Source of the DNA: Planctomycetota bacterium
Lineage (GTDB): Bacteria; Planctomycetota; Planctomycetia; Pirellulales; UBA1268
Assembly (NCBI GenBank): GCA_031403195.1
Contig: JANNSZ010000095.1
Span: 4,681-68,680 of the forward strand
Direction: 5' to 3'
Length of the DNA: 64,000 nucleotides
The notes below the pieces were generated by a model. It ran no database searches. It was not told where the DNA came from and was given only the letters and a program-made list of their open reading frames with translations. This document shows positions 1 to 64,000 of the stretch, one piece after another (positions within the stretch are counted from its first letter, which is position 1; each line of letters opens with the position of its first letter). Made by a program: the position numbers and the translations under genes.

Positions 1-1029
1 GGCGACGTGACGACGGCCCCGATTCGACCAGGAGCCTGTGCCCGGATCATGACGGGAGCACCGCTTCCGCCGGGGGCGGACGCGGTCGTGCCTATTGAAC
101 GCGCGGTAGACGGCACGGCGCAGCACCACGCTGGCTCACGCGTGCGGCTGCGTGAGGAACGCTACCGCCCAGGACAGCATGTCGCCCGGCAGGGTGCGGC
201 CTTTCGTCGCGGTGCCGTCGTACTCCCTTCCGGCAGCTACCTCGAAGCGGCAGCAGTCGGCCTGGCCGCCGAGGCGGGAGCGATGCACGTCGTGGCCGAG
301 CCACGAGTTCGCGTGGCGATCCTCTCAACAGGAAGTGAAATCGTTGCCTGGGAGGCAGTGCCCGCATTCGGACAGACGCGAAATTCGAACGCGGCCATGC
401 TTGCCGCGGCCGCGTCGCTCCTGGGGGCTGAGGCCATTGGCATGGGGATTGCCGCCGACCGACCAGAGGCCATCAGGGCCGCTGTCGCGCAGGGTTTGGC
501 TGCGGATGTGCTCGTGGTTTCCGGCGGCGTGTCGACAGGCGATCTCGACCTCGTGCCGGCCGCGTTCGCTGCCTGCGGCGCGCAGCAGGTGTTCCACAAG
601 GTCCGTCTCAAGCCCGGCAAGCCAGTGTGGTTTGGCATCCTGCGAAGGGCTGCTGCACCTCCTACGCTCGTCTTTGGCCTCCCCGGCAATCCGGCGAGCA
701 GCCTGGTGTGCTTCGAGCTGTTTGTGAGGCCGGCCATCCGGATCTTGGCAGGGAGCCCGCGGGACTCATGGCATCTGCCCCGCAGCCGCGCCGTGCTGGT
801 GGCAGCGGCGAAGGGGGCAGACGATCGACCGGTGTTTCTCCCGTGTCGGCTTCGGATGGGCACAGGTGCCTTCGAAGCGGAGCCGCTGCCTTGGACAGGC
901 TCGTCAGACCTGCTGGGACTGGCCGCCGGCTCGACGATTCCCGGTGCTCTCCCTGGACTCATCTCACTTCCGGCCGGAAGCTGCCGCTACGAGGCGGGCA
1001 CTGAGGTGGAGGTTGTTCTTCGTGGCTGA
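1..1029 (+). CDS. moeA: Molybdopterin molybdotransferase MoeA (5' truncated by window edge)
   Basis: RIMTGAPLPPGADAVV, STGSEI, SGGVSTGDLD, KPGKP and FGLPGNP motifs; frame open from base 1. Confidence 0.95.
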   Translation, partial: GDVTTAPIRPGACARIMTGAPLPPGADAVVPIERAVDGTAQHHAGSRVRLREERYRPGQHVARQGAAFRRGAVVLPSGSYLEAAAVGLAAEAGAMHVVAEPRVRVAILSTGSEIVAWEAVPAFGQTRNSNAAMLAAAASLLGAEAIGMGIAADRPEAIRAAVAQGLAADVLVVSGGVSTGDLDLVPAAFAACGAQQVFHKVRLKPGKPVWFGILRRAAAPPTLVFGLPGNPASSLVCFELFVRPAIRILAGSPRDSWHLPRSRAVLVAAAKGADDRPVFLPCRLRMGTGAFEAEPLPWTGSSDLLGLAAGSTIPGALPGLISLPAGSCRYEAGTEVEVVLRG

Positions 1030-1032
1030 CGT

Positions 1033-1953
1033 TCAGCCGTCAGCCACCAGCCCGAGGACGCGGAGCTTGGCGAGGCACTCGTCCCGCTCGCGGCACCGCT
1101 CGAGGCCTTGCCACGACGGATCCTGAACATGCAGAAACGCATCCTCGGAGGCTGGCATGCCCATGCCCGTGGCGGCCAATCGCCGGATCACGCCGCGGTC
1201 GAGCCGCGTGAGCCGCATCGCCTCCATGCGGTAGTCGACGAAGGCTTCCCAGACGAGTGGAAAGAGTGGTGCGACGATCTGCTGCCCGATCGTCTCGGCG
1301 TAGCGCCGGATCTCGAGTTGTGCGTGGGCATCCATGCGCAGCGCGAGAAAGTGAAGGAGGTTGTGGAGGTCGATTTTCCAATAGGCCTCGGTGTATGTGG
1401 AGAGTGGCAGGTCCTTGCGGGCCTGCTCGCGGGCGATGCCCGCTTCGAGCCGGCTTTCATAGACACGCCGAGCCATGGCCTGAAGCTCGTGTTCGGCCTC
1501 GGTGTAGTGCTGCCCGGTATCAGCCGGCATGAGATCGTCTGAACCCTGTCGGTTGGACGCTGCCTGGGTTCGCCACTGGTCATCCGCGGTGCCCTGCATG
1601 GCGTCGATCGCCAGCGAGTAGCGTGTGGAGTATTCGTTGACGCTCGCGGTGCGGTGGCGGATCCACTGCCGCCAGCAGTCCATCGGCACGCGAACGACGA
1701 ACTTCAGTTCCGCCATCTCGAACGGTGTCGTGTGGGCGTGGCGAAGGAGGTAGCGGATGAGTTGGCGGTCGTCGCTGACCTTTCGTGTGCCCGCCCCGTA
1801 GCTGACACGCGCCGCCTGCACCACACTGCCGTCATCTCCCATACAGTCGACGAGGGCCACGAAGCCGTCATCGAGAACGGGAAGCTTCTTCCAGCGAAGG
1901 GACTCGAGAAGGGTGCCGCGATCAGCAGTCGCAGGGGCGTTGGGAGCATTCAT
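1033..1953 (-). CDS. thyX: FAD-dependent thymidylate synthase
   Basis: RHRTASVNEYSTRY (RHRx7SxR), AARVSY, HTTPFE, AQLEIR; start placed at ATG 1953 because the upstream ORF extension runs through a repeat. Confidence 0.95.
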   Translation of the reverse strand: MNAPNAPATADRGTLLESLRWKKLPVLDDGFVALVDCMGDDGSVVQAARVSYGAGTRKVSDDRQLIRYLLRHAHTTPFEMAELKFVVRVPMDCWRQWIRHRTASVNEYSTRYSLAIDAMQGTADDQWRTQAASNRQGSDDLMPADTGQHYTEAEHELQAMARRVYESRLEAGIAREQARKDLPLSTYTEAYWKIDLHNLLHFLALRMDAHAQLEIRRYAETIGQQIVAPLFPLVWEAFVDYRMEAMRLTRLDRGVIRRLAATGMGMPASEDAFLHVQDPSWQGLERCRERDECLAKLRVLGLVADG

Positions 1954-1983
1954 GCCGGTTATGGTCCTTATGGGTTGAGGACT

Positions 1984-2086
1984 CCGCCGCACGAAGCGGT
2001 GGTTGCCGTTCATGGCAAACCTCGGCTTTGCCATCGGACGGCCAAGTGGAAAAAGGCCAAGGAGGGCTTATTCCACGGAGAGTCAG
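1984..2086 (+). repeat. Three-hairpin intergenic repeat, copy A
   Basis: ccgccgcacgaagcggtgg / atggcaaacctcggctttgccat / gtggaaaaaggccaaggagggcttattccac / gtcag; aligns with copies at 15242, 21626, 39770 and 42663. Confidence 0.85.
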
Positions 2087-2120
2087 AAGCCCCACAGGAT
2101 GCGGCACATCCGACGGCCGG

Positions 2121-2381
2121 TCAATCCTTGGCCAGCAACTCTTGAAGCAGCGTGGCCAATTGACGTGCGTCGTCGGAATCGCGGACCTGCTTGATCCGCG
2201 ACGCGGGGACGCCCAGCTTGCCGAGCGATGTGGCAATGGTCTCCCAGAGCTTGGCCCGCTTCTTGCCCTCGGCCAGGTAGAGATCGGTCACCTGCTCCCC
2301 GACCCGCTGCAAGAGCACCGTGTCGATGTTTTCGTAGTACCGCTTGACGATCGACTGCTGGTGCTTCGTCAATTGGGCCAT
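2121..2381 (-). CDS. Small conserved hypothetical protein
   Basis: 86-aa ORF (MAQLTKHQQSIVKRYYEN) with coding-like composition, filling the gap. Confidence 0.75.
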   Translation of the reverse strand: MAQLTKHQQSIVKRYYENIDTVLLQRVGEQVTDLYLAEGKKRAKLWETIATSLGKLGVPASRIKQVRDSDDARQLATLLQELLAKD

Positions 2382-2515
2382 GGCAGGGCACCCTCTGCGG
2401 AGGAGGCGGGCTATGTCTGCGGGGCGACTCTCGGATCGCCCCGGGGCGAGTGGCGGGATGCCACTCTCGTGGCTACAGTATCGACCGAGAGAACGCCCCT
2501 GGTCGAGAGAAATCC

Positions 2516-2863
2516 ATGCCCACGATCACGTTCACGAAAGAAAAGAAGGAAATTCAGGTTCCAGCCGGTGCCAACCTGCGAGCGGAGGCCTTGCGGGCCG
2601 GGGTGCAGCTTTATCCCGGGGTCCACCAAGTCCTCAACTGCCATGGGTTTGGTTCATGTGGGAGCTGCCGTGTCCTCATCACGAAGGGCATGGAGAACAC
2701 CGAGAGCAAGGGCCTCGTGGAGTCTGCCCGCCTGGCAGTGTCGCTGGCCTACATCGGCAACGAGAAAAATATGCGGCTGGCCTGCTGCACAACGGTCAAC
2801 GGGGATATCGCCGTCGAAACGACCCCCCCCATGAATCTGTTCGGCGAGAACTTCTTTAGTTGA
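2516..2863 (+). CDS. 2Fe-2S ferredoxin
   Basis: CHGFGSCGSC...RLAC cysteine pattern; ATG at 2516. Confidence 0.9.
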   Translation: MPTITFTKEKKEIQVPAGANLRAEALRAGVQLYPGVHQVLNCHGFGSCGSCRVLITKGMENTESKGLVESARLAVSLAYIGNEKNMRLACCTTVNGDIAVETTPPMNLFGENFFS

Positions 2864-3030
2864 CGCACGGCCATCCATGGCCCGTGCGTCAACGCTCGGC
2901 GACGGCAAGCCGAGGTTGCCGTCGCCTCGCAACGTCCGGCCTCCAGCCGGCCAGGCGTAGGCGACAGTGCGACGATATGGCCCGTGCGTCAACGCTCGGC
3001 AAGGGCCAGCCGAGGTTGCCGTCGCCTCGC
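2859..3030 (-). repeat. Hairpin repeat variant with a 54-bp direct duplication (2877-2930, 2977-3030)
   Basis: gttgacgcacgg-ccatccatggc-ccgtgcgtcaac hairpin, then ggcgacggcaa-gccgagg-ttgccgtcgcc; second copy exactly 100 bp downstream. Confidence 0.8.
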
Positions 3031-3146
3031 CAACGGCCCCAGATGGACTGGAGAGCCCGTACGGCGTGTGGCGACATTCGGGCGCGCGGCACGGCTTGCG
3101 GGCCGATGGGTGTCATCGTCTGCCGGGTCGTGTAGGCTCACCAGTC

Positions 3147-3467
3147 GTGAAAGAAGTCATTGCCATCGTGAAGCCATTTCTCGCTGAGCGGGTGCTCGAG
3201 GCGCTCAAGCTGGCGCCGCTCGAGGCCTGCACCGTTCGGGAAGTGAAGGGCTACGGCCGCCAGAAGAGCTACCTCGACCAGTACCGCGACAGCGAGTATT
3301 CGCTCGCCTTTCTTCCGAAGGTCGAAATCCAGCTCTGGGTGGACGATGCCCGCGTGGCCGAGGTGGTCGAGCGAATTACAGCCGCCGCCCGCACCGGTCG
3401 GATGGGCGATGGGAAGATTTTCGTGCTACCGGCCGGTGAGTACGTCCCCGCAGATACTGGCGTCTAG
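3147..3467 (+). CDS. P-II family nitrogen regulatory protein
   Basis: KEVIAIVKP, VKGYGRQK, T-loop EY, FLPK, ARTGRMGDGKIFV. Confidence 0.93.
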   Translation: MKEVIAIVKPFLAERVLEALKLAPLEACTVREVKGYGRQKSYLDQYRDSEYSLAFLPKVEIQLWVDDARVAEVVERITAAARTGRMGDGKIFVLPAGEYVPADTGV

Positions 3468-3552
3468 GTCGCTGACGGGGCAGGCCCGGGCTTTGCCGTC
3501 GGTCGGCCTCTGGAAAAAACGGGAATGGACGGCTTTTTGCGCGGGCAGTTAG
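3468..3552 (+). repeat. Three-hairpin repeat, degenerate copy B
   Basis: gggctttgccgtcggtcggcctctggaaaaaacgggaatggacggctttttgcgcgggcagttag matches the 3' two-thirds of the family. Confidence 0.6.
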
Positions 3553-3605
3553 ACTCTCGGGTCGCCACCTGGCCATTAGAGTCCACCCAACCCGCAAGGT
3601 TTGTC

Positions 3606-5513
3606 ATGCCGCTTGTCTCGAGGACGTTCCAGATTGCCATCCGCACTACGCTGGTTCTCGCCGCGGTCATCGCCGCCCTTGTGGGCCGGCCCGCAGCGGC
3701 CCAGCTGGAATCGATCGCCGCGGATCCGCTCGGGGATCGCCCTCCGTTCACGGCTGTCGGGGATACCCAGGTCGCCACGCAGGCTGCCGAGCTGAAAGAG
3801 GCGCTTGGGCCACTTCGGCAATTGCTCACCCGGAGCCGCAGTGGTGCCGGCTGGCGGAAGTATCTCGACTGGAATGAGCTTGAGCGGCAGGCCGCTTCTG
3901 GAACGAACGCCGACGTCGATACGCTCGCGCGACTTTACCGCCGCCTCGACTCCGGTGAGAATAGCCTGGAGATGCCGCAGTTCGCCGCGGTACGACGAGC
4001 AGTGGGTGGCTATCTCGAGGCAGTCGGGACCGCCCGCAATCCAGACGCGGCCAAGGTCTACGGCCAACGGCTCGACCGACTCGCTGCCGCGATCGCTGAG
4101 GCGAAAGCCGCGGGCACGCCCCAGCCGCTCGACATGGTCGGTCCGACCCTCGCGCGTCTCGCCGAATCGGGCCAGGCGCCAAAGGTGGTCTCTCGCCTTC
4201 GGCAGGCCCTCGGGATGCCAAACCTCCTTCTGGAAGTCGATGAGGCTCTCCTCAGCAGGGCGGTCAACCGGGTGGTCGACGAAACGATGCCTGTAAACGA
4301 AGTGATTCTTGGCACGAGAATCCGTGGTACCGGGCACACATCCGGTTTCGTGCTGCTCGAATTCCAGCCCTCCGAGAAGAGGGCCGTGATCGATCTTTTG
4401 CTCACAGCGACGAATCACTCGCAGACCCACGGCACAAAAGGACCGGTTACGGTGCACACGCTCGGCACTGCCACGGTCGATGCCCGGAAGCGGGTCTTCA
4501 TCGATGCCGCGGCGGTCACGTCAGCTCCCGTCGAAGCGAATGTCTCGATCTCGACCAAGACCGCGGGCATCGCTGTGAACAAGAGGTGCGGCCAGAATCT
4601 GATTCGGAAGATTGCGAGCCGCAAGGTTGCTCAGATGCAGCCACAGGCACGGGCCATTTCCCAGCAGCGGGCTCGGGAACGCGTGCGGAGCCAGTTCGAG
4701 ACCCAAACGGCCGACGTGCTCAGGCGGGCTGCCAGTGACTACCAGACCAAGTTCCGCAACCGGCTCCTTGAGCGCGGCTGGTATCCCGAGATGCTGCGGA
4801 TCAATTCAGACGATCAGCGGATCCTCGCGACGGCTCGGAAGGCCTTGCCAGACCAGGTGGCCGCGTTCACCAAGCCCCCCGCCGTGGCCTCGGCTGCGGT
4901 GCTATCGGGCCGAATCCACCAGTCTTTCTTCAATAACCTCACCGAGCAAGAACTGGCTGGCAGAACGCTCACCAAGGAAGAGCTCGAGAGTCAGATGCAG
5001 AAGGCCGGCCGGAAGATGCCCGAGTCGCTCGAGAGCGATGCGGATCAGCCACCGTGGTCGATCACGTTCGCCAAGCGAAAGCCGGTGGAGCTCTTGGTGG
5101 GCGATGACACCGTCAAGCTGACGATCCGCGGCAGCCGCTACACCTCAGGCGATCGCGAGTTTGACGCGATGGACGTGTGGGCGATGTACAAGGTCGAATC
5201 GGACTCGGGGAAATTCCGCCTCGTCCGCGATGGCGATGTGCAGATCTACCCGCCCAATTTTGTTCCCGGCGGCGGCAAAAAACTTTCGGTCCAGGAGACA
5301 TCGTTGCGGGGAATTCTCCAGAAGCGATTCAACAAGGTGTTCGACGAAGTGATCGAGCTCAAGCCGGTCGATCTGCCTGGTGAGCTCAAGCCGCTCGGGC
5401 CACTCCCCATGGAGCAGCTCGTCGCCCGCAAGGATGGCTGGATCGCGGCCGGCTGGCGGCAGCCCGACGCCGTGGCGGCACCGGCCGTCACGCTCGTACA
5501 CAGCCAGCCATGA
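3606..5513 (+). CDS. Secreted hypothetical protein (~635 aa)
   Basis: Long ORF with a signal-peptide-like N-terminus (VLAAVIAALVGRPAAAQ); stop overlaps the next start (ATGA). Confidence 0.8.
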   Translation: MPLVSRTFQIAIRTTLVLAAVIAALVGRPAAAQLESIAADPLGDRPPFTAVGDTQVATQAAELKEALGPLRQLLTRSRSGAGWRKYLDWNELERQAASGTNADVDTLARLYRRLDSGENSLEMPQFAAVRRAVGGYLEAVGTARNPDAAKVYGQRLDRLAAAIAEAKAAGTPQPLDMVGPTLARLAESGQAPKVVSRLRQALGMPNLLLEVDEALLSRAVNRVVDETMPVNEVILGTRIRGTGHTSGFVLLEFQPSEKRAVIDLLLTATNHSQTHGTKGPVTVHTLGTATVDARKRVFIDAAAVTSAPVEANVSISTKTAGIAVNKRCGQNLIRKIASRKVAQMQPQARAISQQRARERVRSQFETQTADVLRRAASDYQTKFRNRLLERGWYPEMLRINSDDQRILATARKALPDQVAAFTKPPAVASAAVLSGRIHQSFFNNLTEQELAGRTLTKEELESQMQKAGRKMPESLESDADQPPWSITFAKRKPVELLVGDDTVKLTIRGSRYTSGDREFDAMDVWAMYKVESDSGKFRLVRDGDVQIYPPNFVPGGGKKLSVQETSLRGILQKRFNKVFDEVIELKPVDLPGELKPLGPLPMEQLVARKDGWIAAGWRQPDAVAAPAVTLVHSQP

Positions 5514-5755
5514 CGCCGAGCGATCTGCGCCGAGCGATCGACGCAGCCCTGGCCGGCGAGTGGGATGAGGCCCACGAGATCGTGCAGACCGACGAGACTG
5601 ATCCGGCAGCCTGCTGGATCCACGCCGTGCTTCACAAGATTGAGGGCGACCCAGGCAACGCCCGCTACTGGTATGGCAAGGCAGGGCGGCTCGACCGCGT
5701 GAACGCCGAGCCGAGCGATGAGCTCCGGGCTATCCGCGAGTCGTTGCCAGCGTGA
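5510..5755 (+). CDS. Small conserved hypothetical protein
   Basis: GEWDEAHEIVQ...WIHAVLHKIEGDPGNARYWY; translationally coupled to the upstream gene. Confidence 0.8.
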   Translation: MTPSDLRRAIDAALAGEWDEAHEIVQTDETDPAACWIHAVLHKIEGDPGNARYWYGKAGRLDRVNAEPSDELRAIRESLPA

Positions 5756-5759
5756 GCGG

Positions 5760-7430
5760 TCAGTCGGGCTTCGGAATGACGGGTTCGAAGGGACGGACCC
5801 AGATGTTTCGGAACTGCACCGGGCTGCCGTGGTCTTGGAGCGAGATCGGCAGCGCGTCGGCATGCGGCTCGTACCCTGGCGGCACATGCCACTGCGTGCT
5901 GCCTTTGATCACGGTATCGGAGTGAATGGCCACTCCGTTGTGGATCACGCTCACGCGGGCCGGCTTTTCGACGAGGCCGTCAGAATCGAATCGGGGCCGC
6001 TTGAAAAGAATGTCGTACGTCTGCCATTCACCTGGGCGACGGCAAGCATTCACGGCCGGTGGCTGCTGCTTGTAGAGGGCGCCACATTGGCCATCGGGAT
6101 AGGTGAGCGGGCCGTTGGATCCATCCTCGTAGGAATCGAGAACCTGGATTTCATAGAGCCCCATCAGGAAGACGCCCGAGTTTCCCCGGTCCTGTCCTTT
6201 TCCCTTGGGCGGCGCTGGCATCCGAAATTCAACATGAACGTGGCAGTCTCCAAAACATTGCTTAGTCACGACTGACCCCTTGCCAACGGTGACCACGCCG
6301 TCCGCGACCTTCCAGCGGTCAGCATTGTTCCAGGCGACCATGTCGTGGCCATCGAAAAGCACAATCGCATCCGACGGAATCGCCGCTGGCTCGCCCGGTG
6401 GAGGACCCGGATCGACCACCTTTGGCCTCGGCCATTCGATGGGCATCCGCCATTCCTGTGAGCCTGCGTGCCTTCGGCCGCGCAACTGCAGCCGTCGGTC
6501 ACGAAGCGACGCCGTGATGAGCCGTGCCTTGGCTTCGGCGTCGCCCACGGCGAGCTTGCCCTTGATGCCCGGCCGACGGTGTCCTGCGGCTGCAACGTAG
6601 GCGTCGCGGAGGATCTCCATGCGCTTCGTGACATCCGGCACATAGGCCGCAAGCTGGTCGGGGAGATCGGTCGCCGTGGCCAACTCGTGATCACCGAGGC
6701 CGTCGATGATGGCTCGCGTGATCGCCAGATGGCCATCGGCTCCTGGATGCACGGCATCAGCGGCGAAGGCGAAATTCGGTTCAGCCTTCCGCCGCTCTGC
6801 GAGCGACTGCTTCATGGCCCCATGAACATCGATCACAAGCCAGCCGACTGACCGCTTCGAGAGGAGCCAATCGGCGTAGGCCGCAAGCACAGCGTCATAG
6901 TCAGTGTCTCCAGCTGGCCCCTTCGTGCCCGGTGGGCCGCCGTAGACCGGTGGCGTGAGGTGGATGATCGTGGCGTTGGCTTTTTCAGCGGCAGTGTGGA
7001 GCCGCTCGTTACCGCCCTTGAAAGCCTCGAATCGATTGTCATCGAGTGGCTGATAGATGCCGCAGTTCATGCCGTAGCACGTCAGAATGACATCCGGCCT
7101 CACAAGCCTGAGCACACGTTCAAGTCGCTCATGCAGGTCGGGCCGCGGAAACCTCCCGCCGGCATGACCTTCCTCAGAAAGCCCCGAGACAGTCTCACTC
7201 GGTAGGCCGCAGTTGATCACCTCGGCATCGAAACCCTCTCGCTCCATCCAGGCGGCGAGGTTGGCAACCCAGCCGCCGGCATGCGTAATCGAGTCACCGA
7301 GCACGAGCACCCGCTTGGCCGAGGCGAGCGTTTGACGGGCCGTCGGGACTTCAGCCGCCGCGGTCGCGAGCATCCCAAAAAAGAAGCCGAAAGCAGAAAG
7401 CCGCAAGCTGGCTGATGCGACACGAAACAT
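5760..7430 (-). CDS. SGNH/GDSL hydrolase fused to a DUF1080 (3-keto-disaccharide hydrolase-like) domain
   Basis: LGDSIT, YGMN, DAVHP (SGNH blocks); C-terminal LFDG, GNSGVF, YEIQVLDS, GEWQTYDI, LQDHG. Confidence 0.88.
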   Translation of the reverse strand: MFRVASASLRLSAFGFFFGMLATAAAEVPTARQTLASAKRVLVLGDSITHAGGWVANLAAWMEREGFDAEVINCGLPSETVSGLSEEGHAGGRFPRPDLHERLERVLRLVRPDVILTCYGMNCGIYQPLDDNRFEAFKGGNERLHTAAEKANATIIHLTPPVYGGPPGTKGPAGDTDYDAVLAAYADWLLSKRSVGWLVIDVHGAMKQSLAERRKAEPNFAFAADAVHPGADGHLAITRAIIDGLGDHELATATDLPDQLAAYVPDVTKRMEILRDAYVAAAGHRRPGIKGKLAVGDAEAKARLITASLRDRRLQLRGRRHAGSQEWRMPIEWPRPKVVDPGPPPGEPAAIPSDAIVLFDGHDMVAWNNADRWKVADGVVTVGKGSVVTKQCFGDCHVHVEFRMPAPPKGKGQDRGNSGVFLMGLYEIQVLDSYEDGSNGPLTYPDGQCGALYKQQPPAVNACRRPGEWQTYDILFKRPRFDSDGLVEKPARVSVIHNGVAIHSDTVIKGSTQWHVPPGYEPHADALPISLQDHGSPVQFRNIWVRPFEPVIPKPD

Positions 7431-9073
7431 TACTGCTGGGGCAGTGTTGCCCCCTCCCGGATGGCAAAGAGGTGGCTTTTGTTGGCAATGTAGAGCGTGT
7501 CCCCGACGGCGATCGGTGTGGAATAGACACTGTTGCCCATGTTGATCTCGCCGAGGATTTTCATTTCAGGAGCGATCTCAAAAATCGTGATGTCGCCGTC
7601 CTCATCGCCGATGTAGACCTTCCCGTCGGCGATGAGCGGCGAGCCCCAGGAAGCGGCGAGCATGTCGTACGTCCAGTGTGGCTTGCCCGTCTGCACGTCG
7701 AGGCAGTGGAACAGGCCGCTGAAATCGGCCACAAACAGAAGACCATTCTGGATCGCCACCGTGCCACAGGTGCGGTGCATCGTTTCCTCGAACGCGAGTT
7801 TGCCGTTACCGTCGGCGTCAAGGCCGGGATAGTGCCAGACCGCGGCCGAATTCGGGTTTGGCCTGGCCACCTCCCCATGTTCCTCGATGACTGCCTGGTT
7901 GCGGCGGTGGGGAAGCGGAGTCTTCGGATCTGTCAGGCTTACGGCGATTTCGCTCGAGATGTCTCCTCGCTTGGTCGGATCAATGCACCAGAGGTGACCT
8001 CCTCCTTCGCCATGCTCCGGATCTTCGCCGACCGCGATGTAGACGAGGCCTTCATGGACGACCGGGGTGCCAATAATGTGGTTGCGGTCGGCGCGGCCAC
8101 CGAGCGAATACTTCGACCCTTTGGGGTTACAGTCGAATTTCCAAAGCAGTTTGGCTTGCCCGTTCTCGCCGCGGGCGTCAAACGAGTACACCCAGCCGTC
8201 GCCACCACCGAAAATCGCCTGCGGAACACCACTGATCTCGGCGAATGCCGGGCTCGACCACTGGCCGTGGAGGATGTTGGCCCCCGGCGATCCGTCGGCC
8301 CAGAGAAGTTTTCCATCGCGCCTGTCGACGCAGAGAAAACTCGGTGCTTCGGTGTTGGGGAGGTTGATGTGTCCCTCGTCGACGCCGTTGCCGGTGATCA
8401 CAAAGAGCCAGTCACCGTGGCTCGTCACGCTGCAGGAGCACATGTTGTGCTGTGAGACACCGAGCTGCTTCATCATGTCGAGCGTCCAGACCACGTCGGC
8501 CTCGTCGTCGGCCATGACCTTTTCGTCGGTGAAAGGGCCGTCATTCTCGCCGTCTCGAAAACCTTCGGTGTCGAGGCACTTCACCTCACCGCGGCTGGTG
8601 ACATACCAGAGCCTGTCTCCCTCGACGAGCGGCGCACAGCAGATCCCTTGGAGCGGCCAGTCATGAACGCGGCCCGTGGGAAGCTTTTCGCTCGAGTCCT
8701 GCCAGAGGAACGAGCCATCCTTCACATCAAAGGCTAGGAGGCAGCCGAGGTCTGTCGCGGGTGGATAACGCTTGAGCCAGCCTCTGCCATTGTTGCTGCC
8801 GACGTAGACCTTTCCTCCCGCCACGACGGGATTCCCGTAGGACTGGCTTCCGAGGGCTGCAACCCAGACCACGTTCTTACTCGTGTCGGGTTTCCAGTCG
8901 CCCGTGTTTGGATCAAACTCGCCAGGCTCCCATTCGACCGGGAGATTTGTTGCATCTGACGTGTTGTTGCGGCTCGGTGAGCCGCCCCACTGGTTCCATT
9001 CGGCAGCCGTCACAAGTGCAAGCGGGGAGGCAGCGAAGAGCACGAGGACGGACACGAGCGATCGAAGAATCAT
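7430..9073 (-). CDS. PQQ-binding-like beta-propeller protein
   Basis: Signal peptide, WNQWGG, repeated S-P-x-x-x-G...W blade motifs. Confidence 0.85.
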   Translation of the reverse strand: MILRSLVSVLVLFAASPLALVTAAEWNQWGGSPSRNNTSDATNLPVEWEPGEFDPNTGDWKPDTSKNVVWVAALGSQSYGNPVVAGGKVYVGSNNGRGWLKRYPPATDLGCLLAFDVKDGSFLWQDSSEKLPTGRVHDWPLQGICCAPLVEGDRLWYVTSRGEVKCLDTEGFRDGENDGPFTDEKVMADDEADVVWTLDMMKQLGVSQHNMCSCSVTSHGDWLFVITGNGVDEGHINLPNTEAPSFLCVDRRDGKLLWADGSPGANILHGQWSSPAFAEISGVPQAIFGGGDGWVYSFDARGENGQAKLLWKFDCNPKGSKYSLGGRADRNHIIGTPVVHEGLVYIAVGEDPEHGEGGGHLWCIDPTKRGDISSEIAVSLTDPKTPLPHRRNQAVIEEHGEVARPNPNSAAVWHYPGLDADGNGKLAFEETMHRTCGTVAIQNGLLFVADFSGLFHCLDVQTGKPHWTYDMLAASWGSPLIADGKVYIGDEDGDITIFEIAPEMKILGEINMGNSVYSTPIAVGDTLYIANKSHLFAIREGATLPQQ

Positions 9074-11445
9074 GGCACAGCCTCAACGGAAACGTTGTCG
9101 ATGAATATCTCGGAATCCTTGGAATTGCCAAAGAACCCTGGGCTTCCCCGGACGTTGCCGTCCTTGTGGACCGCTTCGATGGTCCAGGCTTTGGGCTCGG
9201 GCTCACCGCGGCGCCAGACCTTGCCACACAGGACCGCGTCGGTGCCCTGTGTGCGGGCTTCGAACCGCATCGTGTACCAGCGGCCGGCTTCCCACGGAAA
9301 CGGAATCGTTTTCGAGAAATGCGTGGCTACCTGCGGCGGCCAGGAGCGGAGTTGGAGTTGCTGTGCGGCTCCCATCATGTCGAGGGTGTACCGCTGGGCG
9401 ATCAGGCCCATGTCGGGCATGCGGGCTTTTTCGAGCGCGGCGGCCGTGCCAAAAGCTTTGGCAAACGCGTCGGCATCGCTGGCCGTCGTTGGGGTCGCCG
9501 GATCACCAGGGGCACCAACGCCACTTTCGGCAGCGCGGAGGTCGGCCTGAATCGTGTAGTCATGGAGGCTGATCGGCCCGATCCAGCCTTGGCTCCGCGT
9601 GCCCTTCGGGATCGTCGTCACTTTGACAAGGCATTTGGAACCATCAACCTCCCGCACGATGTGGCGATGCCGCATGCCGATCCAGGGAAGCGGTGGTTCA
9701 CCCCGCGGCGGTCCACCCTTCGGGTTGGGGCCAAGCGAAATGTCTTCAAAGTCAAAACGCCATGGGAGGGGAGGCATCGAGCGAATTCTCGCCTGGCCCT
9801 CGAGGTTGCCGACTTTCGCGGTGACGATGGCCCCGGCATGTGCATCCACTGGCGCCGTGTACTTCCCGCTCGACGAAACTTTTCCCGCCGTCGTGCTGAA
9901 CGTCGCTGGCGATTCCTTCACAAACCGTCCTTCGGCGTCGTAGAGCCGCACGTGGAGTGGGAGCGTTTCTCCGGCGGCGATCTGCGCCTCCGCAGGCACG
10001 ATCTGCACCACCCAGGCGGAGGTGGGCTCGCCGGCGGAGGCCCCGCGTGTCCTCGCAGAAACCGACTCGGCGCGTGTTGGCGCCTGTGGGGCTTGAGCCG
10101 CGGGCAACGGCGGCATGGCGGCGGCTGCCTGATCGCCGATGCAGTAAACCCGCGCCCCCGTCACGAGGTAGAGGAGGCCATCGGCGGCAATCGGCGACGC
10201 GGTAATCTCGTCTTCTTCATCGAGCCGCATGCGATGGACGAACTTGAAACCGTCTGCGGTCGGCTCGATCACATGAAAACCGCTCGTCGAGCAGATGTAG
10301 AGTTTTCCATTGGCCACGAGCGCACTCCCTCGCACGATCGTGCCGAGGAGCTTTTGAGGACGACCAATTGGCTCACCACTGTACCTGTCCAACACAAAAA
10401 GCTTGGCACCGTCTTCGGCAAAATACACGCGGTCCCCAAGCACAACCGGCATCGATCGGCCATCCATGATGCCCTTTCGCTGCCACAGGGAAGTGGTGGC
10501 CGTGATGTCACCGCTGCCCGTTGCCTTGAAGGCGGTGGCCGACCCCATTGAGGTGTTGTCGAGATTCTCTTCCGACTGCGAGATGAAAATCGTGTTGCCA
10601 TCGACGAGGGGGGGAGTGTTGATGCCGCGACGGGAGAGCTTGAAGTTCCAGATCGCACGACCCGTCCGCGGCTGAAAGTTCCAGATGCTCCCATCACTCG
10701 AGCCGAAGACGAGCGCCGCCTGGCCATCGATGAGGGCCAGGGACGGCGTGCTGTAGGTCGTGTCTTCAGGCAATTCCTTCGTGCCATTCATCCAGCGGAC
10801 TTTGCCCGTCGCCTTGTCGAGTCCGAGAAATCGGTGTGCCGGCCGCGCGGTGTCGCCCCAGCCGGTGACGACAGCGCTGGCGATCACGAGATCTTCAAAT
10901 ACCACCGGGATGTTCGTCCGCCCGCCATACGTGGAGAGAAAGCCAAACTCTTCATGGAGGCTTCGCTGCCATTTTGTTTTTCCTGTCGCGGCATCGATCG
11001 CCGTGAAGACTCCGCAGACCCCGTGGGCAAAAATGGTGTTCGTTTCAGGGTCGGCCACGAGCGATGACCAGCCAACTCGCTCGGCCGGAACGTCGGAGAG
11101 ATAGACGTTGAAGATGTTTTCCCAGAGTTTCTTGCCGGTGCGAGCATCGAGGCAGATCACCTTCTCGGCTTCCGCTGCCGTGTCGGGAGCATGCCGCACG
11201 AGCGTGTACAGCCGACCGCCCAGGATCACTGGCGTTGAGATTCCCCCCTCGTCATGCTTCCAGACAACGTTTTCGCCCGTCTCGGGATCAAACGACGTGA
11301 CGAGCGGCGGCCCGTCGTAGTGCCGATCCTCCATCGGCCCCCGCCAGTCGGGCCAGTCGCTGGCAGCAGCGATCGCTGACGCGAACGAAACGAAGCACAC
11401 CAACGATAATTTCGCAACAAAGCGGACAGCCATGCTCACTCCCAT
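9070..11445 (-). CDS. PQQ-binding-like beta-propeller protein with C-terminal beta-sandwich domains
   Basis: DWPDWRG, STPVILGG, LDARTGKKLW repeats; start may be 11433. Confidence 0.85.
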   Translation of the reverse strand: MGVSMAVRFVAKLSLVCFVSFASAIAAASDWPDWRGPMEDRHYDGPPLVTSFDPETGENVVWKHDEGGISTPVILGGRLYTLVRHAPDTAAEAEKVICLDARTGKKLWENIFNVYLSDVPAERVGWSSLVADPETNTIFAHGVCGVFTAIDAATGKTKWQRSLHEEFGFLSTYGGRTNIPVVFEDLVIASAVVTGWGDTARPAHRFLGLDKATGKVRWMNGTKELPEDTTYSTPSLALIDGQAALVFGSSDGSIWNFQPRTGRAIWNFKLSRRGINTPPLVDGNTIFISQSEENLDNTSMGSATAFKATGSGDITATTSLWQRKGIMDGRSMPVVLGDRVYFAEDGAKLFVLDRYSGEPIGRPQKLLGTIVRGSALVANGKLYICSTSGFHVIEPTADGFKFVHRMRLDEEDEITASPIAADGLLYLVTGARVYCIGDQAAAAMPPLPAAQAPQAPTRAESVSARTRGASAGEPTSAWVVQIVPAEAQIAAGETLPLHVRLYDAEGRFVKESPATFSTTAGKVSSSGKYTAPVDAHAGAIVTAKVGNLEGQARIRSMPPLPWRFDFEDISLGPNPKGGPPRGEPPLPWIGMRHRHIVREVDGSKCLVKVTTIPKGTRSQGWIGPISLHDYTIQADLRAAESGVGAPGDPATPTTASDADAFAKAFGTAAALEKARMPDMGLIAQRYTLDMMGAAQQLQLRSWPPQVATHFSKTIPFPWEAGRWYTMRFEARTQGTDAVLCGKVWRRGEPEPKAWTIEAVHKDGNVRGSPGFFGNSKDSEIFIDNVSVEAVP

Positions 11446-12671
11446 ATCCCTTCCTTCTTCAGGTCCGCGGGTAGCTTCGGATCAACGATGCCGAGCGAGC
11501 CTTTTCCGTCGATTGTCAGCCGATGTTCCACGTCCTCGATAATAGATGCCTCATCGGCCTCCCACCATCGCCGCCGCTCGGCTGCAGTTGCTGGAGGGGC
11601 GAACGGCCGCACGAGCCTCATGCCGACACCGAGTGTCACTTCCTCCGTATACCACCACGGGCTCTTCGGGCTATTCGGGTCAGTGTCCTTCCAGTCTGGA
11701 TTATCACGATCACCGCCAGCGTCTCGTGATCCTCGCCGTGCGGCGCTACGACACTCAGTAGCCTCATCGAAATACGCACCACCGCGCAGCACGCGTGGGT
11801 AGAGCTGAACCGGCCACTGAATAGCTGATTCGGAAGCCACTGGTTGCGGAAGGGCCGCCGGCTTCTTGAAACCGCCTGCTACGAATTCATCCACTATCCA
11901 CTCGGCGACGTTGCCGTGCATGTCATAAAGACCGAGTGCATTGGGCCGCTTTTGACCAACTGCATGGGTCGTGTCCTCAGCGTTGTCGGTGAACCATGCC
12001 ACATCGTTGAGGGCGTCGGCATCACCGCATGAGTAGGGGGTGTCGGTACCTGCCCGGCAGGCATATTCCCACTCGCTCTCGGCCGGGATGCGATAGAACC
12101 GGCCGGTCAGGCCGCTGAGCCACTTCGTGTACTGACGAGCCGCGAACTGGGTCATCGTCACGGCTGGAAGTCTCAAATCTTCACCGTTCTGAAACGTGAG
12201 CTCGGGCGCATAGAGATTCGACGGCGCCGTCACGGCATCTGTCTCGTTTGTCGAATCAAGGGAGCGTATTGCTTCGCTCTTCATAACGGCAAAAAGCTCG
12301 GTGAAAGCCATGTACTGCTTGTATTCCGACCAAGTCACCTCGTGCTGGCCCATCCAGAAGGGCTCCACCGTCACCTCAAACGTGGGACCTTCGTCGTCGG
12401 TGCGGCCCTCCTCATCCTCCGGGCTCCCCATCCGGAATGTGCCGCCGGGCACCGGAATCATCAGGAACGAGACATCCGACCCCGGAATCGTCTCGTCGTA
12501 GGGCACCATCCAGCCGCCGGTCACCTTAACGAACGGTCCGTCACCCTGCGGCTTGGCTTCGCCCGCCACAAATCCCAGATTAGATTCGGCCGCCGAGACG
12601 AATGCCGCACACGCCATGAGTACCGCGCATCCGATCCAAGTGGCTCGTATTTGGAGTGGCACGGCGTTCAT
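11436..12671 (-). CDS. FGE/SUMF1-family (FGE-sulfatase domain) protein, paralogue 2
   Basis: FRMGS, HEVT, RIPAESEWEYACRAG, LYDMHGNVAEW, RGG, GMRLVR. Confidence 0.9.
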   Translation of the reverse strand: MNAVPLQIRATWIGCAVLMACAAFVSAAESNLGFVAGEAKPQGDGPFVKVTGGWMVPYDETIPGSDVSFLMIPVPGGTFRMGSPEDEEGRTDDEGPTFEVTVEPFWMGQHEVTWSEYKQYMAFTELFAVMKSEAIRSLDSTNETDAVTAPSNLYAPELTFQNGEDLRLPAVTMTQFAARQYTKWLSGLTGRFYRIPAESEWEYACRAGTDTPYSCGDADALNDVAWFTDNAEDTTHAVGQKRPNALGLYDMHGNVAEWIVDEFVAGGFKKPAALPQPVASESAIQWPVQLYPRVLRGGAYFDEATECRSAARRGSRDAGGDRDNPDWKDTDPNSPKSPWWYTEEVTLGVGMRLVRPFAPPATAAERRRWWEADEASIIEDVEHRLTIDGKGSLGIVDPKLPADLKKEGIWE

Positions 12672-13912
12672 TCCCAGATCCCTTCCTTCTTGAGGTCGGC
12701 TGGCAGCTTGGTGTCCACGATGCCACGGGTCGCACGGCCTTCGTCGAGGCGATTGGCCACATCGTCCTTGATGGATTGTTCGTCGGCCTCCCACCATCGG
12801 CTTCGTTCCGCAGCATCAGCAGGTACGCTGAACGGCCGCACGATTCTCATGCCCACGCCGAGCGTCGGTTCTTCCGTGTACCACCAGGGGCTCTTGGGGA
12901 TGTTCGGATCGACATCCTTCCAATCGGGGTCTTTCGTGTCCCCGCCGGCGTCGCGTGATCCTTTGCGACTGGCGCTGCGGCACTCGGTGGCCTCGTCGTA
13001 GTAGGCGCCACCTCGGAGTGCCCGAGGATAGAGCTGCACGGGCCACTGAATCGCCGCGGCAGTGGCCACGGGCTGTGGAAGAGCGGCAGGCTGGGCGTAG
13101 CCGCCGGCCACCAATTCATCCACGACCCACTCTGCCACGTTGCCATGCATGTCGTGAAGGCCGAACGAATTGGACTTCTTTTGGCCAACGGGATGCGTGG
13201 TGTCGTCGGCGTTCTCAGCAAACCACGCGACGTCCTCGAGGGCCTCGGGTTTGCCACTGCCGCACGAGAACGGCGTCTCCGTGCCCGCGCGGCAGGCATA
13301 TTCCCACTCGCTCTCAGCTGGAAGTCGATAGAACCGGCCGGAGAGACCGCTGAGCCACTTCGTGTATTGACGTGCGGCAAACTGCGTCATCGTGACGGCT
13401 GGCAACTCCGGTTCCTCACCGTTGGTGAAGGTCATGGACGGGTCGTACAACTCGGTGGGCGCGGTCACGGCGTCGGCCTCGTTGGACTCGTCGACTGGCC
13501 GGATGTTGGCTCCTTGCATGGCCAGAAACAGGGAGTGGGCGGCGGTATACCGCTTGTATTCGGCCCACGTGACTTCGTGTTGACCCATCCAGAAGGGCTC
13601 GACCTTGACCTCAAATGCAGGTCCCTCGTCTGCGGTCCGGCCCTCCTCGTTCTCGGGACTGCCCATTCGGAACGTGCCACCGGGCACGGGAATCATGCGA
13701 AAAGCGACATCGCCCCCAGGAATCATCTCCTCGTAGGGCACCATCCAGCCGCCCGGCACTTTCACAAACGGCCCGTCGCCACGTGGCCGAGCCTCACCGG
13801 CGACGAATCCCTGGCTGGCCGTGGTGGCCTCAGCGGCCGCGAGCGGGGCAAGCGTCAGGGCGGCCACGGCCAAGACAGCGAGTAGCCCCAAGGGAATCTG
13901 TGTGGTACGCAT
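12668..13912 (-). CDS. FGE/SUMF1-family (FGE-sulfatase domain) protein, paralogue 1
   Basis: Same motifs (RLPAESEWEYACRAG, LHDMHGNVAEW); signal peptide after ATG 13912. Confidence 0.9.
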   Translation of the reverse strand: MRTTQIPLGLLAVLAVAALTLAPLAAAEATTASQGFVAGEARPRGDGPFVKVPGGWMVPYEEMIPGGDVAFRMIPVPGGTFRMGSPENEEGRTADEGPAFEVKVEPFWMGQHEVTWAEYKRYTAAHSLFLAMQGANIRPVDESNEADAVTAPTELYDPSMTFTNGEEPELPAVTMTQFAARQYTKWLSGLSGRFYRLPAESEWEYACRAGTETPFSCGSGKPEALEDVAWFAENADDTTHPVGQKKSNSFGLHDMHGNVAEWVVDELVAGGYAQPAALPQPVATAAAIQWPVQLYPRALRGGAYYDEATECRSASRKGSRDAGGDTKDPDWKDVDPNIPKSPWWYTEEPTLGVGMRIVRPFSVPADAAERSRWWEADEQSIKDDVANRLDEGRATRGIVDTKLPADLKKEGIWE

Positions 13913-14073
13913 GGGTTCGTCCGAGCTCCTTCGAAAGGTGGGAACAGCGGGTGGGAAGCCAAGGCCGTGTCTGGGAGACACAGTGGGCGAGGCGGCACTC
14001 GTGGCCGGAAGCCGTACAGTGTACCGTGACAAATCGACCCCGCCCATGAACTGGCCAGCGGCGACCGCACCCC

Positions 14074-14616
14074 ATGTCCACCAAGAAAAAGCCACCCCAG
14101 CCTACGGCGTCCACCCCTGGCAAGAAGGCCAAAGCTCCCGCGGGCGACAAGCCGGCCGAACGGCTCGTCGCCGAAAACCGCAAGGCTCGCCACGACTACG
14201 AAATTCTCGACACGCTCGAATGCGGGATCGCCTTGGTCGGCAGCGAGGTGAAGAGCCTCCGCGGCGGCCGCATGAGCCTGGATGAGGCCTACGGCAGGGT
14301 CGATGGCAACGAAGTCTGGCTCCTGGGCTGTGACATCCCGGAATACGAAAAGGCAAACCAGCTCAACCACAAGCCGAAACGGTCTCGCAAGCTCCTGCTC
14401 CATCGCCGCGAAATCCGCACGTTTGCCGCGCAAGCCTTCGAGAAGGGGCTCACGCTCGTGCCGCTCAAGATGTATTTCAAAGACGGCCGTGTGAAGGTGC
14501 TGCTCGGCATCGGGCGAGGCCGACAAGCCCACGACAAGCGACAGAAGCTCAAGGCCGCAACGGCCCGCCGTGAAATTGAAATCGCCCTCCGCGGGCGATC
14601 CCACGGAGGGCGATAA
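14074..14616 (+). CDS. smpB: SsrA-binding protein SmpB
   Basis: NRKARHDY, ECGIALVGSEVKSLR, RKLLLHRREI, GLTLVPL, HDKR. Confidence 0.97.
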   Translation: MSTKKKPPQPTASTPGKKAKAPAGDKPAERLVAENRKARHDYEILDTLECGIALVGSEVKSLRGGRMSLDEAYGRVDGNEVWLLGCDIPEYEKANQLNHKPKRSRKLLLHRREIRTFAAQAFEKGLTLVPLKMYFKDGRVKVLLGIGRGRQAHDKRQKLKAATARREIEIALRGRSHGGR

Positions 14617-14661
14617 AAGAGTCGGGCCAGGGTGCATCCACGGAGGCAAGCACTCGGCTGC

Positions 14662-14880
14662 TCACGAACTCGTCACAAGCTCACCGATGGGCATATCGGT
14701 TGAGTCTTCGGGGTGCCATAGGGGCATGCCCCGCTGGATCCGTGCGGCGAGGATATCGATCTTCTGCCGCGATCCGGCCGGAGCCGTCGTGGGGATGAAC
14801 TCCTCGGTCTTCACCGGCTCGAAGTTCTCGTCGTGCCCATACAACTCGATGATCTCAAACACGTTGCGAATCCGGGTCAT
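14662..14880 (-). CDS. Small hypothetical protein
   Basis: 72-aa ORF ending PTTAPAGSRQKIDILAARIQRGMPLWHPED; ggag Shine-Dalgarno-like sequence upstream. Confidence 0.7.
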   Translation of the reverse strand: MTRIRNVFEIIELYGHDENFEPVKTEEFIPTTAPAGSRQKIDILAARIQRGMPLWHPEDSTDMPIGELVTSS

Positions 14881-15241
14881 CGCCACGAATCAACTCCTTT
14901 ACCATGAAACTGTAGTCACCGACAACCAAGCGGACCGGCGGAACGCCCTGCCGGGACTGGCTGCTCGTTTTCACGAGAACACTCTGCCGCGAGCCAGTTG
15001 ACGGCCGCATCCCTCGGGATACCGACTGTCGAACCGTCGCGATCGCCCGCTGACGAAGCGACCTCAAGGGCCACTGCGGGCGTTCGGTGATCATCGTGGA
15101 CGAAGCCATTATGGAGCCGTCCTAACGCGAGTCAAACTTTTTTTAACAACCCTGTCGTCACGGGAAAAATCGGCATTTTCGACGATGAATGTGGTGCCGC
15201 GGCCCTGCCAAGCAGGCTTAGCAGGCTGTGGAAAAAGTCTC

Positions 15242-15345
15242 TCGCCGCAGGAAGTGGCGATCGCCGACCGTGGAAAACCGCGGCTTTTCCATCGGTCGGC
15301 CTACGTGGGAAAAGGCCATGGATGGCTTTTTCCACGGACAGTTAG
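15242..15345 (+). repeat. Three-hairpin repeat, copy C
   Basis: tcgccgcaggaagtggcga / gccgaccgtggaaaaccgcggcttttccatcggtcggc / gtgggaaaaggccatggatggctttttccac / gttag. Confidence 0.9.
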
Positions 15346-15387
15346 AGGGTCCCTGAGGATGCCGGAGTGGCCGTAGCTGCCCGGGTG

Positions 15388-15852
15388 CTACTGCCCAGGA
15401 GGGCCTGGGGGCAGCACGATTTCGATATCGCCAGGTGGCGGCCCTGCGGGCCTCGTGGGCTTGGCCGATGGATCGAAGGCCGGCGTGTCGACGCCAGTGC
15501 GGGCCTCGAGGTCGGATGTGAGCGAGATCTTTTCACCGCCAGCAGGGCGGATTTCGAGTCGTGTCACGCCCCACTCACCGCGCGTCTTCTTGCCCTCGAC
15601 CACAACGATCGCGGTGCCCTTTGACCCTGTGGCATCGAACTCGAGCGTGGCAATCCCGTCGGTTTCGTTGGCCGTGCCGCGGATCGACTGGCCGCAGGTG
15701 ACCGGCTTCCCGATAGCGTCCGCGACGCGGGCGTTGGTCTTCACCTCTTCGGTTCCCTCGAGCACAAGCGGGTGCTTGGAGAGGCGGCCGCAACCAGTGG
15801 CCAGCGCCACAAGCACGGTCAGGAAAAACCACGTGGACAATGAACGTTGCAT
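15388..15852 (-). CDS. Coa1/Tim21-like lipoprotein or membrane protein
   Basis: Lipobox-like LATGC; NARVADAIGKP...G.A...F..TGSKGTA...GEW pattern. Confidence 0.65.
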   Translation of the reverse strand: MQRSLSTWFFLTVLVALATGCGRLSKHPLVLEGTEEVKTNARVADAIGKPVTCGQSIRGTANETDGIATLEFDATGSKGTAIVVVEGKKTRGEWGVTRLEIRPAGGEKISLTSDLEARTGVDTPAFDPSAKPTRPAGPPPGDIEIVLPPGPPGQ

Positions 15853-15888
15853 GAAAAGCCTCCGTGCGTTCAGCCTGACCGTGGCCAC

Positions 15889-16482
15889 TCAGCCCTTGGC
15901 GTCGTGGGTCCGGCACCAAGCAATTTTCTCGGCCGTGGTCGTAGGAAGGGGCCCAGTAGGAGTGGCCTTCGCAGGCGCCGCAACCGGCTCGGGCGGTGGC
16001 GCGATGTCGGCAGCCACCGGAGGCTCAGCAGGGGCCGCAGTCACGGTCGCTGAGGCCTCGGCCTTCTTCGCACGCGCTGCCGCGAGAATGTCTGCCGTTG
16101 AAAGCTTTCCTGCGGGCTTGGCCGGTGCCGACGCCTTCCCCCGCGCGGCTGCGAGGATGTCGGCCGTTGACGGCTTCCCGCTCGCGGCAGGCTTAGGGGC
16201 TGCCTTGGCGGGGGCAGGCTTGGCTGCCGGAACTGCCGCCTTAGGCTTGCTCTCGGCAGGCTTGGGGACTGGCTTGGGAACGACCTTCAGGTAGGACGGG
16301 TCGATGTCGTACCAGCCGGTGTTGTTGTACTGGTCAAACTGCACAAGGCAGCGGCCGTTCATGTTGACCGTCTTGACCATTCCCGTCGCGGCGGCGAAAC
16401 GCGCGAGCTCCGGGGCCGGCGAATCGATCACGACATATTTGTCGGTCCACTCTGACTTGAGTCGCTCGATCACGTCGAACAT
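15889..16482 (-). CDS. Hypothetical protein with a conserved N-terminal domain and an Ala/Pro/Lys-rich tail
   Basis: WTDKYVV..PELARF..GMVKTVNMNGRCLVQFD; duplicated STADILAAAR. Confidence 0.8.
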   Translation of the reverse strand: MFDVIERLKSEWTDKYVVIDSPAPELARFAAATGMVKTVNMNGRCLVQFDQYNNTGWYDIDPSYLKVVPKPVPKPAESKPKAAVPAAKPAPAKAAPKPAASGKPSTADILAAARGKASAPAKPAGKLSTADILAAARAKKAEASATVTAAPAEPPVAADIAPPPEPVAAPAKATPTGPLPTTTAEKIAWCRTHDAKG

Positions 16483-16561
16483 GGGCGGTATCGATAAGAG
16501 AGGAGCGCGGGCCGATTCCGAATAGAATGTGATCGATTGGCTGGGCCGCCGCAAGCCTCGG

Positions 16562-17080
16562 TCACCGACCCCTGGCCCGATCGCCAGGCGGGGCCAGCGG
16601 AAGGTGGCGAAGGCCAGCCGGGCCAACCAGATAGCTCCAGCAGACGGTGGTCGGCGGTGTCAGTGGCTCGGTCACAGCCTTGAGCACGATCAATCTCCCG
16701 CCAGGCTCGCGATAGGTCGATCCAAGCCAGCCCACCAGCCCGCTGAGCCTACAGGCTGCCTCAAAACGAAGGCTCTCGGGCTCGTCGGGGTGGATGGTCA
16801 CGCAAAGCGAGAAGTGGGAGCGCCCGGCTAAGCCTAGGCCGAGGAGCGCCGGCCCTCCGGCAGCCTCCACGAGCGACACCTCGGTGAGCACAGGCGACGC
16901 TGGCCAGCAGGGATCTGGGTTCAGTTCCGTTGTTCCCTCGACGGATTGCCACAAACCGCCATCGGCAGTCGAAATCTCGTGCCTCCAGCGGTCGCCGGCC
17001 CGGGTATAGGCCACGATGGTCGGACCGGACGCAAGCCGGATGGCTGGGATCGATGAGGGTGATCCCTCGCCGTGATGCAT
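16562..17080 (-). CDS. Hypothetical protein
   Basis: Gap-filling ORF (SVEG...WPASP...GLAGRSHFS...FEAACR); start uncertain. Confidence 0.6.
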   Translation of the reverse strand: MHHGEGSPSSIPAIRLASGPTIVAYTRAGDRWRHEISTADGGLWQSVEGTTELNPDPCWPASPVLTEVSLVEAAGGPALLGLGLAGRSHFSLCVTIHPDEPESLRFEAACRLSGLVGWLGSTYREPGGRLIVLKAVTEPLTPPTTVCWSYLVGPAGLRHLPLAPPGDRARGR

Positions 17081-17197
17081 CGTGTCTTGGGAAGGCAGAC
17101 TGAGAAATGGGGGGAATGGTCCGAGGCCGGAACAGGCATTGGCCCACAGCCCGCTAGCATAGTCGATGGCTTTCCGTCGGTGGCCCTGGAGTCGGTG

Positions 17198-18109
17198 ATG
17201 GAACCGTATCGTTCGCTCCGCTGGCCGATCCTGCTGGGCATCGCGCTTATCGGCTCACTTGTCACCCTCACAGTGGGCTGGGTGCTTGTCAGTATCGCCG
17301 CTGCGCTCGGGTCGCGAAACGCCGCCTTCTATTGGGCCGCGCTCGGCGTCGGGGTCGCGCTTTTGGTCGCCGTGCTCGCCGGGGTGATCGTCTATCTGGC
17401 GTTGACGGTGAAGGCGATTGCGCTGTCGCAGAGGCAAAGCAATTTCATCGACAGCGTGACCCACGAGCTCAAGAGCCCGCTCGCCTCGCTGAAGCTCTAC
17501 CTCCAGACGCTCGCGAGGCATCCCGTGCCAGCCGAGAAGCAGGCTGACTTTCACCGCTTCATGCTTCAAGACGTGGAGCGGCTTGACGGCCTCATTGATC
17601 ATCTCCTTGACGCTGCCCGCACCCTCCATCGAAGGCCAAGGGGCGCTGAGAAGGTGACAGCGCTCGCACCGGTGCTCGAGCAGGTGCGAGCGGCTGTCCT
17701 GCACCGGTATGGTTTGCCAGATGACGCAGTGCGGCTGGTGTGCGAGCCTGGCATCGCCGTGCGAGGTCCCGAGACAGATGTGGAGATTGTGGTTCGAAAC
17801 CTCCTCGACAATGCCGTGAAGTATTCTCTTCCAGAACCAATTGTGGAAGTGACGGCATCGGTGGGCCGAGGTCGTGTGAAGATTCGAGTTGCCGACAATG
17901 GACCGGGTATCCCCCTCGCCCAGCGGCATGCAGTGTTTCGACGTTTCGTGCGGCTTGGCAGTGAACTCGAGAGGAGTCGTCCCGGCACGGGCCTCGGGCT
18001 CTTTCTGGTGCGGTCGCTGGTGCGTCAGATGCGAGGCAAGGTGACGGCGAAGGGGAGGCTCACCCAAAAGGGGAGTATTTTCGAGGTCGACCTGCCGGCG
18101 GCTGGGTGA
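17198..18109 (+). CDS. Sensor histidine kinase
   Basis: Two TM segments, H-box VTHELKSPL, NLLDNAVKYS, DNGPGI, GTGLGL. Confidence 0.95.
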   Translation: MEPYRSLRWPILLGIALIGSLVTLTVGWVLVSIAAALGSRNAAFYWAALGVGVALLVAVLAGVIVYLALTVKAIALSQRQSNFIDSVTHELKSPLASLKLYLQTLARHPVPAEKQADFHRFMLQDVERLDGLIDHLLDAARTLHRRPRGAEKVTALAPVLEQVRAAVLHRYGLPDDAVRLVCEPGIAVRGPETDVEIVVRNLLDNAVKYSLPEPIVEVTASVGRGRVKIRVADNGPGIPLAQRHAVFRRFVRLGSELERSRPGTGLGLFLVRSLVRQMRGKVTAKGRLTQKGSIFEVDLPAAG

Positions 18110-18154
18110 TGACAGCCCCTTTTTCTCCGTCGCCGGGCCGCCATAATCGCGGCC

Positions 18155-19807
18155 ATGAAACCAACTCCTGCTTCGCCGTGTCTCCCCGACCGCATCCCCG
18201 TCCGCCGAGTCCTCGTCAGCGTCTTTGATAAGACGGGCCTCGAAGGGCTTGCCAGCGGGCTCGCGGCTGCGGGTGTCGAGGTCGTGAGCACGGGTGGTAC
18301 GGCTAGGGCTCTGGCGAGCTTCGGCTTGGCCGTCACCGACATTTCGGCTGTGACCGGTTTTCCCGAAGTGCTTGACGGTCGCGTCAAGACGCTCCACCCC
18401 CATGTCTTTGGAGGCATTCTTGCCCGCGGTGATCGGGCCGATGACCTGGCTGTCCTTGCGGAGCACGGCATCAGTCGCTTCGAGGCGGTGGTCGTCAACC
18501 TCTATGCCTTCGAGGAGGCGATCGCTCGGCCTGACTGCCAGCCCCACGAGGCCATCGAGCTGATCGACATCGGCGGCCCGAGCCTCGTCCGCGCCGCAGC
18601 AAAAAACCATGCCTTCTCTGCGATCGTGACCGGGCCCGAGCAATACGATGATTTTGTCGCGGCGATCCGCGAAGGAGGCACGACGCTGGCGGAGCGAAAA
18701 CTTCTTGCCGCCCGCGCCTTCGAGCGAACGGCTGCCTACGACGCGGTGATCGCTCGCTGGATGGCTCGCCACGCTGGCCTCATGGCAGCGCAGGAAAGTC
18801 CGGTGGCACCTGGAGGTGGTGGTCCCGGTGATGACCCACCGCTCCCAGCGCGGATGACGATTGAGATCGAGCAGCGGCTTCCGCTTCGGTACGGCGAGAA
18901 CCCACACCAGTCGGCGGCCCTCTTTGCCCCGCTGGGAACCCACCGCGGCCTAGCTGGTTTGCGGCAGCTTGCCGGCAAGGAGCTCTCCTACAACAACCTG
19001 CTTGACTTGGACGCAGCGACCCGCCTGGCGGGTCTGCTTCAGGATCCCGGCGCCGTCGTCGTCAAGCACACGAACCCCTGCGGTGCTGCCGCCGCCGCCA
19101 CGGTCTCGGAGGCGTTGGCCGCGGCCATGGCGGCCGATCCGACGAGCGCGTTTGGGTCGATCGTGGCGGTCAATCGCACGTTTGATCTGGCATGCGCTGA
19201 GGTGCTGACAGCCCCTGGGCTCTTCGTGGAGGTGATCGCAGCACCGGCATTTGATTCGGCGGCGGTGGCCCTCTTGACGACCAAGCCGACGTGGAAGGCC
19301 AGCGTGCGGCTTGTGGAAATGCCGGCGGGCGATCCCTGGGAATCAACCGCGGGGCTCGAGCTTCGAAGCGTGGCCGGTGCATTCCTCGCCCAGCGGCCTG
19401 ACGAACGCTGTGACGATCCTGCGAGCTGGCGGGTGGTCACGAAGACACCGCCCGCGGCGGACCTCACTCCGGCCCTCGATTTCGCCTTCACGGTCGTACG
19501 TCGGCTGACGAGCAATGCGATTGCCGTGTGCCAAGGAACAAACCTCGTGGGCGCTGGCACCGGCCAGACGAGCCGCGTTGATGCAGTACGACTTGCCCTC
19601 GAAAAGGCTGGCGATCGGGCTCGCGGCGGTGTCTTGGCGTCTGATGCGTTCTTTCCGTTTCCTGACTCGATCGAGCTCATCGCGAGGGCCGGCGTCACCG
19701 CGGTCGTGCAGCCCGGCGGTTCAAAGCGGGATGGTGAAGTGATCGCTGCAGCCGATGCTGTCGGCATCCCAATGGTGTTCACGTCGCGCCGCCATTTCAG
19801 GCACTAG
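18155..19807 (+). CDS. purH: Bifunctional AICAR transformylase/IMP cyclohydrolase
   Basis: LVSVFDKTG, GRVKTLHP, IDIGGPS, LRYGENPHQ, KHTNPCG, ASDAFFPF, RHFRH. Confidence 0.97.
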   Translation: MKPTPASPCLPDRIPVRRVLVSVFDKTGLEGLASGLAAAGVEVVSTGGTARALASFGLAVTDISAVTGFPEVLDGRVKTLHPHVFGGILARGDRADDLAVLAEHGISRFEAVVVNLYAFEEAIARPDCQPHEAIELIDIGGPSLVRAAAKNHAFSAIVTGPEQYDDFVAAIREGGTTLAERKLLAARAFERTAAYDAVIARWMARHAGLMAAQESPVAPGGGGPGDDPPLPARMTIEIEQRLPLRYGENPHQSAALFAPLGTHRGLAGLRQLAGKELSYNNLLDLDAATRLAGLLQDPGAVVVKHTNPCGAAAAATVSEALAAAMAADPTSAFGSIVAVNRTFDLACAEVLTAPGLFVEVIAAPAFDSAAVALLTTKPTWKASVRLVEMPAGDPWESTAGLELRSVAGAFLAQRPDERCDDPASWRVVTKTPPAADLTPALDFAFTVVRRLTSNAIAVCQGTNLVGAGTGQTSRVDAVRLALEKAGDRARGGVLASDAFFPFPDSIELIARAGVTAVVQPGGSKRDGEVIAAADAVGIPMVFTSRRHFRH

Positions 19808-19812
19808 CTTTA

Positions 19813-19846
19813 CGCTCGGCGGGCCATCCCTGGCCCCGGCGAGCGT
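19813..19846 (-). repeat. Hairpin with the repeat-family loop GCCATCCCTGGC
   Basis: acgctcggcgg-gccatccctggc-cccggcgagcgt immediately after the purH stop. Confidence 0.55.
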
Positions 19847-20029
19847 TCCGGGCCTCCGCCCGGCGACCGCACATCCGGGCGTTCGTGTTTCGTGCGCGCG
19901 TGGTGGTGGGTCGCCGGAGCAGACGGGGAGCGAGCCAGCCCTGGCACGGGCGACCCCTTGCGGATGCTTCAGCGTTGACCCGCTGTGCGACGATAGAGCG
20001 GCACCAGCCTGTGCGGGTAAGATCACGGC

Positions 20030-20812
20030 ATGACGGACATACTTGCGGAAATCGTGGCGCGGAAGCGGCGGGAGGTGGCTGTGGCCCGCGAGAGCGTGCC
20101 GCTGGCTGTGCTCGAAGCGCTGGTGCCTTCCGCGCCGCCCGTCCGGGATTTTTTTGCGGCCGTTTCGGCTGAGCCCCCGGTGCAACTCATCGCTGAGTTC
20201 AAACGGAAGAGTCCGTCAGCCGGTGAAATCCGGCCGGGTGCCACGGTCGAAGCGGTGGTGCAGGCCTATGCCGCCGCCGGTGCCGCGGCGCTTTCCATCC
20301 TCACCGATCACGCGGGCTTCGGGGGCAGTCTGGCCGACCTCAAGGTGGCGCGTGCCGCTGTTTCGCTGCCCGTGCTCAGGAAGGAGTTCGTCATCGACTT
20401 CTACCAGGTCGTCGAGGCGCGGGCCCACGGGGCTGACGCCGTTCTCTTGATCGCGGAGTGCCTCGACGACTGCCACCTGAGGAGCCTCTACCGCTCGATT
20501 CTCGATCTCGGAATGACTCCGCTGGTCGAGATTCATGACGAAGGGAACCTCTCCCGTGTCCTTGACCTTGGGGCGACGCTCGTCGGGGTCACCAACCGCA
20601 ACCTCAAGACGATGACCACCAACCTCGACCACGTGCTCCGGCTCCGTGAGCGTGTGCCAGCCGACGTTGTTCTTGTGGCCGAAAGTGGGATCAAGACCCG
20701 TGCCGACGTCGAGCGACTCGAATTGGCTGGCATCGCCGCGATGCTCGTGGGCGAATCGCTGCTGAAACAGCCTGACCCCGGGGCGGCCGCAGCGTCGCTG
20801 CTCCGTCCGTAG
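20030..20812 (+). CDS. trpC: Indole-3-glycerol phosphate synthase
   Basis: LIAEFKRKSPS, LSILTD, PVLRKEF, GADAVLLI, NRNL, VAESGI, LVGESL. Confidence 0.97.
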   Translation: MTDILAEIVARKRREVAVARESVPLAVLEALVPSAPPVRDFFAAVSAEPPVQLIAEFKRKSPSAGEIRPGATVEAVVQAYAAAGAAALSILTDHAGFGGSLADLKVARAAVSLPVLRKEFVIDFYQVVEARAHGADAVLLIAECLDDCHLRSLYRSILDLGMTPLVEIHDEGNLSRVLDLGATLVGVTNRNLKTMTTNLDHVLRLRERVPADVVLVAESGIKTRADVERLELAGIAAMLVGESLLKQPDPGAAAASLLRP

Positions 20813-20864
20813 CTTGGCCACGCTGTGACTGGACTGCGATTGGAGTGAGGGACCTCTCACGGCG

Positions 20865-21581
20865 CTAGCCCGGCGCGGCTACAAAGCGGTAGCCGGTGCC
20901 ACGGACGGAGAGAAAGTGGACCGGTTTCGACGGGTCCGCTTCAAAATACTTGCGTAGGGCGAGCATGAAGGTGTCGACCGTCCGGGTCGCGGGGGCACGG
21001 GTGAGGCCCCAGACGTTCTGGAGGAGTTCTTCACGGGGGACGACTTTGCCCTCGTGCTCGACGAGATATCTCAAGAGCTTCATCTCGAGGTTCGTGAGTC
21101 GCACGGGCTCGCCACGGACAGACACTTCCCAGGTGTCGAAGTTCACCTCGACCGAGCCAAAGCGGTAGACCGAATCGGCATTCCGCTCGCTGCTGGCAGC
21201 CCCAGCCTGACGGCCTCGTCGTGCCAGGAGGTTGCGAACCACCGAGAGCAGCTCCTCGAGGTCAAATGGCTTCTGGAGATAGACATCGGTGCCGGCGTCG
21301 AAGCCACGTATCCGGTCTTCGACGAGCGTGCGGGCGGTGAGCATCACGACCGGGAGGTTGTTGCCTGCTTTGCGGATTGATTCGCAAACGGCATAGCCGC
21401 TCATCCCGGGAAGCATGATGTCGAGCACAACGAGATCGACAGGAGGAATCGCCGACTTGATCCGTTCGAGGGCTGCCTGACCGTCGCCCGCGACAGTCAC
21501 CGCATGGCCATCGGCCTCCAGGTTGAACTTGATGCCGAAGGCAAGATGTTCCTCGTCTTCGACCACGAGGATGTTCGACAT
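20865..21581 (-). CDS. OmpR-family response regulator
   Basis: ILVVEDE, VLDIMLPG, LTAR, KPF, wHTH ending VRGTGYRF. Confidence 0.95.
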   Translation of the reverse strand: MSNILVVEDEEHLAFGIKFNLEADGHAVTVAGDGQAALERIKSAIPPVDLVVLDIMLPGMSGYAVCESIRKAGNNLPVVMLTARTLVEDRIRGFDAGTDVYLQKPFDLEELLSVVRNLLARRGRQAGAASSERNADSVYRFGSVEVNFDTWEVSVRGEPVRLTNLEMKLLRYLVEHEGKVVPREELLQNVWGLTRAPATRTVDTFMLALRKYFEADPSKPVHFLSVRGTGYRFVAAPG

Positions 21582-21625
21582 GGGAGCACCCCGAGCACAA
21601 GGCAGGACTGAGGCCAAGAAGTCTG

Positions 21626-21729
21626 CCGCCGCACGATGCCGCGGTCGCCGACCATGGAAAACCGCGGCTCTTCCGTCGGTCGGCCAGATAGACAAAAGCC
21701 ATGGAGGGCTTTGTCCATGGAACACTCAA
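21626..21729 (+). repeat. Three-hairpin repeat, copy D
   Basis: gccgaccatggaaaaccgcggctcttccgtcggtcggc / gacaaaagccatggagggctttgtc / ctcaa. Confidence 0.85.
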
Positions 21730-21731
21730 TC

Positions 21732-22769
21732 CTACCGCGCGAGCACCGGACGGAAGCCCTTGCTATAGCCTCGGGCTACAAACCAGCTCCAGGCGTCCTG
21801 CACCGTGTCTTCGAGTGGCCGGAACGTGTAGCCCAACTCGTCGATCGCCCGCTGGCATGAGAAATTGTGGTGCAGCATCGACATGGCCGTCGCGGCGGAG
21901 TTGACGTCTCCTTCGCGGTGCCTGAAGACGGCGGCGAGGTCGCCCAGCCATCCGGCCAGCCGTACACATGGCCGGGGCGCAATTCCTAGTGGCGGCATCC
22001 GGCCCGCCACGCGAGCCATCACCCGCCACGCCTCGAGGTAGGTAAGGCCGTGACCACCGAGGATGTACCGCCGGCCCGTGCGTCCACTGGCCATCGCCGC
22101 GAGGATGCCCGCCGCGACATCACGGACGTCGACAAAATCATTGCCGCCCGGGGGCGCGAAGAGGCCCTTGCCGGCGCCTATCTCCAAGAGCATCCGTCCA
22201 CTCGACGGCTTCCAGTCCCATGGGCCGAGCATGTAGACGGGATTGACGACCACCGCGTCGAGGCCACGGTCAACTTCCTCCATGACAACCGCTTCGGCAT
22301 CCCGCTTGGTGACCACATAGGGGCACTCCGGCATCACTCCCGGCGGCGTCTCTTCGTCGGCCGTTTTTCCATCCCGCCGCAGGCCAATCGCATCGACGCT
22401 CGACACGTGGACAAGTCTCGCCCCGACGCGCCGCGCGGCACGGGCAACCCGCCGTGTGCCCGCGACATTCGCCTCCCGCATCTCGTTGCCGTGACGCCAA
22501 CCGCAGTGCACGAAAGCCGCAGCATGAACGACGGCCGAGACGCCGTCGAGCGCACGGGCGAGCGTTCCTTCATCGGCGAGGCAGCCGAAGAACCGCTCCA
22601 CGGCAAGGCCAGCGAGCGCCGCCTCTGCGACCGGGCTTTCCGATCGCACGAGTACCCGCACGCTGACTCCACGGGCGAGGAGCTGGCGAACCACGTTGTT
22701 CCCGACGAGGCCCGATGCCCCTGTGACGAGGCAGACGCCAGGATTCTCAAAGTGCCGAGGCGCGATCAT
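21732..22769 (-). CDS. NAD-dependent epimerase/dehydratase (extended SDR, HpnA/DFR-like)
   Basis: VTGASGLVG, HVSS, YVVTK (YxxxK), VDVRDVA. Confidence 0.9.
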   Translation of the reverse strand: MIAPRHFENPGVCLVTGASGLVGNNVVRQLLARGVSVRVLVRSESPVAEAALAGLAVERFFGCLADEGTLARALDGVSAVVHAAAFVHCGWRHGNEMREANVAGTRRVARAARRVGARLVHVSSVDAIGLRRDGKTADEETPPGVMPECPYVVTKRDAEAVVMEEVDRGLDAVVVNPVYMLGPWDWKPSSGRMLLEIGAGKGLFAPPGGNDFVDVRDVAAGILAAMASGRTGRRYILGGHGLTYLEAWRVMARVAGRMPPLGIAPRPCVRLAGWLGDLAAVFRHREGDVNSAATAMSMLHHNFSCQRAIDELGYTFRPLEDTVQDAWSWFVARGYSKGFRPVLAR

Positions 22770-23046
22770 AGGACAGACTCACATCTCCAGACGGCAGAAA
22801 ATGACGTCGGGTCGATCGATCCATCGCACGAACCCGCTAATGACTGTATCTCGGATGGGGGGCGGGTCGACTTTGAGCGGGTGGACGATTTGTCCGAAGT
22901 TGACGAACGTATGGGCGGCGCACGAAGATCGGCCGACCGGCATGGCGATTCAAAGCCTGGCGGTAGGTGGCAGGGGGCCTCAGGCGGGCCTTCGCTGCGG
23001 TTGGAGCGGTTTCGGGACGCCGGGTTGAGACCGTTCAGAAGGAGCG

Positions 23047-24183
23047 ATGCACGTGGCGAATGTGGTCATCGAGGCCGTTGAGACGCGGGGCCAGCAGAAG
23101 CGGTTTCTCAACCTTCCCTGGCGAATTTACGCCGATGATTCCTGCTGGATGCCGCCGCTTCTCCACTCCCAAGAGGAGCTCCTTGGCTTTCGCCGGCACC
23201 CCTTCTACGAGAAATCCACGAGCCGTTCGTTCCTCGCACGGCGAGGAACCCGCGACGTCGGGCGGATCACGGCGATCGTCAACGCTGGCTTCATCGAGCG
23301 GTATGGGGAGCAGCGCGGCTTCTTCGGTTTTTTCGAATGTGATGACGACCCGGCTGCCTCGCAGGCTCTCTTCGGGGCCGCGCGAGACTGGCTCCACGCG
23401 GCGGGGATGACCTCGATCCGCGGCCCGGTGAACCCGTCGATGAATTACGAGTGCGGCCTGCTGATCGAAGGTTTTGAGACGCCACCCTTCTTCATGATGC
23501 CCCACAATCGGCCGTACTACGCGAGTCTCGTGGAGGACGCTGGCTTTGGGAAGATCGAAGACCTCTATGCCTTCTGGGGCAAAACTTCGATGCTCGCCGC
23601 CCTCGACTCGAAGCTGGGCGTGATGGTGCAGGGGGTCAAGGAGCGGTTTGGCGTCACGGTTCGCCACCTTGATCGCAAGCGATTTGATGACGACGTGCGG
23701 ATGTTTCTCGAGGTCTACAACGCGAGCCTCAGCAGTATGTGGGGCTTCGTGCCACTCACGCCGGGTGAAGTGAGGCACATGGCCGCGAGCCTGAAGCATC
23801 TCATCGTGCCCGAGCTCGCGGTCGTTGCCGAAGTCGATGGGAAACCGATCGGCACCGTCTTTTGCCTCCTCGACTACAACCCGCGAATCAAGGCGATCAA
23901 TGGGCGGCTTTTCCCATTTGGCTTCCTGCGACTCCTCTGGAACAAGCGAGGAATCAAGCGGATGCGGGCGATCAGCACGAATGTCATCCCTGAGTACCAA
24001 GCCTGGGGCGTGGGGCTCGTGCTGACTGCGGCGCTCGTGCAGCCAGCGCTCGACTGGGGCATGGAGGAGGCCGAGTTCTCCTGGGTCCTCGAGAGCAACT
24101 ATCTCTCGAAACGGACGCTCGAGCGGGGCGGTGCCATCGTCACGAAGAAGTACCGGATCTATCAGGACGACCCGCCGCGGTAG
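23047..24183 (+). CDS. GNAT-fold N-acetyltransferase
   Basis: GRITAI, FFGFFEC, GPVNPS, MMPHNRPYY, PEYQAWGVG, SWVLESN. Confidence 0.85.
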   Translation: MHVANVVIEAVETRGQQKRFLNLPWRIYADDSCWMPPLLHSQEELLGFRRHPFYEKSTSRSFLARRGTRDVGRITAIVNAGFIERYGEQRGFFGFFECDDDPAASQALFGAARDWLHAAGMTSIRGPVNPSMNYECGLLIEGFETPPFFMMPHNRPYYASLVEDAGFGKIEDLYAFWGKTSMLAALDSKLGVMVQGVKERFGVTVRHLDRKRFDDDVRMFLEVYNASLSSMWGFVPLTPGEVRHMAASLKHLIVPELAVVAEVDGKPIGTVFCLLDYNPRIKAINGRLFPFGFLRLLWNKRGIKRMRAISTNVIPEYQAWGVGLVLTAALVQPALDWGMEEAEFSWVLESNYLSKRTLERGGAIVTKKYRIYQDDPPR

Positions 24184-24189
24184 CGGCAG

Positions 24190-24273
24190 GTCGGGCGCCT
24201 CCGCTTGCAAGACGACCCGCCAAGGGAGCGCCGTGTCGGGCGCCTCCGCTTGCAGGACGACCGGCCAAGGGAG
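24190..24273 (+). repeat. 39-bp direct repeat x2 (45-bp period)
   Basis: gtcgggcgcctccgcttgcaRgacgaccSgccaagggag at 24190 and 24235. Confidence 0.8.
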
Positions 24274-24282
24274 TGAGTCAGA

Positions 24283-24543
24283 TCACCGCCGACGGAAGCG
24301 TCGGCTGCTCGAGCGGGATGAGGTGCTGGGAACGATCGCGGTACCGCCGCCGCCCACGCCGCCCACGGCAACGCTTTCGCCCTGCCGCTGGTCGCGATCC
24401 CACTGCATCGAGCCGTAGTTGACGCCCGAAAGGTTGAAACTGCGATACGGGTTTCGAGGGCTCACGGCATGAGCCTCAGGGATAAAAACCAGCATCGCGG
24501 CCCACGCGACTGTGCAGACGATCAGCAGGCGACCGAGACGCAT
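24283..24543 (-). CDS. Small secreted hypothetical protein
   Basis: Signal peptide ending AHA, then NPYRSFNLSGVNYGSMQW. Confidence 0.7.
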   Translation of the reverse strand: MRLGRLLIVCTVAWAAMLVFIPEAHAVSPRNPYRSFNLSGVNYGSMQWDRDQRQGESVAVGGVGGGGTAIVPSTSSRSSSRRFRRR

Positions 24544-24610
24544 GGCAACCTCGTGTAATGAGTACAACACGAAGGCAAGTGTAGGCGGTGCCAGCCAAGC
24601 CGTCGTGGCC

Positions 24611-26587
24611 CTATCGGCCATCGCGCTTCGGGCGATACCCGACACTTTTGCGTGGTCGTGCCTGCCGGCCGCCGCGGATGTGGTCGCCACTGGTCTCTTC
24701 GGTGAAGGCGTGAGTCGCTTCGCGCCGTCTCCGGTCGAGCGCCTCCTTCGGCGGGCGGTCCGAGATGAGGCAATCGCAGCCGGAGCCGATGAGGTCCCGT
24801 CGGCCTGCCTGTTCGAGCGCTTTACGCACCTCGAACCAGTTCTCAGGCTTGAAGAACTGGAGCAGCGCACGCTGCATCTTGCGGTCACGCAGCCCCTTCA
24901 CGACCTTCACCGGCTGCATTGTCATCGGATCGAGTCCGGTGTGGTACATGCAGGCGGCAATATCAAACGGGCTCGGAATGAAGTCCTGAACCTGATCGGG
25001 CTTGTAGCTGTTGCGCTTGAGAAACACGGCCAGGTCGATCATTTCCTCGAGCCCGCTCCCCGGATGGCTCGCAATGAAATAAGGCACTGTGTACTGCTTC
25101 TTGCCGACCCGACCACTCGCCGCTCTGAACTCCCTGTCGAATTCGACGTAGTCGTCGGCCGAGGGTTTTTTCATGAGCCGCAGCACCTCGTGGTCGGTGT
25201 GCTCGGGGGCCACTTTGAGTTGGCCACCAACATGGTGCGCCGCAAGCTCTTGGAGATATTCGGGGTCACGGCGGGCGAGGTCCATCCGCACGCCACTGGC
25301 CACGAGCACCCGCTTCACTCCAGCGACTTCGCGGGCCTCCCGCATGACGTCCTTGAGTGGGCCATGGTCGGTGCCCAGGAGCTTGCAGACGGTGGGATGA
25401 ACGCACGAGAGCCTGCGGCACTTCGCTTCGACCTCGGGCCGCGCACACCGCATCTGATACATGTTGGCTGTTGGGCCACCGATGTCGGAGACGGTCCCTT
25501 TAAAGCCAGGTTGCTTCGCGAGCACCTTGATTTCGGCGATGATCGAGTCCTTGGAGCGGCTCTGGATGATCCGCCCTTCATGGGCCGTGATGGAGCAGAA
25601 TGTGCAGCCGCCGAAGCAGCCGCGCATGATCTGCACACTGTTTTCCACAACCTCGAACGCGGGAATTCTGGCCGCTCCGTAGGACGGATGAGGCCGCCTC
25701 GTGAAGGGCAGGCCATAGACCTCGTCCATCTCCTGCTGATCGAGCGGGAACGCCGGCGGATTCACCACCACGGCCTCACGGCCATATCGCTGGACCAGCC
25801 GTCGGGCATTGTGGGGATTGGTCTCGAGATGCGAGATCCGCGTCATGTCGCAGAAGGCGAGTTTGTCAGCCGTCACGGCATCGTAGGCGGGCAGCTCGAC
25901 CGTTCCGGGTGTGCATGGCCCCGGGCCTTTCGGCGGTGGCTCAGTCGCGCCGAGACGATAGGCCACACCTCGGAGATCGCGGAGATTCTTCACCAGCCCC
26001 CCGCCAGCGAGGCCGCGGGCAATCTCGAGGATCGTGCGTTCGCCCATCCCGAAGGCCACGACATCTGCCTTCGAATCGAGGAGGATCGACCGACGGACGG
26101 TGTCACTCCAATAGTCATAGTGAGCGATGCGGCGGAGCGAGGCCTCCACACCCCCGGCCACGACCGGCACTCCGGGAAACGCTTCCCGAGACCGTTGGCA
26201 GTAGGCGAGCGTGGCGCGGTCTGGCCGTCGTCCAATCTGGCCGCCAGGAGAGTAGGCGTCGTCGTTGCGGACCTTCCGGTTGGCGGTGTAGTGGTTGATC
26301 ATCGAGTCCATGTTGCCGGCCGAGATGCCAAAGAAGAGCCTCGGTCGCCCAAACTCGCGCCATGCCTCGCAGGATCGCCAGTCCGGCTGGGCCAGCACGG
26401 CGACCCGGAAGCCAGCCGCCTCCAAGAGCCGCGCAAGGAGGCCATTGGCAAAGCTCGGGTGGTCCACGTAGGCATCGCCGCTGACGAGGACGACATCGAC
26501 CTCATCCCAGCCCCGGGCGAGCATCTCGGCCCGCGAGGCGGGGAGTGGCGGCGCGCCGGGTAGCGGCGGAGTGAGCGAGAGTGACAC
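24611..26587 (-). CDS. YgiQ-family radical SAM protein
   Basis: [28 protein letters not shown] (CxxxCxxC), [25 protein letters not shown]; start approximate. Confidence 0.93.
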
Positions 26588-26700
26588 GGGAAAAACCGAA
26601 AGCCGGAATCCGAAGTGACTTTGGGGACCGCCGAAGTGTATCCCCGCGTCGGGGCGATGGCCTGCCGCTGGTATATTCGGCATATCCATCGGAGGTGCGT

Positions 26701-27663
26701 GTGGCGAGTCGATTGTTCGCGTCGGTGGCAATGCTCGTCGTCGTGAGCGGGCACCCGCTGGCGATCGCGACCGACCCTGCGGCGGTCACGCGCTGGATCG
26801 ACGATCTCGGGTCGCCCCAGTTCGTCCGACGTGAAGCCGCCTCACAGGCGCTCCTCGAGGCCGGCCGGCCGGCCCTCGAGCCGCTGTCCGACGCCATCGA
26901 CAAGGGTGATTTTGAGGTCGCGAGCCGCGGGATTGAGATCGTCCGTGACATGCTTGGAAGCGATGACGTGGATTTGGCGGCCGACGCCGAACGGGTGCTG
27001 GAGCGGTGCGCCGAGTTGGGGAGAGGTCCATCGCGTCTGGCCGTCGCGGCACTCGAATTTCACCAAGTGGGCACAGCGACTGTCGCCCGCGAGCGGCTGG
27101 AGTCGCTGGGGGCTGTCTTTCGTGAACGGCCGCTTGTCGATGACGCGGGTATCGAGGCCGAATTTGGGGCTGCATGGAGAGGGACGGCGGAGGATCTCCG
27201 CCAGCTCGCCCGGATCCGTGGGCTCACAGGGGTGGGCTTCCACGGTGTGCGACTCGACGCGACGGCGGCGAGTGTGATCGGCCGACTTCGCCGACTCGAG
27301 CAGGTCGAGCTTTTTGGCACCGGCCTCGAGGATGACGTGATTGCGACGCTCGCAGCGAAGCTACCCGACGCGCGGATCGATGTCCGCAAGGGGGGCAAGC
27401 TCGGTGTCGGGGCGCTGGCCTTCGGTGGACCATGTGAGATCCGTACGATCGAGCCGGGCTCTGCCGCCGACCAGGCCGGGATTCGGGCCGGAGATGTGAT
27501 CGTGGCCGTTGACGGAAATCCGATCGCCGACTTCGATGGGCTCACCGCCGGGGTCGCTGGCCGCGTGCCCGGAGAGCGGGTGCGGCTGTCGGTGGACCGC
27601 GGCGGCGCTGCCAATGGCGAGGTCGAGCGGCTCGACGTCGAAGTCAGACTTGATGCCTGGTGA
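26701..27663 (+). CDS. PDZ-domain protein with an N-terminal HEAT-like region
   Basis: [15 protein letters not shown]; C-terminal KLGV...[21 protein letters not shown]. Confidence 0.8.
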
Positions 27664-27689
27664 GAAACCATCATGAGCAAGGAGCAGGC

Positions 27690-28388
27690 ATGACCGATGG
27701 GAAGGCGACTGGCGAATCCGTGGAGGTTCGCTGGCATGACCATGCCGTGAGCCGGTTGGACCGTGAACTGGCCGCGGGCCACAAGGGATGCGTGCTGTGG
27801 TTCACTGGCCTGTCGGGCTGCGGCAAGAGCACGCTGGCCAACGCCGTCGACCGCGTGCTCCACGCTCGGGGCTGCCGCACGTTCGTGCTCGATGGCGACA
27901 ACGTCCGCCTCGGTCTCAATGCATCGCCAGCGATGCTTCGAGACCGTTTCGGCGAAGCGGCAGCATCCCGTTTTGGCCTTGGATTTGCTGCCACCGACCG
28001 GGCAGAAAACATCCGTCGGATCGGGGCCGTCGCCGACCTCTTTGCCCAGGCGGGGATCATCACGCTGACCGCCTTTGTCAGCCCCTACCGTCGTGACCGC
28101 GACGCCGTTCGGGAGACGCTCGCCCCTGACGACTTTGTCGAGATTTTCGTGCGGGCGCCGCTTGAGGTGTGTGAGGGCCGTGACCCAAAGGGGCTCTACA
28201 AAAAGGCGCGGGCCGGCGAGATCAAGAACTTCACCGGCATCGACGATCCCTATGAAGAGCCGATGGCTCCGGAAATCATCGTGGACTCGACCACCCGGAG
28301 CCCTGACGATCTGGCATCGGATGTCGTGGCCTGGCTCGAACGTTCAGGAAAGATTCCGCCTGCCAACCCTACTGCTGCGGGCCGATGA
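27690..28388 (+). CDS. cysC: Adenylyl-sulfate kinase
   Basis: [40 protein letters not shown]. Confidence 0.96.
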
Positions 28389-28899
28389 GTTCGACGATGT
28401 TGCCGTCGGGGTCGCGTACGCAGGTGAGCGAGAGGCCAGGCGCCAGCGAATCGGGTAGATCCACGGGCCCCTTCGCGATCGGTTTTGCGCCGAGTTTCTC
28501 GAGGCGGGCCAGCACAGCCTCGGTATCGGTCACCATGATCGTCAGATAGCGAAACCCGGTGTGGGAGTGGATGAAGTCGTTGTCGCCGGTGCGGGGGAGC
28601 GTGCCGGCAATCTGCATGAGCTTGAGTTTCGTGGCAGTCGCATCGTCGCCGAGGACGAGGACACGCACGGCCAGGGGTCGCATGTCGGTGAGCCCCGCAT
28701 CACGGGCCACGTCGGACGGCACTTCAAAACCCTTGGCCTCACGGAATCCGATCCCCTCCGTGTAGAACCGCACGCTCTTGTCGATGTCGGTGACGACACA
28801 GCCTACGTCGATCGTCGTCCGCCCGAGGGCCGCCGGCTCATCCGCGATAGCGCGGGGAGAGGCAGCGATCAGAATTAGGGCAAGCAGCGTGCGAAGCAT
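28369..28899 (-). CDS. VOC/glyoxalase-family protein with signal peptide
   Basis: [25 protein letters not shown]. Confidence 0.88.
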
Positions 28900-29428
28900 G
28901 GTGGTGTCCTCGAGTTCAGGCGGATGGGGTGCACGAGGATACCGTACAGTCGCTGGAGCCGCATTCCTTCGGGAATCCGGGCCAACCGTGGCTCGGGGCT
29001 GCCCGTGGCCCATGGCCGGGCGCTTACGCCGGGGCTCCATCCCACCGGTCGCTCCGAGGGCGACACGCATCGCCCAGCAGGGGGCGGGCCGCTTACAACG
29101 CCGGCTCCGTGGCACGGGCAACCCCGAGCCAGTTACCACGATTAATTTTGGTCGACCGCTTGCGAATCCGCGCGGGCCCCGTCTGCTCCGACCAACCACA
29201 CCGTACGGCGTACGGAATCGGTCGCCCGGAGGTGCGACCGGCCGGGCGGAGGCCCGGCTAGGTGCGAGGGGGCATGGATGCCCCTCGCACCGTAAAGCCA
29301 GATGCCCCGACGTGGGTGAGCGAGGCGGAAAGCTCACCCACGCCAGTGGGGCATCCTTCTGGATCGTCACGATCCCAGGCAGGGTCTCGCGATCGATGCC
29401 GCGAGACCCGCCCGTGATCGATGCTTTG

Positions 29429-30949
29429 TTACTCGGTTCGCGCCATCACGAAGCCGTGGTAGGCCTCGTTGCCGTGCTCGCCGATGTCGAGACCCTCAAT
29501 CTCTTCCTCTGGGCTGACACGGAGGCCAACGACCGCCTTGATGATCAGCCACACGATGGCTGACACGGGGAACACATACGCGCCCACCATGAGCACTCCC
29601 ACGAGCTGAGCGATGAGTTGCCTTGAGTCACCGCCGAAGAACAGTCCTGCGTACGGGCCGCCGGCCTTCACGAAGCCGAATGGAGTGTTCACAACGGTGG
29701 CCGACAGGTCCGTAGTCGTGAAGAGCCCAACGCACAGCGTGCCGAAGATCCCACACACCAAGTGGACGCTCGTGGCCCCCACCGGATCGTCGACCTTGAT
29801 GCGGTCGAAGAAGATGACCGAGAACACAACCAGGGAACCCGCAATGGCACCAATGATCGCGGCGCACGCCGCGTTGGTATACGCCGCACAGGCGGTGATG
29901 CCCACGAGGCCGGCCAAGCAGCCGTTGAGCGTCATGCCAATATCAGGCTTGCCCAGCAGGAGCCACGCCGTAAGCGTCGCCGTCAGTGTGGCGGCTGCCG
30001 CGGACATATTGGTGTTCACCGCCACCTGCGCTATCAAGCCTGCGTTGCCGTCGGCCGCCACGCCCATGGTGCTCCCCGGGTTGAATCCGAACCAGCCAAA
30101 CCACAGCACGAGGCAGCCGATGAACGCCGCCATCATGTTGTGGCCAGGGATGGCCTGAACCTTGCCATTCGCGGAGTACTTGCCGATACGCGGCCCGAGA
30201 ATGATGGCACCGGCCAACGCAGCCCAGCCACCGACTGAGTGGACTGCGGAGCAGCCAGCAAAGTCCCAGAAGTTCCATTCCTTCGCGAGGTAGCCGAAGC
30301 CCCATATCCAGTGGCCGGTGACGGGATAGATCACCAGTGCCATCACGAAGCTAAAGATGACGAACGCGTGGTACTTGATGCGCTCGGCCACGGCACCGGA
30401 AACGATCGTGGCTGCGGTTCCGGCAAACACGAGCTGGAAGAAGAACTTGGCCCAGAGGGGCACGTTCGTCCAACTGATCGAACTGTAGGCGCCCTGGTAC
30501 TTGTCTCCCACGCTGGGGCTGTTGTCAGCACCGCCCACCATCCATGATCCGGAGTTGCCGATGAAGGCACCGTCACCCGCTCCGAACATGAGATCCCAGC
30601 CGAAGAGCCAAAACGCGATCGTCGTCGCGGCGAACACGACAAAATTCTTGGAGAGAATGTTGACGCAGTTCTTGGACCGGGCGAACCCAGATTCGACGCA
30701 GCCGAAGCCGAGATTCATGAAAAAGACCAGCATGCCGCAGACGAGAACCCAGACGGTATCTGCCGCGACCCAGAGGTTGGGAACCATCTGTTCAACCGTC
30801 GGCGGAGGCGGCGTCGGTGCTGCCGGAACGGTCGAAGGGTTTTCGCCCTCCCCAAAAGCAAGGCCTGTTGTCAGGTCTGCTGGGCCAAGGAGGAGTGCTC
30901 CCACGACCCCCGCCACAAAACACCATCTCAGCACACGACTAACGTCCAT
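29429..30949 (-). CDS. amtB: Ammonium transporter
   Basis: FFMNLGF, FQLVFA, IVSGAVAER, DFAG..VH, WFGWFGFNPGS, DDPVGA..VH, GLDIGEHG. Confidence 0.96.
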   Translation of the reverse strand: MDVSRVLRWCFVAGVVGALLLGPADLTTGLAFGEGENPSTVPAAPTPPPPTVEQMVPNLWVAADTVWVLVCGMLVFFMNLGFGCVESGFARSKNCVNILSKNFVVFAATTIAFWLFGWDLMFGAGDGAFIGNSGSWMVGGADNSPSVGDKYQGAYSSISWTNVPLWAKFFFQLVFAGTAATIVSGAVAERIKYHAFVIFSFVMALVIYPVTGHWIWGFGYLAKEWNFWDFAGCSAVHSVGGWAALAGAIILGPRIGKYSANGKVQAIPGHNMMAAFIGCLVLWFGWFGFNPGSTMGVAADGNAGLIAQVAVNTNMSAAAATLTATLTAWLLLGKPDIGMTLNGCLAGLVGITACAAYTNAACAAIIGAIAGSLVVFSVIFFDRIKVDDPVGATSVHLVCGIFGTLCVGLFTTTDLSATVVNTPFGFVKAGGPYAGLFFGGDSRQLIAQLVGVLMVGAYVFPVSAIVWLIIKAVVGLRVSPEEEIEGLDIGEHGNEAYHGFVMARTE

Positions 30950-31055
30950 CGTTCCGCCTCTCTCTCTCGAATGAAGACAATCGAACACCTCCGCTGTGCC
31001 GAAAACCTCGCCTCAGGGCATGTCGCCTGGCCAGATTTCCGCCGATGCGAACTTG

Positions 31056-31072
31056 AGCAAGTGGCGTGCCAA
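31056..31072 (-). promoter_or_regulatory. Sigma-54 (-24/-12) promoter for amtB
   Basis: Minus strand TTGGCACGCCACTTGCT matches TGGCAC-N5-TTGC, ~105 bp upstream of the amtB start. Confidence 0.85.
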
Positions 31073-31298
31073 GGAGGGGGCCTGAGGACCTACGCCCCAC
31101 GTTCACGCGGCCTGGAATCATCAGGAAACCGTGAGGAAAACTGCTGAAAATGCCGACTCTGGCGACCGTAAAAACATTCCTGGCGTGGTCATCAACGCGC
31201 TCCCCATTTCACCAGGTTCGCCCATTCAAGGCGCAGCGGGCTGACACTGGAACAGGCAGTGAACCCTCAGGGAGGGGCTTCCTCGCGGGGCGAGCCGC

Positions 31299-31970
31299 TC
31301 AGAATGTGACCACCCGGCTATCGGCAACAAGTGGCGGCTGGGCGGATGTGGACTGGCGGACAATATCGTCGTCGAGGGCCGCGGCGAACCGAGCCGCGTG
31401 AGGCACGCCGGCGCGTTCCAGGAAATTGGCGAGGAGCCGGAAACCGTGCCGCGTCAGAATCGACTCCGGGTGGAACTGCACGCCATAGATTGCTCGCCGC
31501 TCGTCGGCGATGGCCATGATTGTGCCCGATGCATCTCGGGCTGTGACCAAAAGCGACGTGGGAAGTGAGTCAGGATCGACGACCAGGGAGTGATAGCGGC
31601 AGGCGGTCATCGGGCTCGGAATGCCCGCAAAAAGATTGACCGCGTCGTGCAGGATGTCACTCGTTCGACCGTGCGTCGGCGTCGCCCGCACGATCCGCCC
31701 CCCGAGCACTGCGGCAATCGCCTGGTGCCCGAGGCACACGCCGAGAATCGGTACGCTGCCCCGAAACGCCTGGACGGCCTCCATCGAACAGCCAGCCTCG
31801 GCCGGGGTGCATGGGCCAGGCGAGATCACGATCGCCATGGGACGCAGCCGCCGGAGAGACGCCGCGGTCGTGCCGTGAGCCGGGACAACTGCGACGGGAA
31901 CACCGAGGAGACGCAGGTGCCGCGCGAGGTTGAACACAAAGCTGTCACGGTTGTCGAGGACGACGATCAT
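31299..31970 (-). CDS. pabA: Glutamine amidotransferase, PabA/TrpG
   Basis: LDNRDSF, ISPGPC, GVCLGHQ, RYHSL, QFHPES; coupled to the pabB-like gene. Confidence 0.85.
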   Translation of the reverse strand: MIVVLDNRDSFVFNLARHLRLLGVPVAVVPAHGTTAASLRRLRPMAIVISPGPCTPAEAGCSMEAVQAFRGSVPILGVCLGHQAIAAVLGGRIVRATPTHGRTSDILHDAVNLFAGIPSPMTACRYHSLVVDPDSLPTSLLVTARDASGTIMAIADERRAIYGVQFHPESILTRHGFRLLANFLERAGVPHAARFAAALDDDIVRQSTSAQPPLVADSRVVTF

Positions 31971-33535
31971 GGAGCGTCACCATTTTCGCAGACCTGCTGC
32001 TTCACGGTCCCGCCGATCTCGAGCGCGTCGAGCACGCGGAGCATCCCTTCGGCCTTGTGAAGCGACTCGGCGTACTCGGCGGCCGGGTCACTTGCCGCCG
32101 TGATCCCGCCACCTGCAGAAAAACTCACCACGCCGCCACCAGTCACGAACGTGCGGATGAGCAAGTTGAAATCGGCCGAGCCATCGAGGCCGAGGTAGCC
32201 GAGAGAGCCGCAGTAGGGGCCGCGAGCCACGCGCTCGAGGTCGGAGATGATCCCGCAGGCGCGATGCTTCGGCGCACCGGTCACGCTGCCGCCAGGGATG
32301 GTCGCTTGAATCGCATCGAGTGCCGTGAGACCGGGACGCAGTCGGCCAGCCACGACCGAGACCAGATGTTGCACGTAGCGATACCGCTCGAGACGACAGA
32401 GCGCCTCGACACGAACCGATTCCGGCGTGCAAACCTTCGCGAGGTCGCTTCGCACGAGATCGACGATCATCACGTTCTCGGCACGGTCCTTGTGGCTTGC
32501 CTCGAGGTCTGCGCCGGCAAAGAGATCGGCCTCGGGATTGGAAATCACCCGCCGCGTGCCCTTGATGGGGTGCATGCGGACGGTGCCGCGGGCCACCTGC
32601 AGGAACCGCTCGGGCGACATGCTCACGAGATGACCCGAGCCAGCATCGAAGCAGGCCGCAAACGGGGCGGGGTTGATTTGCCGTGCGGCACAGTGGAGCG
32701 CGACAGGATCGACGTCGGAGATCACGGCGAGCCGCTGGGCGAGGTTGACCTGAAAAATGTCGCCGGCCGCCACGAAGTCGATACCTGCCTGCACCATCGA
32801 GAGGTAGTGGTCACGGCCGTGACTCGTGTGAATCTCAGGACGGACCGGCAGGGGAGTGCCAGCGAGCTGCGCGGCTGAATGCTCGGAAGTCGCAGCACTC
32901 GCTTGGCGTCCAGCCACAAACGCTTCGAGGCGGGCGGTGGCGTGGCGGCGGCGGGCGACGGGGCCATGGGCCGGGACTCCCTGGGAGATGAACCAGCCCT
33001 GGCCGAGGTCGTGGTCGAAGGCGAAGACGACGTCATAGAGATGGAGGGACACCAGCGGGAGCACCGGGGCTGCTGCCGGTGGCGGTGTGAGTCCGAGCCG
33101 CACGAGTCCGCAGTCGTACGACAGCAGTCCGGCGAGGCCGCCTTGAAACGGGGGCAGGCCCGGGATCGTCGGGCAGGTGAGGTCTGCCAGGATCGTCCGG
33201 GCGCGTGCCAAGGCGTCGTGAACGTCGGCTGCCGTTCCGTCGGGTTCCACGGTGAGCGAATGGATCGGGTCGGCGGCCACAAAGGACCAGCGACCGAGCC
33301 TCGGGATCGCAGCCGATCCGCTGGCCGGCGGCTCGTCTACGAGCGCGGAATCGAGAAACAGGACATGGGGCAGGGTGGCGGCGTGCGCGAAGACCGTGAG
33401 AGGATCGAGCCCGGGCGCCGCCTCAGCGACGATCGCGCCTGAGGCAGTGACGCTTGCGCGACCGAACCAGGCATGCCTCGGGAGGATCAGGGGGGACCGA
33501 TCGGCCTGGGGTAAGGAAGTGGCGTCAGGCATCAC
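31967..33535 (-). CDS. pabB: Aminodeoxychorismate synthase component I (PabB/TrpE family)
   Basis: GDIFQVNL, SPERFL, PIKGT (PabB-type), AENVMIVDLVR, PGGSVTGAPK. Confidence 0.85.
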   Translation of the reverse strand: MMPDATSLPQADRSPLILPRHAWFGRASVTASGAIVAEAAPGLDPLTVFAHAATLPHVLFLDSALVDEPPASGSAAIPRLGRWSFVAADPIHSLTVEPDGTAADVHDALARARTILADLTCPTIPGLPPFQGGLAGLLSYDCGLVRLGLTPPPAAAPVLPLVSLHLYDVVFAFDHDLGQGWFISQGVPAHGPVARRRHATARLEAFVAGRQASAATSEHSAAQLAGTPLPVRPEIHTSHGRDHYLSMVQAGIDFVAAGDIFQVNLAQRLAVISDVDPVALHCAARQINPAPFAACFDAGSGHLVSMSPERFLQVARGTVRMHPIKGTRRVISNPEADLFAGADLEASHKDRAENVMIVDLVRSDLAKVCTPESVRVEALCRLERYRYVQHLVSVVAGRLRPGLTALDAIQATIPGGSVTGAPKHRACGIISDLERVARGPYCGSLGYLGLDGSADFNLLIRTFVTGGGVVSFSAGGGITAASDPAAEYAESLHKAEGMLRVLDALEIGGTVKQQVCENGDAP

Positions 33536-33544
33536 GATCGAGCC

Positions 33545-34978
33545 TCAGGACGACGGCGTCGGTTCGGAGGTGCCGTCGGCGGCGACGCGAGCCGCGGCTC
33601 GGGACGGCCCGTGGGCGATTTCGGGGCGTGTTAAATGCCCCCAGTCGAGGGCCTGATCCTGGCGGTAGTCCTTGCCGAGCGTCAGCGCCGTCACCGCCTT
33701 GGCCACCTCGTAGCCGAGATAATACGCGTGGGAGGAATCGATGTCGGTGCGGCCGGCGGCCTGCAGGTCGTCAAATAGGGCGAAGGGGTCACGGGAGTGG
33801 ATGTGGAGGCCGGCGCCTACAAGATGGATCTCGCCCCGCTCAGCAAACACTCGCAGGTTGGGATCGCGGATCGCGGCGGCGAGCCGGTCGAGCACATCAG
33901 GGCCGTGGGTTTGCGGCTTGCCTGCGCGAAGGGTGACGAGTCGCGGCTCGACATGTTTGGGAAGCGTGCGGTGGGTGACGGCGTGCCAGGCGAGGCGACG
34001 GGCGAGGTCGCACTCCTTCACGCTCGACGCAGCCCAGTGAATGACCTGCGTCGTGAGGACCGACCGGATGCCGACCTCTTCGCAAAAGCCGATCAAGAGC
34101 GTGTTGATGCCCGCCGAATCGACGTCGGTGAGCTCCGTGAGATTGCCGATGCCCAGCATGATTTCGGCATTGGGAAACCTCCGGCGGACGTCGAGGTAGC
34201 GACCCAGGCTCGCGGCAAACCCAAAACCGATTGGTTCGAGCACGGGGTCAAGACGGTAGCGAACCCCGGCCTGTTCAAGCTTCACGATCGTCGCATCAAA
34301 ACCTTCCATCGTGGCCGGCACGTCAGGCACGACGACGACCTCGCATCCCCAATCGCTTGCGGCGCCAACGTTCGACGAGTTGACCGACAGGACGAGCGTT
34401 GCCCCTGCCTTCACCGCGGCCTCAACCTCGCGGGGCTCAAAACTATCAATGGAGACGGGAAACCCCTCCGCCACGAGCATCCGCACCGCGTCGCCTAGGC
34501 CGCTCCAGCAGTCTCCGGGGTCGCAGCCGACGTCGATCCGATCAGCGCCATCGGCCGTGAGGCGTTGGGCTTCAGCACGCAGGTCAGCGAGAGATAGCCG
34601 CGGCGCGTGATTGATCTCGGCGATGATCTCGATATCGTGCTGCCCGTAGTCGGCGAGGTCACGCGACTTCTGTCCGAAAAACTCGTCGAGCTGGCGGAGG
34701 TCGGGGGGGCCGCGCTCGACGGGCACGCGAGTGACATCCCCAAAAGCCTCGAGCGGACCGCGGCAGCCGCCGGGAATCATCACGCGATCGGTGCCTGGCG
34801 GCACCTCGAGCCTGTGGGCGATCCAGGGCGTCGGCATCAGGGCTGCCACCGTGATCGGCATCACCTGCACGGTCGGTTCAAACCCCACCCTGGGCGCGAG
34901 CCGGTCGAGGACCTGCCGGAGCGAGTGTTCGGCGAGTCGGCCGGTCACGAAGTGGATACGGGCAGGCTCGGCTGACAT
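33545..34978 (-). CDS. Dihydropteroate synthase-like protein (Orf20-type, methanopterin biosynthesis)
   Basis: FVTGRLAE, VAALM, IIAEI, GADRIDVG, VSIDS, LDPVLEPIGFG, GNLTELTDVDS, HAYYLGYE...YRQD. Confidence 0.85.
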   Translation of the reverse strand: MSAEPARIHFVTGRLAEHSLRQVLDRLAPRVGFEPTVQVMPITVAALMPTPWIAHRLEVPPGTDRVMIPGGCRGPLEAFGDVTRVPVERGPPDLRQLDEFFGQKSRDLADYGQHDIEIIAEINHAPRLSLADLRAEAQRLTADGADRIDVGCDPGDCWSGLGDAVRMLVAEGFPVSIDSFEPREVEAAVKAGATLVLSVNSSNVGAASDWGCEVVVVPDVPATMEGFDATIVKLEQAGVRYRLDPVLEPIGFGFAASLGRYLDVRRRFPNAEIMLGIGNLTELTDVDSAGINTLLIGFCEEVGIRSVLTTQVIHWAASSVKECDLARRLAWHAVTHRTLPKHVEPRLVTLRAGKPQTHGPDVLDRLAAAIRDPNLRVFAERGEIHLVGAGLHIHSRDPFALFDDLQAAGRTDIDSSHAYYLGYEVAKAVTALTLGKDYRQDQALDWGHLTRPEIAHGPSRAAARVAADGTSEPTPSS

Positions 34979-35027
34979 GAAGGGACGGCTCGCGGAGGAA
35001 GAATCTTCACTTTATCATGATGCCCGC

Positions 35028-35606
35028 ATGATCCTCGAAGGGCTCGTTACCACCGTGAACACCGCGGGCCAGCCGCATGTCGCGGCGATGGGGCCCGGCG
35101 TGCAGGAGGATGAAGGCGTCACGGGGCACCTCCGCAGCCTCGTGCTTCGTCCGTTCCCGACGAGCCAGACGGCCGTCCACCTCCTCCGGACACGGGCCGG
35201 CGTCTTCCATGTCTGTGATGATGTGCTCCTCCTGGCCAGCGTGGTGGCGGGCGAAGCGGGTGAGCCTGAGGTGCGGCCTGCTGAAAGGGTGGTTGGGTTT
35301 GTCTTGGCGGCGGCGTGCCGCGCGTTCGAGTTTACAGTGACGACCGTAGACGACTCCGGTGAACGTCTGCGGCTCGAGGCGAGCGTGGTGGCCGAACATG
35401 AGCAGCGGCCGTTCACAGGGTTTAACCGTGGCGCGCATGCGGTCGTGGAGGCTGCGATCCTCGTCACGCGGCTGCACCTTCTCGATGCCGAGGAGGTGCG
35501 ACGACGATTCGCTGACCTCGCCGTGCTCGTCGAGAAGACAGGCGGGCGTCGTGAGCACCAGGCGTTTGAATTGCTCTCGAATCGAGCGAGGTTTCGCCAA
35601 CCGTAG
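35028..35606 (+). CDS. DUF447-family protein (Orf22-like, methanopterin-associated)
   Basis: MILEGLVTT..PHVAAMG, LRPF..SQT, GFNRGAHAVVEAAILVTR. Confidence 0.85.
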   Translation: MILEGLVTTVNTAGQPHVAAMGPGVQEDEGVTGHLRSLVLRPFPTSQTAVHLLRTRAGVFHVCDDVLLLASVVAGEAGEPEVRPAERVVGFVLAAACRAFEFTVTTVDDSGERLRLEASVVAEHEQRPFTGFNRGAHAVVEAAILVTRLHLLDAEEVRRRFADLAVLVEKTGGRREHQAFELLSNRARFRQP

Positions 35607-35657
35607 CGAGGGTAACCCCGAGCAGATTTCACACTGGGGTTTGTGATGGCACTCACA

Positions 35658-35752
35658 CGGCCGGCAGGAGGCCAGCCGGCTCGGCGTGGGCAACCTTGGC
35701 TTGCCCGCGCCGAGCGCGATTCTGCCGGGGGCATGGCTGCCCAGGCAGAATC
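35658..35752 (+). repeat. Three-hairpin repeat variant
   Basis: ccggcaggaggccagccgg / gctcggcgtgggcaa-ccttggc-ttgcccgcgccgagc / gattctgcc..gcatggctgc..ggcagaatc. Confidence 0.6.
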
Positions 35753-35970
35753 AGCATTGATTCGCGCCGCGGATCAATAGCGACTTCAGCTTGCCCGTGT
35801 CATGTCGCCGGACGTTCGCTTCGGCCCTTCAGGCCCTCGCTCACTCGACGGAAACGGCGCTTCGCCATCCTTGGCTCCGCTTGTTTCCCACGCCGGCTCC
35901 ATGACACGGGCAACCCCTCGCGGAATGCGTTTTGGTTTGCATGGAGCGGTCTCGGTAAACTTTCTCGACC

Positions 35971-37065
35971 ATGCCTACTGATTCTCCCTCTGCGCCGCCC
36001 GCTGCCGTCGAGATCCGCACGCCGGCACGGATTCATCTCGGCATGCTGTCGTTTGGGGACAGCAGCACGCGGTCTTTTGGCGGCGTGGGTGTGATGCTCG
36101 ATCGGCCGGGCGTCGTGCTTCGGCTGCGGCGAGCCAACCGGATCGAGGCCCGCGGCCCGCTCGCCGAACGGGTGGTGCAGTTTGCCCGCACGGCCATCCA
36201 GGCGTGGGGATTGGGCGATGTCGGATGCAGCCTGGAAGTCATGAGTGTGCCGCCGAGTCATGCAGGGCTGGGGAGCGGCACGCAGCTTGGCCTCGCGGTC
36301 GCCGCGGGGCTGCGGCATTTGTTTCGACGGCCCAGGGAGCCGAGAGCGATCGAGGCGGTGCCGCACCCAGCGGAGGGGCCGCTCGATGCCCTCGAGCAGG
36401 AGTGGGTGTTTGATATTCGGGAGGTGATCGATCTGGCCCGGGTGACGGGGCGTGGTCGCCGATCATGTGTGGGCGTCTACGGATTCAGTCGCGGCGGCCT
36501 CATCGTCGAGGCGGGACGGTATCTGCGGGATGACGCGGTGCCGGAGGATGACACGACTCGCGAATTTTCGCCGATGATCGCTCGGGCGCGGCTGCCCGAT
36601 GCGTGGCGGTGTGTCGTGATTGCGGCCCGCGGGTCGCTCGGGCTCCACGGTGACGCAGAGCGAGCAGCGTTCGCACGGCTGCCACCGGTCCCGGCAGATG
36701 TGACGGCCGGGCTGGCGAAGATTGCGCTTCTGGATCTCGTGCCAGCGGCGGTCGAGGGAAAGTTTGCGGAGTTTGCCCGCGCGGTCCGCGCCTATGGCGA
36801 CCTCGCGGGGAAGCCATTCGAGGCCGAATCGGCGAGCCTTCCGCATGCGGCTGCCACCGCGCAACTCCTCGAACTCCTCGGCGAGCTTGGCGCTACCGGC
36901 TGTGCCCAGAGCAGTTGGGGGCCGACCGTGATCGCCTGCTGCCCATCGCTGGAGACCGCGGGAAACTTGGCTGGAGCGCTTGATCGACTGGGACTTACAA
37001 AGCTGCACGAGGTTTCCATTGCACGATTCGATACGCAGGGAGCGGTCCTGCGGGAAATCGAATGA
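35971..37065 (+). CDS. mptG: Beta-ribofuranosylaminobenzene 5'-phosphate (RFAP) synthase, GHMP fold
   Basis: TPARIHLG, FGGVG, PSHAGLGSGTQL, GRGRRS..G...F..GG, QSSWGPT. Confidence 0.88.
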   Translation: MPTDSPSAPPAAVEIRTPARIHLGMLSFGDSSTRSFGGVGVMLDRPGVVLRLRRANRIEARGPLAERVVQFARTAIQAWGLGDVGCSLEVMSVPPSHAGLGSGTQLGLAVAAGLRHLFRRPREPRAIEAVPHPAEGPLDALEQEWVFDIREVIDLARVTGRGRRSCVGVYGFSRGGLIVEAGRYLRDDAVPEDDTTREFSPMIARARLPDAWRCVVIAARGSLGLHGDAERAAFARLPPVPADVTAGLAKIALLDLVPAAVEGKFAEFARAVRAYGDLAGKPFEAESASLPHAAATAQLLELLGELGATGCAQSSWGPTVIACCPSLETAGNLAGALDRLGLTKLHEVSIARFDTQGAVLREIE

Positions 37066-37078
37066 CGTGGCCCCCGCA

Positions 37079-37972
37079 TCAGGCCGGCAGCAGACCGTAG
37101 TCCACCAGCGCACGGCGAAGTTGTGCCGCGAGATCAGCCTCGAGCGATACCAGCGGTAGCCGAACATCACCGGTGTCGCGGCCCAGCATGGCAAGCGCCG
37201 CCTTGATTGGGATCGGGTTGCTCGCGAGGCCGAGCAGGTTGCGGCAGAGGGTGAACAGTTTCAGGTGCCAGCAGCGAGCTCCGGCGAGGTCGCCCGCATC
37301 AAAGGCGGCGCACAGGGCCTTCATGTCGGACGGCACGAGGTTGCCCACCACCGAAATGACGCCACGGCCGCCGATCGCCATGAGCGGCAGTGTCATGCTG
37401 TCGTCGCCCGAGAGAAACGTGAGGTCGGTTGCCGCGAGCACCTGCGACGCCTGGTCGAGCGATCCGGTCGCCTCCTTGACCATCGCGATCCCCGGCAGCT
37501 CCGCGAGGCGGATGATCGTTTCGGGTTCGATGTTGCGGCCGGTACGGGCCGGGATGTTGTAGACGCAAATGGGGACATCCACACATTCGGCGAGCGCCTT
37601 GAAGTGTTCTTCGATGCCCCGCTGCGTCGGGCGGTTGTAGTAGGGACCGACGACGAGTGCCGCATCCGCACCAGCTCGCGCGGCAAACTTTGTGAGTCGC
37701 ACGGCCTCGGCCGTCGAATTGCTGCCGGTGCCCGGCATCACGAGGATTCGCCCCGCAGCGATCTGGATGCTTTCGGCAATCACCCGCTCATGCTCGTCGT
37801 GGGAGAGCGTGGGGGACTCGCCGGTGGTGCCCACGGGACAGATACATGTCGTGCCCGCAGCGATTTGAAACTCGATCTGCTCACGCAGCCGGGGAACATC
37901 GACTGCCCCGTCGCGAAACGGCGTCACAATGGCAACAGACAGACCGGCGAAACGTTCGGCACGGGTGGGCAT
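37079..37972 (-). CDS. dapA: 4-hydroxy-tetrahydrodipicolinate synthase
   Basis: AIVTPF, GTTGES, GTGSNST, PYYN, YNIPART, VKEA, LSGDD, NPIPIK. Confidence 0.96.
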
Positions 37973-38138
37973 CGAGGCAGCGGCTCCTGATCTCGGCGTT
38001 CATGAGGCGGGGTTGCCGGACTCGTCGAGGTCGCGGGAGGATATGATTTTCGCGGCATGGCGGCAAACCCTGTGGAGTGTTCGCGGGTTTCGGATCGTCC
38101 CGCCGCGCGGCAAGTGCACAACTCGGGAAGCTGGTGCG

Positions 38139-39056
38139 ATGGTGCGTCACGATGCGAATGCCGAGCGGCTCGGGCCGGTTCTTGGTCGGCCGTGGCTGCG
38201 GCCTGGGCGTCCCCGCCGTGGGGCGATTGAGGCGGCAGGGAACGTCGAGGCAGCTGGCGGCCGGCGGGCAGCCGTGGGCATGATTCTGGGCACCGGGATG
38301 GGAGGCCTTGTCGATCGGCTCGATGGGGCGTGGACGATGCCGGGCGTCGCGACAGGCTGGCTGGCTCGATCGACAGCCACAGGACACGCGGGGAGAATCG
38401 CCTGCGGCAGTGTGGCGGGCACGCCGGTCGTGATGCTCCAGGGCCGCGTCCATGGCTACGAAGGATTTCAGCCGGAGATGCTCACACGCGGTGTGGAGAT
38501 GCTGGCGGCACTCGGTGCGCGGCGGCTCCTGGTCACGAATGCATCGGGGGGCCTGCGGCCGGATATGCAAAGTGGTGAACTCGTGATCCTCACTGACCAC
38601 ATTGATCTCGTGCGTCGATCGTGGAGCGATGCACTCGAGGCCGATCCCACCACACAGCCGCCGGGCGCCTCACAGGCAACCTTGTACGCCCCCGATCTCG
38701 CAGAACGAGCCTGGGTCGCCGCGCGACGAGCCGGCGCTGTGGCCCGTCGCGGCGTGTATGCCTTCCTCTCCGGCCCCAGCTACGAGACGCGGGCCGAGTA
38801 CCGGATGCTCCGGCGAATCGAGGCGGATGTCGTCGGGATGTCAACGGTGCCGGAGGTCGTGGCGGCGGTCCGCATGGGAATGGAGGTGGTGGCCTGTTCC
38901 GTGGTCACCAACGTGGCCCGTCCCGATGCTCCTGAGCATATCGACGCAGAAGATGTCTGCCGGCTGGCGAGTGCTGCGGCTGATGGCGTGTGGCAGATCC
39001 TCCTGGACCTCACGCGCGACGCGGGACCGCCCGCACTGCCCTTCGCGATCGCATGA
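38139..39056 (+). CDS. Purine nucleoside phosphorylase (trimeric type)
   Basis: ILGTGMG, GHAG, QGRVHGYEG, TNASGG, GPSYET, GMSTVPE; start uncertain. Confidence 0.9.
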   Translation: MVRHDANAERLGPVLGRPWLRPGRPRRGAIEAAGNVEAAGGRRAAVGMILGTGMGGLVDRLDGAWTMPGVATGWLARSTATGHAGRIACGSVAGTPVVMLQGRVHGYEGFQPEMLTRGVEMLAALGARRLLVTNASGGLRPDMQSGELVILTDHIDLVRRSWSDALEADPTTQPPGASQATLYAPDLAERAWVAARRAGAVARRGVYAFLSGPSYETRAEYRMLRRIEADVVGMSTVPEVVAAVRMGMEVVACSVVTNVARPDAPEHIDAEDVCRLASAAADGVWQILLDLTRDAGPPALPFAIA

Positions 39057-39742
39057 AAATACTCCTCACCAACGACGACGGTATCGACGCTCCAGGCCTC
39101 GAGGCGCTGGCTGCCGCAGCCCATTCTCTTAACGGGGAGGTCGTCATTGCGGCGCCTGCGGAGCCGCATTCGGGCTGTGGCCACCGGGTGACGACTGGCC
39201 AGCCTCTTCTGGTCGACGAAATCAGCAATCGCCGGTTTCGGGTGCATGGCACTCCCGCCGACTGTGTGCGGCTCGCGCTCGCGCGGCTGGCGCCCGACGT
39301 GGGGCTCGTGCTTTCGGGGATCAATGCTGGCGGCAATCTCGGCGCCGATATCCATCACTCGGGCACGGTGGCCGCTGCACGCGAGGCGGCCCTCCATGGG
39401 CGAGTCGCCGTGGCCGCATCGGCGTATCACCGTCGTGGCTCCCCGATCGATTGGCAGCGGGCTGCGGCGTGGCTCGCGGCCGTGCTCGTGTCGCTGCGTG
39501 AACAGCAGTTGCCGCGCGGGGAGTTCTGGAATGTGAATCTGCCCGATCTCGATCCACTCGCACCGTCGCCTGACGTGGTGGAGTGCGAAGTCGATCCGTC
39601 GCCCTTTGCCCTCGACTACGAATTCACGGGCGGTGGCTGGCACGCCGTTGGGAACTATCACGAGCGGCCTCGAATCCCCGCAGGGGATGTGACAGTTTGT
39701 TTCTCGGGCCACATCGCGGTGTCACGGCTGCGAGCCCTGTGA
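39053..39742 (+). CDS. surE: 5'/3'-nucleotidase SurE
   Basis: MKILLTNDDGIDAPG, GTPADCV, SGINAGGN, SGTVAAA, NVNLP. Confidence 0.95.
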   Translation: MKILLTNDDGIDAPGLEALAAAAHSLNGEVVIAAPAEPHSGCGHRVTTGQPLLVDEISNRRFRVHGTPADCVRLALARLAPDVGLVLSGINAGGNLGADIHHSGTVAAAREAALHGRVAVAASAYHRRGSPIDWQRAAAWLAAVLVSLREQQLPRGEFWNVNLPDLDPLAPSPDVVECEVDPSPFALDYEFTGGGWHAVGNYHERPRIPAGDVTVCFSGHIAVSRLRAL

Positions 39743-39769
39743 TCGCCATTCGGCCCTCGACGGTCTCTC

Positions 39770-39870
39770 TCGCCGCAGGATGCGGCGACTGCCGACCATG
39801 GAAAACCTCAGCTTTTCCTTCGGTCGGCTAAGTGGAAAAGGCCATGGATGGCTTTTCCACGGACAGTCAG
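39770..39870 (+). repeat. Three-hairpin repeat, copy E (best formed)
   Basis: tcgccgcaggatgcggcga / gccgaccatggaaaacctcagcttttccttcggtcggc / gtggaaaaggccatggatggcttttccac / gtcag. Confidence 0.9.
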
Positions 39871-40166
39871 ATGTCTGCGTCGAAGACACGGACTTGGGCC
39901 CAGGTGGTCGCGTTCTCGGCGATGAATTGCATGTGTCGCGGGGCCACCTGGTAGGCGTCGTGCGCTGCGTGGGATTCAAAATTGACCAGGAGCATCACAT
40001 CCCAGTCGCGGTCGTTCACATGCCGGTCATAGGCAGCGCAGGTGCCCACCCAAAAGCCGACCTCACCCGCGTGCTCCGTGAGGTGTTCCTGGCACGAGGC
40101 GATCAACTTGGCAGCGGCGTCGGGTGTGCGTTCCTTGAGCGCGAAGTAGACGGCATGCGAGAGCAT
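39867..40166 (-). CDS. Dabb (stress-responsive A/B barrel) protein
   Basis: MLSHAVYFALK...FESHAAHDAYQVAPRH...VRVFD. Confidence 0.88.
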   Translation of the reverse strand: MLSHAVYFALKERTPDAAAKLIASCQEHLTEHAGEVGFWVGTCAAYDRHVNDRDWDVMLLVNFESHAAHDAYQVAPRHMQFIAENATTWAQVRVFDADI

Positions 40167-40171
40167 GGGCT

Positions 40172-42121
40172 TCAGGTCTCCTGATGAGGCACATCCTGAG
40201 ACGCCTCTGCGGCCGAGGGACCGTTCGAGCGGGGTGTCGCTGGCCCGATCACCGTGGCGACCTCGGTGTCGTCAAGCATCTCCCGCGATTCGAGCTCGGC
40301 TGCCAGGCGATCGAGCTTGTCGCGGTTCTCCGAGAGCAGGGTGACTGCCCGTTCAGCTGCCTCGTTCAGAAGGCGGGCAACCTCGTCGTCAATGACCTGA
40401 GCGGTGTGCTCGCTGAACTCTCGGTTTTCATACACATCGCGGCCAAGGAAGGGATGCTCGTTCGAACTCCGGCAAGAGATAGGCCCGAGCCGCGCGCTCA
40501 TGCCCCAGTGGGCCACCATCTTGCGGGCGAGGCGGGTGACCTGCGTGAGGTCATTCTCGGCGCCTGCTGTGTATTCGCCGAAGATGAGCTTCTCGGCGGC
40601 CCTCCCAGCGAGGCCAAGCACGAGATGGTTGTAGAGATTCGTCTCGCCGATGTTCATGCGATCCTCCTCCGGCATGAGCTGGGTCACGCCGAGCGCCCGG
40701 CCGCGAGGGATGATCGTCACCTTGTGGAGCTTGTCGACGCCTGGCAGAAGCCATGCGGCCAGGGCATGCCCCGCCTCATGGTAGGCCGTCATCGTCTTTT
40801 CACGGCCTGTGAGAACATCCTCTCGCTTGGGGCCCATGAGCACCTTGTCGCGGGCGTGGTCAAAGTCGGAAGCATCAACCGCCGCCTTGTCGTGACGTGT
40901 GGCCCAGAGCGCAGCCTCATTGACGAGGTTGCGAATGTCCGCGCCGGTCAGGCCGACCGTGCCGCCAGCGAGCCGTTCGAGGTTGACGTCGGGAGCCAAC
41001 GGCACATTCCGCGTGTGGACTTGGAAGAGCTCAAGGCGGGCCTTGAGGTTAGGCCTGTCGACGGTGACATGGCGGTCGAATCGGCCGGGACGTAAGAGCG
41101 CCGGGTCGAGCACGTCGGGACGGTTGGTGGCGGCGAGGACAATCACGCTTTCGGACGGGCTGAAGCCGTCCATCTCACTCAAGATCTGATTGAGCGTCTG
41201 CTCCCGCTCGTCATGGCCACCGCCGAGGCCCGCGCCTCGGACCCGGCCCACGGCATCGATCTCGTCCACGAAGAGGATCGCCGGCGACGCATCCTTGGCT
41301 GTCTTGAACATGTCGCGCACCCGCGAGGCACCCACACCGACAAACATCTGGATGAACTCGCTACCTGAGATCGAAAAGAATGGCACGCCTGCCTCGCCAG
41401 CGACCGCGCGGGCCAGGAGGGTCTTGCCGGTGCCGGGCGGTCCCATCAGGAGTACGCCCTTTGGCACACGGCCGCCGAGCCGCTGAAACTTCTTGGGATC
41501 TTTGAGGAACTCGACGATTTCCTGAAGGTCGGCTTTTACCTGATCGAGGCCGGCCACATCGGCAAACGTCATCTGCGCGTCGCCTGCGGCGTAGCGCTTG
41601 GCCGGTGACTTGGAGAAGCTGCCGAGGAAACCGGTTCCACCGAGCGGGTCGCGGGCCCGCCGCAGTGTCATCCAGAAGCCGGCCATGAGCAGGAGCGGCA
41701 CGATCAGATAGAGCCCGAGCAGAAAACCGGTGCCGTCGGTAGGCCGCTGCACTTCGGTGCGGATCTTCGGCTGCTCCTGGATGAGCTTGTCAAATCCTTC
41801 CCGGAGATAGGGCGTGAGCGTCACACGGAATGTTTTCGTCGCCTTTCGGCCACCGATGTCGTCGGCGGGAAGTGCTGTGGCAAATTCGCCCTCCACATCG
41901 TCGCCGCGGATCAGCACCTTGGTGACGTTTCCGGCGCGGGCCTGTTTGACGAATTCGTCGTAGCTGATCACGACCGCAGTACCGATTCCGCCACTCGTGA
42001 GGAACGTGGCAAAGGCGATCGCTGCAAGCACGAGCAGGATCACCACCGGAAGCCCCATGGGTTTTCCAAGGAACGGGGGCTTACCACCTGGATCTGAAGG
42101 GGGGCGAGGAGCGGTGCTCAT
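40172..42121 (-). CDS. ftsH: ATP-dependent zinc metalloprotease FtsH
   Basis: Two TM segments, [36 protein letters not shown]. Confidence 0.97.
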
Positions 42122-42252
42122 GGGCGGTTTTGACCAGGGGTACTCCAGGGGATGGCGGGGGCAGTGCTGGGCGGGTCGCGCGAGCCGCGTAGTGTAATGT
42201 ATGGGGATTCGGGTGGCAGGGCAGTAGCCTGTCAGCAATCAGGAGCGCACGG

Positions 42253-42666
42253 ATGGAGGTCGAGGAGGGTCGCAAGCGAGGGGTCATCGCGGTCACACGT
42301 CAGGATGACAAGTTTCTCGTGATTCGCCGCGGGGCCGCGGTGGCCGCAGGGGGCACGATCTGCTTTCCGGGAGGGCACATCGAGCTGGGCGAGGCCGAGC
42401 ACGAGGCGGTCGTGCGGGAGTGCCACGAGGAGCTTGCGGCGGTGGTGGAGCCAGGCGAGTGTGTGTGGCGGAGCGTGTCGCCCTGGGGCACGTCGCTGGC
42501 GTGGTGGACGGTTCGACTTGTCGGCGACCGGGAATTCGTGCCCCACCCAGTCGAGGTTGCGGAGATCCTCTGGCTGTCGATCGACGAGATGCTCTCCGAC
42601 CCCACCCTCCTCGAAGGCAATCGTCCCTTCCTTGAGGCGGTGCGCGATGGCCGCTTGGCGGTCTGA
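42253..42666 (+). CDS. NUDIX hydrolase
   Basis: PGGHIELGEAEHEAVVRECHEEL Nudix box. Confidence 0.9.
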   Translation: MEVEEGRKRGVIAVTRQDDKFLVIRRGAAVAAGGTICFPGGHIELGEAEHEAVVRECHEELAAVVEPGECVWRSVSPWGTSLAWWTVRLVGDREFVPHPVEVAEILWLSIDEMLSDPTLLEGNRPFLEAVRDGRLAV

Positions 42667-42759
42667 GTGTCTGTGAAAAAAGCCATCCCTGGCCTTTTTT
42701 CACAGAGGCCGACCGAGACAACGCCGAGGTTTGCCGCGGCTGGCAGTCGCCGCAGCCGC
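42663..42759 (-). repeat. Three-hairpin repeat, copy F (reverse orientation)
   Basis: ctgagtgt-ctgtgaaaaaagccatccctggccttttttcacag-aggccgaccgagacaacgccgaggtttgccgcggctggc. Confidence 0.8.
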
Positions 42760-43451
42760 TACTCTTCCGGCAGGACATCCTTCGGAAAGATGACGCCCTG
42801 CGGTTCTTGCGGAGGTGGAAGCTCCGGCGGATTCGCGGCTGAGTCGAGCAGGTTCTTGAAGCGATTCGGCTGCGGCGCGTCGTCCAAGGCAGTTGCTTGT
42901 TGAACAGCCGGATCGACGACCAAGCCCTCGGTGGCCCTCACGCGAGCGAGCCACCCGTCGAGCGTCGCCCGCTCCTGGGGCGAGAGCGGCGGGGCGACGA
43001 GCGACGGCAGAGTCGCGGATGCTGGGTGGCGCGACGCGAGCATGGCTGCCACCTTGCCGGCGTCCCGTTCGGGGCCCACGGCGTCGAGGAAGGTCTGCAT
43101 GTTGGCCAGTGTGCCGCGGCGGTCCACGCCTCGCTGCAGGTCGCGGCGGACAAACCGCGGTTCGGGGCTCGCGGCACCACCGTGGCACGCCCCGGCGGCA
43201 CAGCGGTTCAGGATGAGCGGCTGCACCCGACGCGTAAACTCAGCCACGGCCTCGGGCGGAAGGTCCGCGGCCGTCGCTGACAGCGGCACCGCAACGAGGA
43301 CGGCAGCGAGCCAGCGGCGGGGCCCCTTGCCTCGGGAGGTTGTCGGCCGGCGGATAAGCGTGACGCGTTCCTTCATGGCTCGGCTCCGTGGCGGGGGCCT
43401 CGAGGCTTCCTCATAGGCCGGGAACGTAGGGATCGCCGAGGCGTGGCTCAA
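42759..43451 (-). CDS. Hypothetical exported protein with a CX4CH motif
   Basis: Hydrophobic signal segment, then F..RVQPLILNRCAAGACHG; start may be downstream (MKERV). Confidence 0.65.
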   Translation of the reverse strand: MSHASAIPTFPAYEEASRPPPRSRAMKERVTLIRRPTTSRGKGPRRWLAAVLVAVPLSATAADLPPEAVAEFTRRVQPLILNRCAAGACHGGAASPEPRFVRRDLQRGVDRRGTLANMQTFLDAVGPERDAGKVAAMLASRHPASATLPSLVAPPLSPQERATLDGWLARVRATEGLVVDPAVQQATALDDAPQPNRFKNLLDSAANPPELPPPQEPQGVIFPKDVLPEE

Positions 43452-43558
43452 GGCGAATCCTTCCGGTGAATGGCTTGTGATTCCGCGGCGTCGGCGCCTA
43501 GACTCCTCCGGGTCAGTGCGTGTCGTGTGCCCCGTTTTCCCGAGAGCCCCCAGCGCCC

Positions 43559-44020
43559 ATGGAAAAGACGTTCGTGATGTTCAAGCCCGACTGCCTCGAG
43601 CGAGGGCTCGTCGGGCAGATCCTGTCCCGCTTTGAAAGCAAAGGCCTGCGGCTCGTCGCGATGAAAATGCTCCGCATCTCGCCGGCCATCGCGAAGCAGC
43701 ACTACGCCGAGCATGCCGAGAAGCCCTTCTATCCGGGACTCGAGGCGTTCATCACAGCGTCGCCGGTCGTCGCATGTGTGTTTGGTGGTCCGGAGGTGAT
43801 CCGTGTCGTCCGTGATATGCTCGGAGCCACGAACGGGCTTAAGGCCGCTGCTGGCACGATCCGCGGTGACTACTCGTCAAGTCGCCAGATGAACCTCGTT
43901 CATGCTTCCGACTCGCCCGAGTCGGCAGCTCGCGAGATTGCGATCTACTTCCAAGGCTCGGAGATTCAGTCATGGGATCCTTCCCTCGCTTGCTGGTATC
44001 AGGCACCGGGCGAGTGCTGA
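43559..44020 (+). CDS. ndk: Nucleoside diphosphate kinase
   Basis: TFVMFKPD, HYAEH..KPF, GATN, GTIRGD, NLVHASDS. Confidence 0.97.
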   Translation: MEKTFVMFKPDCLERGLVGQILSRFESKGLRLVAMKMLRISPAIAKQHYAEHAEKPFYPGLEAFITASPVVACVFGGPEVIRVVRDMLGATNGLKAAAGTIRGDYSSSRQMNLVHASDSPESAAREIAIYFQGSEIQSWDPSLACWYQAPGEC

Positions 44021-44030
44021 AAGGCATCCC

Positions 44031-45677
44031 ATGAGCCTGTTTGTCTTCGGACACCGTAACCCCGACACCGACGCCATCTGTTCGGCGATCGCCTACGCCG
44101 ATTACCTGAGGCGAACGGGGCGGCCTGATGCGGTGGCGGCGTGTTGTGGTCCTCCCAATCAGCGCACGGAGTTCGTGCTTCGGCGTGCTGGTTTGCCGGC
44201 GCCGAGGCTCGTGATGGACGTGCGGCCGCAGCTCGAGGCCATCTGCCGCCGCGACCCGCCCACTGCCGTCCTGGGCGATGCCTTTCATGCGGTCTATCAG
44301 CGGATGAAGGACGGCGACCTGCGGGCGATCGCAGTCGTCGATTCACACCGACGGGTGGTGGGGATCGTCTCGGTGCTCGCGCTGATGGATCTGTTCTTTC
44401 GCGACGCGGCGGATGCGACGCGTGCCCGGACAGTGGAGACGAGCCTCGCGACGATGTGCGAGGTGCTCGGCGGCACGCTCCAGCATGGCATCGAGCCACA
44501 CCAGCGGGATGAGCTGCTCGTGATGGTCGGCGCCATGAGCTCGGAAGGCTTCACCCAGCGGATGGAGGCCTATCCTGCCCGGCGGCTGATCGTTGTCTGT
44601 GGGGACCGGCCCACGATCCAGCTTCCGGCGATCGAGCACGGGGTACGGGCGCTCGTCATCACGGGAGGTTTTCGGCTTTCCAAGGGGCTTGTGGAGCTTG
44701 CGCGGGCTCGCGATGTGTCCGTCATCCTGAGCCCGTTTGACACCGTCAACACGACCCTCCGGCTCAAGTCATCGCAATTCATCGACCCAGTCGTCGAGAC
44801 GGAAGTGCTCACCCTCGCCGCCAAGGCAACCGTTGCGGAGGTGCGTGGCACCGTCGAGCGTTCGACGCAGCCCGTCTTTCCGGTCGTGCGAGACGATGGC
44901 GTCCTCGTGGGGCTCGTGTTCAAGTCTGACGTCCTCAATCCGCCGCGTCCGCGGCTGGTGCTCGTGGACCACAACGAGCTCGCGCAGGCCGTGCCAGGGG
45001 CCGATGAGGCGGAGATCGTGGAGGTGCTCGACCATCACCGACTCGGTGGAGGGCTCAAGAGCACGCAGCCGATTCGATTCATCAACGAACCGGTGGGGTC
45101 GACCTGCACGCTTGTCGCGCGACAGTTTCGCGGTGCCGGGATCGAACCTGAGCCGGCGATGGCCCTCTGCATGGCGTCGGGCATCATCTCGGACACGCTC
45201 CATCTGAGGTCGCCCACGACAACTGATGTTGACCGCGAAATCCTCGCCTGGCTCGCCGTACGGTGTGGCGAGGACCTTTCCACATACACGCGAGAGTTTT
45301 TCGAGGTTGGCTCGGCGCTGCGATCCAAGACACCCGCCGAGGTCGTGCGAGAAGACTGCAAGGAGTTCACCGAACACGGCGTTCGGTTCTCGATCTCGCA
45401 AATTGAGGAAACGGGTTTCGATCTCTTCTGGGAGCGCAAGGAAGACCTTCGCGGCGCCCTCGAAGACTTTGCTCGCCGCCAAGGGCTTGGCTTCTCGGCG
45501 TTGCTCGTAACCGATGTGGTGAGCAATGGCTCGCTCTTGTTGCTCTCGCGAGAGTCCGAGGCATGGGAGGAGATCAACTACCCGCGTCTCGACCGCGGCC
45601 TCTACGAGCTCGAAAACGTGGTGAGCCGCAAGAAGCAACTCCTGCCGCTCGTGAGCCAAGTGCTCGCCGGCGCGTGA
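44031..45677 (+). CDS. ppaC: Mn-dependent inorganic pyrophosphatase with CBS/DRTGG insert
   Basis: GHRNPDTDAI, LVDHNE, LDHH, PVGSTCT, GIISDT, SRKKQ. Confidence 0.93.
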   Translation: MSLFVFGHRNPDTDAICSAIAYADYLRRTGRPDAVAACCGPPNQRTEFVLRRAGLPAPRLVMDVRPQLEAICRRDPPTAVLGDAFHAVYQRMKDGDLRAIAVVDSHRRVVGIVSVLALMDLFFRDAADATRARTVETSLATMCEVLGGTLQHGIEPHQRDELLVMVGAMSSEGFTQRMEAYPARRLIVVCGDRPTIQLPAIEHGVRALVITGGFRLSKGLVELARARDVSVILSPFDTVNTTLRLKSSQFIDPVVETEVLTLAAKATVAEVRGTVERSTQPVFPVVRDDGVLVGLVFKSDVLNPPRPRLVLVDHNELAQAVPGADEAEIVEVLDHHRLGGGLKSTQPIRFINEPVGSTCTLVARQFRGAGIEPEPAMALCMASGIISDTLHLRSPTTTDVDREILAWLAVRCGEDLSTYTREFFEVGSALRSKTPAEVVREDCKEFTEHGVRFSISQIEETGFDLFWERKEDLRGALEDFARRQGLGFSALLVTDVVSNGSLLLLSRESEAWEEINYPRLDRGLYELENVVSRKKQLLPLVSQVLAGA

Positions 45678-45681
45678 GGTT

Positions 45682-46632
45682 TCAGCGGAGCTTGGCCGCG
45701 GGGGTGTCGGCAGCCAGGCGGTCGATCATGTCGCGGCAGGCTCGCTCCACGGCTGTCTGCCATTGGCCATCGGTGAGGCCGTTGGTCATGTCGGGTCGGG
45801 AGTGGGCGAAGATCACATCGCGTGCGCTGACAACGAGCGCCCCGAGGCCGTTGGCATGAAACGCTCCGCGAACGTCGGCGGCTCGACCACCCTGGCGGCC
45901 AAACCCCGGTACGAGAATCCAGGCGTGTGGCATGGCGGCGCGGAGATCATCGAGTTGTTTGGGCCAGGTGGCACCCACCACCGCGCCCACCGCGCCGTAG
46001 GGGCCGCCGGCAGCTGTGCGGGCAGCGAGCGCTTCCACACCGGAAGCGACATGTTCATAGATGGTTCGTCCGTCGCTCGTGAGATCCTGATAGTCCTTGC
46101 TACCCGGATTCGATGTTTTCACGAGGACGAAGATACCGGCACCGCGATGAGCCGCTGTCGTGACGAAGGGTTCCATCGAGTCCAGTCCAAGATACGGATT
46201 GATGGTGAGGGCGTCGGCTGCCCAGGGGCCTGCCAACCATCCGGCGGCGTAGGCGTCGGCAGTGGAGCCAATGTCTCCACGTTTTCCGTCAGCGAGCACG
46301 AGGAGCCCCGCCGCGTGGGCGTGGGCGATTACTTCGGCGAGCGCTGTCATTCCGTGCGGCCCGAGGGCCTCGAAGCAGGCGAGCTGCGGCTTCACAATAG
46401 GCACCAGTGCCGCGACGACATCGATCACGCCTTTGCAGAACGTCGTAAAGACCTGCGCGAGTGTGGAGGTGTCGGCCGCAGCGATCGTGGCCGCGCCGAG
46501 GGCCGGTGGGAGCGACTCGTGTCGCGGGTCGAGTCCGACGCAGGCGGGGGTATGGCGGGAGACGATGGCCGCGGCGAGCCTCGTGGCAAACGCAGGCTGC
46601 GAGGGATTCGACGAGGTGGATGCAGCGGTCAT
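45682..46632 (-). CDS. pyrF: Orotidine-5'-phosphate decarboxylase
   Basis: CVGLDP, DGKRGDIGST, NPYLG, KTSNPG, GAVVGAT, LVPGFGRQGG. Confidence 0.96.
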   Translation of the reverse strand: MTAASTSSNPSQPAFATRLAAAIVSRHTPACVGLDPRHESLPPALGAATIAAADTSTLAQVFTTFCKGVIDVVAALVPIVKPQLACFEALGPHGMTALAEVIAHAHAAGLLVLADGKRGDIGSTADAYAAGWLAGPWAADALTINPYLGLDSMEPFVTTAAHRGAGIFVLVKTSNPGSKDYQDLTSDGRTIYEHVASGVEALAARTAAGGPYGAVGAVVGATWPKQLDDLRAAMPHAWILVPGFGRQGGRAADVRGAFHANGLGALVVSARDVIFAHSRPDMTNGLTDGQWQTAVERACRDMIDRLAADTPAAKLR

Positions 46633-46733
46633 GGCTAGTTTGGCAAGCTCGTGTTGAAGCCGTTGAAAAATTCTGGGATAGTTTGTCGGTCGCGGGATGG
46701 CGATGCGAGAGCATGGCTGTTGTGCGGCGGATT

Positions 46734-46808
46734 CGGGGCGTGGCGCAGTTTGGCTAGCGCGCTTGACTGGGGGTCAAGAGGTCGCAGGTTCGAGTCCTGT
46801 CGCCCCGA
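46734..46808 (+). tRNA. tRNA-Pro(GGG), CCA not encoded
   Basis: Acceptor stem CGGGGCG/CGCCCCG, anticodon arm CTTGA-CTGGGGG-TCAAG, T arm GCAGG-TTCGAGT-CCTGT. Confidence 0.97.
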
Positions 46809-46893
46809 TTGATTGAAAGTGCTATGATTGAAGGTAGTTGGATACCCACCGACGGTCGGTGGTGCCCCTCGGGAATCCAGAGTTATCCGGTCA

Positions 46894-46918
46894 ATTAATA
46901 CGGTCTGACCGTATTAAT
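46894..46918. promoter_or_regulatory. Perfect palindrome upstream of the integrase (putative operator)
   Basis: ATTAATACGGTC-T-GACCGTATTAAT: 12-bp arms, ending 29 bp before the ATG. Confidence 0.6.
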
Positions 46919-46947
46919 CCCGGAGGACCGTTTTTTCGGAGGGCATC

Positions 46948-48246
46948 ATGCCACGTCGTACCAAGGGTTCTGTCCCATCTCTTCAGCACCACAAGTCCAG
47001 CGGCCGAGCCCGCGTCACCATCGCCGGCCGCGACTACTGGCTCGGCAAGTGGGGCTCAGCGGATGCGCAACTCGCCTACGAGCGGCTCATCGCCGAGTAC
47101 ATCGCTAACGGGCGAGTCATCCCTCCTCAGAGGGCAACATCTGATCGCGACACGGAAATCCGTGTGCAGTCCTCTCAGCCCGGCATCGCCGTCCGGGCCC
47201 CCGCGAAAGCGGACGCTCCAGATGGGCTCACGGTGGTCGAGGTCGTCACGATGTACCTCGACTACTGCCAGACCTACTACCGAGACCCAAACGGGAAGCT
47301 CACGAGCACGTACGGCAATGCGCTCCAGGCTGCCCGGGCGCTCCGTGTGTTTGATGATACGCCCGCGGCGACCTTCGGCCCCAAGAAGCTCGGCATGATC
47401 CGAGACTCGTTGGCGGCATCAGGTCGCCCTCGCGTGGGATGCAACAAGGTCGTGAAGAGCGTGCGGCGAGTCTTCCAGTGGGCCGAGTCGCAAGAGCTCG
47501 TCCCGCGAGGTACGCACAACTCGCTCAAGACGGTGGAGCCGCTCCGCAAGGGCCGCACGGTGGCCAAGGAGCTACCGCCGATCAAGCCCGTCGACGAGGC
47601 CACTGTCGATGCAACGCTCCCACACCTCCCGGAAGTCGTGGCTGATATGGTTCGGATCCAACGGCTCACCGGCGCTCGCCCGGGCGAAGTCTGTTGCCTG
47701 CGACCGGTGGATATTGATCGGTCCGGTCCGGATTGGAAGTGGCAGCCGCCACAGCACAAGAACAGTTGGCGGGATGCCGAACGCGTCATCATGATCGGGC
47801 CGCGAGCTCGCGAAATCCTCGAGCGGTACCTGGCGCGGGATGAGAAGGCGCACTGCTTCTCGCCGATCGATTCCGAAAAGATGCGAAGCCGTCGGCGCCG
47901 GCTCGAACGCCAGTCGCCGATGACGCCGTCTCAGCGGGCCAGGAAACCCAAGCGTAAGGGGCGCAGGCGACCTCGTGATCACTACGACACGGCCTCCTAC
48001 CGACACGCACTGACACGAGCCGTTGCTGCGGCCAATGCCGAGCGCCTAGCCAAGGACCCGACGGCCACACCGATCGAGGATTGGTCGCCAAACCAGTTGC
48101 GTCACGCTGCCGCAACTGAAATCCGAAAGAAGTTCGGGTTGGAAGCGGCCCAAGTCGTCCTCGGCCACACATCGGCGGACATCACGCAGGTCTACGCCGA
48201 ACGTGACCAGGCATTGGCAGCCGACGTCATACGGCAGATCGGATAG
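46948..48246 (+). CDS. Tyrosine recombinase/integrase
   Basis: LTGARPGEV (R), HKN (K), NQLRH, LGH, TQVY (Y); N-terminal arm-binding-like region. Confidence 0.95.
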   Translation: MPRRTKGSVPSLQHHKSSGRARVTIAGRDYWLGKWGSADAQLAYERLIAEYIANGRVIPPQRATSDRDTEIRVQSSQPGIAVRAPAKADAPDGLTVVEVVTMYLDYCQTYYRDPNGKLTSTYGNALQAARALRVFDDTPAATFGPKKLGMIRDSLAASGRPRVGCNKVVKSVRRVFQWAESQELVPRGTHNSLKTVEPLRKGRTVAKELPPIKPVDEATVDATLPHLPEVVADMVRIQRLTGARPGEVCCLRPVDIDRSGPDWKWQPPQHKNSWRDAERVIMIGPRAREILERYLARDEKAHCFSPIDSEKMRSRRRRLERQSPMTPSQRARKPKRKGRRRPRDHYDTASYRHALTRAVAAANAERLAKDPTATPIEDWSPNQLRHAAATEIRKKFGLEAAQVVLGHTSADITQVYAERDQALAADVIRQIG

Positions 48247-48251
48247 ACGTC

Positions 48252-48632
48252 CTATACCGGCGGCCCCTGCGGTCTCGACGCGCGAGTCATCGCGTCGAGC
48301 CTGCGGCGGGCCGCCTCGATTTCTTCACGGCGGCGTGTCGAGTGACGCTCGACATGAGTTGCAATCGGACGTTGGGCCGGCGACGCGAGCGGGGTAGCGG
48401 AAGCATCAGAACGGCTCCCTGCCTCAATGAATCGCTCGATCGCGGACACGGTGACAAATCGCTTGCCGCCGATGCAGACGCTGTCGAGCTTCACGCCCCT
48501 GCAGCCCTTCATGCACCAGCGGTACAGGGTCGAAACGTTTGGTTTTTTGTTTCCGGTGAGCTTGCCGATGTAGGCGGCAGCCTCGAGAAGGTTCAGCGGC
48601 CTCTCCTCGGCGAGTTGTTGAATATCGATCAT
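48252..48632 (-). CDS. Excisionase-like HTH protein (DUF1580-like)
   Basis: LNLLEAA...PNVSTLYRWCMKGCRGVKLDSVCIGGKRFVTVSAIERF; AAGGA Shine-Dalgarno 6 nt upstream; convergent with the integrase. Confidence 0.82.
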   Translation of the reverse strand: MIDIQQLAEERPLNLLEAAAYIGKLTGNKKPNVSTLYRWCMKGCRGVKLDSVCIGGKRFVTVSAIERFIEAGSRSDASATPLASPAQRPIATHVERHSTRRREEIEAARRRLDAMTRASRPQGPPV

Positions 48633-48646
48633 GGGAAATCCTTGAG

Positions 48647-48704
<58 letters not shown>

Positions 48705-48767
48705 ATATTGGCGAGCGATCACCGCTCGGTGTAGAAGCCAGATTTCGATGTGGCGCAGGCAACATGG

Positions 48768-49028
48768 TTACGTCACTGATTCCTCGACGAAGCGGATGAG
48801 GTCCTCAACGCGGTATCGCCGTATTGGCCGCTTGAATCCCGTCGCTACAAACTCGACACATCGAAGGCGGTCGCGCTTCACAAGAACGCGAAGGGTCTTT
48901 CGGCTTATGCAAAGCAGGTCGGCGGCCTCGTACTCGCTGATGAGGAGAGGCGGAGGCGCCTCGTACGGGCATTGATCGTCGTGCTCGTCAACGTTGCCGC
49001 ATGCTTCGTCGAAATTTTCATGATCCAT
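48768..49028 (-). CDS. Small HTH DNA-binding protein (HTH_17/Xis-like)
   Basis: LLISEYEAADLLCISRKTLRVLVKRDRL...RRYRVEDLIRF. Confidence 0.8.
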   Translation of the reverse strand: MDHENFDEACGNVDEHDDQCPYEAPPPLLISEYEAADLLCISRKTLRVLVKRDRLRCVEFVATGFKRPIRRYRVEDLIRFVEESVT

Positions 49029-49114
49029 GTTGCACCTATTGGCTGGAGGTTTATGGCGAGGCACAACTCTCGGCCCCACGCACGATTCCAATAGAGCGAG
49101 CCAGGGCCGTCGGA

Positions 49115-49137
49115 GGCGTTTTTCAGGGCGAATTTCA
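49115..49137 (-). repeat. 23-bp inverted repeat, left copy
   Basis: GGCGTTTTTCAGGGCGAATTTCA is the exact reverse complement of 50624-50646. Confidence 0.9.
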
Positions 49138-49216
49138 CGGTGACGCCAACTGGAGTTGGGTGGTGGGCCGGGTAGGCTGTGGCTAAAGGTCGCTACTCCC
49201 TCCAGGTCATTCAGTC

Positions 49217-50626
49217 ATGGCTGTCACACGAAAGAGCACTCGCCGATCCAAGCCTTCGCCAGCAACGTCGCGCCCCAGTCGAAAGTTAAACCCTAAGACA
49301 CCCGCGCGATCGGCTCCGATACGGCCATCAAAGAAGGCGAGTCAAATTCTCGACGCAGTGGGGGAGGCTGTCTCTCAGGCGCAGGTACTTGCGACGAAGA
49401 CGCAGGAGCAGTTCACTGCGTGGTCGTCACACCCGCCCACCACTGGCAATCGCCGAACGCGCTTTGCGAACACCCTCGAGAAGTGGGCGAATGAGTCGGC
49501 CGATATTGCCAAGGTGCTAGAGAGGGCTGAGAAGATCGAGGCCCAATTGCCGAAGGCTGTGGCCTGTGCTCCTGATGAACGTGCGGCAAAGATCATCTTG
49601 AAAGGGTTGAGAGCCGCAGACACGATTCGGTTAATGCGCGAGTTCTCCTTGACGGCGCGGTCTCTAGCTAATCGCGCCCGCAAACCACTCACTCCCGAGG
49701 ATGCCGATAAGGTTTGGGCGGATGCGTCAGACTTCGTCAAGCACCTCGGCCAAGTTGCTGATGACCTGCGAGAGATCGGGGCTCTCATCAAAGCCATGCG
49801 GGACCGTTTTCGAGATCCCTCCAAGGGCATCGACACGTCGAGCGACATGCTGCTTCCGGGAACCCCAAGTGTGGATCACTTGGAAGAGATGATCGAGAAG
49901 CTCTTGGGCATGATGCAATTTGCGAGTCAGGAGTTGTCTCAATCTGGGACGCGCGGCAGAAATTGCACGACCATCGCAGAACAACTCGAGGCGGCTATGT
50001 TTGCCGTCAGCCGATACGACGTTCAGTGCGAGTTGTTTCGAACATCAATAAAGGCAGACTCAGACCTGGCTGAGCTTCTCAAGCCTGGCTCCACCAATCC
50101 GTTTTCGCCGATAGCTGCCAAGATCAATGCGGTCATTGAAACGGCCACGCTTAAGGGCCAGTGGTGCAGGGGATGGTTGAATTTTGTGATCAGCCGATTC
50201 GATGCGGCCTGCGAGCTGCCTGCGGAGATGCCGATTCGACTGGCCAAAGGTGTCCATGACTTGCATGCTGTCATCAAGATAGCGAAACAGTGGCGCGGCG
50301 ATGGTGTTGCCGGCTCATCACTGGTCAAGCCGGTTGTCTATGAGCCTAGTCGCTTCCCCGAGGACTCAATCAAGGTGCTTCGGGCGCTTCTGGAGGATCC
50401 ACCTACATCCTCGTCGGTCCACACGATCAAGAGTCTGTCGAAGGCGACCGGCATCGGTGATCAGAAAATTCGTCGCACCCTTCTCAAAGTTCTCGGCCCA
50501 AAAGGGGCTCGTTTCGTTGTAGTGACGAAGCAATCGCGACGCGCAGGAAAGTTCTCGCCTCCCGACACGTACGCGATCCCGACGACTCTCATTGAAGTCG
50601 TCCGTGATCTGCTGACGAAACGCTGA
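49217..50626 (+). CDS. Hypothetical helical protein with a C-terminal winged-HTH-like domain
   Basis: 469-aa ORF; C-terminus IKVLRALL...TIKSLSKATGIGDQKIRRTLLKVL...TYAIP. Confidence 0.7.
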   Translation: MAVTRKSTRRSKPSPATSRPSRKLNPKTPARSAPIRPSKKASQILDAVGEAVSQAQVLATKTQEQFTAWSSHPPTTGNRRTRFANTLEKWANESADIAKVLERAEKIEAQLPKAVACAPDERAAKIILKGLRAADTIRLMREFSLTARSLANRARKPLTPEDADKVWADASDFVKHLGQVADDLREIGALIKAMRDRFRDPSKGIDTSSDMLLPGTPSVDHLEEMIEKLLGMMQFASQELSQSGTRGRNCTTIAEQLEAAMFAVSRYDVQCELFRTSIKADSDLAELLKPGSTNPFSPIAAKINAVIETATLKGQWCRGWLNFVISRFDAACELPAEMPIRLAKGVHDLHAVIKIAKQWRGDGVAGSSLVKPVVYEPSRFPEDSIKVLRALLEDPPTSSSVHTIKSLSKATGIGDQKIRRTLLKVLGPKGARFVVVTKQSRRAGKFSPPDTYAIPTTLIEVVRDLLTKR

Positions 50627-50646
50627 AATTCGCCCTGAAAAACGCC
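50624..50646 (+). repeat. 23-bp inverted repeat, right copy (contains the ORF stop codon)
   Basis: TGAAATTCGCCCTGAAAAACGCC. Confidence 0.9.
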
Positions 50647-50755
50647 CCCATTGCCCGACGTCTGGGATACCGGAAGCGTCGGCCACCTGTTGCAGCGGCT
50701 TCGTTGCGGGTGGGCGGGATTTTTTAGCAAGCGGCCTGAAAGGGCCGGGAAAAGG

Positions 50756-51694
50756 ATGGGCGTTATGGAGCTTGATGAAGGCTTCTCAGACGAAGCATGG
50801 GATGAAAATGCTGATTCAGGTTGCGAGATCAGCCGGGGTAGCAGTCCGGGCGAGCGAGATGATGGCGCGGTAGGTGTCGCCGATGATGTGGCGGCCCGTG
50901 TGGTGGATGAACCCGCGCCGGATGCCGTTGATGGCGGCGGTGATGGCGACATCGATTCGGCAGGTGCTACTGGCCGCGAGCCAGCTCAACCTGTCTTTGA
51001 TGAACGCGAGGCAATCGTAAATGACAGGGCCCGGGGGCCAGCTCATGAGATCGCCGTGAAGGTCGAGGAAGTCGCAGCCATTCATGGCTTCATGATCGAC
51101 CTCGACTGCGGAATTCTCAATCCTGATGTTCTCGGGGCAGACGCGGTGGCTTCTGCCGAGGCGCTCTACAACGAGCATGTGAGCCACTGGCTCGACCGTG
51201 ATCCCGTGCTGGCGAAAGCAGAGGTACGTGATACGGGCGGCGGCCTCCACGTGCTATTGTGGCTCGACCAGCCGATCCTGTGCGGTAGTGAAGAGGCTCG
51301 CGAATGGGACGCCATTGCCCGCGGCATCCGCAATGCTCTCCCGGGTGACCCGAGCGTGAATGGCATCATTGCCATGACGCGACCGGTGGGGGCGCTGAAT
51401 ACCAAGTATGAGCCGCCTCGCGAAGTTCGTCAGCTTCGCGAGGGGCACCCAATCACGCGCGATGAGATTCTTGCCTTCGACCGACGAGTGACCGATCACC
51501 CGGCGCGATTATGGATGACGGTTTTCTGTGGTGGCGAGCGTGTGTCACCGTGCCCGATGTGCCGGGCCGAGGGTTCATCGCTCGGTGTGGCGGGCAGCTG
51601 GCAGTGTCGGTGTTACGGGTGTGGGCGGGTTAGTGCCGCCTCGCTCGTCTATCGGTTTTTTTCGAACGACTTCCTTACGAAACGAATGGGGTGA
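50756..51694 (+). CDS. AEP-superfamily primase (RepB'-like) with a C-terminal Zn finger
   Basis: Motif I FMIDLD, motif II DTGGGLHVLLWL, D...TRPVGALNTK; CPMC...CYGC. Confidence 0.75.
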   Translation: MGVMELDEGFSDEAWDENADSGCEISRGSSPGERDDGAVGVADDVAARVVDEPAPDAVDGGGDGDIDSAGATGREPAQPVFDEREAIVNDRARGPAHEIAVKVEEVAAIHGFMIDLDCGILNPDVLGADAVASAEALYNEHVSHWLDRDPVLAKAEVRDTGGGLHVLLWLDQPILCGSEEAREWDAIARGIRNALPGDPSVNGIIAMTRPVGALNTKYEPPREVRQLREGHPITRDEILAFDRRVTDHPARLWMTVFCGGERVSPCPMCRAEGSSLGVAGSWQCRCYGCGRVSAASLVYRFFSNDFLTKRMG

Positions 51695-51698
51695 TGAC

Positions 51699-53612
51699 AT
51701 GGTGAGTTTTGCTGACTTTGATAGCCGTGGTGACCACAACTGGATCGTGCGAGACCTGAAGGCGGCACGTGCCGCGCTGGTGGCAGTGGAGCGGGGGTGT
51801 ACCCGTCCCAAGCTGATCTCGAGCGTGACGCCGGCGGGCCAATTTATTGGTGATGCACACGAGACGATTTTCGAGGTGATGGGCCATCTTCGTGGGTCCG
51901 GCCGACTCTATCGGCAGGGAAATACGACGATCTTCCTGCATGGCCGCACCAGGCCGGACGGTAGCTGCGGTCCGACGCCGATCGTAGTGGATGGCATCGT
52001 CACCAAAGTGGCCTCGCCGATCATCGGCAACGTGCTGATGTGCCGGGCCCTCAAATCCAATCCGAGTGGGAAGGGGGCGAAGGCCGATCAGCCGGTGGAG
52101 TACGAGACCCAGTTTCCGGTGCCTCTGCCCGTACTCCAACAGGCGTTCGTCTCGGACGGCAGCATGGACGAGATCCCTGAGGCCCGGTACATCGTCAATC
52201 ATCCTGTCTACGACAAGGATTTCACGTGGCTGGATGTCGGCTACCACGATCTGCAACGCATCCTCGTATGCGGAGAGTCGTTTGAGCCTGTGTTCCTGGA
52301 CCCGCCGCGGTTCGAGACACCGCCTATAGAGGTTGCGGACGTCCTTAACCGGTTGCCACCGCTGATCCGCCGAATGGTTGAGGGCTTCCACTGGAACGGT
52401 GCCGTTGACCTCATCAACTATATAGGTGCGGCACTGATGATCCCGCTGATGCCGGCGCTCGTCGAGGATGGTCACCCGGGTGTGATGTTTTGGGGCAACC
52501 AACCGAGCATTGGAAAATCACTCGCCGCCCAATGCCTCGCCATTCTGAAGGACGGCGAGCAGGCATCGCCGACATCAGTAGAGGGTGGCGCACGCGAGGT
52601 TGAGAACCAGATGGCGAGCGAGCTCAACGATGGGCGGACGGTGCTTTTTATTGACAACCAGAAGGGCATGCTCAATATCCCGATCATTGAAGCCAACATG
52701 ACGGCCAAGCAATTAGCTATTCGTGGTTTTCACGTCCAGAAAAAGGTGCGGCGGCCCAACGACCTGCTCTGGCTCATCACGACGAACGACGCCATGCCGA
52801 GCGATGACCTCCTTTCGCGATGCATTCACATTCGATTGTGCTACGAGGGGCTGCCAGATTCGCATCGGTTTGCCATGTCGGACGGCGAGCTTGTGGCTTT
52901 TGTCAGCCACAATCGATCGGCCATCCTGGCCGAATTTGCAGGCATGATCGGCGCGTGGTTGGCGGGTGGACGGCCTGAAGCCGGATCACCTTGTCGCTTC
53001 GCCATTGCCGGTGGCGTGATCGGCAGCGTGCTCACCTACAACGGACTGTCCGGGTTCTTATCGAATACCCGCGAGGAAATCCGTGAGAACTCTGCTAAGC
53101 AACAGCAGTTGATCGAGCTTGTGGGGCGGATCATCGACAGCCGACTGCCAGGGTTCATGTGGGAGATCGATGGCGACATCGATGTAGCCGATGCTGTGTT
53201 CAAGAAAGAGGGGCCGCCAAAGAGCCCAATGGAGCAGAAGGACTGGGTGCCATACCTCATAGGAGTAGGCGCGATCCCCCCGTCGTGTGACACGCCCCAG
53301 AAGCAGAAGAAGGCCGTCACGCAGTACATGGGGAGCGTCGTCAAGGTGCCTATTGAGGTCGCATATGGCGAGGTGACGGTGCAGGCCATGATCGTGAGTC
53401 GCCCACTGCGAAGCCGGCGGTCGTGCTACGTGCTTGCCGTGTGCGGTCTGCCGCCGGCACCAGGGGGCGCACCGGAGAGTAGCAGTGACCCCAGTTGGCT
53501 CGCCGGCGCCGACGCCGACGACGAGGCTAGCACCGAGTCGGCCGCTGACATGCCCGACGATGAGGCCGGATCGGCTGACATCAAGGAGTTGGGTGAAAGT
53601 TTATGGGATTAA
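51699..53612 (+). CDS. Primase-associated P-loop ATPase/helicase
   Basis: Walker A GNQPSIGKS, Walker B VLFIDN, sensor ITTN, DDLLSRC arginine finger; starts 4 bp after the primase stop. Confidence 0.75.
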   Translation: MVSFADFDSRGDHNWIVRDLKAARAALVAVERGCTRPKLISSVTPAGQFIGDAHETIFEVMGHLRGSGRLYRQGNTTIFLHGRTRPDGSCGPTPIVVDGIVTKVASPIIGNVLMCRALKSNPSGKGAKADQPVEYETQFPVPLPVLQQAFVSDGSMDEIPEARYIVNHPVYDKDFTWLDVGYHDLQRILVCGESFEPVFLDPPRFETPPIEVADVLNRLPPLIRRMVEGFHWNGAVDLINYIGAALMIPLMPALVEDGHPGVMFWGNQPSIGKSLAAQCLAILKDGEQASPTSVEGGAREVENQMASELNDGRTVLFIDNQKGMLNIPIIEANMTAKQLAIRGFHVQKKVRRPNDLLWLITTNDAMPSDDLLSRCIHIRLCYEGLPDSHRFAMSDGELVAFVSHNRSAILAEFAGMIGAWLAGGRPEAGSPCRFAIAGGVIGSVLTYNGLSGFLSNTREEIRENSAKQQQLIELVGRIIDSRLPGFMWEIDGDIDVADAVFKKEGPPKSPMEQKDWVPYLIGVGAIPPSCDTPQKQKKAVTQYMGSVVKVPIEVAYGEVTVQAMIVSRPLRSRRSCYVLAVCGLPPAPGGAPESSSDPSWLAGADADDEASTESAADMPDDEAGSADIKELGESLWD

Positions 53613-53645
53613 CCCATACGTCGCCATGGGCTCTGTAGCCCATGG

Positions 53646-53960
53646 CGATGGTGAAGTGGTGAAGACATGGTGAAGACCCAAAAATCAGTCTTCACCATCG
53701 TTTGGATGCAGAACACTAGGCCTTTTTGAGAAAGTGGTGAAGTGATGAAGACAAAAGACAGTGTTGGGACAGCAAATCAATCGAGGCATCTCATGCCTCC
53801 AGGGCACGCTACCGGAACGCCCCTCGGAACGAATCCAGCCGGACATGGTGTTTCATCTTCACCACTTCACCATTCTTCAAAAACCACTGGAAAACAAGTC
53901 CCAAACGACGGTGAAGACCCAATAAACAGTCTTCACCATGTCTTCACCACTTCACCATCG
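53646..53960. repeat. Iteron-rich long inverted repeat (putative replication origin)
   Basis: ~105-bp arms built from TGGTGAAG units; outermost ~32 bp perfectly inverted; internal hairpins ggtgaagac-N10-gtcttcacc. Confidence 0.8.
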
Positions 53961-56213
53961 GGCGGCTTCCTGCTTGCCTTCGGTGCGGCCCAGTACCCGT
54001 TTCGGCGCTGGGTGCCCGCCTATGGTCGCGTGATCACCGGCCGCTTCGCGCTGGACACGGAGACGACCCTCATCGATGACACCCGGCCGGCCAGCATTCC
54101 CGCGCTCGTGCTTGGCATGGCCTTCGATGGGCAGCAGGGTTGGTTCGTGACGGCCGAGGACATGCCAGCGTTCCTTGCCGCACACCCATCGAACCAGCTG
54201 ATCTTTCACAATGCCGCCTTCGACCTAGCGGTGCTCCAGGCGACTTTTGACCGTCGAGGGATAGCCGCCGACGTCTATGCCCGTGTCGAAGCCGGTCGGG
54301 TCGCAGATACCCAGATCCTTGCGCGGCTCATCTCGCTTGCCACAAATGGCCACACCGCGCGTAACCAGTGTTCCCTCGACTACTGCTCCCAAAAATACCT
54401 TGGCGTCGCGCTTCCCAAAGACCTTAAGACACCGGGCGGCGAATGTGTCCGGCTCACCTTCGGCAGATACCATGGCCGACCGTTTGAAGCGCTACCGGTC
54501 GAACACTTGACCTACGCCGCGATGGATCCAGTGGCGACACTCCTGCTGTTCGACCGGCTGAAGGCTGAAATCCCCACGATCAAAGCCAATGCGTATCAGG
54601 CGTTTGGTTACGCGGATGAAAGCTGGCTCGCACGGCAATGGAGCACGCACGGGCCCCTCACGCACGACATTCAACTCAAGGCCAGCATCGTCCTTTACCA
54701 GCTCTCGCGTACGGGTGTCTTGATCGACCAACGCCGCCGCGAGGAGAAGGTGGCGACTCTGCAACACGTCGTCACTGAAACCCGCCGGATGCTCGCGCTA
54801 GCCGGACTTCCAGTTGAAGGCAAAGGGGCCAAATCAGCTCTCCTCAAGCGCATCGAAAGGTTGTCTCGCGAGCATAAGAACCTACCACTCATCCACACGG
54901 AGTCTGGCCAGATAGCAACGAGCGAGGAGCAGCTCAAAGAACTCACCGTATTGGATCCCGTGCTCGATGTCTTACTCCAGCATCGGCAAGCCACAAAACT
55001 TCTCTCGACCTACGCCTCCAAGATGCATCCGGGGAAGCGCGTCCATGGCAAGTTCAACTACCTCATGAGCACCGGCCGGACGAGTTGCGGCGGCGGGTTC
55101 AACCTCCAGAACTTGCCGAAGGAACTCGACGCCACCAGCAACCACGAGACGACGATCCGCGGCTGCTTCGTGCCGGCGCCTGGAAAAGTTTTCGTGGTGG
55201 TGGACTACGCCCAGATCGAGTTGGTCGTGCTGGCGTGGGCCTGGAAACACCAAATGGGCTTCGGGGACAGCCTTCACAAGATCGTCACTAAGGGCCGCGA
55301 CATGCACCGGCTCATCGCGGCGGAAGTGCTCGGCAAGGATCCAGCCGACGTCACGAAGCAGGAACGCAATGCTGCCAAACCTGTATCGCTCGGTCGCCCT
55401 GGTGGTCTTGGCTGGAAAACGATTCAGAAGCAGGCCTTGAATACGTACGGCGTCGAGCTGAGCGAGGAGCAGGTCCGTGAGCGGATGCAGGCGTATGAGA
55501 CCCTGTGCCCGGAGCTGACCGAGCACCTGAAGACCCGCGTGGATGCCGGTCTCGAAATCGCGCAGGCACTCGGGATGACGCTGCTCGCCTACAACGCTGC
55601 ACGCGGCAAGCCTACGCGCTATCCTAAGGTCACTGATGAAGAGCCCACAGGTTGGCTCGGCGGCATGCTCATGAAGGTTCTTGAATCGCCGGGCCCCATG
55701 ACGCGAGGCAACAGCGATACGAATTCATCACCACGGCTCTACACGCCCCAGGAGACCAACTTCTTCTGGACCGCGGCAGAGAGGCTTTCGGCATTCGGGC
55801 TCGACGAGAAGCACATCAAGGACATCCGGGCCCGAAAGCCATCACGGTCACTTCGAGATGCCGTGGCCGGGATCTTCAGTCGCGAGCCCATCATCACAGC
55901 AACTGGCCGCATACGCGCAAATGCCAGCTACTCCGCATGTAGAAACGGAATCATGCAGGGACTAGCCGCTGACGGTGCGATTCACGCGCTCTGGAAGCTC
56001 ATGCGGGCCGGCTACACGATCACCAACTTCATTCACGACGAAGTGATCATTGAGGTGCCTGAGGATGAAAATCTCCCTGCCACGATCGCCGACATCGAAC
56101 GGCTCATGAAGGAGGGTATGCAGGTTGTGGTTCCTGGCGCCAATGTCCGCGTGGAGACTTCGGTGCGGCGGTCGTTTAGCAAGGCGGACGAGATTGCTTC
56201 GGCGAGCCCATGA
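53742..56213 (+). CDS. Family A DNA polymerase (3'-5' exonuclease plus polymerase, no 5' nuclease)
   Basis: ExoI LDTETT, ExoII HNAAFD, ExoIII YAAMD, TGRTSC..NLQNLP, motif A DYAQIEL, motif B RNAAKPVSLG, motif C IHDE; start uncertain. Confidence 0.92.
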   Translation: MMKTKDSVGTANQSRHLMPPGHATGTPLGTNPAGHGVSSSPLHHSSKTTGKQVPNDGEDPINSLHHVFTTSPSGGFLLAFGAAQYPFRRWVPAYGRVITGRFALDTETTLIDDTRPASIPALVLGMAFDGQQGWFVTAEDMPAFLAAHPSNQLIFHNAAFDLAVLQATFDRRGIAADVYARVEAGRVADTQILARLISLATNGHTARNQCSLDYCSQKYLGVALPKDLKTPGGECVRLTFGRYHGRPFEALPVEHLTYAAMDPVATLLLFDRLKAEIPTIKANAYQAFGYADESWLARQWSTHGPLTHDIQLKASIVLYQLSRTGVLIDQRRREEKVATLQHVVTETRRMLALAGLPVEGKGAKSALLKRIERLSREHKNLPLIHTESGQIATSEEQLKELTVLDPVLDVLLQHRQATKLLSTYASKMHPGKRVHGKFNYLMSTGRTSCGGGFNLQNLPKELDATSNHETTIRGCFVPAPGKVFVVVDYAQIELVVLAWAWKHQMGFGDSLHKIVTKGRDMHRLIAAEVLGKDPADVTKQERNAAKPVSLGRPGGLGWKTIQKQALNTYGVELSEEQVRERMQAYETLCPELTEHLKTRVDAGLEIAQALGMTLLAYNAARGKPTRYPKVTDEEPTGWLGGMLMKVLESPGPMTRGNSDTNSSPRLYTPQETNFFWTAAERLSAFGLDEKHIKDIRARKPSRSLRDAVAGIFSREPIITATGRIRANASYSACRNGIMQGLAADGAIHALWKLMRAGYTITNFIHDEVIIEVPEDENLPATIADIERLMKEGMQVVVPGANVRVETSVRRSFSKADEIASASP

Positions 56214-57532
56214 GCAGATACGAAAAACCGAGGCGCCGAATCCAGGTGCCTGTTCGTCTCGGTATCCGTCGTGACCACTCTCCTACGGTTACGGGAGAAA
56301 CACCTCCACCTTAAGCCCCAGGAGAAACCGCCATTCCCTGTGTTCGATCGAGAAAGCCCGCCTTGAAGAACACCACTACGAGCCCATTTCGTCCCTACCC
56401 ATCACCACCCAGAAGCGCCAAGAACCAACCACCCTCGCTCCAAAACCGATTCCCGCCTTCTTATCAAACATCACACGAGCCCCAAATTCGCTCCCTAAGC
56501 CCCGAATTCCAGCCAAAGGTCTCTCCACGCCTAGAACACCCTAATAACCCGTTAGAAGCCAAATGCGGGCCTCCTATCGCCACACAACGCCGCGACCCAG
56601 AACTGCGTGAATGACCTGGGCTAGAAACCACCATCAGCCCGAATTTATCACTCTCATTCGCCGCTCTTTCCGCCGTCATCCGCAGAAATGTTATCACTTC
56701 ATGCCGTATTACTTTCTCCCACCATCTCTAAAATCAGCCACCAGCACGCACGCTCAAGAAATGCCTAAAAAGCAGGCATGATAAATTCCACTGCTTCTTT
56801 CGTGAGCGTTATATTTCCTAGGCGTGCTGCGGAATAACGGCGGGCTTAGCGGCGGCTCTTATTACGCTCTAGATGTATTTGGCGTAATTCGAGAAACGGG
56901 GAATAACAGCAAACGCACAAATGGGGTTATTCCGGAAATGTAAAAGCCTCGTAATTCATTATAAACAGAATTGGCGTTATTATGTCTTGTGCGAATAGCC
57001 GCCACGAGAAATGTTAATTTATCACCACGCGAAGCCAGGGCCCACGAGCCAAGCCAAGTAACCCGAGCATGGAGCCAGGGACAGCACGCGAGCTTCATTG
57101 GGGCGTCAGCGAATTTCACAAAGAGTGCGAAGGCAAGGGAGCGAGACCGGCGAGAAAGCCCCCAGAAACCAGCCAAGAAACGCACTCGAGGGAAAGCCAG
57201 GAACGAGTCGCGTGGTTTCTCCTCCCCCATGAACGCCACCAATAGCACCGACCCCTGACTCTCTTCCCGCCTTCATCCCGTCTGTCGCGTAAAAAATGCC
57301 AATGCCAAGGCGGTCAAGGTGCGAACAGCTAAATCCTGCTCAAAAACCGGGCATATGAAGGGATAGCGGATAGTAGTCAGCGAGTAGGCCCCAGAGCCAT
57401 CGCATTCTCAAGCCGGCCAGCCCCATCGCGATTCCAGCCGGCGATCGCTCCCAAACCCAGCCTGTGAAATTCCGCTGGCTCTCGCTGGCTCTTTCGCCGC
57501 TCTTCCCCGCCCTCATTCAGGAGAACCTTTCA

Positions 57533-57709
57533 GTGACCCCATTTGTTTTGTGTGCCCTGCTTTCCGTCGGCCTCGCTCTCGCCCTCGCTCGTGAAAGCCG
57601 ACTCCGCAGGGCTCTCCAAGCTCTCGTCGGCAGGCTCCTCAACCAACTCAGAAATCCCCCACCCGAATCTTTCACTTCTCGCTCACCTCAATATCGGAGA
57701 CGCGTATGA
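57533..57709 (+). CDS. Small membrane protein
   Basis: AGGAG Shine-Dalgarno, GTG start, hydrophobic helix then RESRLRRALQAL; stop overlaps the next ATG. Confidence 0.65.
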   Translation: MTPFVLCALLSVGLALALARESRLRRALQALVGRLLNQLRNPPPESFTSRSPQYRRRV

Positions 57710-58374
57710 CCAGTTTCATTTTTCTCATCGCTGCGTTCTGTGCCTGCTGCTCCTGGCTCGTCTGGCTGTTATGGCGAGTGCTCATGCTCGCGTTCATGTC
57801 GTTCCGCAGGGCCGCCAGAATTTTCACGCTCGGTATTTGCGCAATTGCCGCGTGCACCCCAGGGCCAGTTCATGCAGGCTGGTTTTGGGGACCCGATCCG
57901 AAAGTAGAAGCGGCGAACCAGGCTCTTCAAAGCGCTGCACAGATAGCGACGGAAGCAGCGCAGACTCAATCAGCCCAGCAGGCACAACTTCTTCACGCGA
58001 TCGAGCAGCTATCCAGTGAGCGAACCCACCTGGCAAACCATCTGCGGAACCTTGGTGACTTTTCGCAGCGTGAGTCTGTATGGGCGGCTGCATTGAACGC
58101 GATAGGCCCAGTGCTCGTTGCTGTGAGTGTCCTGATGGTCGCGGTCATGGCTTTGTATGTGCAAGCCAAGGCGAGCCCAGGTGATTCCCAGGCGGCAGCG
58201 GCTCTCGTTGAAGAAATCCTGAGTCCCCAAGGTTCGCTCTTCGTAGGCGGGCATCAGGAACCGGGAATAGCCCAGCACGAGAAGCAGCAAGAGAAAATCG
58301 CCGGCAGGAAATTCTCAGGGCTCGAGCATGCGTACCCAGACTCTTCACCACACACCCAGGACATGCCCTTCTAA
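57706..58374 (+). CDS. Membrane protein with a coiled coil
   Basis: N-terminal hydrophobic segments, Q/A-rich coiled coil, further TM helix. Confidence 0.75.
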   Translation: MTSFIFLIAAFCACCSWLVWLLWRVLMLAFMSFRRAARIFTLGICAIAACTPGPVHAGWFWGPDPKVEAANQALQSAAQIATEAAQTQSAQQAQLLHAIEQLSSERTHLANHLRNLGDFSQRESVWAAALNAIGPVLVAVSVLMVAVMALYVQAKASPGDSQAAAALVEEILSPQGSLFVGGHQEPGIAQHEKQQEKIAGRKFSGLEHAYPDSSPHTQDMPF

Positions 58375-58376
58375 CC

Positions 58377-58745
58377 ATGAGCCACATCGTCGAAATCAAA
58401 ACCGAAATCCGAGACGAGCAGGCCGTACGGTCAGCTTGCTCTCGGCTGCAACTCGAACCGCCCGAGCACAAGACCACGAAGATGTTTTCGGGAACCGCGA
58501 CCGGTCTGTGCGTCTACCTTCCGAAGTGGTGCTATCCGGTCGTCTGCGATCTCAAGACGGGCCAGATCAAGTACGACAACTACGAAGGCCACTGGGGCGA
58601 GCAAAAGCATCTCAACTCGTTCCTCCAGGGGTATGCCGTCGAGAAAGCCAAGATCGAAGCCAGGAAGAAGGGGCACTCGGTCACGGAAACCAAGCTCCAT
58701 GATGGCTCGATTCGTGTGACCGTTCGTATTGGAGGTGCGGCATGA
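58377..58745 (+). CDS. DUF1257 (Ycf35-like) protein
   Basis: MSHIVEIKTEIRD...W.YPVV...YDNYEGHWG...Q.YAVE...DGSIRV. Confidence 0.85.
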   Translation: MSHIVEIKTEIRDEQAVRSACSRLQLEPPEHKTTKMFSGTATGLCVYLPKWCYPVVCDLKTGQIKYDNYEGHWGEQKHLNSFLQGYAVEKAKIEARKKGHSVTETKLHDGSIRVTVRIGGAA

Positions 58746-58948
58746 CGAGCACCCCAACAAGAACCATCGAGATCACCGTGTCGCCTGAAGGAGCCACGAG
58801 CATCAAGACGTCGGGCTTCACTGGCTCCACATGCAAAGACGCCACGCGAGAACTGGAGCGGGCCCTTGGAGTTGCCGGCCGTGAAAGCCTGTCGCCGGAG
58901 TTCTATGGGCAGGTCACGAACGCCGAGCAGATCCGCCAGGGCTCGTGA
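58742..58948 (+). CDS. DUF2997 protein
   Basis: IEITVSPEG...TSGFTGSTCKDATRELERALG...PEFY. Confidence 0.85.
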   Translation: MTSTPTRTIEITVSPEGATSIKTSGFTGSTCKDATRELERALGVAGRESLSPEFYGQVTNAEQIRQGS

Positions 58949-58980
58949 CCGTCCAGAAACGCCACCTCAAGGAACCCCAC

Positions 58981-59409
58981 ATGCAAAAGACCAAACATCA
59001 CGAAGCTGTCGATGCCAATTTCGAGAAGCTCCTGGCCGAGATCGCAGAACGGCAGCGCACTCGTCTGGAGACCGCCAAGAACACGCTCAAGACGGACATC
59101 ATTCCTTCGCTCACAAAGTTGGGTGTCGCAGTCGTGCAGGCGTCGTATTCGGGCTACGGCGATTCAGGATGCGTGGACACGATCGACTACCTGGATGCCA
59201 ACAACAAGCCCATCGATATCGAGCCACTGGACCCAACCCTCGCCCCAAAGCTCGATCGGATCTTCCATGAGTTCTTGCCAGATGGTTTTGAGATCAACGA
59301 GGGCGGCCAAGGAGACATCACGCTCGAGGTCCAGAAGGGCGCCGTCACGATCGAGCACCAGGAGAACTTCGTCCAGCACACCGACAGCACCCAGGAGTAC
59401 ACGCTCTGA
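58981..59409 (+). CDS. Hypothetical protein (DUF6878-like)
   Basis: YSGYGDSG...GFEINEGGQG motifs; AAGGA Shine-Dalgarno before ATG 58981. Confidence 0.75.
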   Translation: MQKTKHHEAVDANFEKLLAEIAERQRTRLETAKNTLKTDIIPSLTKLGVAVVQASYSGYGDSGCVDTIDYLDANNKPIDIEPLDPTLAPKLDRIFHEFLPDGFEINEGGQGDITLEVQKGAVTIEHQENFVQHTDSTQEYTL

Positions 59410-59747
59410 TGGCGCACGCGTATCACCATGCCGTCAGCTCATCCCGCAAGTTCGGTGGCGAGCCTGACGAGTACCTCAAGTACCACGAATGGCTCGATGC
59501 TTCCAAGAGCCACATGGCGGACTTTCGACATCGGGCCCTACGGCATCACAGCGAGGGCATCTTCATGCTGGAGGCTCTCTTCGGCAGCACGATCACGCTC
59601 TCGACCGGCCGCATTCTCCCCGTGAGGTTCATCGGAGAGCAGCACGTGATCGAAGACTTGGGCCGTATCCCGACGGTTGCCGATTGGCTCGCGAAGATCC
59701 ACCCGGAGCCATGGATGCTGGGACGCGGTCATACGATCAGCGAGTAG
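59409..59747 (+). CDS. His-rich hypothetical protein (DUF6915-like)
   Basis: MAHAYHHAVSSSRKFGG..DEY..YHEWLDASK..D.RHRALRHH...EQHV.ED.G.IPT..DW. Confidence 0.8.
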   Translation: MAHAYHHAVSSSRKFGGEPDEYLKYHEWLDASKSHMADFRHRALRHHSEGIFMLEALFGSTITLSTGRILPVRFIGEQHVIEDLGRIPTVADWLAKIHPEPWMLGRGHTISE

Positions 59748-59814
59748 GTCAGCAGTGTGAAATTCCGGCGCCCGCTTTCCCTCGCCGGCAGCCAATCGGA
59801 CAGCAGACCGGCCA

Positions 59815-60110
59815 GAGTTGAGGTCGCGGCTCTGATATCAACTCGGACCTTAACTCTCGAGAACCCCCAAAAACAAGGGCTTTTTAGCAGAGTTAAGGAG
59901 TTGAGGTCATTCCCCGTTTCGCGAGCCCAATTCCGATTGCACCACACGACCGCCATAAAAAAGCCGCCGCCACCACGAACATGATTTCGGGCGGTCAATT
60001 CCGGCAAACACCTCAACTCCTTAACTACCAGCAAAATCCCCGTGAAAACGGCGCTTCTGCGAGTTGAGGTGGGAGTTGAGGTCGCCGAGGCACATTCACT
60101 CCTTAACTCT
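59815..60110. repeat. Second iteron/inverted-repeat structure (GAGTTRAG units)
   Basis: agttaaggagttgaggt versus acctcaactccttaact flanking a ~95-bp spacer; further GAGTTGAG/CTTAACTC units in both arms. Confidence 0.75.
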
Positions 60111-60216
60111 GCTGGCGGCGCTTCTCGGGCTCACGCTCCATCGCTTGCCCGGCACCTACTGGCCGTTCTTGCAGCGATCCATATCTACACCCATTCCACA
60201 CACCCTCGGAGTTCAC

Positions 60217-61770
60217 ATGCCCCGACCCAAGACCACCTCATCGACAACACCGCCCACCAACTCCTCTCTCACCACCCGCCTCCACGAACTCATCTCCGCG
60301 TGCTTCTCCGGTATCTGGATCACGACGCACGAACCGACCGAAGCCATACGCGACCTGACGACCTTGTGCCGCGCTGAATCCTGGCGGCTTGGTACCTGGG
60401 ACTGTGATCGCGGCATGACCTTCCCCTTCGAGCCCATCCAGATGCCCGGCGTGACCGATTCCCAAGATCCGCTCGCCGTCATTCGCTCGCTCCCAGATAT
60501 CGCCAACGGTTCCGGCACCACGCTCATCACCTTCGAGAACCTGCATCGCTTTCTCGGCTCAACAGAAATCATCCAGGCACTCGCTCGCCAACTTCATGTC
60601 GGCAAACAGACCCGATGCTTTGTCGTCGTGTTGGCTCCGGACATCCAACTGCCGCCCGAACTCGAAAAGCTGTTCACCGTGATCGACCATGAGCTACCCG
60701 GACATACCCAGCTCGAAAAGATCGCCAAGGAAATCGCCACTCAGGAGAACGAGCTGCCCACGGGTGACGATCTTGCCCGCGTGATCGAAGCCGCCAAGGG
60801 ACTGACCGCGAGCGAAGCCGAGAACGCCTACTCACTCTCGCTGGTCAGGCACGGCAGACTTGAGCCCGAAACGCTCTGGGAGCTGAAGAGCCAACAGCTA
60901 AAAAAGAGCGGCCTGGTTTCCCTTCACCGTGGCACCGAAAACTTCCAGCAACTTGGCGGCCTGGAAAACCTCAAGGCGTTCTGTCTCCGAGCGATGAGGA
61001 GGCAAGCGGGAACGACAGACGGCCCAACACCAAAGCCTCGCGGTGTCTTGCTCCTGTCGCCTCCTGGTTGCGGCAAATCTCAGTTCGCAAAAGCCCTCGG
61101 CAACGAAACGGGCCGGCCTACGGTTGTCCTCGATGTCGGTGCCTTGCTCGGTTCGCTCGTCGGTCAATCAGAGAGCAATGTCCGGGCGGCTTTGAAGCTG
61201 GCTGACGCGATGGCTCCCTGTGTCTTGTTCTGCGATGAGCTGGACAAAGCACTGGCTGGAGCTTCGTCATCCGGGCAGACAGACTCCGGCGTGACAGCTC
61301 GGGTCTTCGGCTCACTGCTCACCTGGCTCAATGATCACGAGAGCGATGTCTTCTTCGTTGGTACCTGCAATGACGCCTCGAAGTTGCCGCCCGAGTTCGC
61401 GAGAGCTGAGCGATTCGACGGCGTGTTCTTCGTAGACCTGCCTAGCCGTGATCAGAAGGACGCGATCTGGGGCATCTACCTGGGTGTGTATGGGCTCGAC
61501 GCGAAGCAGGCTCGGCCCAATGACGCCAACTGGACCGGGGCGGAGATCAAATCGTGCTGCCGTCTTGCCAGTCTGTTGGACGTGCCCCTGATCCAAGCCG
61601 CTCAAAACGTCGTGCCTGTTGCCGTGACTGCTGGCGACAAGGTTGAGAGTTTGCGGCAGTGGGCTTCCGGTCGGTGTTTGTCGGCGGATCGGGCGGGCGT
61701 CTATTCGCGGGATCAGGGCCCAGTGAATGGACGAGCGAGACGGGTGATGCGAGAGCCGGGGGTAAATTGA
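60217..61770 (+). CDS. AAA+ ATPase, Ycf46-like
   Basis: Inactive N-terminal AAA-like domain, LGGLENLK, PPGCGKS, FCDELDK, PPEFARAERFD, WTGAEI, LRQWA; GGAG Shine-Dalgarno. Confidence 0.9.
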   Translation: MPRPKTTSSTTPPTNSSLTTRLHELISACFSGIWITTHEPTEAIRDLTTLCRAESWRLGTWDCDRGMTFPFEPIQMPGVTDSQDPLAVIRSLPDIANGSGTTLITFENLHRFLGSTEIIQALARQLHVGKQTRCFVVVLAPDIQLPPELEKLFTVIDHELPGHTQLEKIAKEIATQENELPTGDDLARVIEAAKGLTASEAENAYSLSLVRHGRLEPETLWELKSQQLKKSGLVSLHRGTENFQQLGGLENLKAFCLRAMRRQAGTTDGPTPKPRGVLLLSPPGCGKSQFAKALGNETGRPTVVLDVGALLGSLVGQSESNVRAALKLADAMAPCVLFCDELDKALAGASSSGQTDSGVTARVFGSLLTWLNDHESDVFFVGTCNDASKLPPEFARAERFDGVFFVDLPSRDQKDAIWGIYLGVYGLDAKQARPNDANWTGAEIKSCCRLASLLDVPLIQAAQNVVPVAVTAGDKVESLRQWASGRCLSADRAGVYSRDQGPVNGRARRVMREPGVN

Positions 61771-62109
61771 GGCGGTGAAGTTGGTGGGTGCGGCGGCATC
61801 ATTCCCAAGTACTCCTTCGAGCCAGGATCGCTTCCCGCCGTTACGCCTTTCGGCCTGTGTGCGTCAGGGTGCCACATCGGTCTTCGGCCAAATCCGTCGG
61901 CGGATAATCTGCGGGGGCCATCTGATGTGTGCCGTATCGCAAGCGATCGCGGACGCCTAGCACTCGAATGCCTGCAGATTCAGACTGATGAAGTACTTCA
62001 AGCGGCCGGGGCATGACCCAACACTCTGGAGCGGGGACTCGCTTAGCATGTCCGATTACCGTACTGCCAAGCTTCAGACCGATTACCCAGGATTTATCGA
62101 GGTGCTTCA

Positions 62110-64000
62110 GTGAAGCTTCCCGGGCCGCCCACATCGCTGGTGGATGAGCTAGCACCATTTTCTCCAGTCGACCTGCTCACCAAATGCGCCGCTGCACAGT
62201 TGTGCCCAGATAACGCCCAGCGGCTCTTTCGACTGGAGCATCTAGCCATCAACGCCGCTTCGCTTCCCCGGGGACCAGATCGACCGTGCATGAGTGTGCC
62301 TCGGTATCGCCGATTGCTTGAAAGCGGCATGGGCGTCGATTTTCTGGAAGACCCATTTTCTGCGCCCTTAGTCGTACCTGTCGCATTTACCGGCGGAAGC
62401 TACCTCACACTTACCGGCCTGACAGAGCATCTGCGGCCGGGGGTCGACCTCTTGCTATCAGTTGCGATGGTGGCCGTCGACTTTGCGGGCACACGATTTC
62501 GTGACAGCATCGCCCATCCTTGCCAGGCACTTCTCCACCTCAGTGATGTAATGTGTTCTCTTGCTGGCCTTCGACGTGGGCAAGCACCGCCAACTGAGCC
62601 CAGGCTCGTTCTTCCCACTGGGGCTAGGCTGGCAGAACTTGCCCGAGCAGTGTCGTGGTCTGACGATCAGCTACGTGAGCTCTTTTCTGAGACAAACGTC
62701 TCGCCGACAGCATTGCATCACTTTGAGCTTCCGCTCGGTGCTCGCGTGCCGGAAAACACGGCACCCGGCTACGGGCCACTGCTCGAACGGCCCCTGATTC
62801 GCGATGGTCAAGGTGTTGTGATTGCACTCCCGCACGCACTGCTGACCGCCCTCTCACGGTATGTACTCGGCACCGCGCATGGCCACGGGCTCTTGAAGCC
62901 ACTGGCAGAAGCATTTCATGCAGCGGCGGTGGCCAGGGCCAGCCGTTGCCTGGATTCTATGGGGCTTCATGACTTGGCTGCCGAGCACATGACTGAGCCG
63001 TCCGCACCAGGACTCTCCGAGCAAATGCGATGGCTTGACACGGACAAACTTTTGCACGTGATTATGGTTTCGGATGACCTGAAGACGTACACGCGAGATC
63101 ATCCGTTTGGCGAGGGCCACTTCCCGCCAGGAGTGGAACTAGAACGCCGGTTCCGAATCGGGCTCGACCGTGCCAAGGCGAGTAGGACTCCCCCCGCGAG
63201 ATTCTCGGACTAGTCGTTGTGTGCGGGGTTTCTAGGTCCGCCATGATCGACATGAATCGAGGAGAGGATGACCAGCAGGTCTTGCTTATGAGCCTTGAGG
63301 AGCTCGATGCCTTAAGCGTTTTGGAACCAAGCAACCCGCTCTATTTGTGGCACTTCTCTCGTGCCAGGGAACGATTTCGCAAATCGTCGGCGATCCTTGC
63401 ATTCTCGGTCTCTGACGAGCTGTTTTTCTACCGGAAGTACGACTCGAGCTTTTATTTGGGCGACACTCCAGTGCCGACTCTTGCATCCTTTCAGCCAAAC
63501 GCTGGTGATTCGCTGTTTCTAGAAGCCCAAACGAAACTTGATCCGCACGCTCTTCCAGCTATTCAAGGTGGGTTTTGCGAGTGCGTCCGAGTCTTCCCAG
63601 ACTCTTCCATTCCGGTGTATGCCCCGAGGGTACCCTCAGCCGCCGAGCGCGCACACTGCATCGAGGTTGAAGGCGGTGCCATCTGGGTCTATACACGGCT
63701 CCCGCAGCCGTCATCCGTGTCGCTCGCTCACACGATGGCGTGTCGCCTGGTAGAGTCACTCGCTTTCTGGCTGGGACGAATGGCAAATGAGTCCTTCGTG
63801 CGAGCGTCTGGCGCCAATCGTGCTCGCATTGAGGTCTGCGTCATTGCCCCGGATCAGTGGATCTACCCGTGTGTAGCACCGTCGGTCGCAGCCGTTGATC
63901 CGGGCATCGCTGTGTCAGTTATTGATGAGCGATCGCTTCGTGTGGAGTTTCCCCCGGAAGCCATGTCTCTCATCTGCGGCGCTCGCTACTACGAAGAGCG
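62110..64000 (+). pseudogene. Large hypothetical cargo gene, frameshifted at the C6 tract 63190-63195 and running off the window
   Basis: ORF 62110-63213 stops just after the C6 run; the -1 frame (REILGLVVVCG...LYLWHFSRARERF...) is open from the tract to base 64000. Confidence 0.7.

Follow-up and report, generated by a model that had tools for sequence, protein, structure and literature searches.

Genes and features at the tRNA-Pro(GGG) locus

The window, i.e. the whole 64-kb stretch of DNA analysed here, contains a tRNA-Pro(GGG) gene, which is followed up to the end of the window by an integrase gene, a set of replication genes and a more heterogeneous group of downstream genes. The features are as follows (strand in brackets, where applicable).

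46733-46809 (+), tRNA-Pro(GGG), integration target on the attL side (ARAGORN; Rfam RF00005 at 62.6 bits)
46948-48246 (+), tyrosine integrase (PF00589, 8.9e-12; phrog_1, 4.6e-26)
48252-48722 (-), DUF1580 HTH gene (PF07618, 1.8e-14)
48649-48703, (GT)27.5 microsatellite upstream of the DUF1580 gene (TRF: period 2, 27.5 copies, 100% matches)
48768-49091 (-), HTH_17 (excisionase/MerR-like) DNA-binding protein gene (PF12728, 8.4e-07)
49217-50626 (+), orf469, variable-region gene without family match
50651-51694 (+), probable AEP-fold primase gene with predicted C-terminal zinc ribbon (invariant motifs; language-model (Atlas) neighbours)
51528-53612 (+), putative SF3-type P-loop helicase, candidate initiator (invariant Walker A and B; PHROG matches)
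53646-53960 (315 bp), iteron palindrome, candidate replication origin (GGTGAAGA iterons and inverted arms)
53742-56213 (+), family A DNA polymerase (PolA) with 3'-5' exonuclease domain (PF00476, PF01612, phrog_17)
56214-57705, low-GC (0.53) stretch without confident gene (composition)
57706-58374 (+), orf222, putative membrane/coiled-coil protein (hydrophobic stretches in the translation, judged by eye)
58377-58745 (+), DUF1257 gene (Pfam, 21.3 bits, just below the 22.2 cut-off)
58742-58948 (+), DUF2997 gene (Pfam, 9.4e-15)
58945-59409 (+), DUF6878 gene (Pfam, clear match)
59409-59747 (+), DUF6915 gene (Pfam, 6e-46)
60064-61770 (+), CDC48-like AAA ATPase of a five-gene module (PF00004, 1.2e-27; phrog_8638 over the full length, 4.8e-86)
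62110-63213 (+), Upx-like anti-phage gene, N-terminal part only (NCBIfam NF042954; PADLOC Upx)
63219-64000 (+), orf443, frame open to the contig end

The initial annotation had placed an integrase gene and convergent Xis-like and HTH genes beside tRNA-Pro, and all of them are present with Pfam matches, both minus-strand HTH genes being convergent with the integrase gene. The succession of tRNA-Pro(GGG) and an integrase of the same family is also found in the metagenome relatives L056, L057 and L058, with 63-71% identity to the integrase of the window. The DUF1580 gene, which probably has its true start at an internal ATG near 48632, adjoins the integrase gene in these three relatives as well, and also in L004. 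The (GT)27.5 microsatellite is a break point of public contigs. Further downstream, orf469 is flanked by 37-nt inverted repeats (49112-49148 and 50613-50649). It has no match in Pfam, NCBIfam or PADLOC, a single one in PHROGs at 0.0074, and no homologue in any related locus. GC content is about 0.65 to the left of the tRNA gene and drops to about 0.58 within the element.

On the right, the locus is cut. The contig ends in a short repeat 547 nt past the window, and the frame of orf443, which has no family match in Pfam, PHROGs, NCBIfam or PADLOC, is open to that point. An attR for the window copy was not found on the rest of the contig, and no convincing repeat of the tRNA 3' end was found elsewhere in the assembly. 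The public data, which consist of contigs only, contain no circular form and no excess copy number.

Replication genes and the iteron palindrome

The polymerase had initially been annotated as a Klenow-type family A enzyme, and this assignment is borne out. The protein matches PF00476 (1.3e-35; 123.5 bits, with a cut-off of 34.3), PF01612 (1.1e-08) and phrog_17 (3e-74). In a phmmer search of the PDB, the Klenow and Taq enzymes came out best at 3.9e-20, with the apicoplast enzyme behind at 1.6e-09. The exonuclease motifs (DTE, NAAFD, YAAMD) are intact, and so are the polymerase motifs A, B and C (DYAQIE, RNAAK..G, HDE). By these matches and motifs, PolA is a full Klenow-like family A enzyme with predicted proofreading activity. 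In four relatives, PolA is followed by three minus-strand genes (fam12/13, fam6 and SprT-like). The window copy is without them and has the low-GC stretch at this place, where the small ORFs have no Pfam match.

The iteron inverted repeat that had been noticed between the ATPase and polymerase genes is confirmed. The word GGTGAAGA has 13 exact copies in the 64-kb window, 7 of them inside 53658-53948; 1.75 copies are expected per whole window, and 13 were reached in 0 of 100 shuffles. The 60-nt inverted arms of the palindrome (53646-53705 and 53901-53960) are 85% complementary, and 41-nt arms are also present. The right half of the palindrome overlaps the first ~80 codons of the PolA ORF. The relatives G424, L050, L047, L002, L003, L004 and L001 share this layout, their iteron words being either identical or shifted, and the palindrome is a candidate replication origin.

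SF3 helicases have a D5/P4-type P-loop NTPase core (Walker A, Walker B and motif C) and are often fused to primases. The P-loop ATPase encoded upstream of the palindrome, for which the public gene call has 637 amino acids and a start near 51699, has an invariant Walker A (G272-K273) and Walker B (D319-N320). It matches phrog_10537 (2e-20) and phrog_19930, a "DNA polymerase/primase" (1e-05), and the PHROG alignments fall in the C-terminal parts of primase/polymerase families. Likewise, the protein aligns to the C-terminal half of fused proteins of 800-1000 amino acids, relatives of which are named "SF3 helicase domain-containing" in UniRef, and its Atlas neighbour is DUF5906. There is no Pfam match, and the sole PDB alignment, to RarA, is weak (E 0.21). 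We regard the ATPase as a candidate SF3-type helicase and initiator.

The primase-like gene, which is co-oriented with the helicase gene as the initial annotation had it, carries the least secure label of the element. The public gene call is shorter (309 amino acids, start near 50765). The AEP superfamily is recognized by a DxD in motif I, a histidine in motif II, acidic/flange residues in motif III, and an RRM-like fold. Among 31 homologues of the window protein, D112-x-D114, G160-x-H162 and T205-R206-P207..N212-x-K214 are invariant, and so are four cysteines (C263, C266, C283 and C286). Its Atlas neighbours are RepB_primase (16-36% of members), Zn_ribbon_DnaG and AEP-TOTE. No match was found in Pfam, PHROGs, NCBIfam or the PDB, whether the search was run with the single sequence or with a profile. 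An AEP-fold primase is probable, judging from motifs and neighbours. The helicase and the primase-like protein are related at 50-84% identity to 92 and 124 public clusters (clustered at 90% identity), respectively. Every one of these is annotated as hypothetical protein, and none of the 124 primase clusters has a Pfam domain.

Recurrence of the core and variation of the cargo

The initial annotation had grouped integrase, AEP primase, ATPase, PolA and DUF1257 genes into one syntenic set. The part that runs from the primase through the helicase and the iterons to PolA recurs in other Planctomycetota, namely in the MAGs L002, L003, L004 and G424, and in metagenome contigs; DUF1257 does not belong to this core. 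Of 18 metagenome loci, 17 have a primase homologue immediately upstream of the helicase, and the 18th begins inside the helicase. Among the 9 loci with 300 nt or more of sequence beyond the helicase, 8 have PolA next. The relatives carry one of two integrase families and are found next to various tRNA genes: Pro(GGG) in L056, L057 and L058, Met in L044, L049 and G424, Glu in L061, Arg in L002, and Ser in L003. PolA homologues at E<=1e-60 occur in 3 of 401 sampled Planctomycetota genomes, that of the window included.

In G424 the element is complete and comprises 35,965 bp between 16-nt direct repeats, with the cores CACACCGGGCCTACTT at 6242 and 42207 (composite coordinates). Two related genomes present the empty site: in G009 and G007, tRNA-Met runs straight into sequence that matches the right flank of the G424 element (identities of 83% across 234 nt and of 91% across 56 nt). 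The core of this element consists of integrase, primase, helicase, the same GGTGAAGA iterons and PolA. It is accompanied by two conserved unknown genes, an SprT-like gene, an Exo_endo_phos nuclease, two HNH nucleases and a PD-(D/E)XK nuclease. Also present are patatin and SMODS genes, the same five-gene AAA module as in the window, a type III restriction-modification pair and a LuxR-type regulator. The L002 element has at most ~15 kb between the tRNA and the host HtrA gene, with the core and a few small genes only.

The membrane/DUF1257/DUF2997/AAA module of the initial annotation is present by its Pfam matches, the DUF1257 score being just below cut-off, and the putative membrane protein orf222 has sub-threshold family matches only; the module lies outside the conserved core. 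Close homologues of the AAA ATPase are found in 21 of the 401 sampled genomes, compared to 3 for PolA, and the DUF1257-DUF2997-DUF6878-DUF6915-AAA module is therefore a far commoner cargo module outside the core. A second copy of its four DUF genes is present on contig C6 of the same genome (51-97% amino acid identity), and the orthologues inside the G424 element are 42-83% identical. The AAA ATPase itself has 29% identity to the AAA-ATPase of a Corndog-type mycobacteriophage. Besides this module, the cargo of the window copy includes the Upx-like defence gene, the product of which matches NF042954 at 8.5e-15 (model positions 21-278 of 1240) and PADLOC Upx at 2.3e-11.

We consider it likely on balance that the window holds the left part, at least 17.7 kb long, of an integrative element at the 3' end of tRNA-Pro(GGG), and that this element is a member of a family that recurs in Planctomycetota, in which the core is conserved and the cargo varies. 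As judged from sequence, the probable core consists of a tyrosine integrase, one or more HTH regulators, a probable AEP-type primase, an SF3-type helicase, the iteron palindrome and a proofreading PolA.

Nature of the element and comparison with known systems

The initial annotation had seen no capsid or conjugation genes, and the searches for hallmark families in the host MAG of the window copy and in G424 agree with this. In the MAG, which is 97.98% complete, there were 0 matches for Terminase_6N, TerL_ATPase, Terminase_3, Phage_capsid and Phage_portal, and the whole G424 genome had 0 for Terminase_6N, Phage_capsid and Phage_portal. The ORFs of the window, in which the copy is cut by the contig end, have no terminase, portal or capsid match in Pfam, PHROGs or NCBIfam. 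For the G424 element, 37 ORFs were called, of which 20 were scanned singly in Pfam, and 27 entered a pooled PHROG scan; no capsid, terminase, portal or conjugation family is found for its annotated proteins among the matches listed, which for PHROGs cover 25 of 59 matched families, so that a structural gene of divergent sequence may have escaped detection. Among eight other element-bearing genomes, Terminase_6N was found in none, and capsid and portal in one each. Both of these matches are on contig C182 of G003, not on contig C195, which carries the element. By these selected families, the element does not qualify as a tailed-phage prophage. Planctomycete viruses are poorly known, and unfamiliar capsid types are therefore possible despite these negatives. 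Nor does it qualify as an integrative conjugative or mobilizable element: the MAG has 0 matches for CagE_TrbE_VirB (PF03135) and Relaxase (PF03432), the two transfer families covered by the search, and there is no relaxase or VirB4 among the annotated proteins of the window or the G424 element.

The recurrence of the core and the missing virion and transfer genes support the proposal of a self-replicating integrative element built around PolA, autonomous replication being the predicted part of it. The best reading is a family of integrative elements without capsid genes that probably replicate themselves; their PolA replisome is conserved, their cargo varies, and they are analogous to pipolins, with PolA where those have PolB. 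Excision in circular form would be the work of the integrase, with help from the HTH/Xis-like proteins. Iteron recognition and origin opening may then fall to the helicase or a partner, as suggested by the iteron layout and by words that differ between element lineages. The intact catalytic motifs and the strict gene linkage suggest that the primase would prime and the element's own PolA would copy the circle. The element may spread by an unknown or hitch-hiking route, or persist mainly as a replicating, defence-carrying island.

A literature search found no description of such PolA elements. Tentatively, and with slightly less than even confidence, we propose that they form an undescribed class, the PolA-based counterparts of pipolins, which would excise, replicate episomally from the iteron origin by means of a complete replisome of their own, made up of an AEP-type primase, an SF3 helicase and a proofreading PolA, carry defence systems back and forth among Planctomycetota, and spread although they encode neither virion nor conjugation genes. 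Pipolins, which are described as defence platforms (PMC11551731; PMC5695915), share with the present family direct repeats at tRNA sites, a tyrosine recombinase, a DNA polymerase of their own, the lack of capsid genes and variable defence cargo. The integration trait is present in the 16-nt cores of G424 and the two empty sites, together with defence cargo. In contrast to the primer-independent family B polymerase of pipolins, the enzyme here belongs to family A (PF00476) and is accompanied by a separate primase, a helicase and an iteron origin. Since family A is the only polymerase type found, with no PolB match among the annotated proteins, assignment to the pipolins proper was rejected. Casposons, with Cas1 integrase, PolB and terminal inverted repeats, do not fit either, as the integrases here are of the tyrosine type and neither Cas1 nor PolB is found among the scanned proteins.

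Cryptic mobile elements with AEP primases (class iii of Kazlauskas et al. 2018, PMC5862659) are described with tRNA sites, tyrosine recombinases, direct repeats, primase and helicase, and without conjugation or phage genes. In contrast to the present family, the description used for comparison mentions neither a family A polymerase nor an iteron palindrome. SCCmec-type CCPol-MP-Cch2 elements are, as portrayed in the sections compared, also chromosomal and integrative, and they encode a PolA catalytic domain beside a helicase that serves to replicate the element itself (PMC10061031, PMC10201439). However, CCPol is, according to the same sections, N-terminally truncated, without most of the exonuclease domain, and functions as a primase together with a small SSB-like partner, whereas here PolA is full and Klenow-like with DTE/NAAFD/YAAMD, the primase-like gene is separate, and host phylum and recombinase type differ. 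An SCC-type CCPol element, which combines a truncated PolA and a small OB-fold partner with a Cch-type helicase and a serine recombinase, was rejected on the grounds of the full-length PolA with exonuclease domain and of a tyrosine integrase instead of a serine recombinase. For Planctomycetota, Verrucomicrobia and Nitrospirae, a 2023 study (PMC10201439) reports an accessory PolA, termed "adventurous", in linkage with an AEP primase; in comparison with what is outlined there, primase and PolA are separate genes here, with helicase and origin between them.

Helper-dependent phage satellites are the nearest rival. A P4- or PICI-like satellite would, once induced, replicate by means of its own replisome and be packaged into capsids that come from a helper virus not encoded in these genomes. 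The integrase, HTH regulators and primase/helicase module at a tRNA site, the lack of structural genes, and the defence cargo, as in P4-like hotspots, are all in keeping with this, as are the nearest relatives of AAA ATPase and helicase, which are partly in phages. Against it, the window's own genome has 0 helper-type hallmarks, of the 8 other genomes with an element 7 likewise have none, the helicase profile, used in a pattern scan of IMG/VR viral contigs, found no relative, no helper, capsid-redirecting or capsid-remodelling gene, small terminase or cos/pac feature was identified, and 36 kb is large for a satellite. P4-like and PICI-type satellites are not known to carry a DNA polymerase as a rule. 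We consider a satellite unlikely.

A prophage is less likely still. The virus would be an unfamiliar one of planctomycetes, with structural genes that diverge too far to be recognized or that belong to the right-hand part missing from the assembly. In favour of this, PolA, primase-helicase, HNH nucleases and a PHROG-matching AAA ATPase are all genes typical of phages, the contig end cuts the window copy short, and about a dozen ORFs of the G424 element are without annotation. However, the att-delimited G424 element has no matches for the terminase, portal and HK97 capsid families, restriction-modification, CBASS-like and nuclease genes fill much of its 36 kb, and the L002 element has little beyond the core. 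A decaying or domesticated island, in which the replication genes are relics or serve host repair and neither movement nor replication occurs any more, is very improbable: the window copy has the 1.5-kb gene-poor stretch in place of the three post-PolA genes, its Upx-like gene is an N-terminal piece followed by a frame change, and the contig depth gives no sign of extra copies, but all PolA catalytic motifs are intact, the primase, helicase and PolA frames are open and stay in tight linkage on many contigs, relatives conserve the iteron layout, presence and absence alternate at a precise att site among related genomes, and a patchy occurrence in 3 of 401 genomes is the reverse of what a fixed host function would show.

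Capsid-less integrative elements with their own polymerase have so far been known with either a family B enzyme (pipolins, casposons) or a truncated PolA-primase (SCC). If the PolA-based reading is correct, a recurrent family that combines a full proofreading PolA with primase and helicase as separate proteins and with a clearly marked iteron origin would broaden this category, and Planctomycetota would have an added vehicle for the exchange of defence systems. It would also offer a minimal replisome together with its origin, compact and open to testing, from a phylum for which genetic tools are few, and therefore a possible basis for planctomycete vectors. The family is not uncommon in environmental data, which contain 92 clusters of the helicase and 124 of the primase.

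Gene content and replication core

The initial annotation listed an integrase, convergent HTH genes, a primase-like gene, an ATPase, iterons, PolA and a DUF1257/DUF2997/AAA module, and all of these are present in the window. The GC content is about 0.65 to the left of the tRNA-Pro(GGG) gene; beyond about 48.0 kb it stays at 0.53-0.61 until the window end. The window spans 4681-68680 of contig C95, which ends 547 nt past it. The features, in window coordinates and in order, are:

46733-46809 (+), tRNA-Pro(GGG), the sole tRNA of the window (ARAGORN and Rfam)
46948-48246, tyrosine integrase (PF00589, 8.9e-12; phrog_1, 4.6e-26)
48252-48722 (-), DUF1580 HTH gene, convergent with the integrase (1.8e-14)
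48649-48703, perfect (GT)27.5 microsatellite between both HTH genes, just 5' of the likely DUF1580 start
48768-49091 (-), HTH_17 gene, also convergent with the integrase (8.4e-07)
49217-50626, orf469, no library match
50651-51694, primase-like ORF, 347 codons
51528-53612, helicase ORF, 694 codons
Between the helicase and PolA ORFs, iteron cluster
53742-56213, PolA ORF (PF00476, 1.3e-35; PF01612, 1.1e-08; phrog_17, 3e-74)
3' of PolA, gene-poor stretch of 1.5 kb, GC 0.53
After this stretch, putative membrane protein gene
DUF1257 gene (21.3 bits, marginally under the cut-off of 22.2)
DUF2997 gene (9.4e-15)
DUF6878 gene, between the DUF2997 and DUF6915 genes
DUF6915 gene (6e-46)
AAA ATPase, 568 aa (PF00004, 1.2e-27; phrog_8638, 4.8e-86 over the full length)
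Upx-like anti-phage ORF, matching the first ~260 of 1240 model positions (NCBIfam, 8.5e-15; PADLOC, 2.3e-11)
Unannotated ORF after the Upx-like ORF, open past the contig end

The microsatellite could be a slippage-prone switch for regulator expression. Public contigs are interrupted at this tract. The orf469 product has no match in any library (Pfam, PHROGs, NCBIfam, PADLOC) and no homologue in any relative. Inverted repeats of 37 nt, 84% complementary (49112-49148 and 50613-50649), exactly enclose this non-conserved gene, which, judged from this bracketing, could be an inserted cassette.

PolA has the exonuclease motifs Exo I-III (DTE, NAAFD, YAAMD) and the polymerase motifs A, B and C (DYAQIE, RNAAK, HDE), and its closest solved structures are those of Klenow and Taq. 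The PolA of SCC elements is described as truncated and serving as a primase, in contrast to the window PolA with its full set of motifs. Family B polymerases are reported for pipolins and casposons, which also differ in this from the window element with its PolA (PF00476).

The helicase ORF corresponds to 637 aa in public gene calls. The Walker A and B positions (G-K and D-N) are invariant among 29 homologues, and in PHROGs the ORF aligns with the C-terminal part of 'DNA polymerase/primase' families. In an exhaustive search, the number of relatives was 100 at E<=1e-30 and rose to 1,202 at E<=1e-10. Many are proteins of 800-1000 aa in which the C-terminal half is the matched part; relatives of one such fusion protein are named 'SF3 helicase domain-containing protein' in UniRef. 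We read the ORF as a putative SF3-type replicative helicase and possible initiator, a class for which none of the curated profiles gave support.

The primase-like ORF (309 aa in public gene calls) has no profile match in Pfam, PHROGs, NCBIfam or the PDB, and a profile of its family likewise finds nothing in the PDB. An alignment of 31 sequences contains invariant D-x-D, G-x-H and T-R-P..N-x-K motifs and four cysteines, and the nearest language-model clusters carry RepB_primase, Zn_ribbon_DnaG or AEP-TOTE. The ORF is read as a likely but putative primase of the AEP type, with a zinc ribbon. The comparison of the primase profile with a fused 915-aa protein (locus L034) by hhalign gave a probability of only 2.5%.

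The iteron word GGTGAAGA occurs in 13 exact copies in the 64-kb window, 7 of them within 53658-53948; 1.75 copies are expected for the whole window, and 13 was not reached in any of 100 shuffles. Together with degenerate copies, the iterons form nested inverted arms, an outer one of 60 nt (53646-53705 and 53901-53960) and one of 41 nt within. All relatives examined have the palindromic layout between helicase and PolA. The complete relative G424 and loci L050 and L047 use the word of the window, which is shifted in L002 (GTGAAGA/GACGTGAAG), L003 and L001 (GGGTGAAG) and L004 (GTGGTGAAT). Such a conserved architecture with lineage-specific words would fit an origin and its binding protein. The PolA frame is open across the right half of the palindrome (53742-54010 in the window; also in G424, L050 and L002), yet the PolA ATG of L004 is located 3' of the repeats, so that the true PolA start is uncertain. 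The iterons may encode a His/Ser-rich N-terminal extension of PolA, or else its true start may be non-canonical.

Recurrence, cargo and a complete relative

The expected recurrence of the core in other genomes is borne out by MAG and metagenome contigs. PolA copies that are 70-72% identical were found in three MAG contigs, and one of 39% identity in a fourth; in all four, primase and helicase homologues precede PolA. A helicase-profile scan of metagenome contigs gave 18 loci. The primase homologue lies 5' of the helicase in 17 of them, the last one beginning within the helicase, and of the 9 loci that reach at least 300 nt past the helicase, 8 have PolA next. L056-L058 start in the same way as the element in the window: tRNA-Pro(GGG) comes first, then an integrase that shares 63-71% identity with the window's, and DUF1580. 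Other loci start with tRNA-Met or tRNA-Glu, and a second integrase family adjoins tRNA-Arg in L002 and tRNA-Ser in L003. Distant PolA proteins (35-37%) are found in two more genomes, next to an integrase and fused primase-helicases of 916 aa (no Pfam match) and 869 aa (Toprim). Across the phylum, sampled evenly, PolA at E<=1e-60 is present in 3 of 401 genomes, one of them being that of the window.

The initial annotation had also proposed synteny of this core with DUF1257. The core recurs, but the DUF1257 module is not its constant partner: it is missing 3' of PolA in the available sequence of L002, L003, L046 and L050. A second DUF1257-DUF2997-DUF6878-DUF6915-AAA copy (51-97% aa identity) lies on contig C6 of the same assembly (43738-47352), in a low-GC patch surrounded by ordinary planctomycete genes, with the core absent. 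Of the 401 genomes sampled, 21 have close AAA homologues, as do 15 of 20 genomes in a single family. There are often 2-3 copies per genome, some with stop codons. The module is cargo, carried by at least two PolA elements and not specific to them. Literature searches on DUF1257/DUF2997 yielded only cyanobacterial and plastid mentions, and no description of a mobile or defence module. The 147-nt 3' end of the AAA gene is duplicated 5.3 kb beyond the C6 module (C6:52619-52765), and a gene for a 1557-aa kinase/FGE-sulfatase protein separates the two.

In G424, the element sits on a 450-kb contig, and a repeat of the tRNA-Met 3' end lies 36 kb downstream, with 16-nt cores at 6242 and 42207 (composite coordinates; spacing 35,965 bp). 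In two related genomes, the sequence that flanks attR in G424 directly follows tRNA-Met (G009, 83% over 234 nt; G007, 91% over 56 nt). The direct repeats and these empty sites identify the G424 element as a discrete insertion whose ends are known. Among the 37 ORFs called in it are the core (integrase, primase, helicase, PolA), followed by minus-strand genes for two unknowns and a SprT-like protein that are conserved in four relatives. Further genes encode nucleases (Exo_endo_phos, two HNH proteins, PD-(D/E)XK), patatin and SMODS proteins (CBASS-like), a type III methylase/ResIII pair, a LuxR-type regulator and a DUF1257-DUF2997-DUF6878-DUF6915-AAA module with 42-83% identity to that of the window.

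To the right of the G424 attR, the stretch 42252-49554 is absent from G007, where the flank picks up at 49554, which hints at another variable island in tandem. At the same tRNA-Met site in another genome (L084, contig C287 of G004), the tRNA 3' end is repeated exactly over 41 nt, 3.5 kb downstream (171-250 and 3675-3715), which points to a different small island at the same attachment site.

Phage and transfer genes, and the nature of the element

The absence of capsid and conjugation genes, noted initially from the window, holds for the families searched in its own MAG and in G424, and terminase and portal families are likewise absent there. The MAG (97.98% complete) has no match to Terminase_6N, TerL_ATPase, Terminase_3, Phage_capsid, Phage_portal, CagE_TrbE_VirB or Relaxase, all of which gave matches in control genomes. 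Among eight other element-bearing genomes, none has Terminase_6N, and Phage_capsid and Phage_portal were each found in one, in both cases on contig C182 of G003, the element being on C195. No capsid, portal, terminase or conjugation family is found among the annotated ORFs of the G424 element.

In the mechanism we propose, the window element is probably a self-replicating, capsid-less integrative element. It resembles the tRNA-integrated 'cryptic' MGEs of Kazlauskas et al. 2018 (PMC5862659), which are described as having AEP primases but neither phage nor conjugation genes. Czernecki et al. 2023 (PMC10201439) report AEP-PolA fusions in Planctomycetota within one PolA cluster, no element context being given in the passages concerned. 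The literature searches turned up no integrative element family built on a primase-helicase-iteron-PolA core, although supplementary tables might list such loci.

A helper-dependent satellite would share the lack of structural genes, but is a rather unlikely alternative; a pattern scan of IMG/VR with the helicase profile found no relative. That the element is an unrecognised prophage is more doubtful still. About 12 G424 ORFs are without annotation, and of four such proteins compared by tblastn with 50,697 phage records, three had no match and the fourth matches HNH/DUF3150 genes. In a pooled PHROG scan of 50 ORFs, HNH families dominate among the 25 of 59 matched families with listed results. 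A decaying island is the least likely of these alternatives.

The right end of the window copy and neighbouring elements

An attR repeating the tRNA 3' end was sought for the window copy in the remaining contig and the whole assembly, the 3' half of the tRNA being compared by exact 13-mers and by local alignment. It was not found: the hits were other tRNAs and matches at chance level. A 16-nt match within C19, around which the GC content is unchanged, and a 21/26 match in C103 were rejected, both being among chance-level matches. The window's contig, C95, ends in a ~125-nt repeat common to contigs C80 and C4 (last 81 nt of C95:64681-69227, L025). The repeat is contig-terminal in C80 (4475-4600 of L024) and complete in C4 (77559-77680), where no transposase adjoins it. 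It is not an IS and matched no Rfam family, and no continuation of C95 past it was found.

Contig C103 was rejected as a continuation despite two family-typical genes, the conserved unknowns found after PolA in relatives. Its first 9000 nt are a second integrative element of the same genome, with its own tRNA-Arg(TCT) and integrase, running off the contig start. The integrase is 81% identical to that of L002, with which C103 is syntenic, and a DnaB-like (helicase-like) 361-aa protein stands where the PolA core would be. The start of contig C84 (327-4828) may hold a further element: a third integrase, which shares 35% identity with that of the window, is accompanied there by a DUF1580 gene and an ORF of 770 aa.

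For the likely source samples, the public data consist of Logan contigs, which are uninformative on circles and extra copies. In X1, the element contigs have a depth of 10.4-11.6 and the left flank one of 14.5; in X2, a contig for the flank is missing. Contig joints at 46767, 53647 and 53959 have 31-nt sides at repeats and were taken as graph artefacts.

No empty site for L002 could be established among its relatives, the MAGs being too fragmented. The records of L002, L003 and L064 are labelled Candidatus Kuenenia, a label that looks loose at a contig GC of 60-72%. The pyruvate dehydrogenase E2 of L002 is 97% identical to that of C103 over 187 aligned residues.

Follow-up and report, generated by a model that had tools for sequence, protein, structure and literature searches.

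Mirror-image candidate operators around the gene for a predicted winged-helix protein in a planctomycete mobile element

Perfect inverted repeats that enclose a single gene may be the ends of a segment that moves, inverts or is exchanged, or they may be paired regulatory sites. Which of these applies is the question raised by the locus described here, part of a planctomycete genome that carries an integrated mobile element. Hardly any work, to our knowledge, has addressed mobile elements or gene regulation in the Planctomycetota. The repeats were analysed in a 64,000-nucleotide stretch of DNA (the window), in the assembly from which it derives and in related elements from other genomes.

Gene order and paired 23-mers at the tRNA-Pro locus

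The element has the gene order tRNA-Pro, tyrosine integrase, DUF1580, HTH_17 excisionase-like gene, left repeat (site L), 469-aa gene, right repeat (site R) and replication genes. The integration target is a tRNA-Pro(GGG) gene on the attL side (46733..46809, plus strand; ARAGORN; Rfam tRNA, 62.6 bits). Rightward of this gene the GC content drops from about 0.65 to about 0.58, and a related element in another genome, G818, is likewise located at tRNA-Pro(GGG). The attR end lies beyond the contig, and a search for it using the DNA downstream of tRNA-Pro from a genome of the same genus (G641) gave no match in this genome. The integrase (432 aa; 46948..48246, plus strand; Pfam Phage_integrase E 8.9e-12; phrog_1 E 4.6e-26) is 61% identical to that of G818 and 63.5% identical to that of a second relative, G929. 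On the minus strand, a small HTH-like DUF1580 protein is encoded at 48252..48632 (Pfam DUF1580 E 1.8e-14); its start was set at M31 of ORF 48252-48722, the residue at which alignment with the 60% identical G818 homologue begins. A full-text literature search for DUF1580 returned no papers. The next minus-strand gene (48768..49028) encodes an 86-aa DNA-binding protein resembling excisionases and recombination directionality factors (RDFs), with a match to Pfam HTH_17 (E 8.4e-7; 29.6 bits against a cut-off of 27) and, among PHROG families, to phrog_66, “excisionase and transcriptional regulator” (E 1.1e-4). The HTH_17 gene, with its start ATG at 49028 chosen by alignment, is divergent from the 469-aa gene. 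A small HTH protein of RDF type encoded beside the integrase is a feature of RDF (Apl/Cox/Xis-type) systems and is found here.

The 469-aa protein, P0001 (49217..50626, plus strand), is predicted to comprise a basic disordered N terminus, a helix bundle and a C-terminal winged helix. The first gene past site R (50756..51694, plus strand) is an ORF for a 312-aa protein without a Pfam or PHROG match, unrelated to the G818 gene in the same position. It is followed on the same strand by a 694-aa primase/helicase-like replication protein (51528..53612; phrog_10537 E 2e-20; phrog_19930, “DNA polymerase/primase,” E 1e-5; no match in a Pfam search) and by a family A DNA polymerase with a 3′-5′ exonuclease (53742..56213; Pfam DNA_pol_A E 1.3e-35 and DNA_pol_A_exo1 E 1.1e-8; phrog_17 E 3e-74), the true start of which is probably downstream of a repeat region.

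Just two copies of TGAAATTCGCCCTGAAAAACGCC are present in the window, mutually inverted, at 49115-49137 (minus) and 50624-50646 (plus), and the right copy opens with the TGA (50624-50626) that stops the 469-aa ORF 49217-50626. This arrangement, noted previously from the letters of the window, was confirmed by window and genome scans. A pattern scan of the window allowing up to 3 mismatches gave 2 matches to the 23-mer, each with 0 mismatches, against 0.00 expected from 100 shuffles, and the whole assembly (3.91 Mb, 113 contigs) yielded the same two copies only, with 0 matches for the reversed-pattern control. Perfect repetition spans 23 bp, and a repeat search extended it imperfectly to 37 nt at 84%.

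Each 23-mer consists of two direct half-sites, TGAAATTCGCC and TGAAAAACGCC, placed 12 bp apart and described by GGCGWWTTTCR. Five matches to TGAAANNCGCC were found in the window (0.71 expected), four of which are the half-sites of the 23-mer pair. The looser pattern SCGWWTTTCR gave 8 matches in the window, 4 of them inside sites L and R (2.49 expected), and 4 matches in the G818 locus, all within its two sites (0.20 expected). Site L (49115..49137, no strand assigned) is made up of GGCGTTTTTCAG and GGCGAATTTCA as direct half-sites in a 12-bp register, 86 bp from the ATG of the HTH_17 gene and 79 bp from that of the 469-aa gene. Site R (50624..50646, likewise without assigned strand) is a mirror-image copy of site L that overlaps the P0001 TGA stop, and 109 bp separate it from the next ATG (50756).

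Scans for other signals were largely negative around the repeats. A promoter scan of 46500-54500 gave 2 promoter-like sites, none near the repeats, with no convincing σ70-like promoter outside either site; a simple scan gave no terminator downstream of the 469-aa gene; the tRNA was the sole Rfam match in 46000-58000; and RNA folds of transcripts around both sites were no better than those of shuffles (z = −0.9 and −0.7).

Related elements and readings of the repeats as mobile, mosaic or origin DNA

Five related elements were located in other planctomycete genomes. A first scan of genome contigs found no relative, and a smaller alignment then recovered G401/L006. The comparison comprises six elements (the window, G401/L006, G818/L083, G929/L100, G849/L101 and G915/L102); every relative derives from a metagenome-assembled genome, all within a single phylum and five within one taxonomic family. 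Loss of the repeats from homologues had been named as one of several observations that together would count against the original prediction. Instead, all six elements have a left site separating the HTH_17 gene from that of the 469-aa homologue, and all four in which the far end of the homologue is on the contig (the window, G818, G929 and G849) have a mirror-image right site at this 3′ end.

Every site of the six elements contains two half-sites in the 12-bp register, with the consensus NNCGNWTTTCR. One element, G849, carries the variant half-site TTCGSTTTTCA, and its site pair was the top inverted repeat in an unbiased repeat search (25 nt, 92% complementary). Across four elements, site L is the sole strongly conserved block of the intergenic region, and the non-coding DNA around the sites has otherwise diverged. 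The enclosed proteins are merely 23-34% identical among elements that keep the position, polarity and core sequence of the sites. No protein of the module is better conserved than HTH_17, with 51-72% identity across the six elements.

Searches beyond these elements gave no further case. Profile and protein searches for related loci in metagenome contigs and viral contigs returned no relative; motif scans of viral contigs gave 59 and 11 loci, none with a full tandem site plus a mirror copy; and tblastn of the family proteins, run on loci L084-L094 of the second viral scan and L067-L079 of a phylum-wide pattern search, gave no match. That pattern search returned 1-mismatch matches in 13 other genomes (reversed control, 0). 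Given that each lay inside an ORF of at least 200 aa, with no second copy in the locus, these were read as coding coincidences.

Perfect 23-bp inverted repeats exactly enclosing one gene would suit the ends of an invertible segment, as the original prediction had allowed, or the terminal inverted repeats of an insertion sequence with the 469-aa protein as transposase. The arrangement is, however, found at the orthologous place around proteins as dissimilar as those described above, with the repeats diverging along with the proteins, and in five of five elements the enclosed gene points the same way with respect to HTH_17. In sequencing run X1, one contig covers 48713-53500 in the window's orientation, and neither an inverted form nor a joint was present in three runs, a result that applies to contigs and not to rare forms. 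Neither the segment nor the DNA next to it encodes a serine recombinase or an extra tyrosine recombinase, the sites have no conserved invertase accompanying them, and the integrases vary across the elements that retain the sites. The 23-mer copies in the genome are this one pair, versus the several copies usual for an insertion sequence or transposon; the flanks lack a direct duplication (...GTCGGA versus CCCATT...); and the 469-aa protein, an all-helical bundle plus winged helix in its model, has no match to a transposase or recombinase family or fold. As far as contigs can show, the invertible-segment or insertion-sequence reading is largely refuted and retains hardly any probability.

It is also unlikely that the sites are mainly evolutionary joints at which homologous or illegitimate recombination swaps modules between elements, a reading that draws support from the close pair G818 and G929. 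The DNA of these two elements is 82-83% identical up to site R and 95% identical inside it; homology ends exactly at the outer edge of the site, where unrelated replication genes (primase modules) begin and identity is 61-64% versus a shuffled background of 61-62%. Between the window and G818, the integration-side proteins are 60-63% identical (integrase 61%, DUF1580 60%, HTH_17 63%), the enclosed protein is 26% identical, and the genes past site R are unrelated. A breakpoint at the site would nevertheless be expected if the site were functionally part of the left module, and it was seen in one close pair only. Moreover, a recombination joint needs neither tandem half-sites nor strict polarity. 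The gene between the sites belongs to the same family in every relative and so has not been swapped for other genes. The exchangeable cassette suggested earlier is supported only in a modified form, in which site R is the homology breakpoint of G818 and G929 and provides a clean case of a mosaic junction coinciding with a putative regulatory site.

Primase or other replication genes follow site R in every element with a visible distal side (Prim-Pol and DUF3987 in G818; a primase-like gene in G849). Short sites repeated in both orientations beside such genes, around a protein predicted to bind DNA, could be the iterons of a split origin flanking the gene for an origin-binding protein, as in P4 ori/crr. 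This is very unlikely. Unlike origin iterons, the sites are constant companions of the HTH_17/469-aa core and not of the replication modules, which differ wholly between elements, and a better origin candidate is present at 53646-53960, where a dense array of GGTGAAG-type repeats lies between the primase-like and polymerase genes.

The enclosed 469-aa protein

The AlphaFold2 model of P0001 (mean pLDDT 75.7) consists of a bundle of long helices at residues 39-360 and a winged helix at 382-468, the latter with a helix-helix-helix-strand-strand topology (H382-393, H404-411, H415-426, E435-437 and E451-453). When residues 372-469 were aligned with solved wHTH structures using VIA-align, the Rio2 N-terminal domain gave a Z-score of 11.3 (rmsd 2.2, 86 residues aligned), and the MarR-family chains 6pco, 3oop and 5h3r aligned with the C terminus with Z-scores of 10.7, 10.2 and 9.7, respectively. 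Weak matches to Pfam HTH_29 were obtained for 4 of 12 family members (best E 8.6e-5). P0001 itself did not reach Pfam thresholds; a Foldseek search against the PDB was empty at E ≤ 0.001, no usable match came from the ESM Atlas, and a PDB sequence search gave weak coiled-coil and winged-helix matches only. The modelled topology, the structural alignments and the HTH_29 matches in relatives support a MarR-like winged-helix, DNA-binding domain at the C terminus and bear out the wHTH label that the protein had received previously.

About a dozen members of the 469-aa family were found among 1.84 billion proteins, and the family has no Pfam model. Searches of 400 genomes from the class, among them 4 from the same genus, did not find it, nor did searches of 400 other genomes sampled from the phylum, apart from a weak C-terminal match in G272 (E 9.4e-5).

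A candidate operator pair and its possible binders

The best explanation, to which we assign somewhat better than even confidence, is that the 23-mers are a mirror-image pair of polar, bipartite candidate operators in the regulatory core of the element. Paired operators or promoters linking excision and replication had been proposed at the outset, and this part of the original prediction gives the best fit to the position and polarity of the sites and to a core that is conserved despite the divergence of the proteins. Protein binding, the identity of the binder and any promoter activity or transcriptional effect are what we infer from the sequences. The planctomycete mobile element whose core they would occupy would be a self-replicating one integrated at a tRNA gene. 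Half-sites arranged head-to-tail, about one helical turn apart, would position two protein subunits side by side on one face of the DNA. Site L would lie within a divergent control region, with the excision-side HTH_17 and DUF1580 genes on one side and the 469-aa gene on the other, and site R, at the end of the 469-aa gene, would form the head of the replication-gene leader. Their mirror symmetry gives both sites one polarity with respect to outward transcription, such that one element-encoded protein could co-regulate the excision-side and replication-side units. One bound protein could thereby bracket, and possibly loop out, the 469-aa gene. If the pair does control excision and replication jointly, it would constitute a master switch of the element family.

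The favoured binder is the small, conserved, RDF-like HTH_17 protein. RDFs are described as binding direct repeats one helical turn apart, at att and switch regions (PMC7498355). The 469-aa family, with a winged helix of its own, always accompanies the sites, and so the 469-aa protein could be the binder instead, as the original prediction had tentatively suggested; for that role, however, its conserved neighbour HTH_17 is no worse a candidate.

A tentative alternative is accordingly that the sites are operators both bound and bridged by the enclosed protein, whose winged helix would bind DNA and whose helical bundle would bridge the sites, looping out its own gene in autoregulation and insulating the replication module. 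The sites co-occur with the family in all examined elements and bracket its gene in the four of four with both ends visible, and within the family alignment the MarR-like C-terminal domain ranks with the regions of highest conservation. The most divergent homologue (P0087, from G849) is paired with the most divergent half-site (TTCG for GGCG), and mirror-image polar sites may suit a two-fold symmetric bridging oligomer. Against this, the core CGNTTTTCA is retained even though the P0087 winged helix can hardly be aligned with that of P0001, with hhalign matching only N-terminal columns 75-192, and elements whose sites are near-identical differ in the putative recognition helix (DQK, EQK, AYTA). 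MarR-like domains are, in addition, usually dimers on palindromes rather than on direct repeats, which counts against the enclosed protein as binder.

A more doubtful extension is that the HTH_17 gene, site L, the fast-evolving helical/winged-helix protein and site R form a portable “switch cassette” of planctomycete elements, previously undescribed, in which the enclosed protein would bridge the sites, loop its own gene and gate excision and replication, and the sites would double as module-swap joints. For the candidate operator pair itself, the analysis provides a DNA motif that is both defined and conserved, together with two candidate binders and an architecture, likewise conserved, that is open to direct testing. 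Planctomycete genetics could also gain a regulatable promoter/operator part from the sites.

Pairs of operator clusters separated by one to a few kilobases, served by one regulator and enclosing regulatory genes, are known from λ CI (OL-OR) and from the flanking sites of 186 CI. Those operators are palindromic and bound by dimers. By contrast, the sites here are polar direct repeats in a mirror-symmetric pair, for which looping is a conjecture.

A closer likeness in features is to Apl of coliphage 186 and Cox of P2-like phages. These are small HTH proteins encoded next to the integrase, and they recognise direct repeats, spaced by about one turn of the helix, that are located between opposed early promoters and couple excision to the switch (PMC7498355). 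Apl is described as having seven repeats at pR-pL and five at att, and as needing at least three adjacent operators for efficient binding (PMC7498355), whereas each site in the present elements has two half-sites. The register here is 12 bp and not 10-11 bp, and the two mirror-image sites, 1.5 kb apart, bracket a whole gene. Also unlike Apl and Cox, the HTH_17 gene is transcribed away from the replication genes, and no SCGWWTTTCR half-site was found between the tRNA and the integrase, on the attL side, where a true RDF should also bind.

RdfS of Mesorhizobium ICEMlSymR7A is likewise an RDF-like HTH regulator, described as an oligomeric wHTH RDF that binds attP and its own promoter and coordinates its own expression, integrase expression and excision (PMC11963761). 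The RdfS sites are described as lacking a consensus motif (PMC11963761), whereas the half-site defined here is sharp and kept across diverged elements. The HTH antiterminator AlpA of Pseudomonas aeruginosa is also a small HTH regulator of a prophage-like module, acting at a promoter-linked element before a leader (PMC9371919; PMC7969949). One AlpA molecule is described as binding a 6-bp GGGACG element between −35 and −10, a site without tandem repeats or paired mirror copies (PMC9371919), in contrast to the tandem, mirror-image sites of the planctomycete elements.

Mirror-image sites around the 469-aa gene

The sequence TGAAATTCGCCCTGAAAAACGCC occurs as an exact match at 50624-50646 on the forward strand (site R) and at 49115-49137 on the reverse strand (site L). 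These were the only matches in the window at up to three mismatches (0.00 expected from 100 shuffles), and no further copy was found in the whole 3.91-Mb assembly. The inverted 23-bp pair proposed to bracket a gene for a 469-aa protein (49217-50626) is therefore confirmed, as is the claim that the right copy supplies the stop codon of this gene, the TGA being formed by the opening bases of site R. Beyond the 23 perfect base pairs the repeat continues imperfectly, reaching 37 nt at 84%, and each 23-mer consists of two 11-bp half-sites arranged head-to-tail, TGAAATTCGCC then TGAAAAACGCC, in a 12-bp register. Site L lies within a divergent region of 188 bp, where the gene for HTH_17, an excisionase-like protein of 86 aa (48768-49028), has its ATG at a distance of 86 bp from the site and the 469-aa gene at 79 bp; 109 bp separate site R from the next ATG at 50756. 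A lone half-site, GCGAATTTCA, at 57109-57118, where the GC content of the element is lowest (56-57 kb, 0.525), may be a chance occurrence or a monomeric third site.

DNA sequence was available for five related elements, giving six with the window; all relatives are metagenome-assembled genomes (MAGs), and two taxonomic families within a single phylum account for five of the six elements. In G401 (locus L006, a Planctomycetaceae MAG contig), where the element lies at tRNA-Gly and the integrase is unrelated to that of the window, HTH_17 and the 469-aa homologue are 54 and 31% identical to their window counterparts. Between these divergent genes GGCGTTTTTCAGGGCGTTTTTCG, identical to the window site at 20 of 23 positions, is the only strongly conserved block of the intergenic region; the contig stops short of the 3' end of the homologue. 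G818 (L083) is syntenic with the window, with tRNA-Pro(GGG), integrase (61% identity), DUF1580 protein (60%), HTH_17 (63%) and homologue (26%), and carries ACCGTTTTTCAGACCGTTTTTCA upstream of the homologue and the mirror site ACCGTTTTTCAGGGCGTATTTCG overlapping its TGA stop. G929 (L100) shares this layout: ACCGTTTTTCAGGGCGTTTTTCA precedes the homologue and ACCGTTTTTCAGGGCATATTTCG lies at its stop. In G915 (L102), ATCGCTTTTCATTTCGGTTTTCAC lies between HTH_17 and a gene truncated by the contig end.

A more distant case is provided by G849 (L101), where HTH_17 is 57% identical and the divergent gene encodes a 472-aa protein, P0087, distantly related to the 469-aa family (tblastn E 7e-6 to the G818 protein; hhalign E 2.6e-4 over N-terminal motifs; 25% full-length identity to P0015, itself a weak match of the family profile). 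An unbiased repeat search returned as top inverted repeat TTCGGTTTTCAGTTCGCTTTTCACC (6674-6698 and 8273-8297; 25 nt, 92% complementarity), which exactly brackets the P0087 gene. Given that the distal arm lies 58 bp beyond the P0087 stop, overlap of site R with the stop codon is not essential.

Thus, the left site is present in all six elements and the mirror right site in each of the four in which that end is visible. The outer-to-inner polarity of the sites is identical throughout, HTH_17 and the enclosed gene diverge in 5/5 elements, and half-sites are essentially absent elsewhere in these loci. The sites are neither an assembly artefact nor a recent insertion; they are under selection as a pair and so are predicted to be functional cis-elements. 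A look-alike, GGCGTTTTTCGGCGCGTTTTTCGGCGC, shared by loci L076 (G313) and L077 (G039) of two related genomes at position 1501-1523 of each, falls within a ~296-aa ORF and is probably just coding sequence.

Border of the conserved core

HTH_17 and the 469-aa family are the only proteins common to all elements, with pairwise identities of 51-72% and 23-34%, respectively (78% for the G818-G929 pair of the latter). Integrases and replication modules vary, whereas the same gene family is always enclosed, contrary to the expectation that relatives would hold different genes between the same repeats. Comparison of G818 with G929 places a border at site R (L083 3262-3283 and L100 3859-3880): DNA identity is 82-83% within the enclosed gene, 95% in site R and 61-64% beyond its outer edge, against a shuffled background of 61-62%. 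Past this point, G818 encodes a 148-aa protein and a Prim-Pol/DUF3987 protein, and G929 an unrelated gene. Site R in this pair is thus a clean mosaic junction and marks the right-hand border of a conserved core (HTH_17, site L, enclosed gene, site R) with different primase modules attached beyond it. The suggestion of an exchangeable cassette therefore holds only in part: unrelated modules start at site R, but the enclosed gene family is not swapped.

Insertion-sequence ends would also account for a gene framed by inverted repeats, but the assembly holds no other copy, there is neither target duplication nor a transposase-like fold (Foldseek, VIA-align), and the orthologous position of the pair in diverged elements contradicts this explanation. 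An invertible segment, as originally entertained, is likewise disfavored by a single orientation in all five elements. Positions 48713-53500 are covered in the window orientation by one contig of sequencing run X1, and by two overlapping contigs of run X2; no inverted joints were reported in these assembled contigs, from which a rare inversion could escape.

The enclosed protein and the candidate binder

No Pfam family was found for the 469-aa protein. A word-indexed search of 5.8 billion proteins gave two relatives, and 12 full-length family representatives were found among 1.84 billion proteins at E <= 1e-30, four of which weakly match Pfam HTH_29. The AlphaFold2 model (mean pLDDT 75.7) comprises a disordered basic N-terminus, long helices (residues 39-360) and a C-terminal winged helix (382-468). 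Foldseek returned no match at E <= 0.001, and VIA-align of the central part gave only generic helical bundles. By contrast, residues 372-469 aligned with winged-helix domains of Rio2 (Z 11.3, rmsd 2.2, 86 residues) and MarR-family chains (Z 9.7-10.7), which upholds the original winged-helix label. No resemblance to a transposase or recombinase was detected by Pfam, Foldseek or VIA-align. Several family members (P0003, P0010 and P0011) end in ...(R/K)(K/N)TP. In G818 and G929 the homologue takes its final codons from the first half-site and its stop from the TGA within the second. The common tail may thus simply reflect the DNA site, and it hints at a site R in the contigs of these three proteins.

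Recombination directionality factors (RDFs) are known to bind direct repeats spaced by about one helical turn, and some of them, such as Apl of phage 186, Cox of P2-like phages and the P4 factor, act on the early switch promoters as well (PMC7498355); RdfS of an integrative and conjugative element similarly binds attP and its own promoter (PMC11963761). By analogy with these factors, the 23-mers can be read as putative polar bipartite operators. Mirror-image sites would present the same face and polarity toward transcription that leaves the region on either side, into HTH_17/DUF1580 on the left and into the replication genes on the right, such that a single protein could jointly control expression on the excision and replication sides. 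Joint control would be the simplest explanation of the conserved inverted arrangement. The original proposal of paired operators co-regulating excision and replication fits the evidence best, the sites being conserved as a pair in polarity and position; the regulation itself, like every functional statement made here on sites and proteins, we infer from sequence.

HTH_17 is the favored candidate binder, because its HTH and wing barely vary, which parallels the conservation of the CGNTTTTCA core, whereas the enclosed protein has a winged helix that can hardly be aligned between elements with the two types of site. Nevertheless, the enclosed protein is a serious rival, possibly bridging both sites into a loop, and the strict association of the sites with the 469-aa family is consistent with such a role. 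Binding by HTH_17 as an RDF is also opposed by the presence of only two half-sites per site, the 12-bp register and the lack of half-sites near attL in the window. A sigma-70-like TTGGAC-18-TAGGTT, noted by eye 13 nt inside site L in G818 and G929, would put site L at about -49 to -71 of an enclosed-gene promoter; given that no comparably clear motif lies inside site L of the window, the lead is weak. Literature searches on DUF1580 and on planctomycete prophage integrases and excisionases, the latter judged by title or abstract, brought up no description of such an architecture. The kind of mechanism, mobile-element switch operators, is already known; new here, as variants, are the mirror-pair bracket, the family of the enclosed protein and the fact that a mosaic junction falls at the site.

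The host element

Rightward of tRNA-Pro(GGG) (46733-46809), GC content falls from ~0.65 to ~0.58. A tyrosine integrase gene (46948-48246; Pfam E 8.9e-12) is followed by those for the DUF1580 protein and HTH_17, both on the reverse strand, the 469-aa protein, a 312-aa protein without assigned function, a 694-aa primase/helicase-like protein, a family A DNA polymerase and, further on, an AAA ATPase. The locus is a self-replicating mobile element in integrated form, and the contig stops before its far end. The 23-bp sites are not linked to particular replication modules, which argues against a role as replication origin; a far better candidate is a closely packed array of GGTGAAG-type repeats, both direct and inverted, at 53646-53960, between the primase/helicase-like and polymerase genes. 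This array, which looks like an iteron-type origin or control region, contains arms of 60 nt with 85% complementarity, 18-nt copies that match exactly in inverted and in direct orientation, and direct repeats of 30 nt spaced 241 bp apart. Since it overlaps the first ~70 codons of the longest polymerase ORF, the true start is probably further downstream.

A palindrome lies just 5' of the integrase gene (window 46894-46918, L083 ~7085-7115, L100 ~27-52). Its centre, GGTCTGACC, is conserved and its arms vary among the three elements with complementarity kept (ATTAATAC.../...GTATTAAT, AAAGATGG.../...CCATCTTT and ATTAATCC.../...GGATTAAT), consistent with a hairpin that serves as terminator or insulator behind the tRNA, or else with an operator of the integrase gene for a dimer. 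In both runs holding the element, contigs stop at 48641 and restart at 48713, within the 5' part of the DUF1580 ORF; 48642-48712 was marked as a skipped repeat in the comparison of run contigs with the window. Run X3, a freshwater metagenome from another study, contains at low depth two 151-nt pieces identical to the 469-aa gene (49692-49842 and 49935-50085), which implies that the same or a very close element is present outside the probable source samples.
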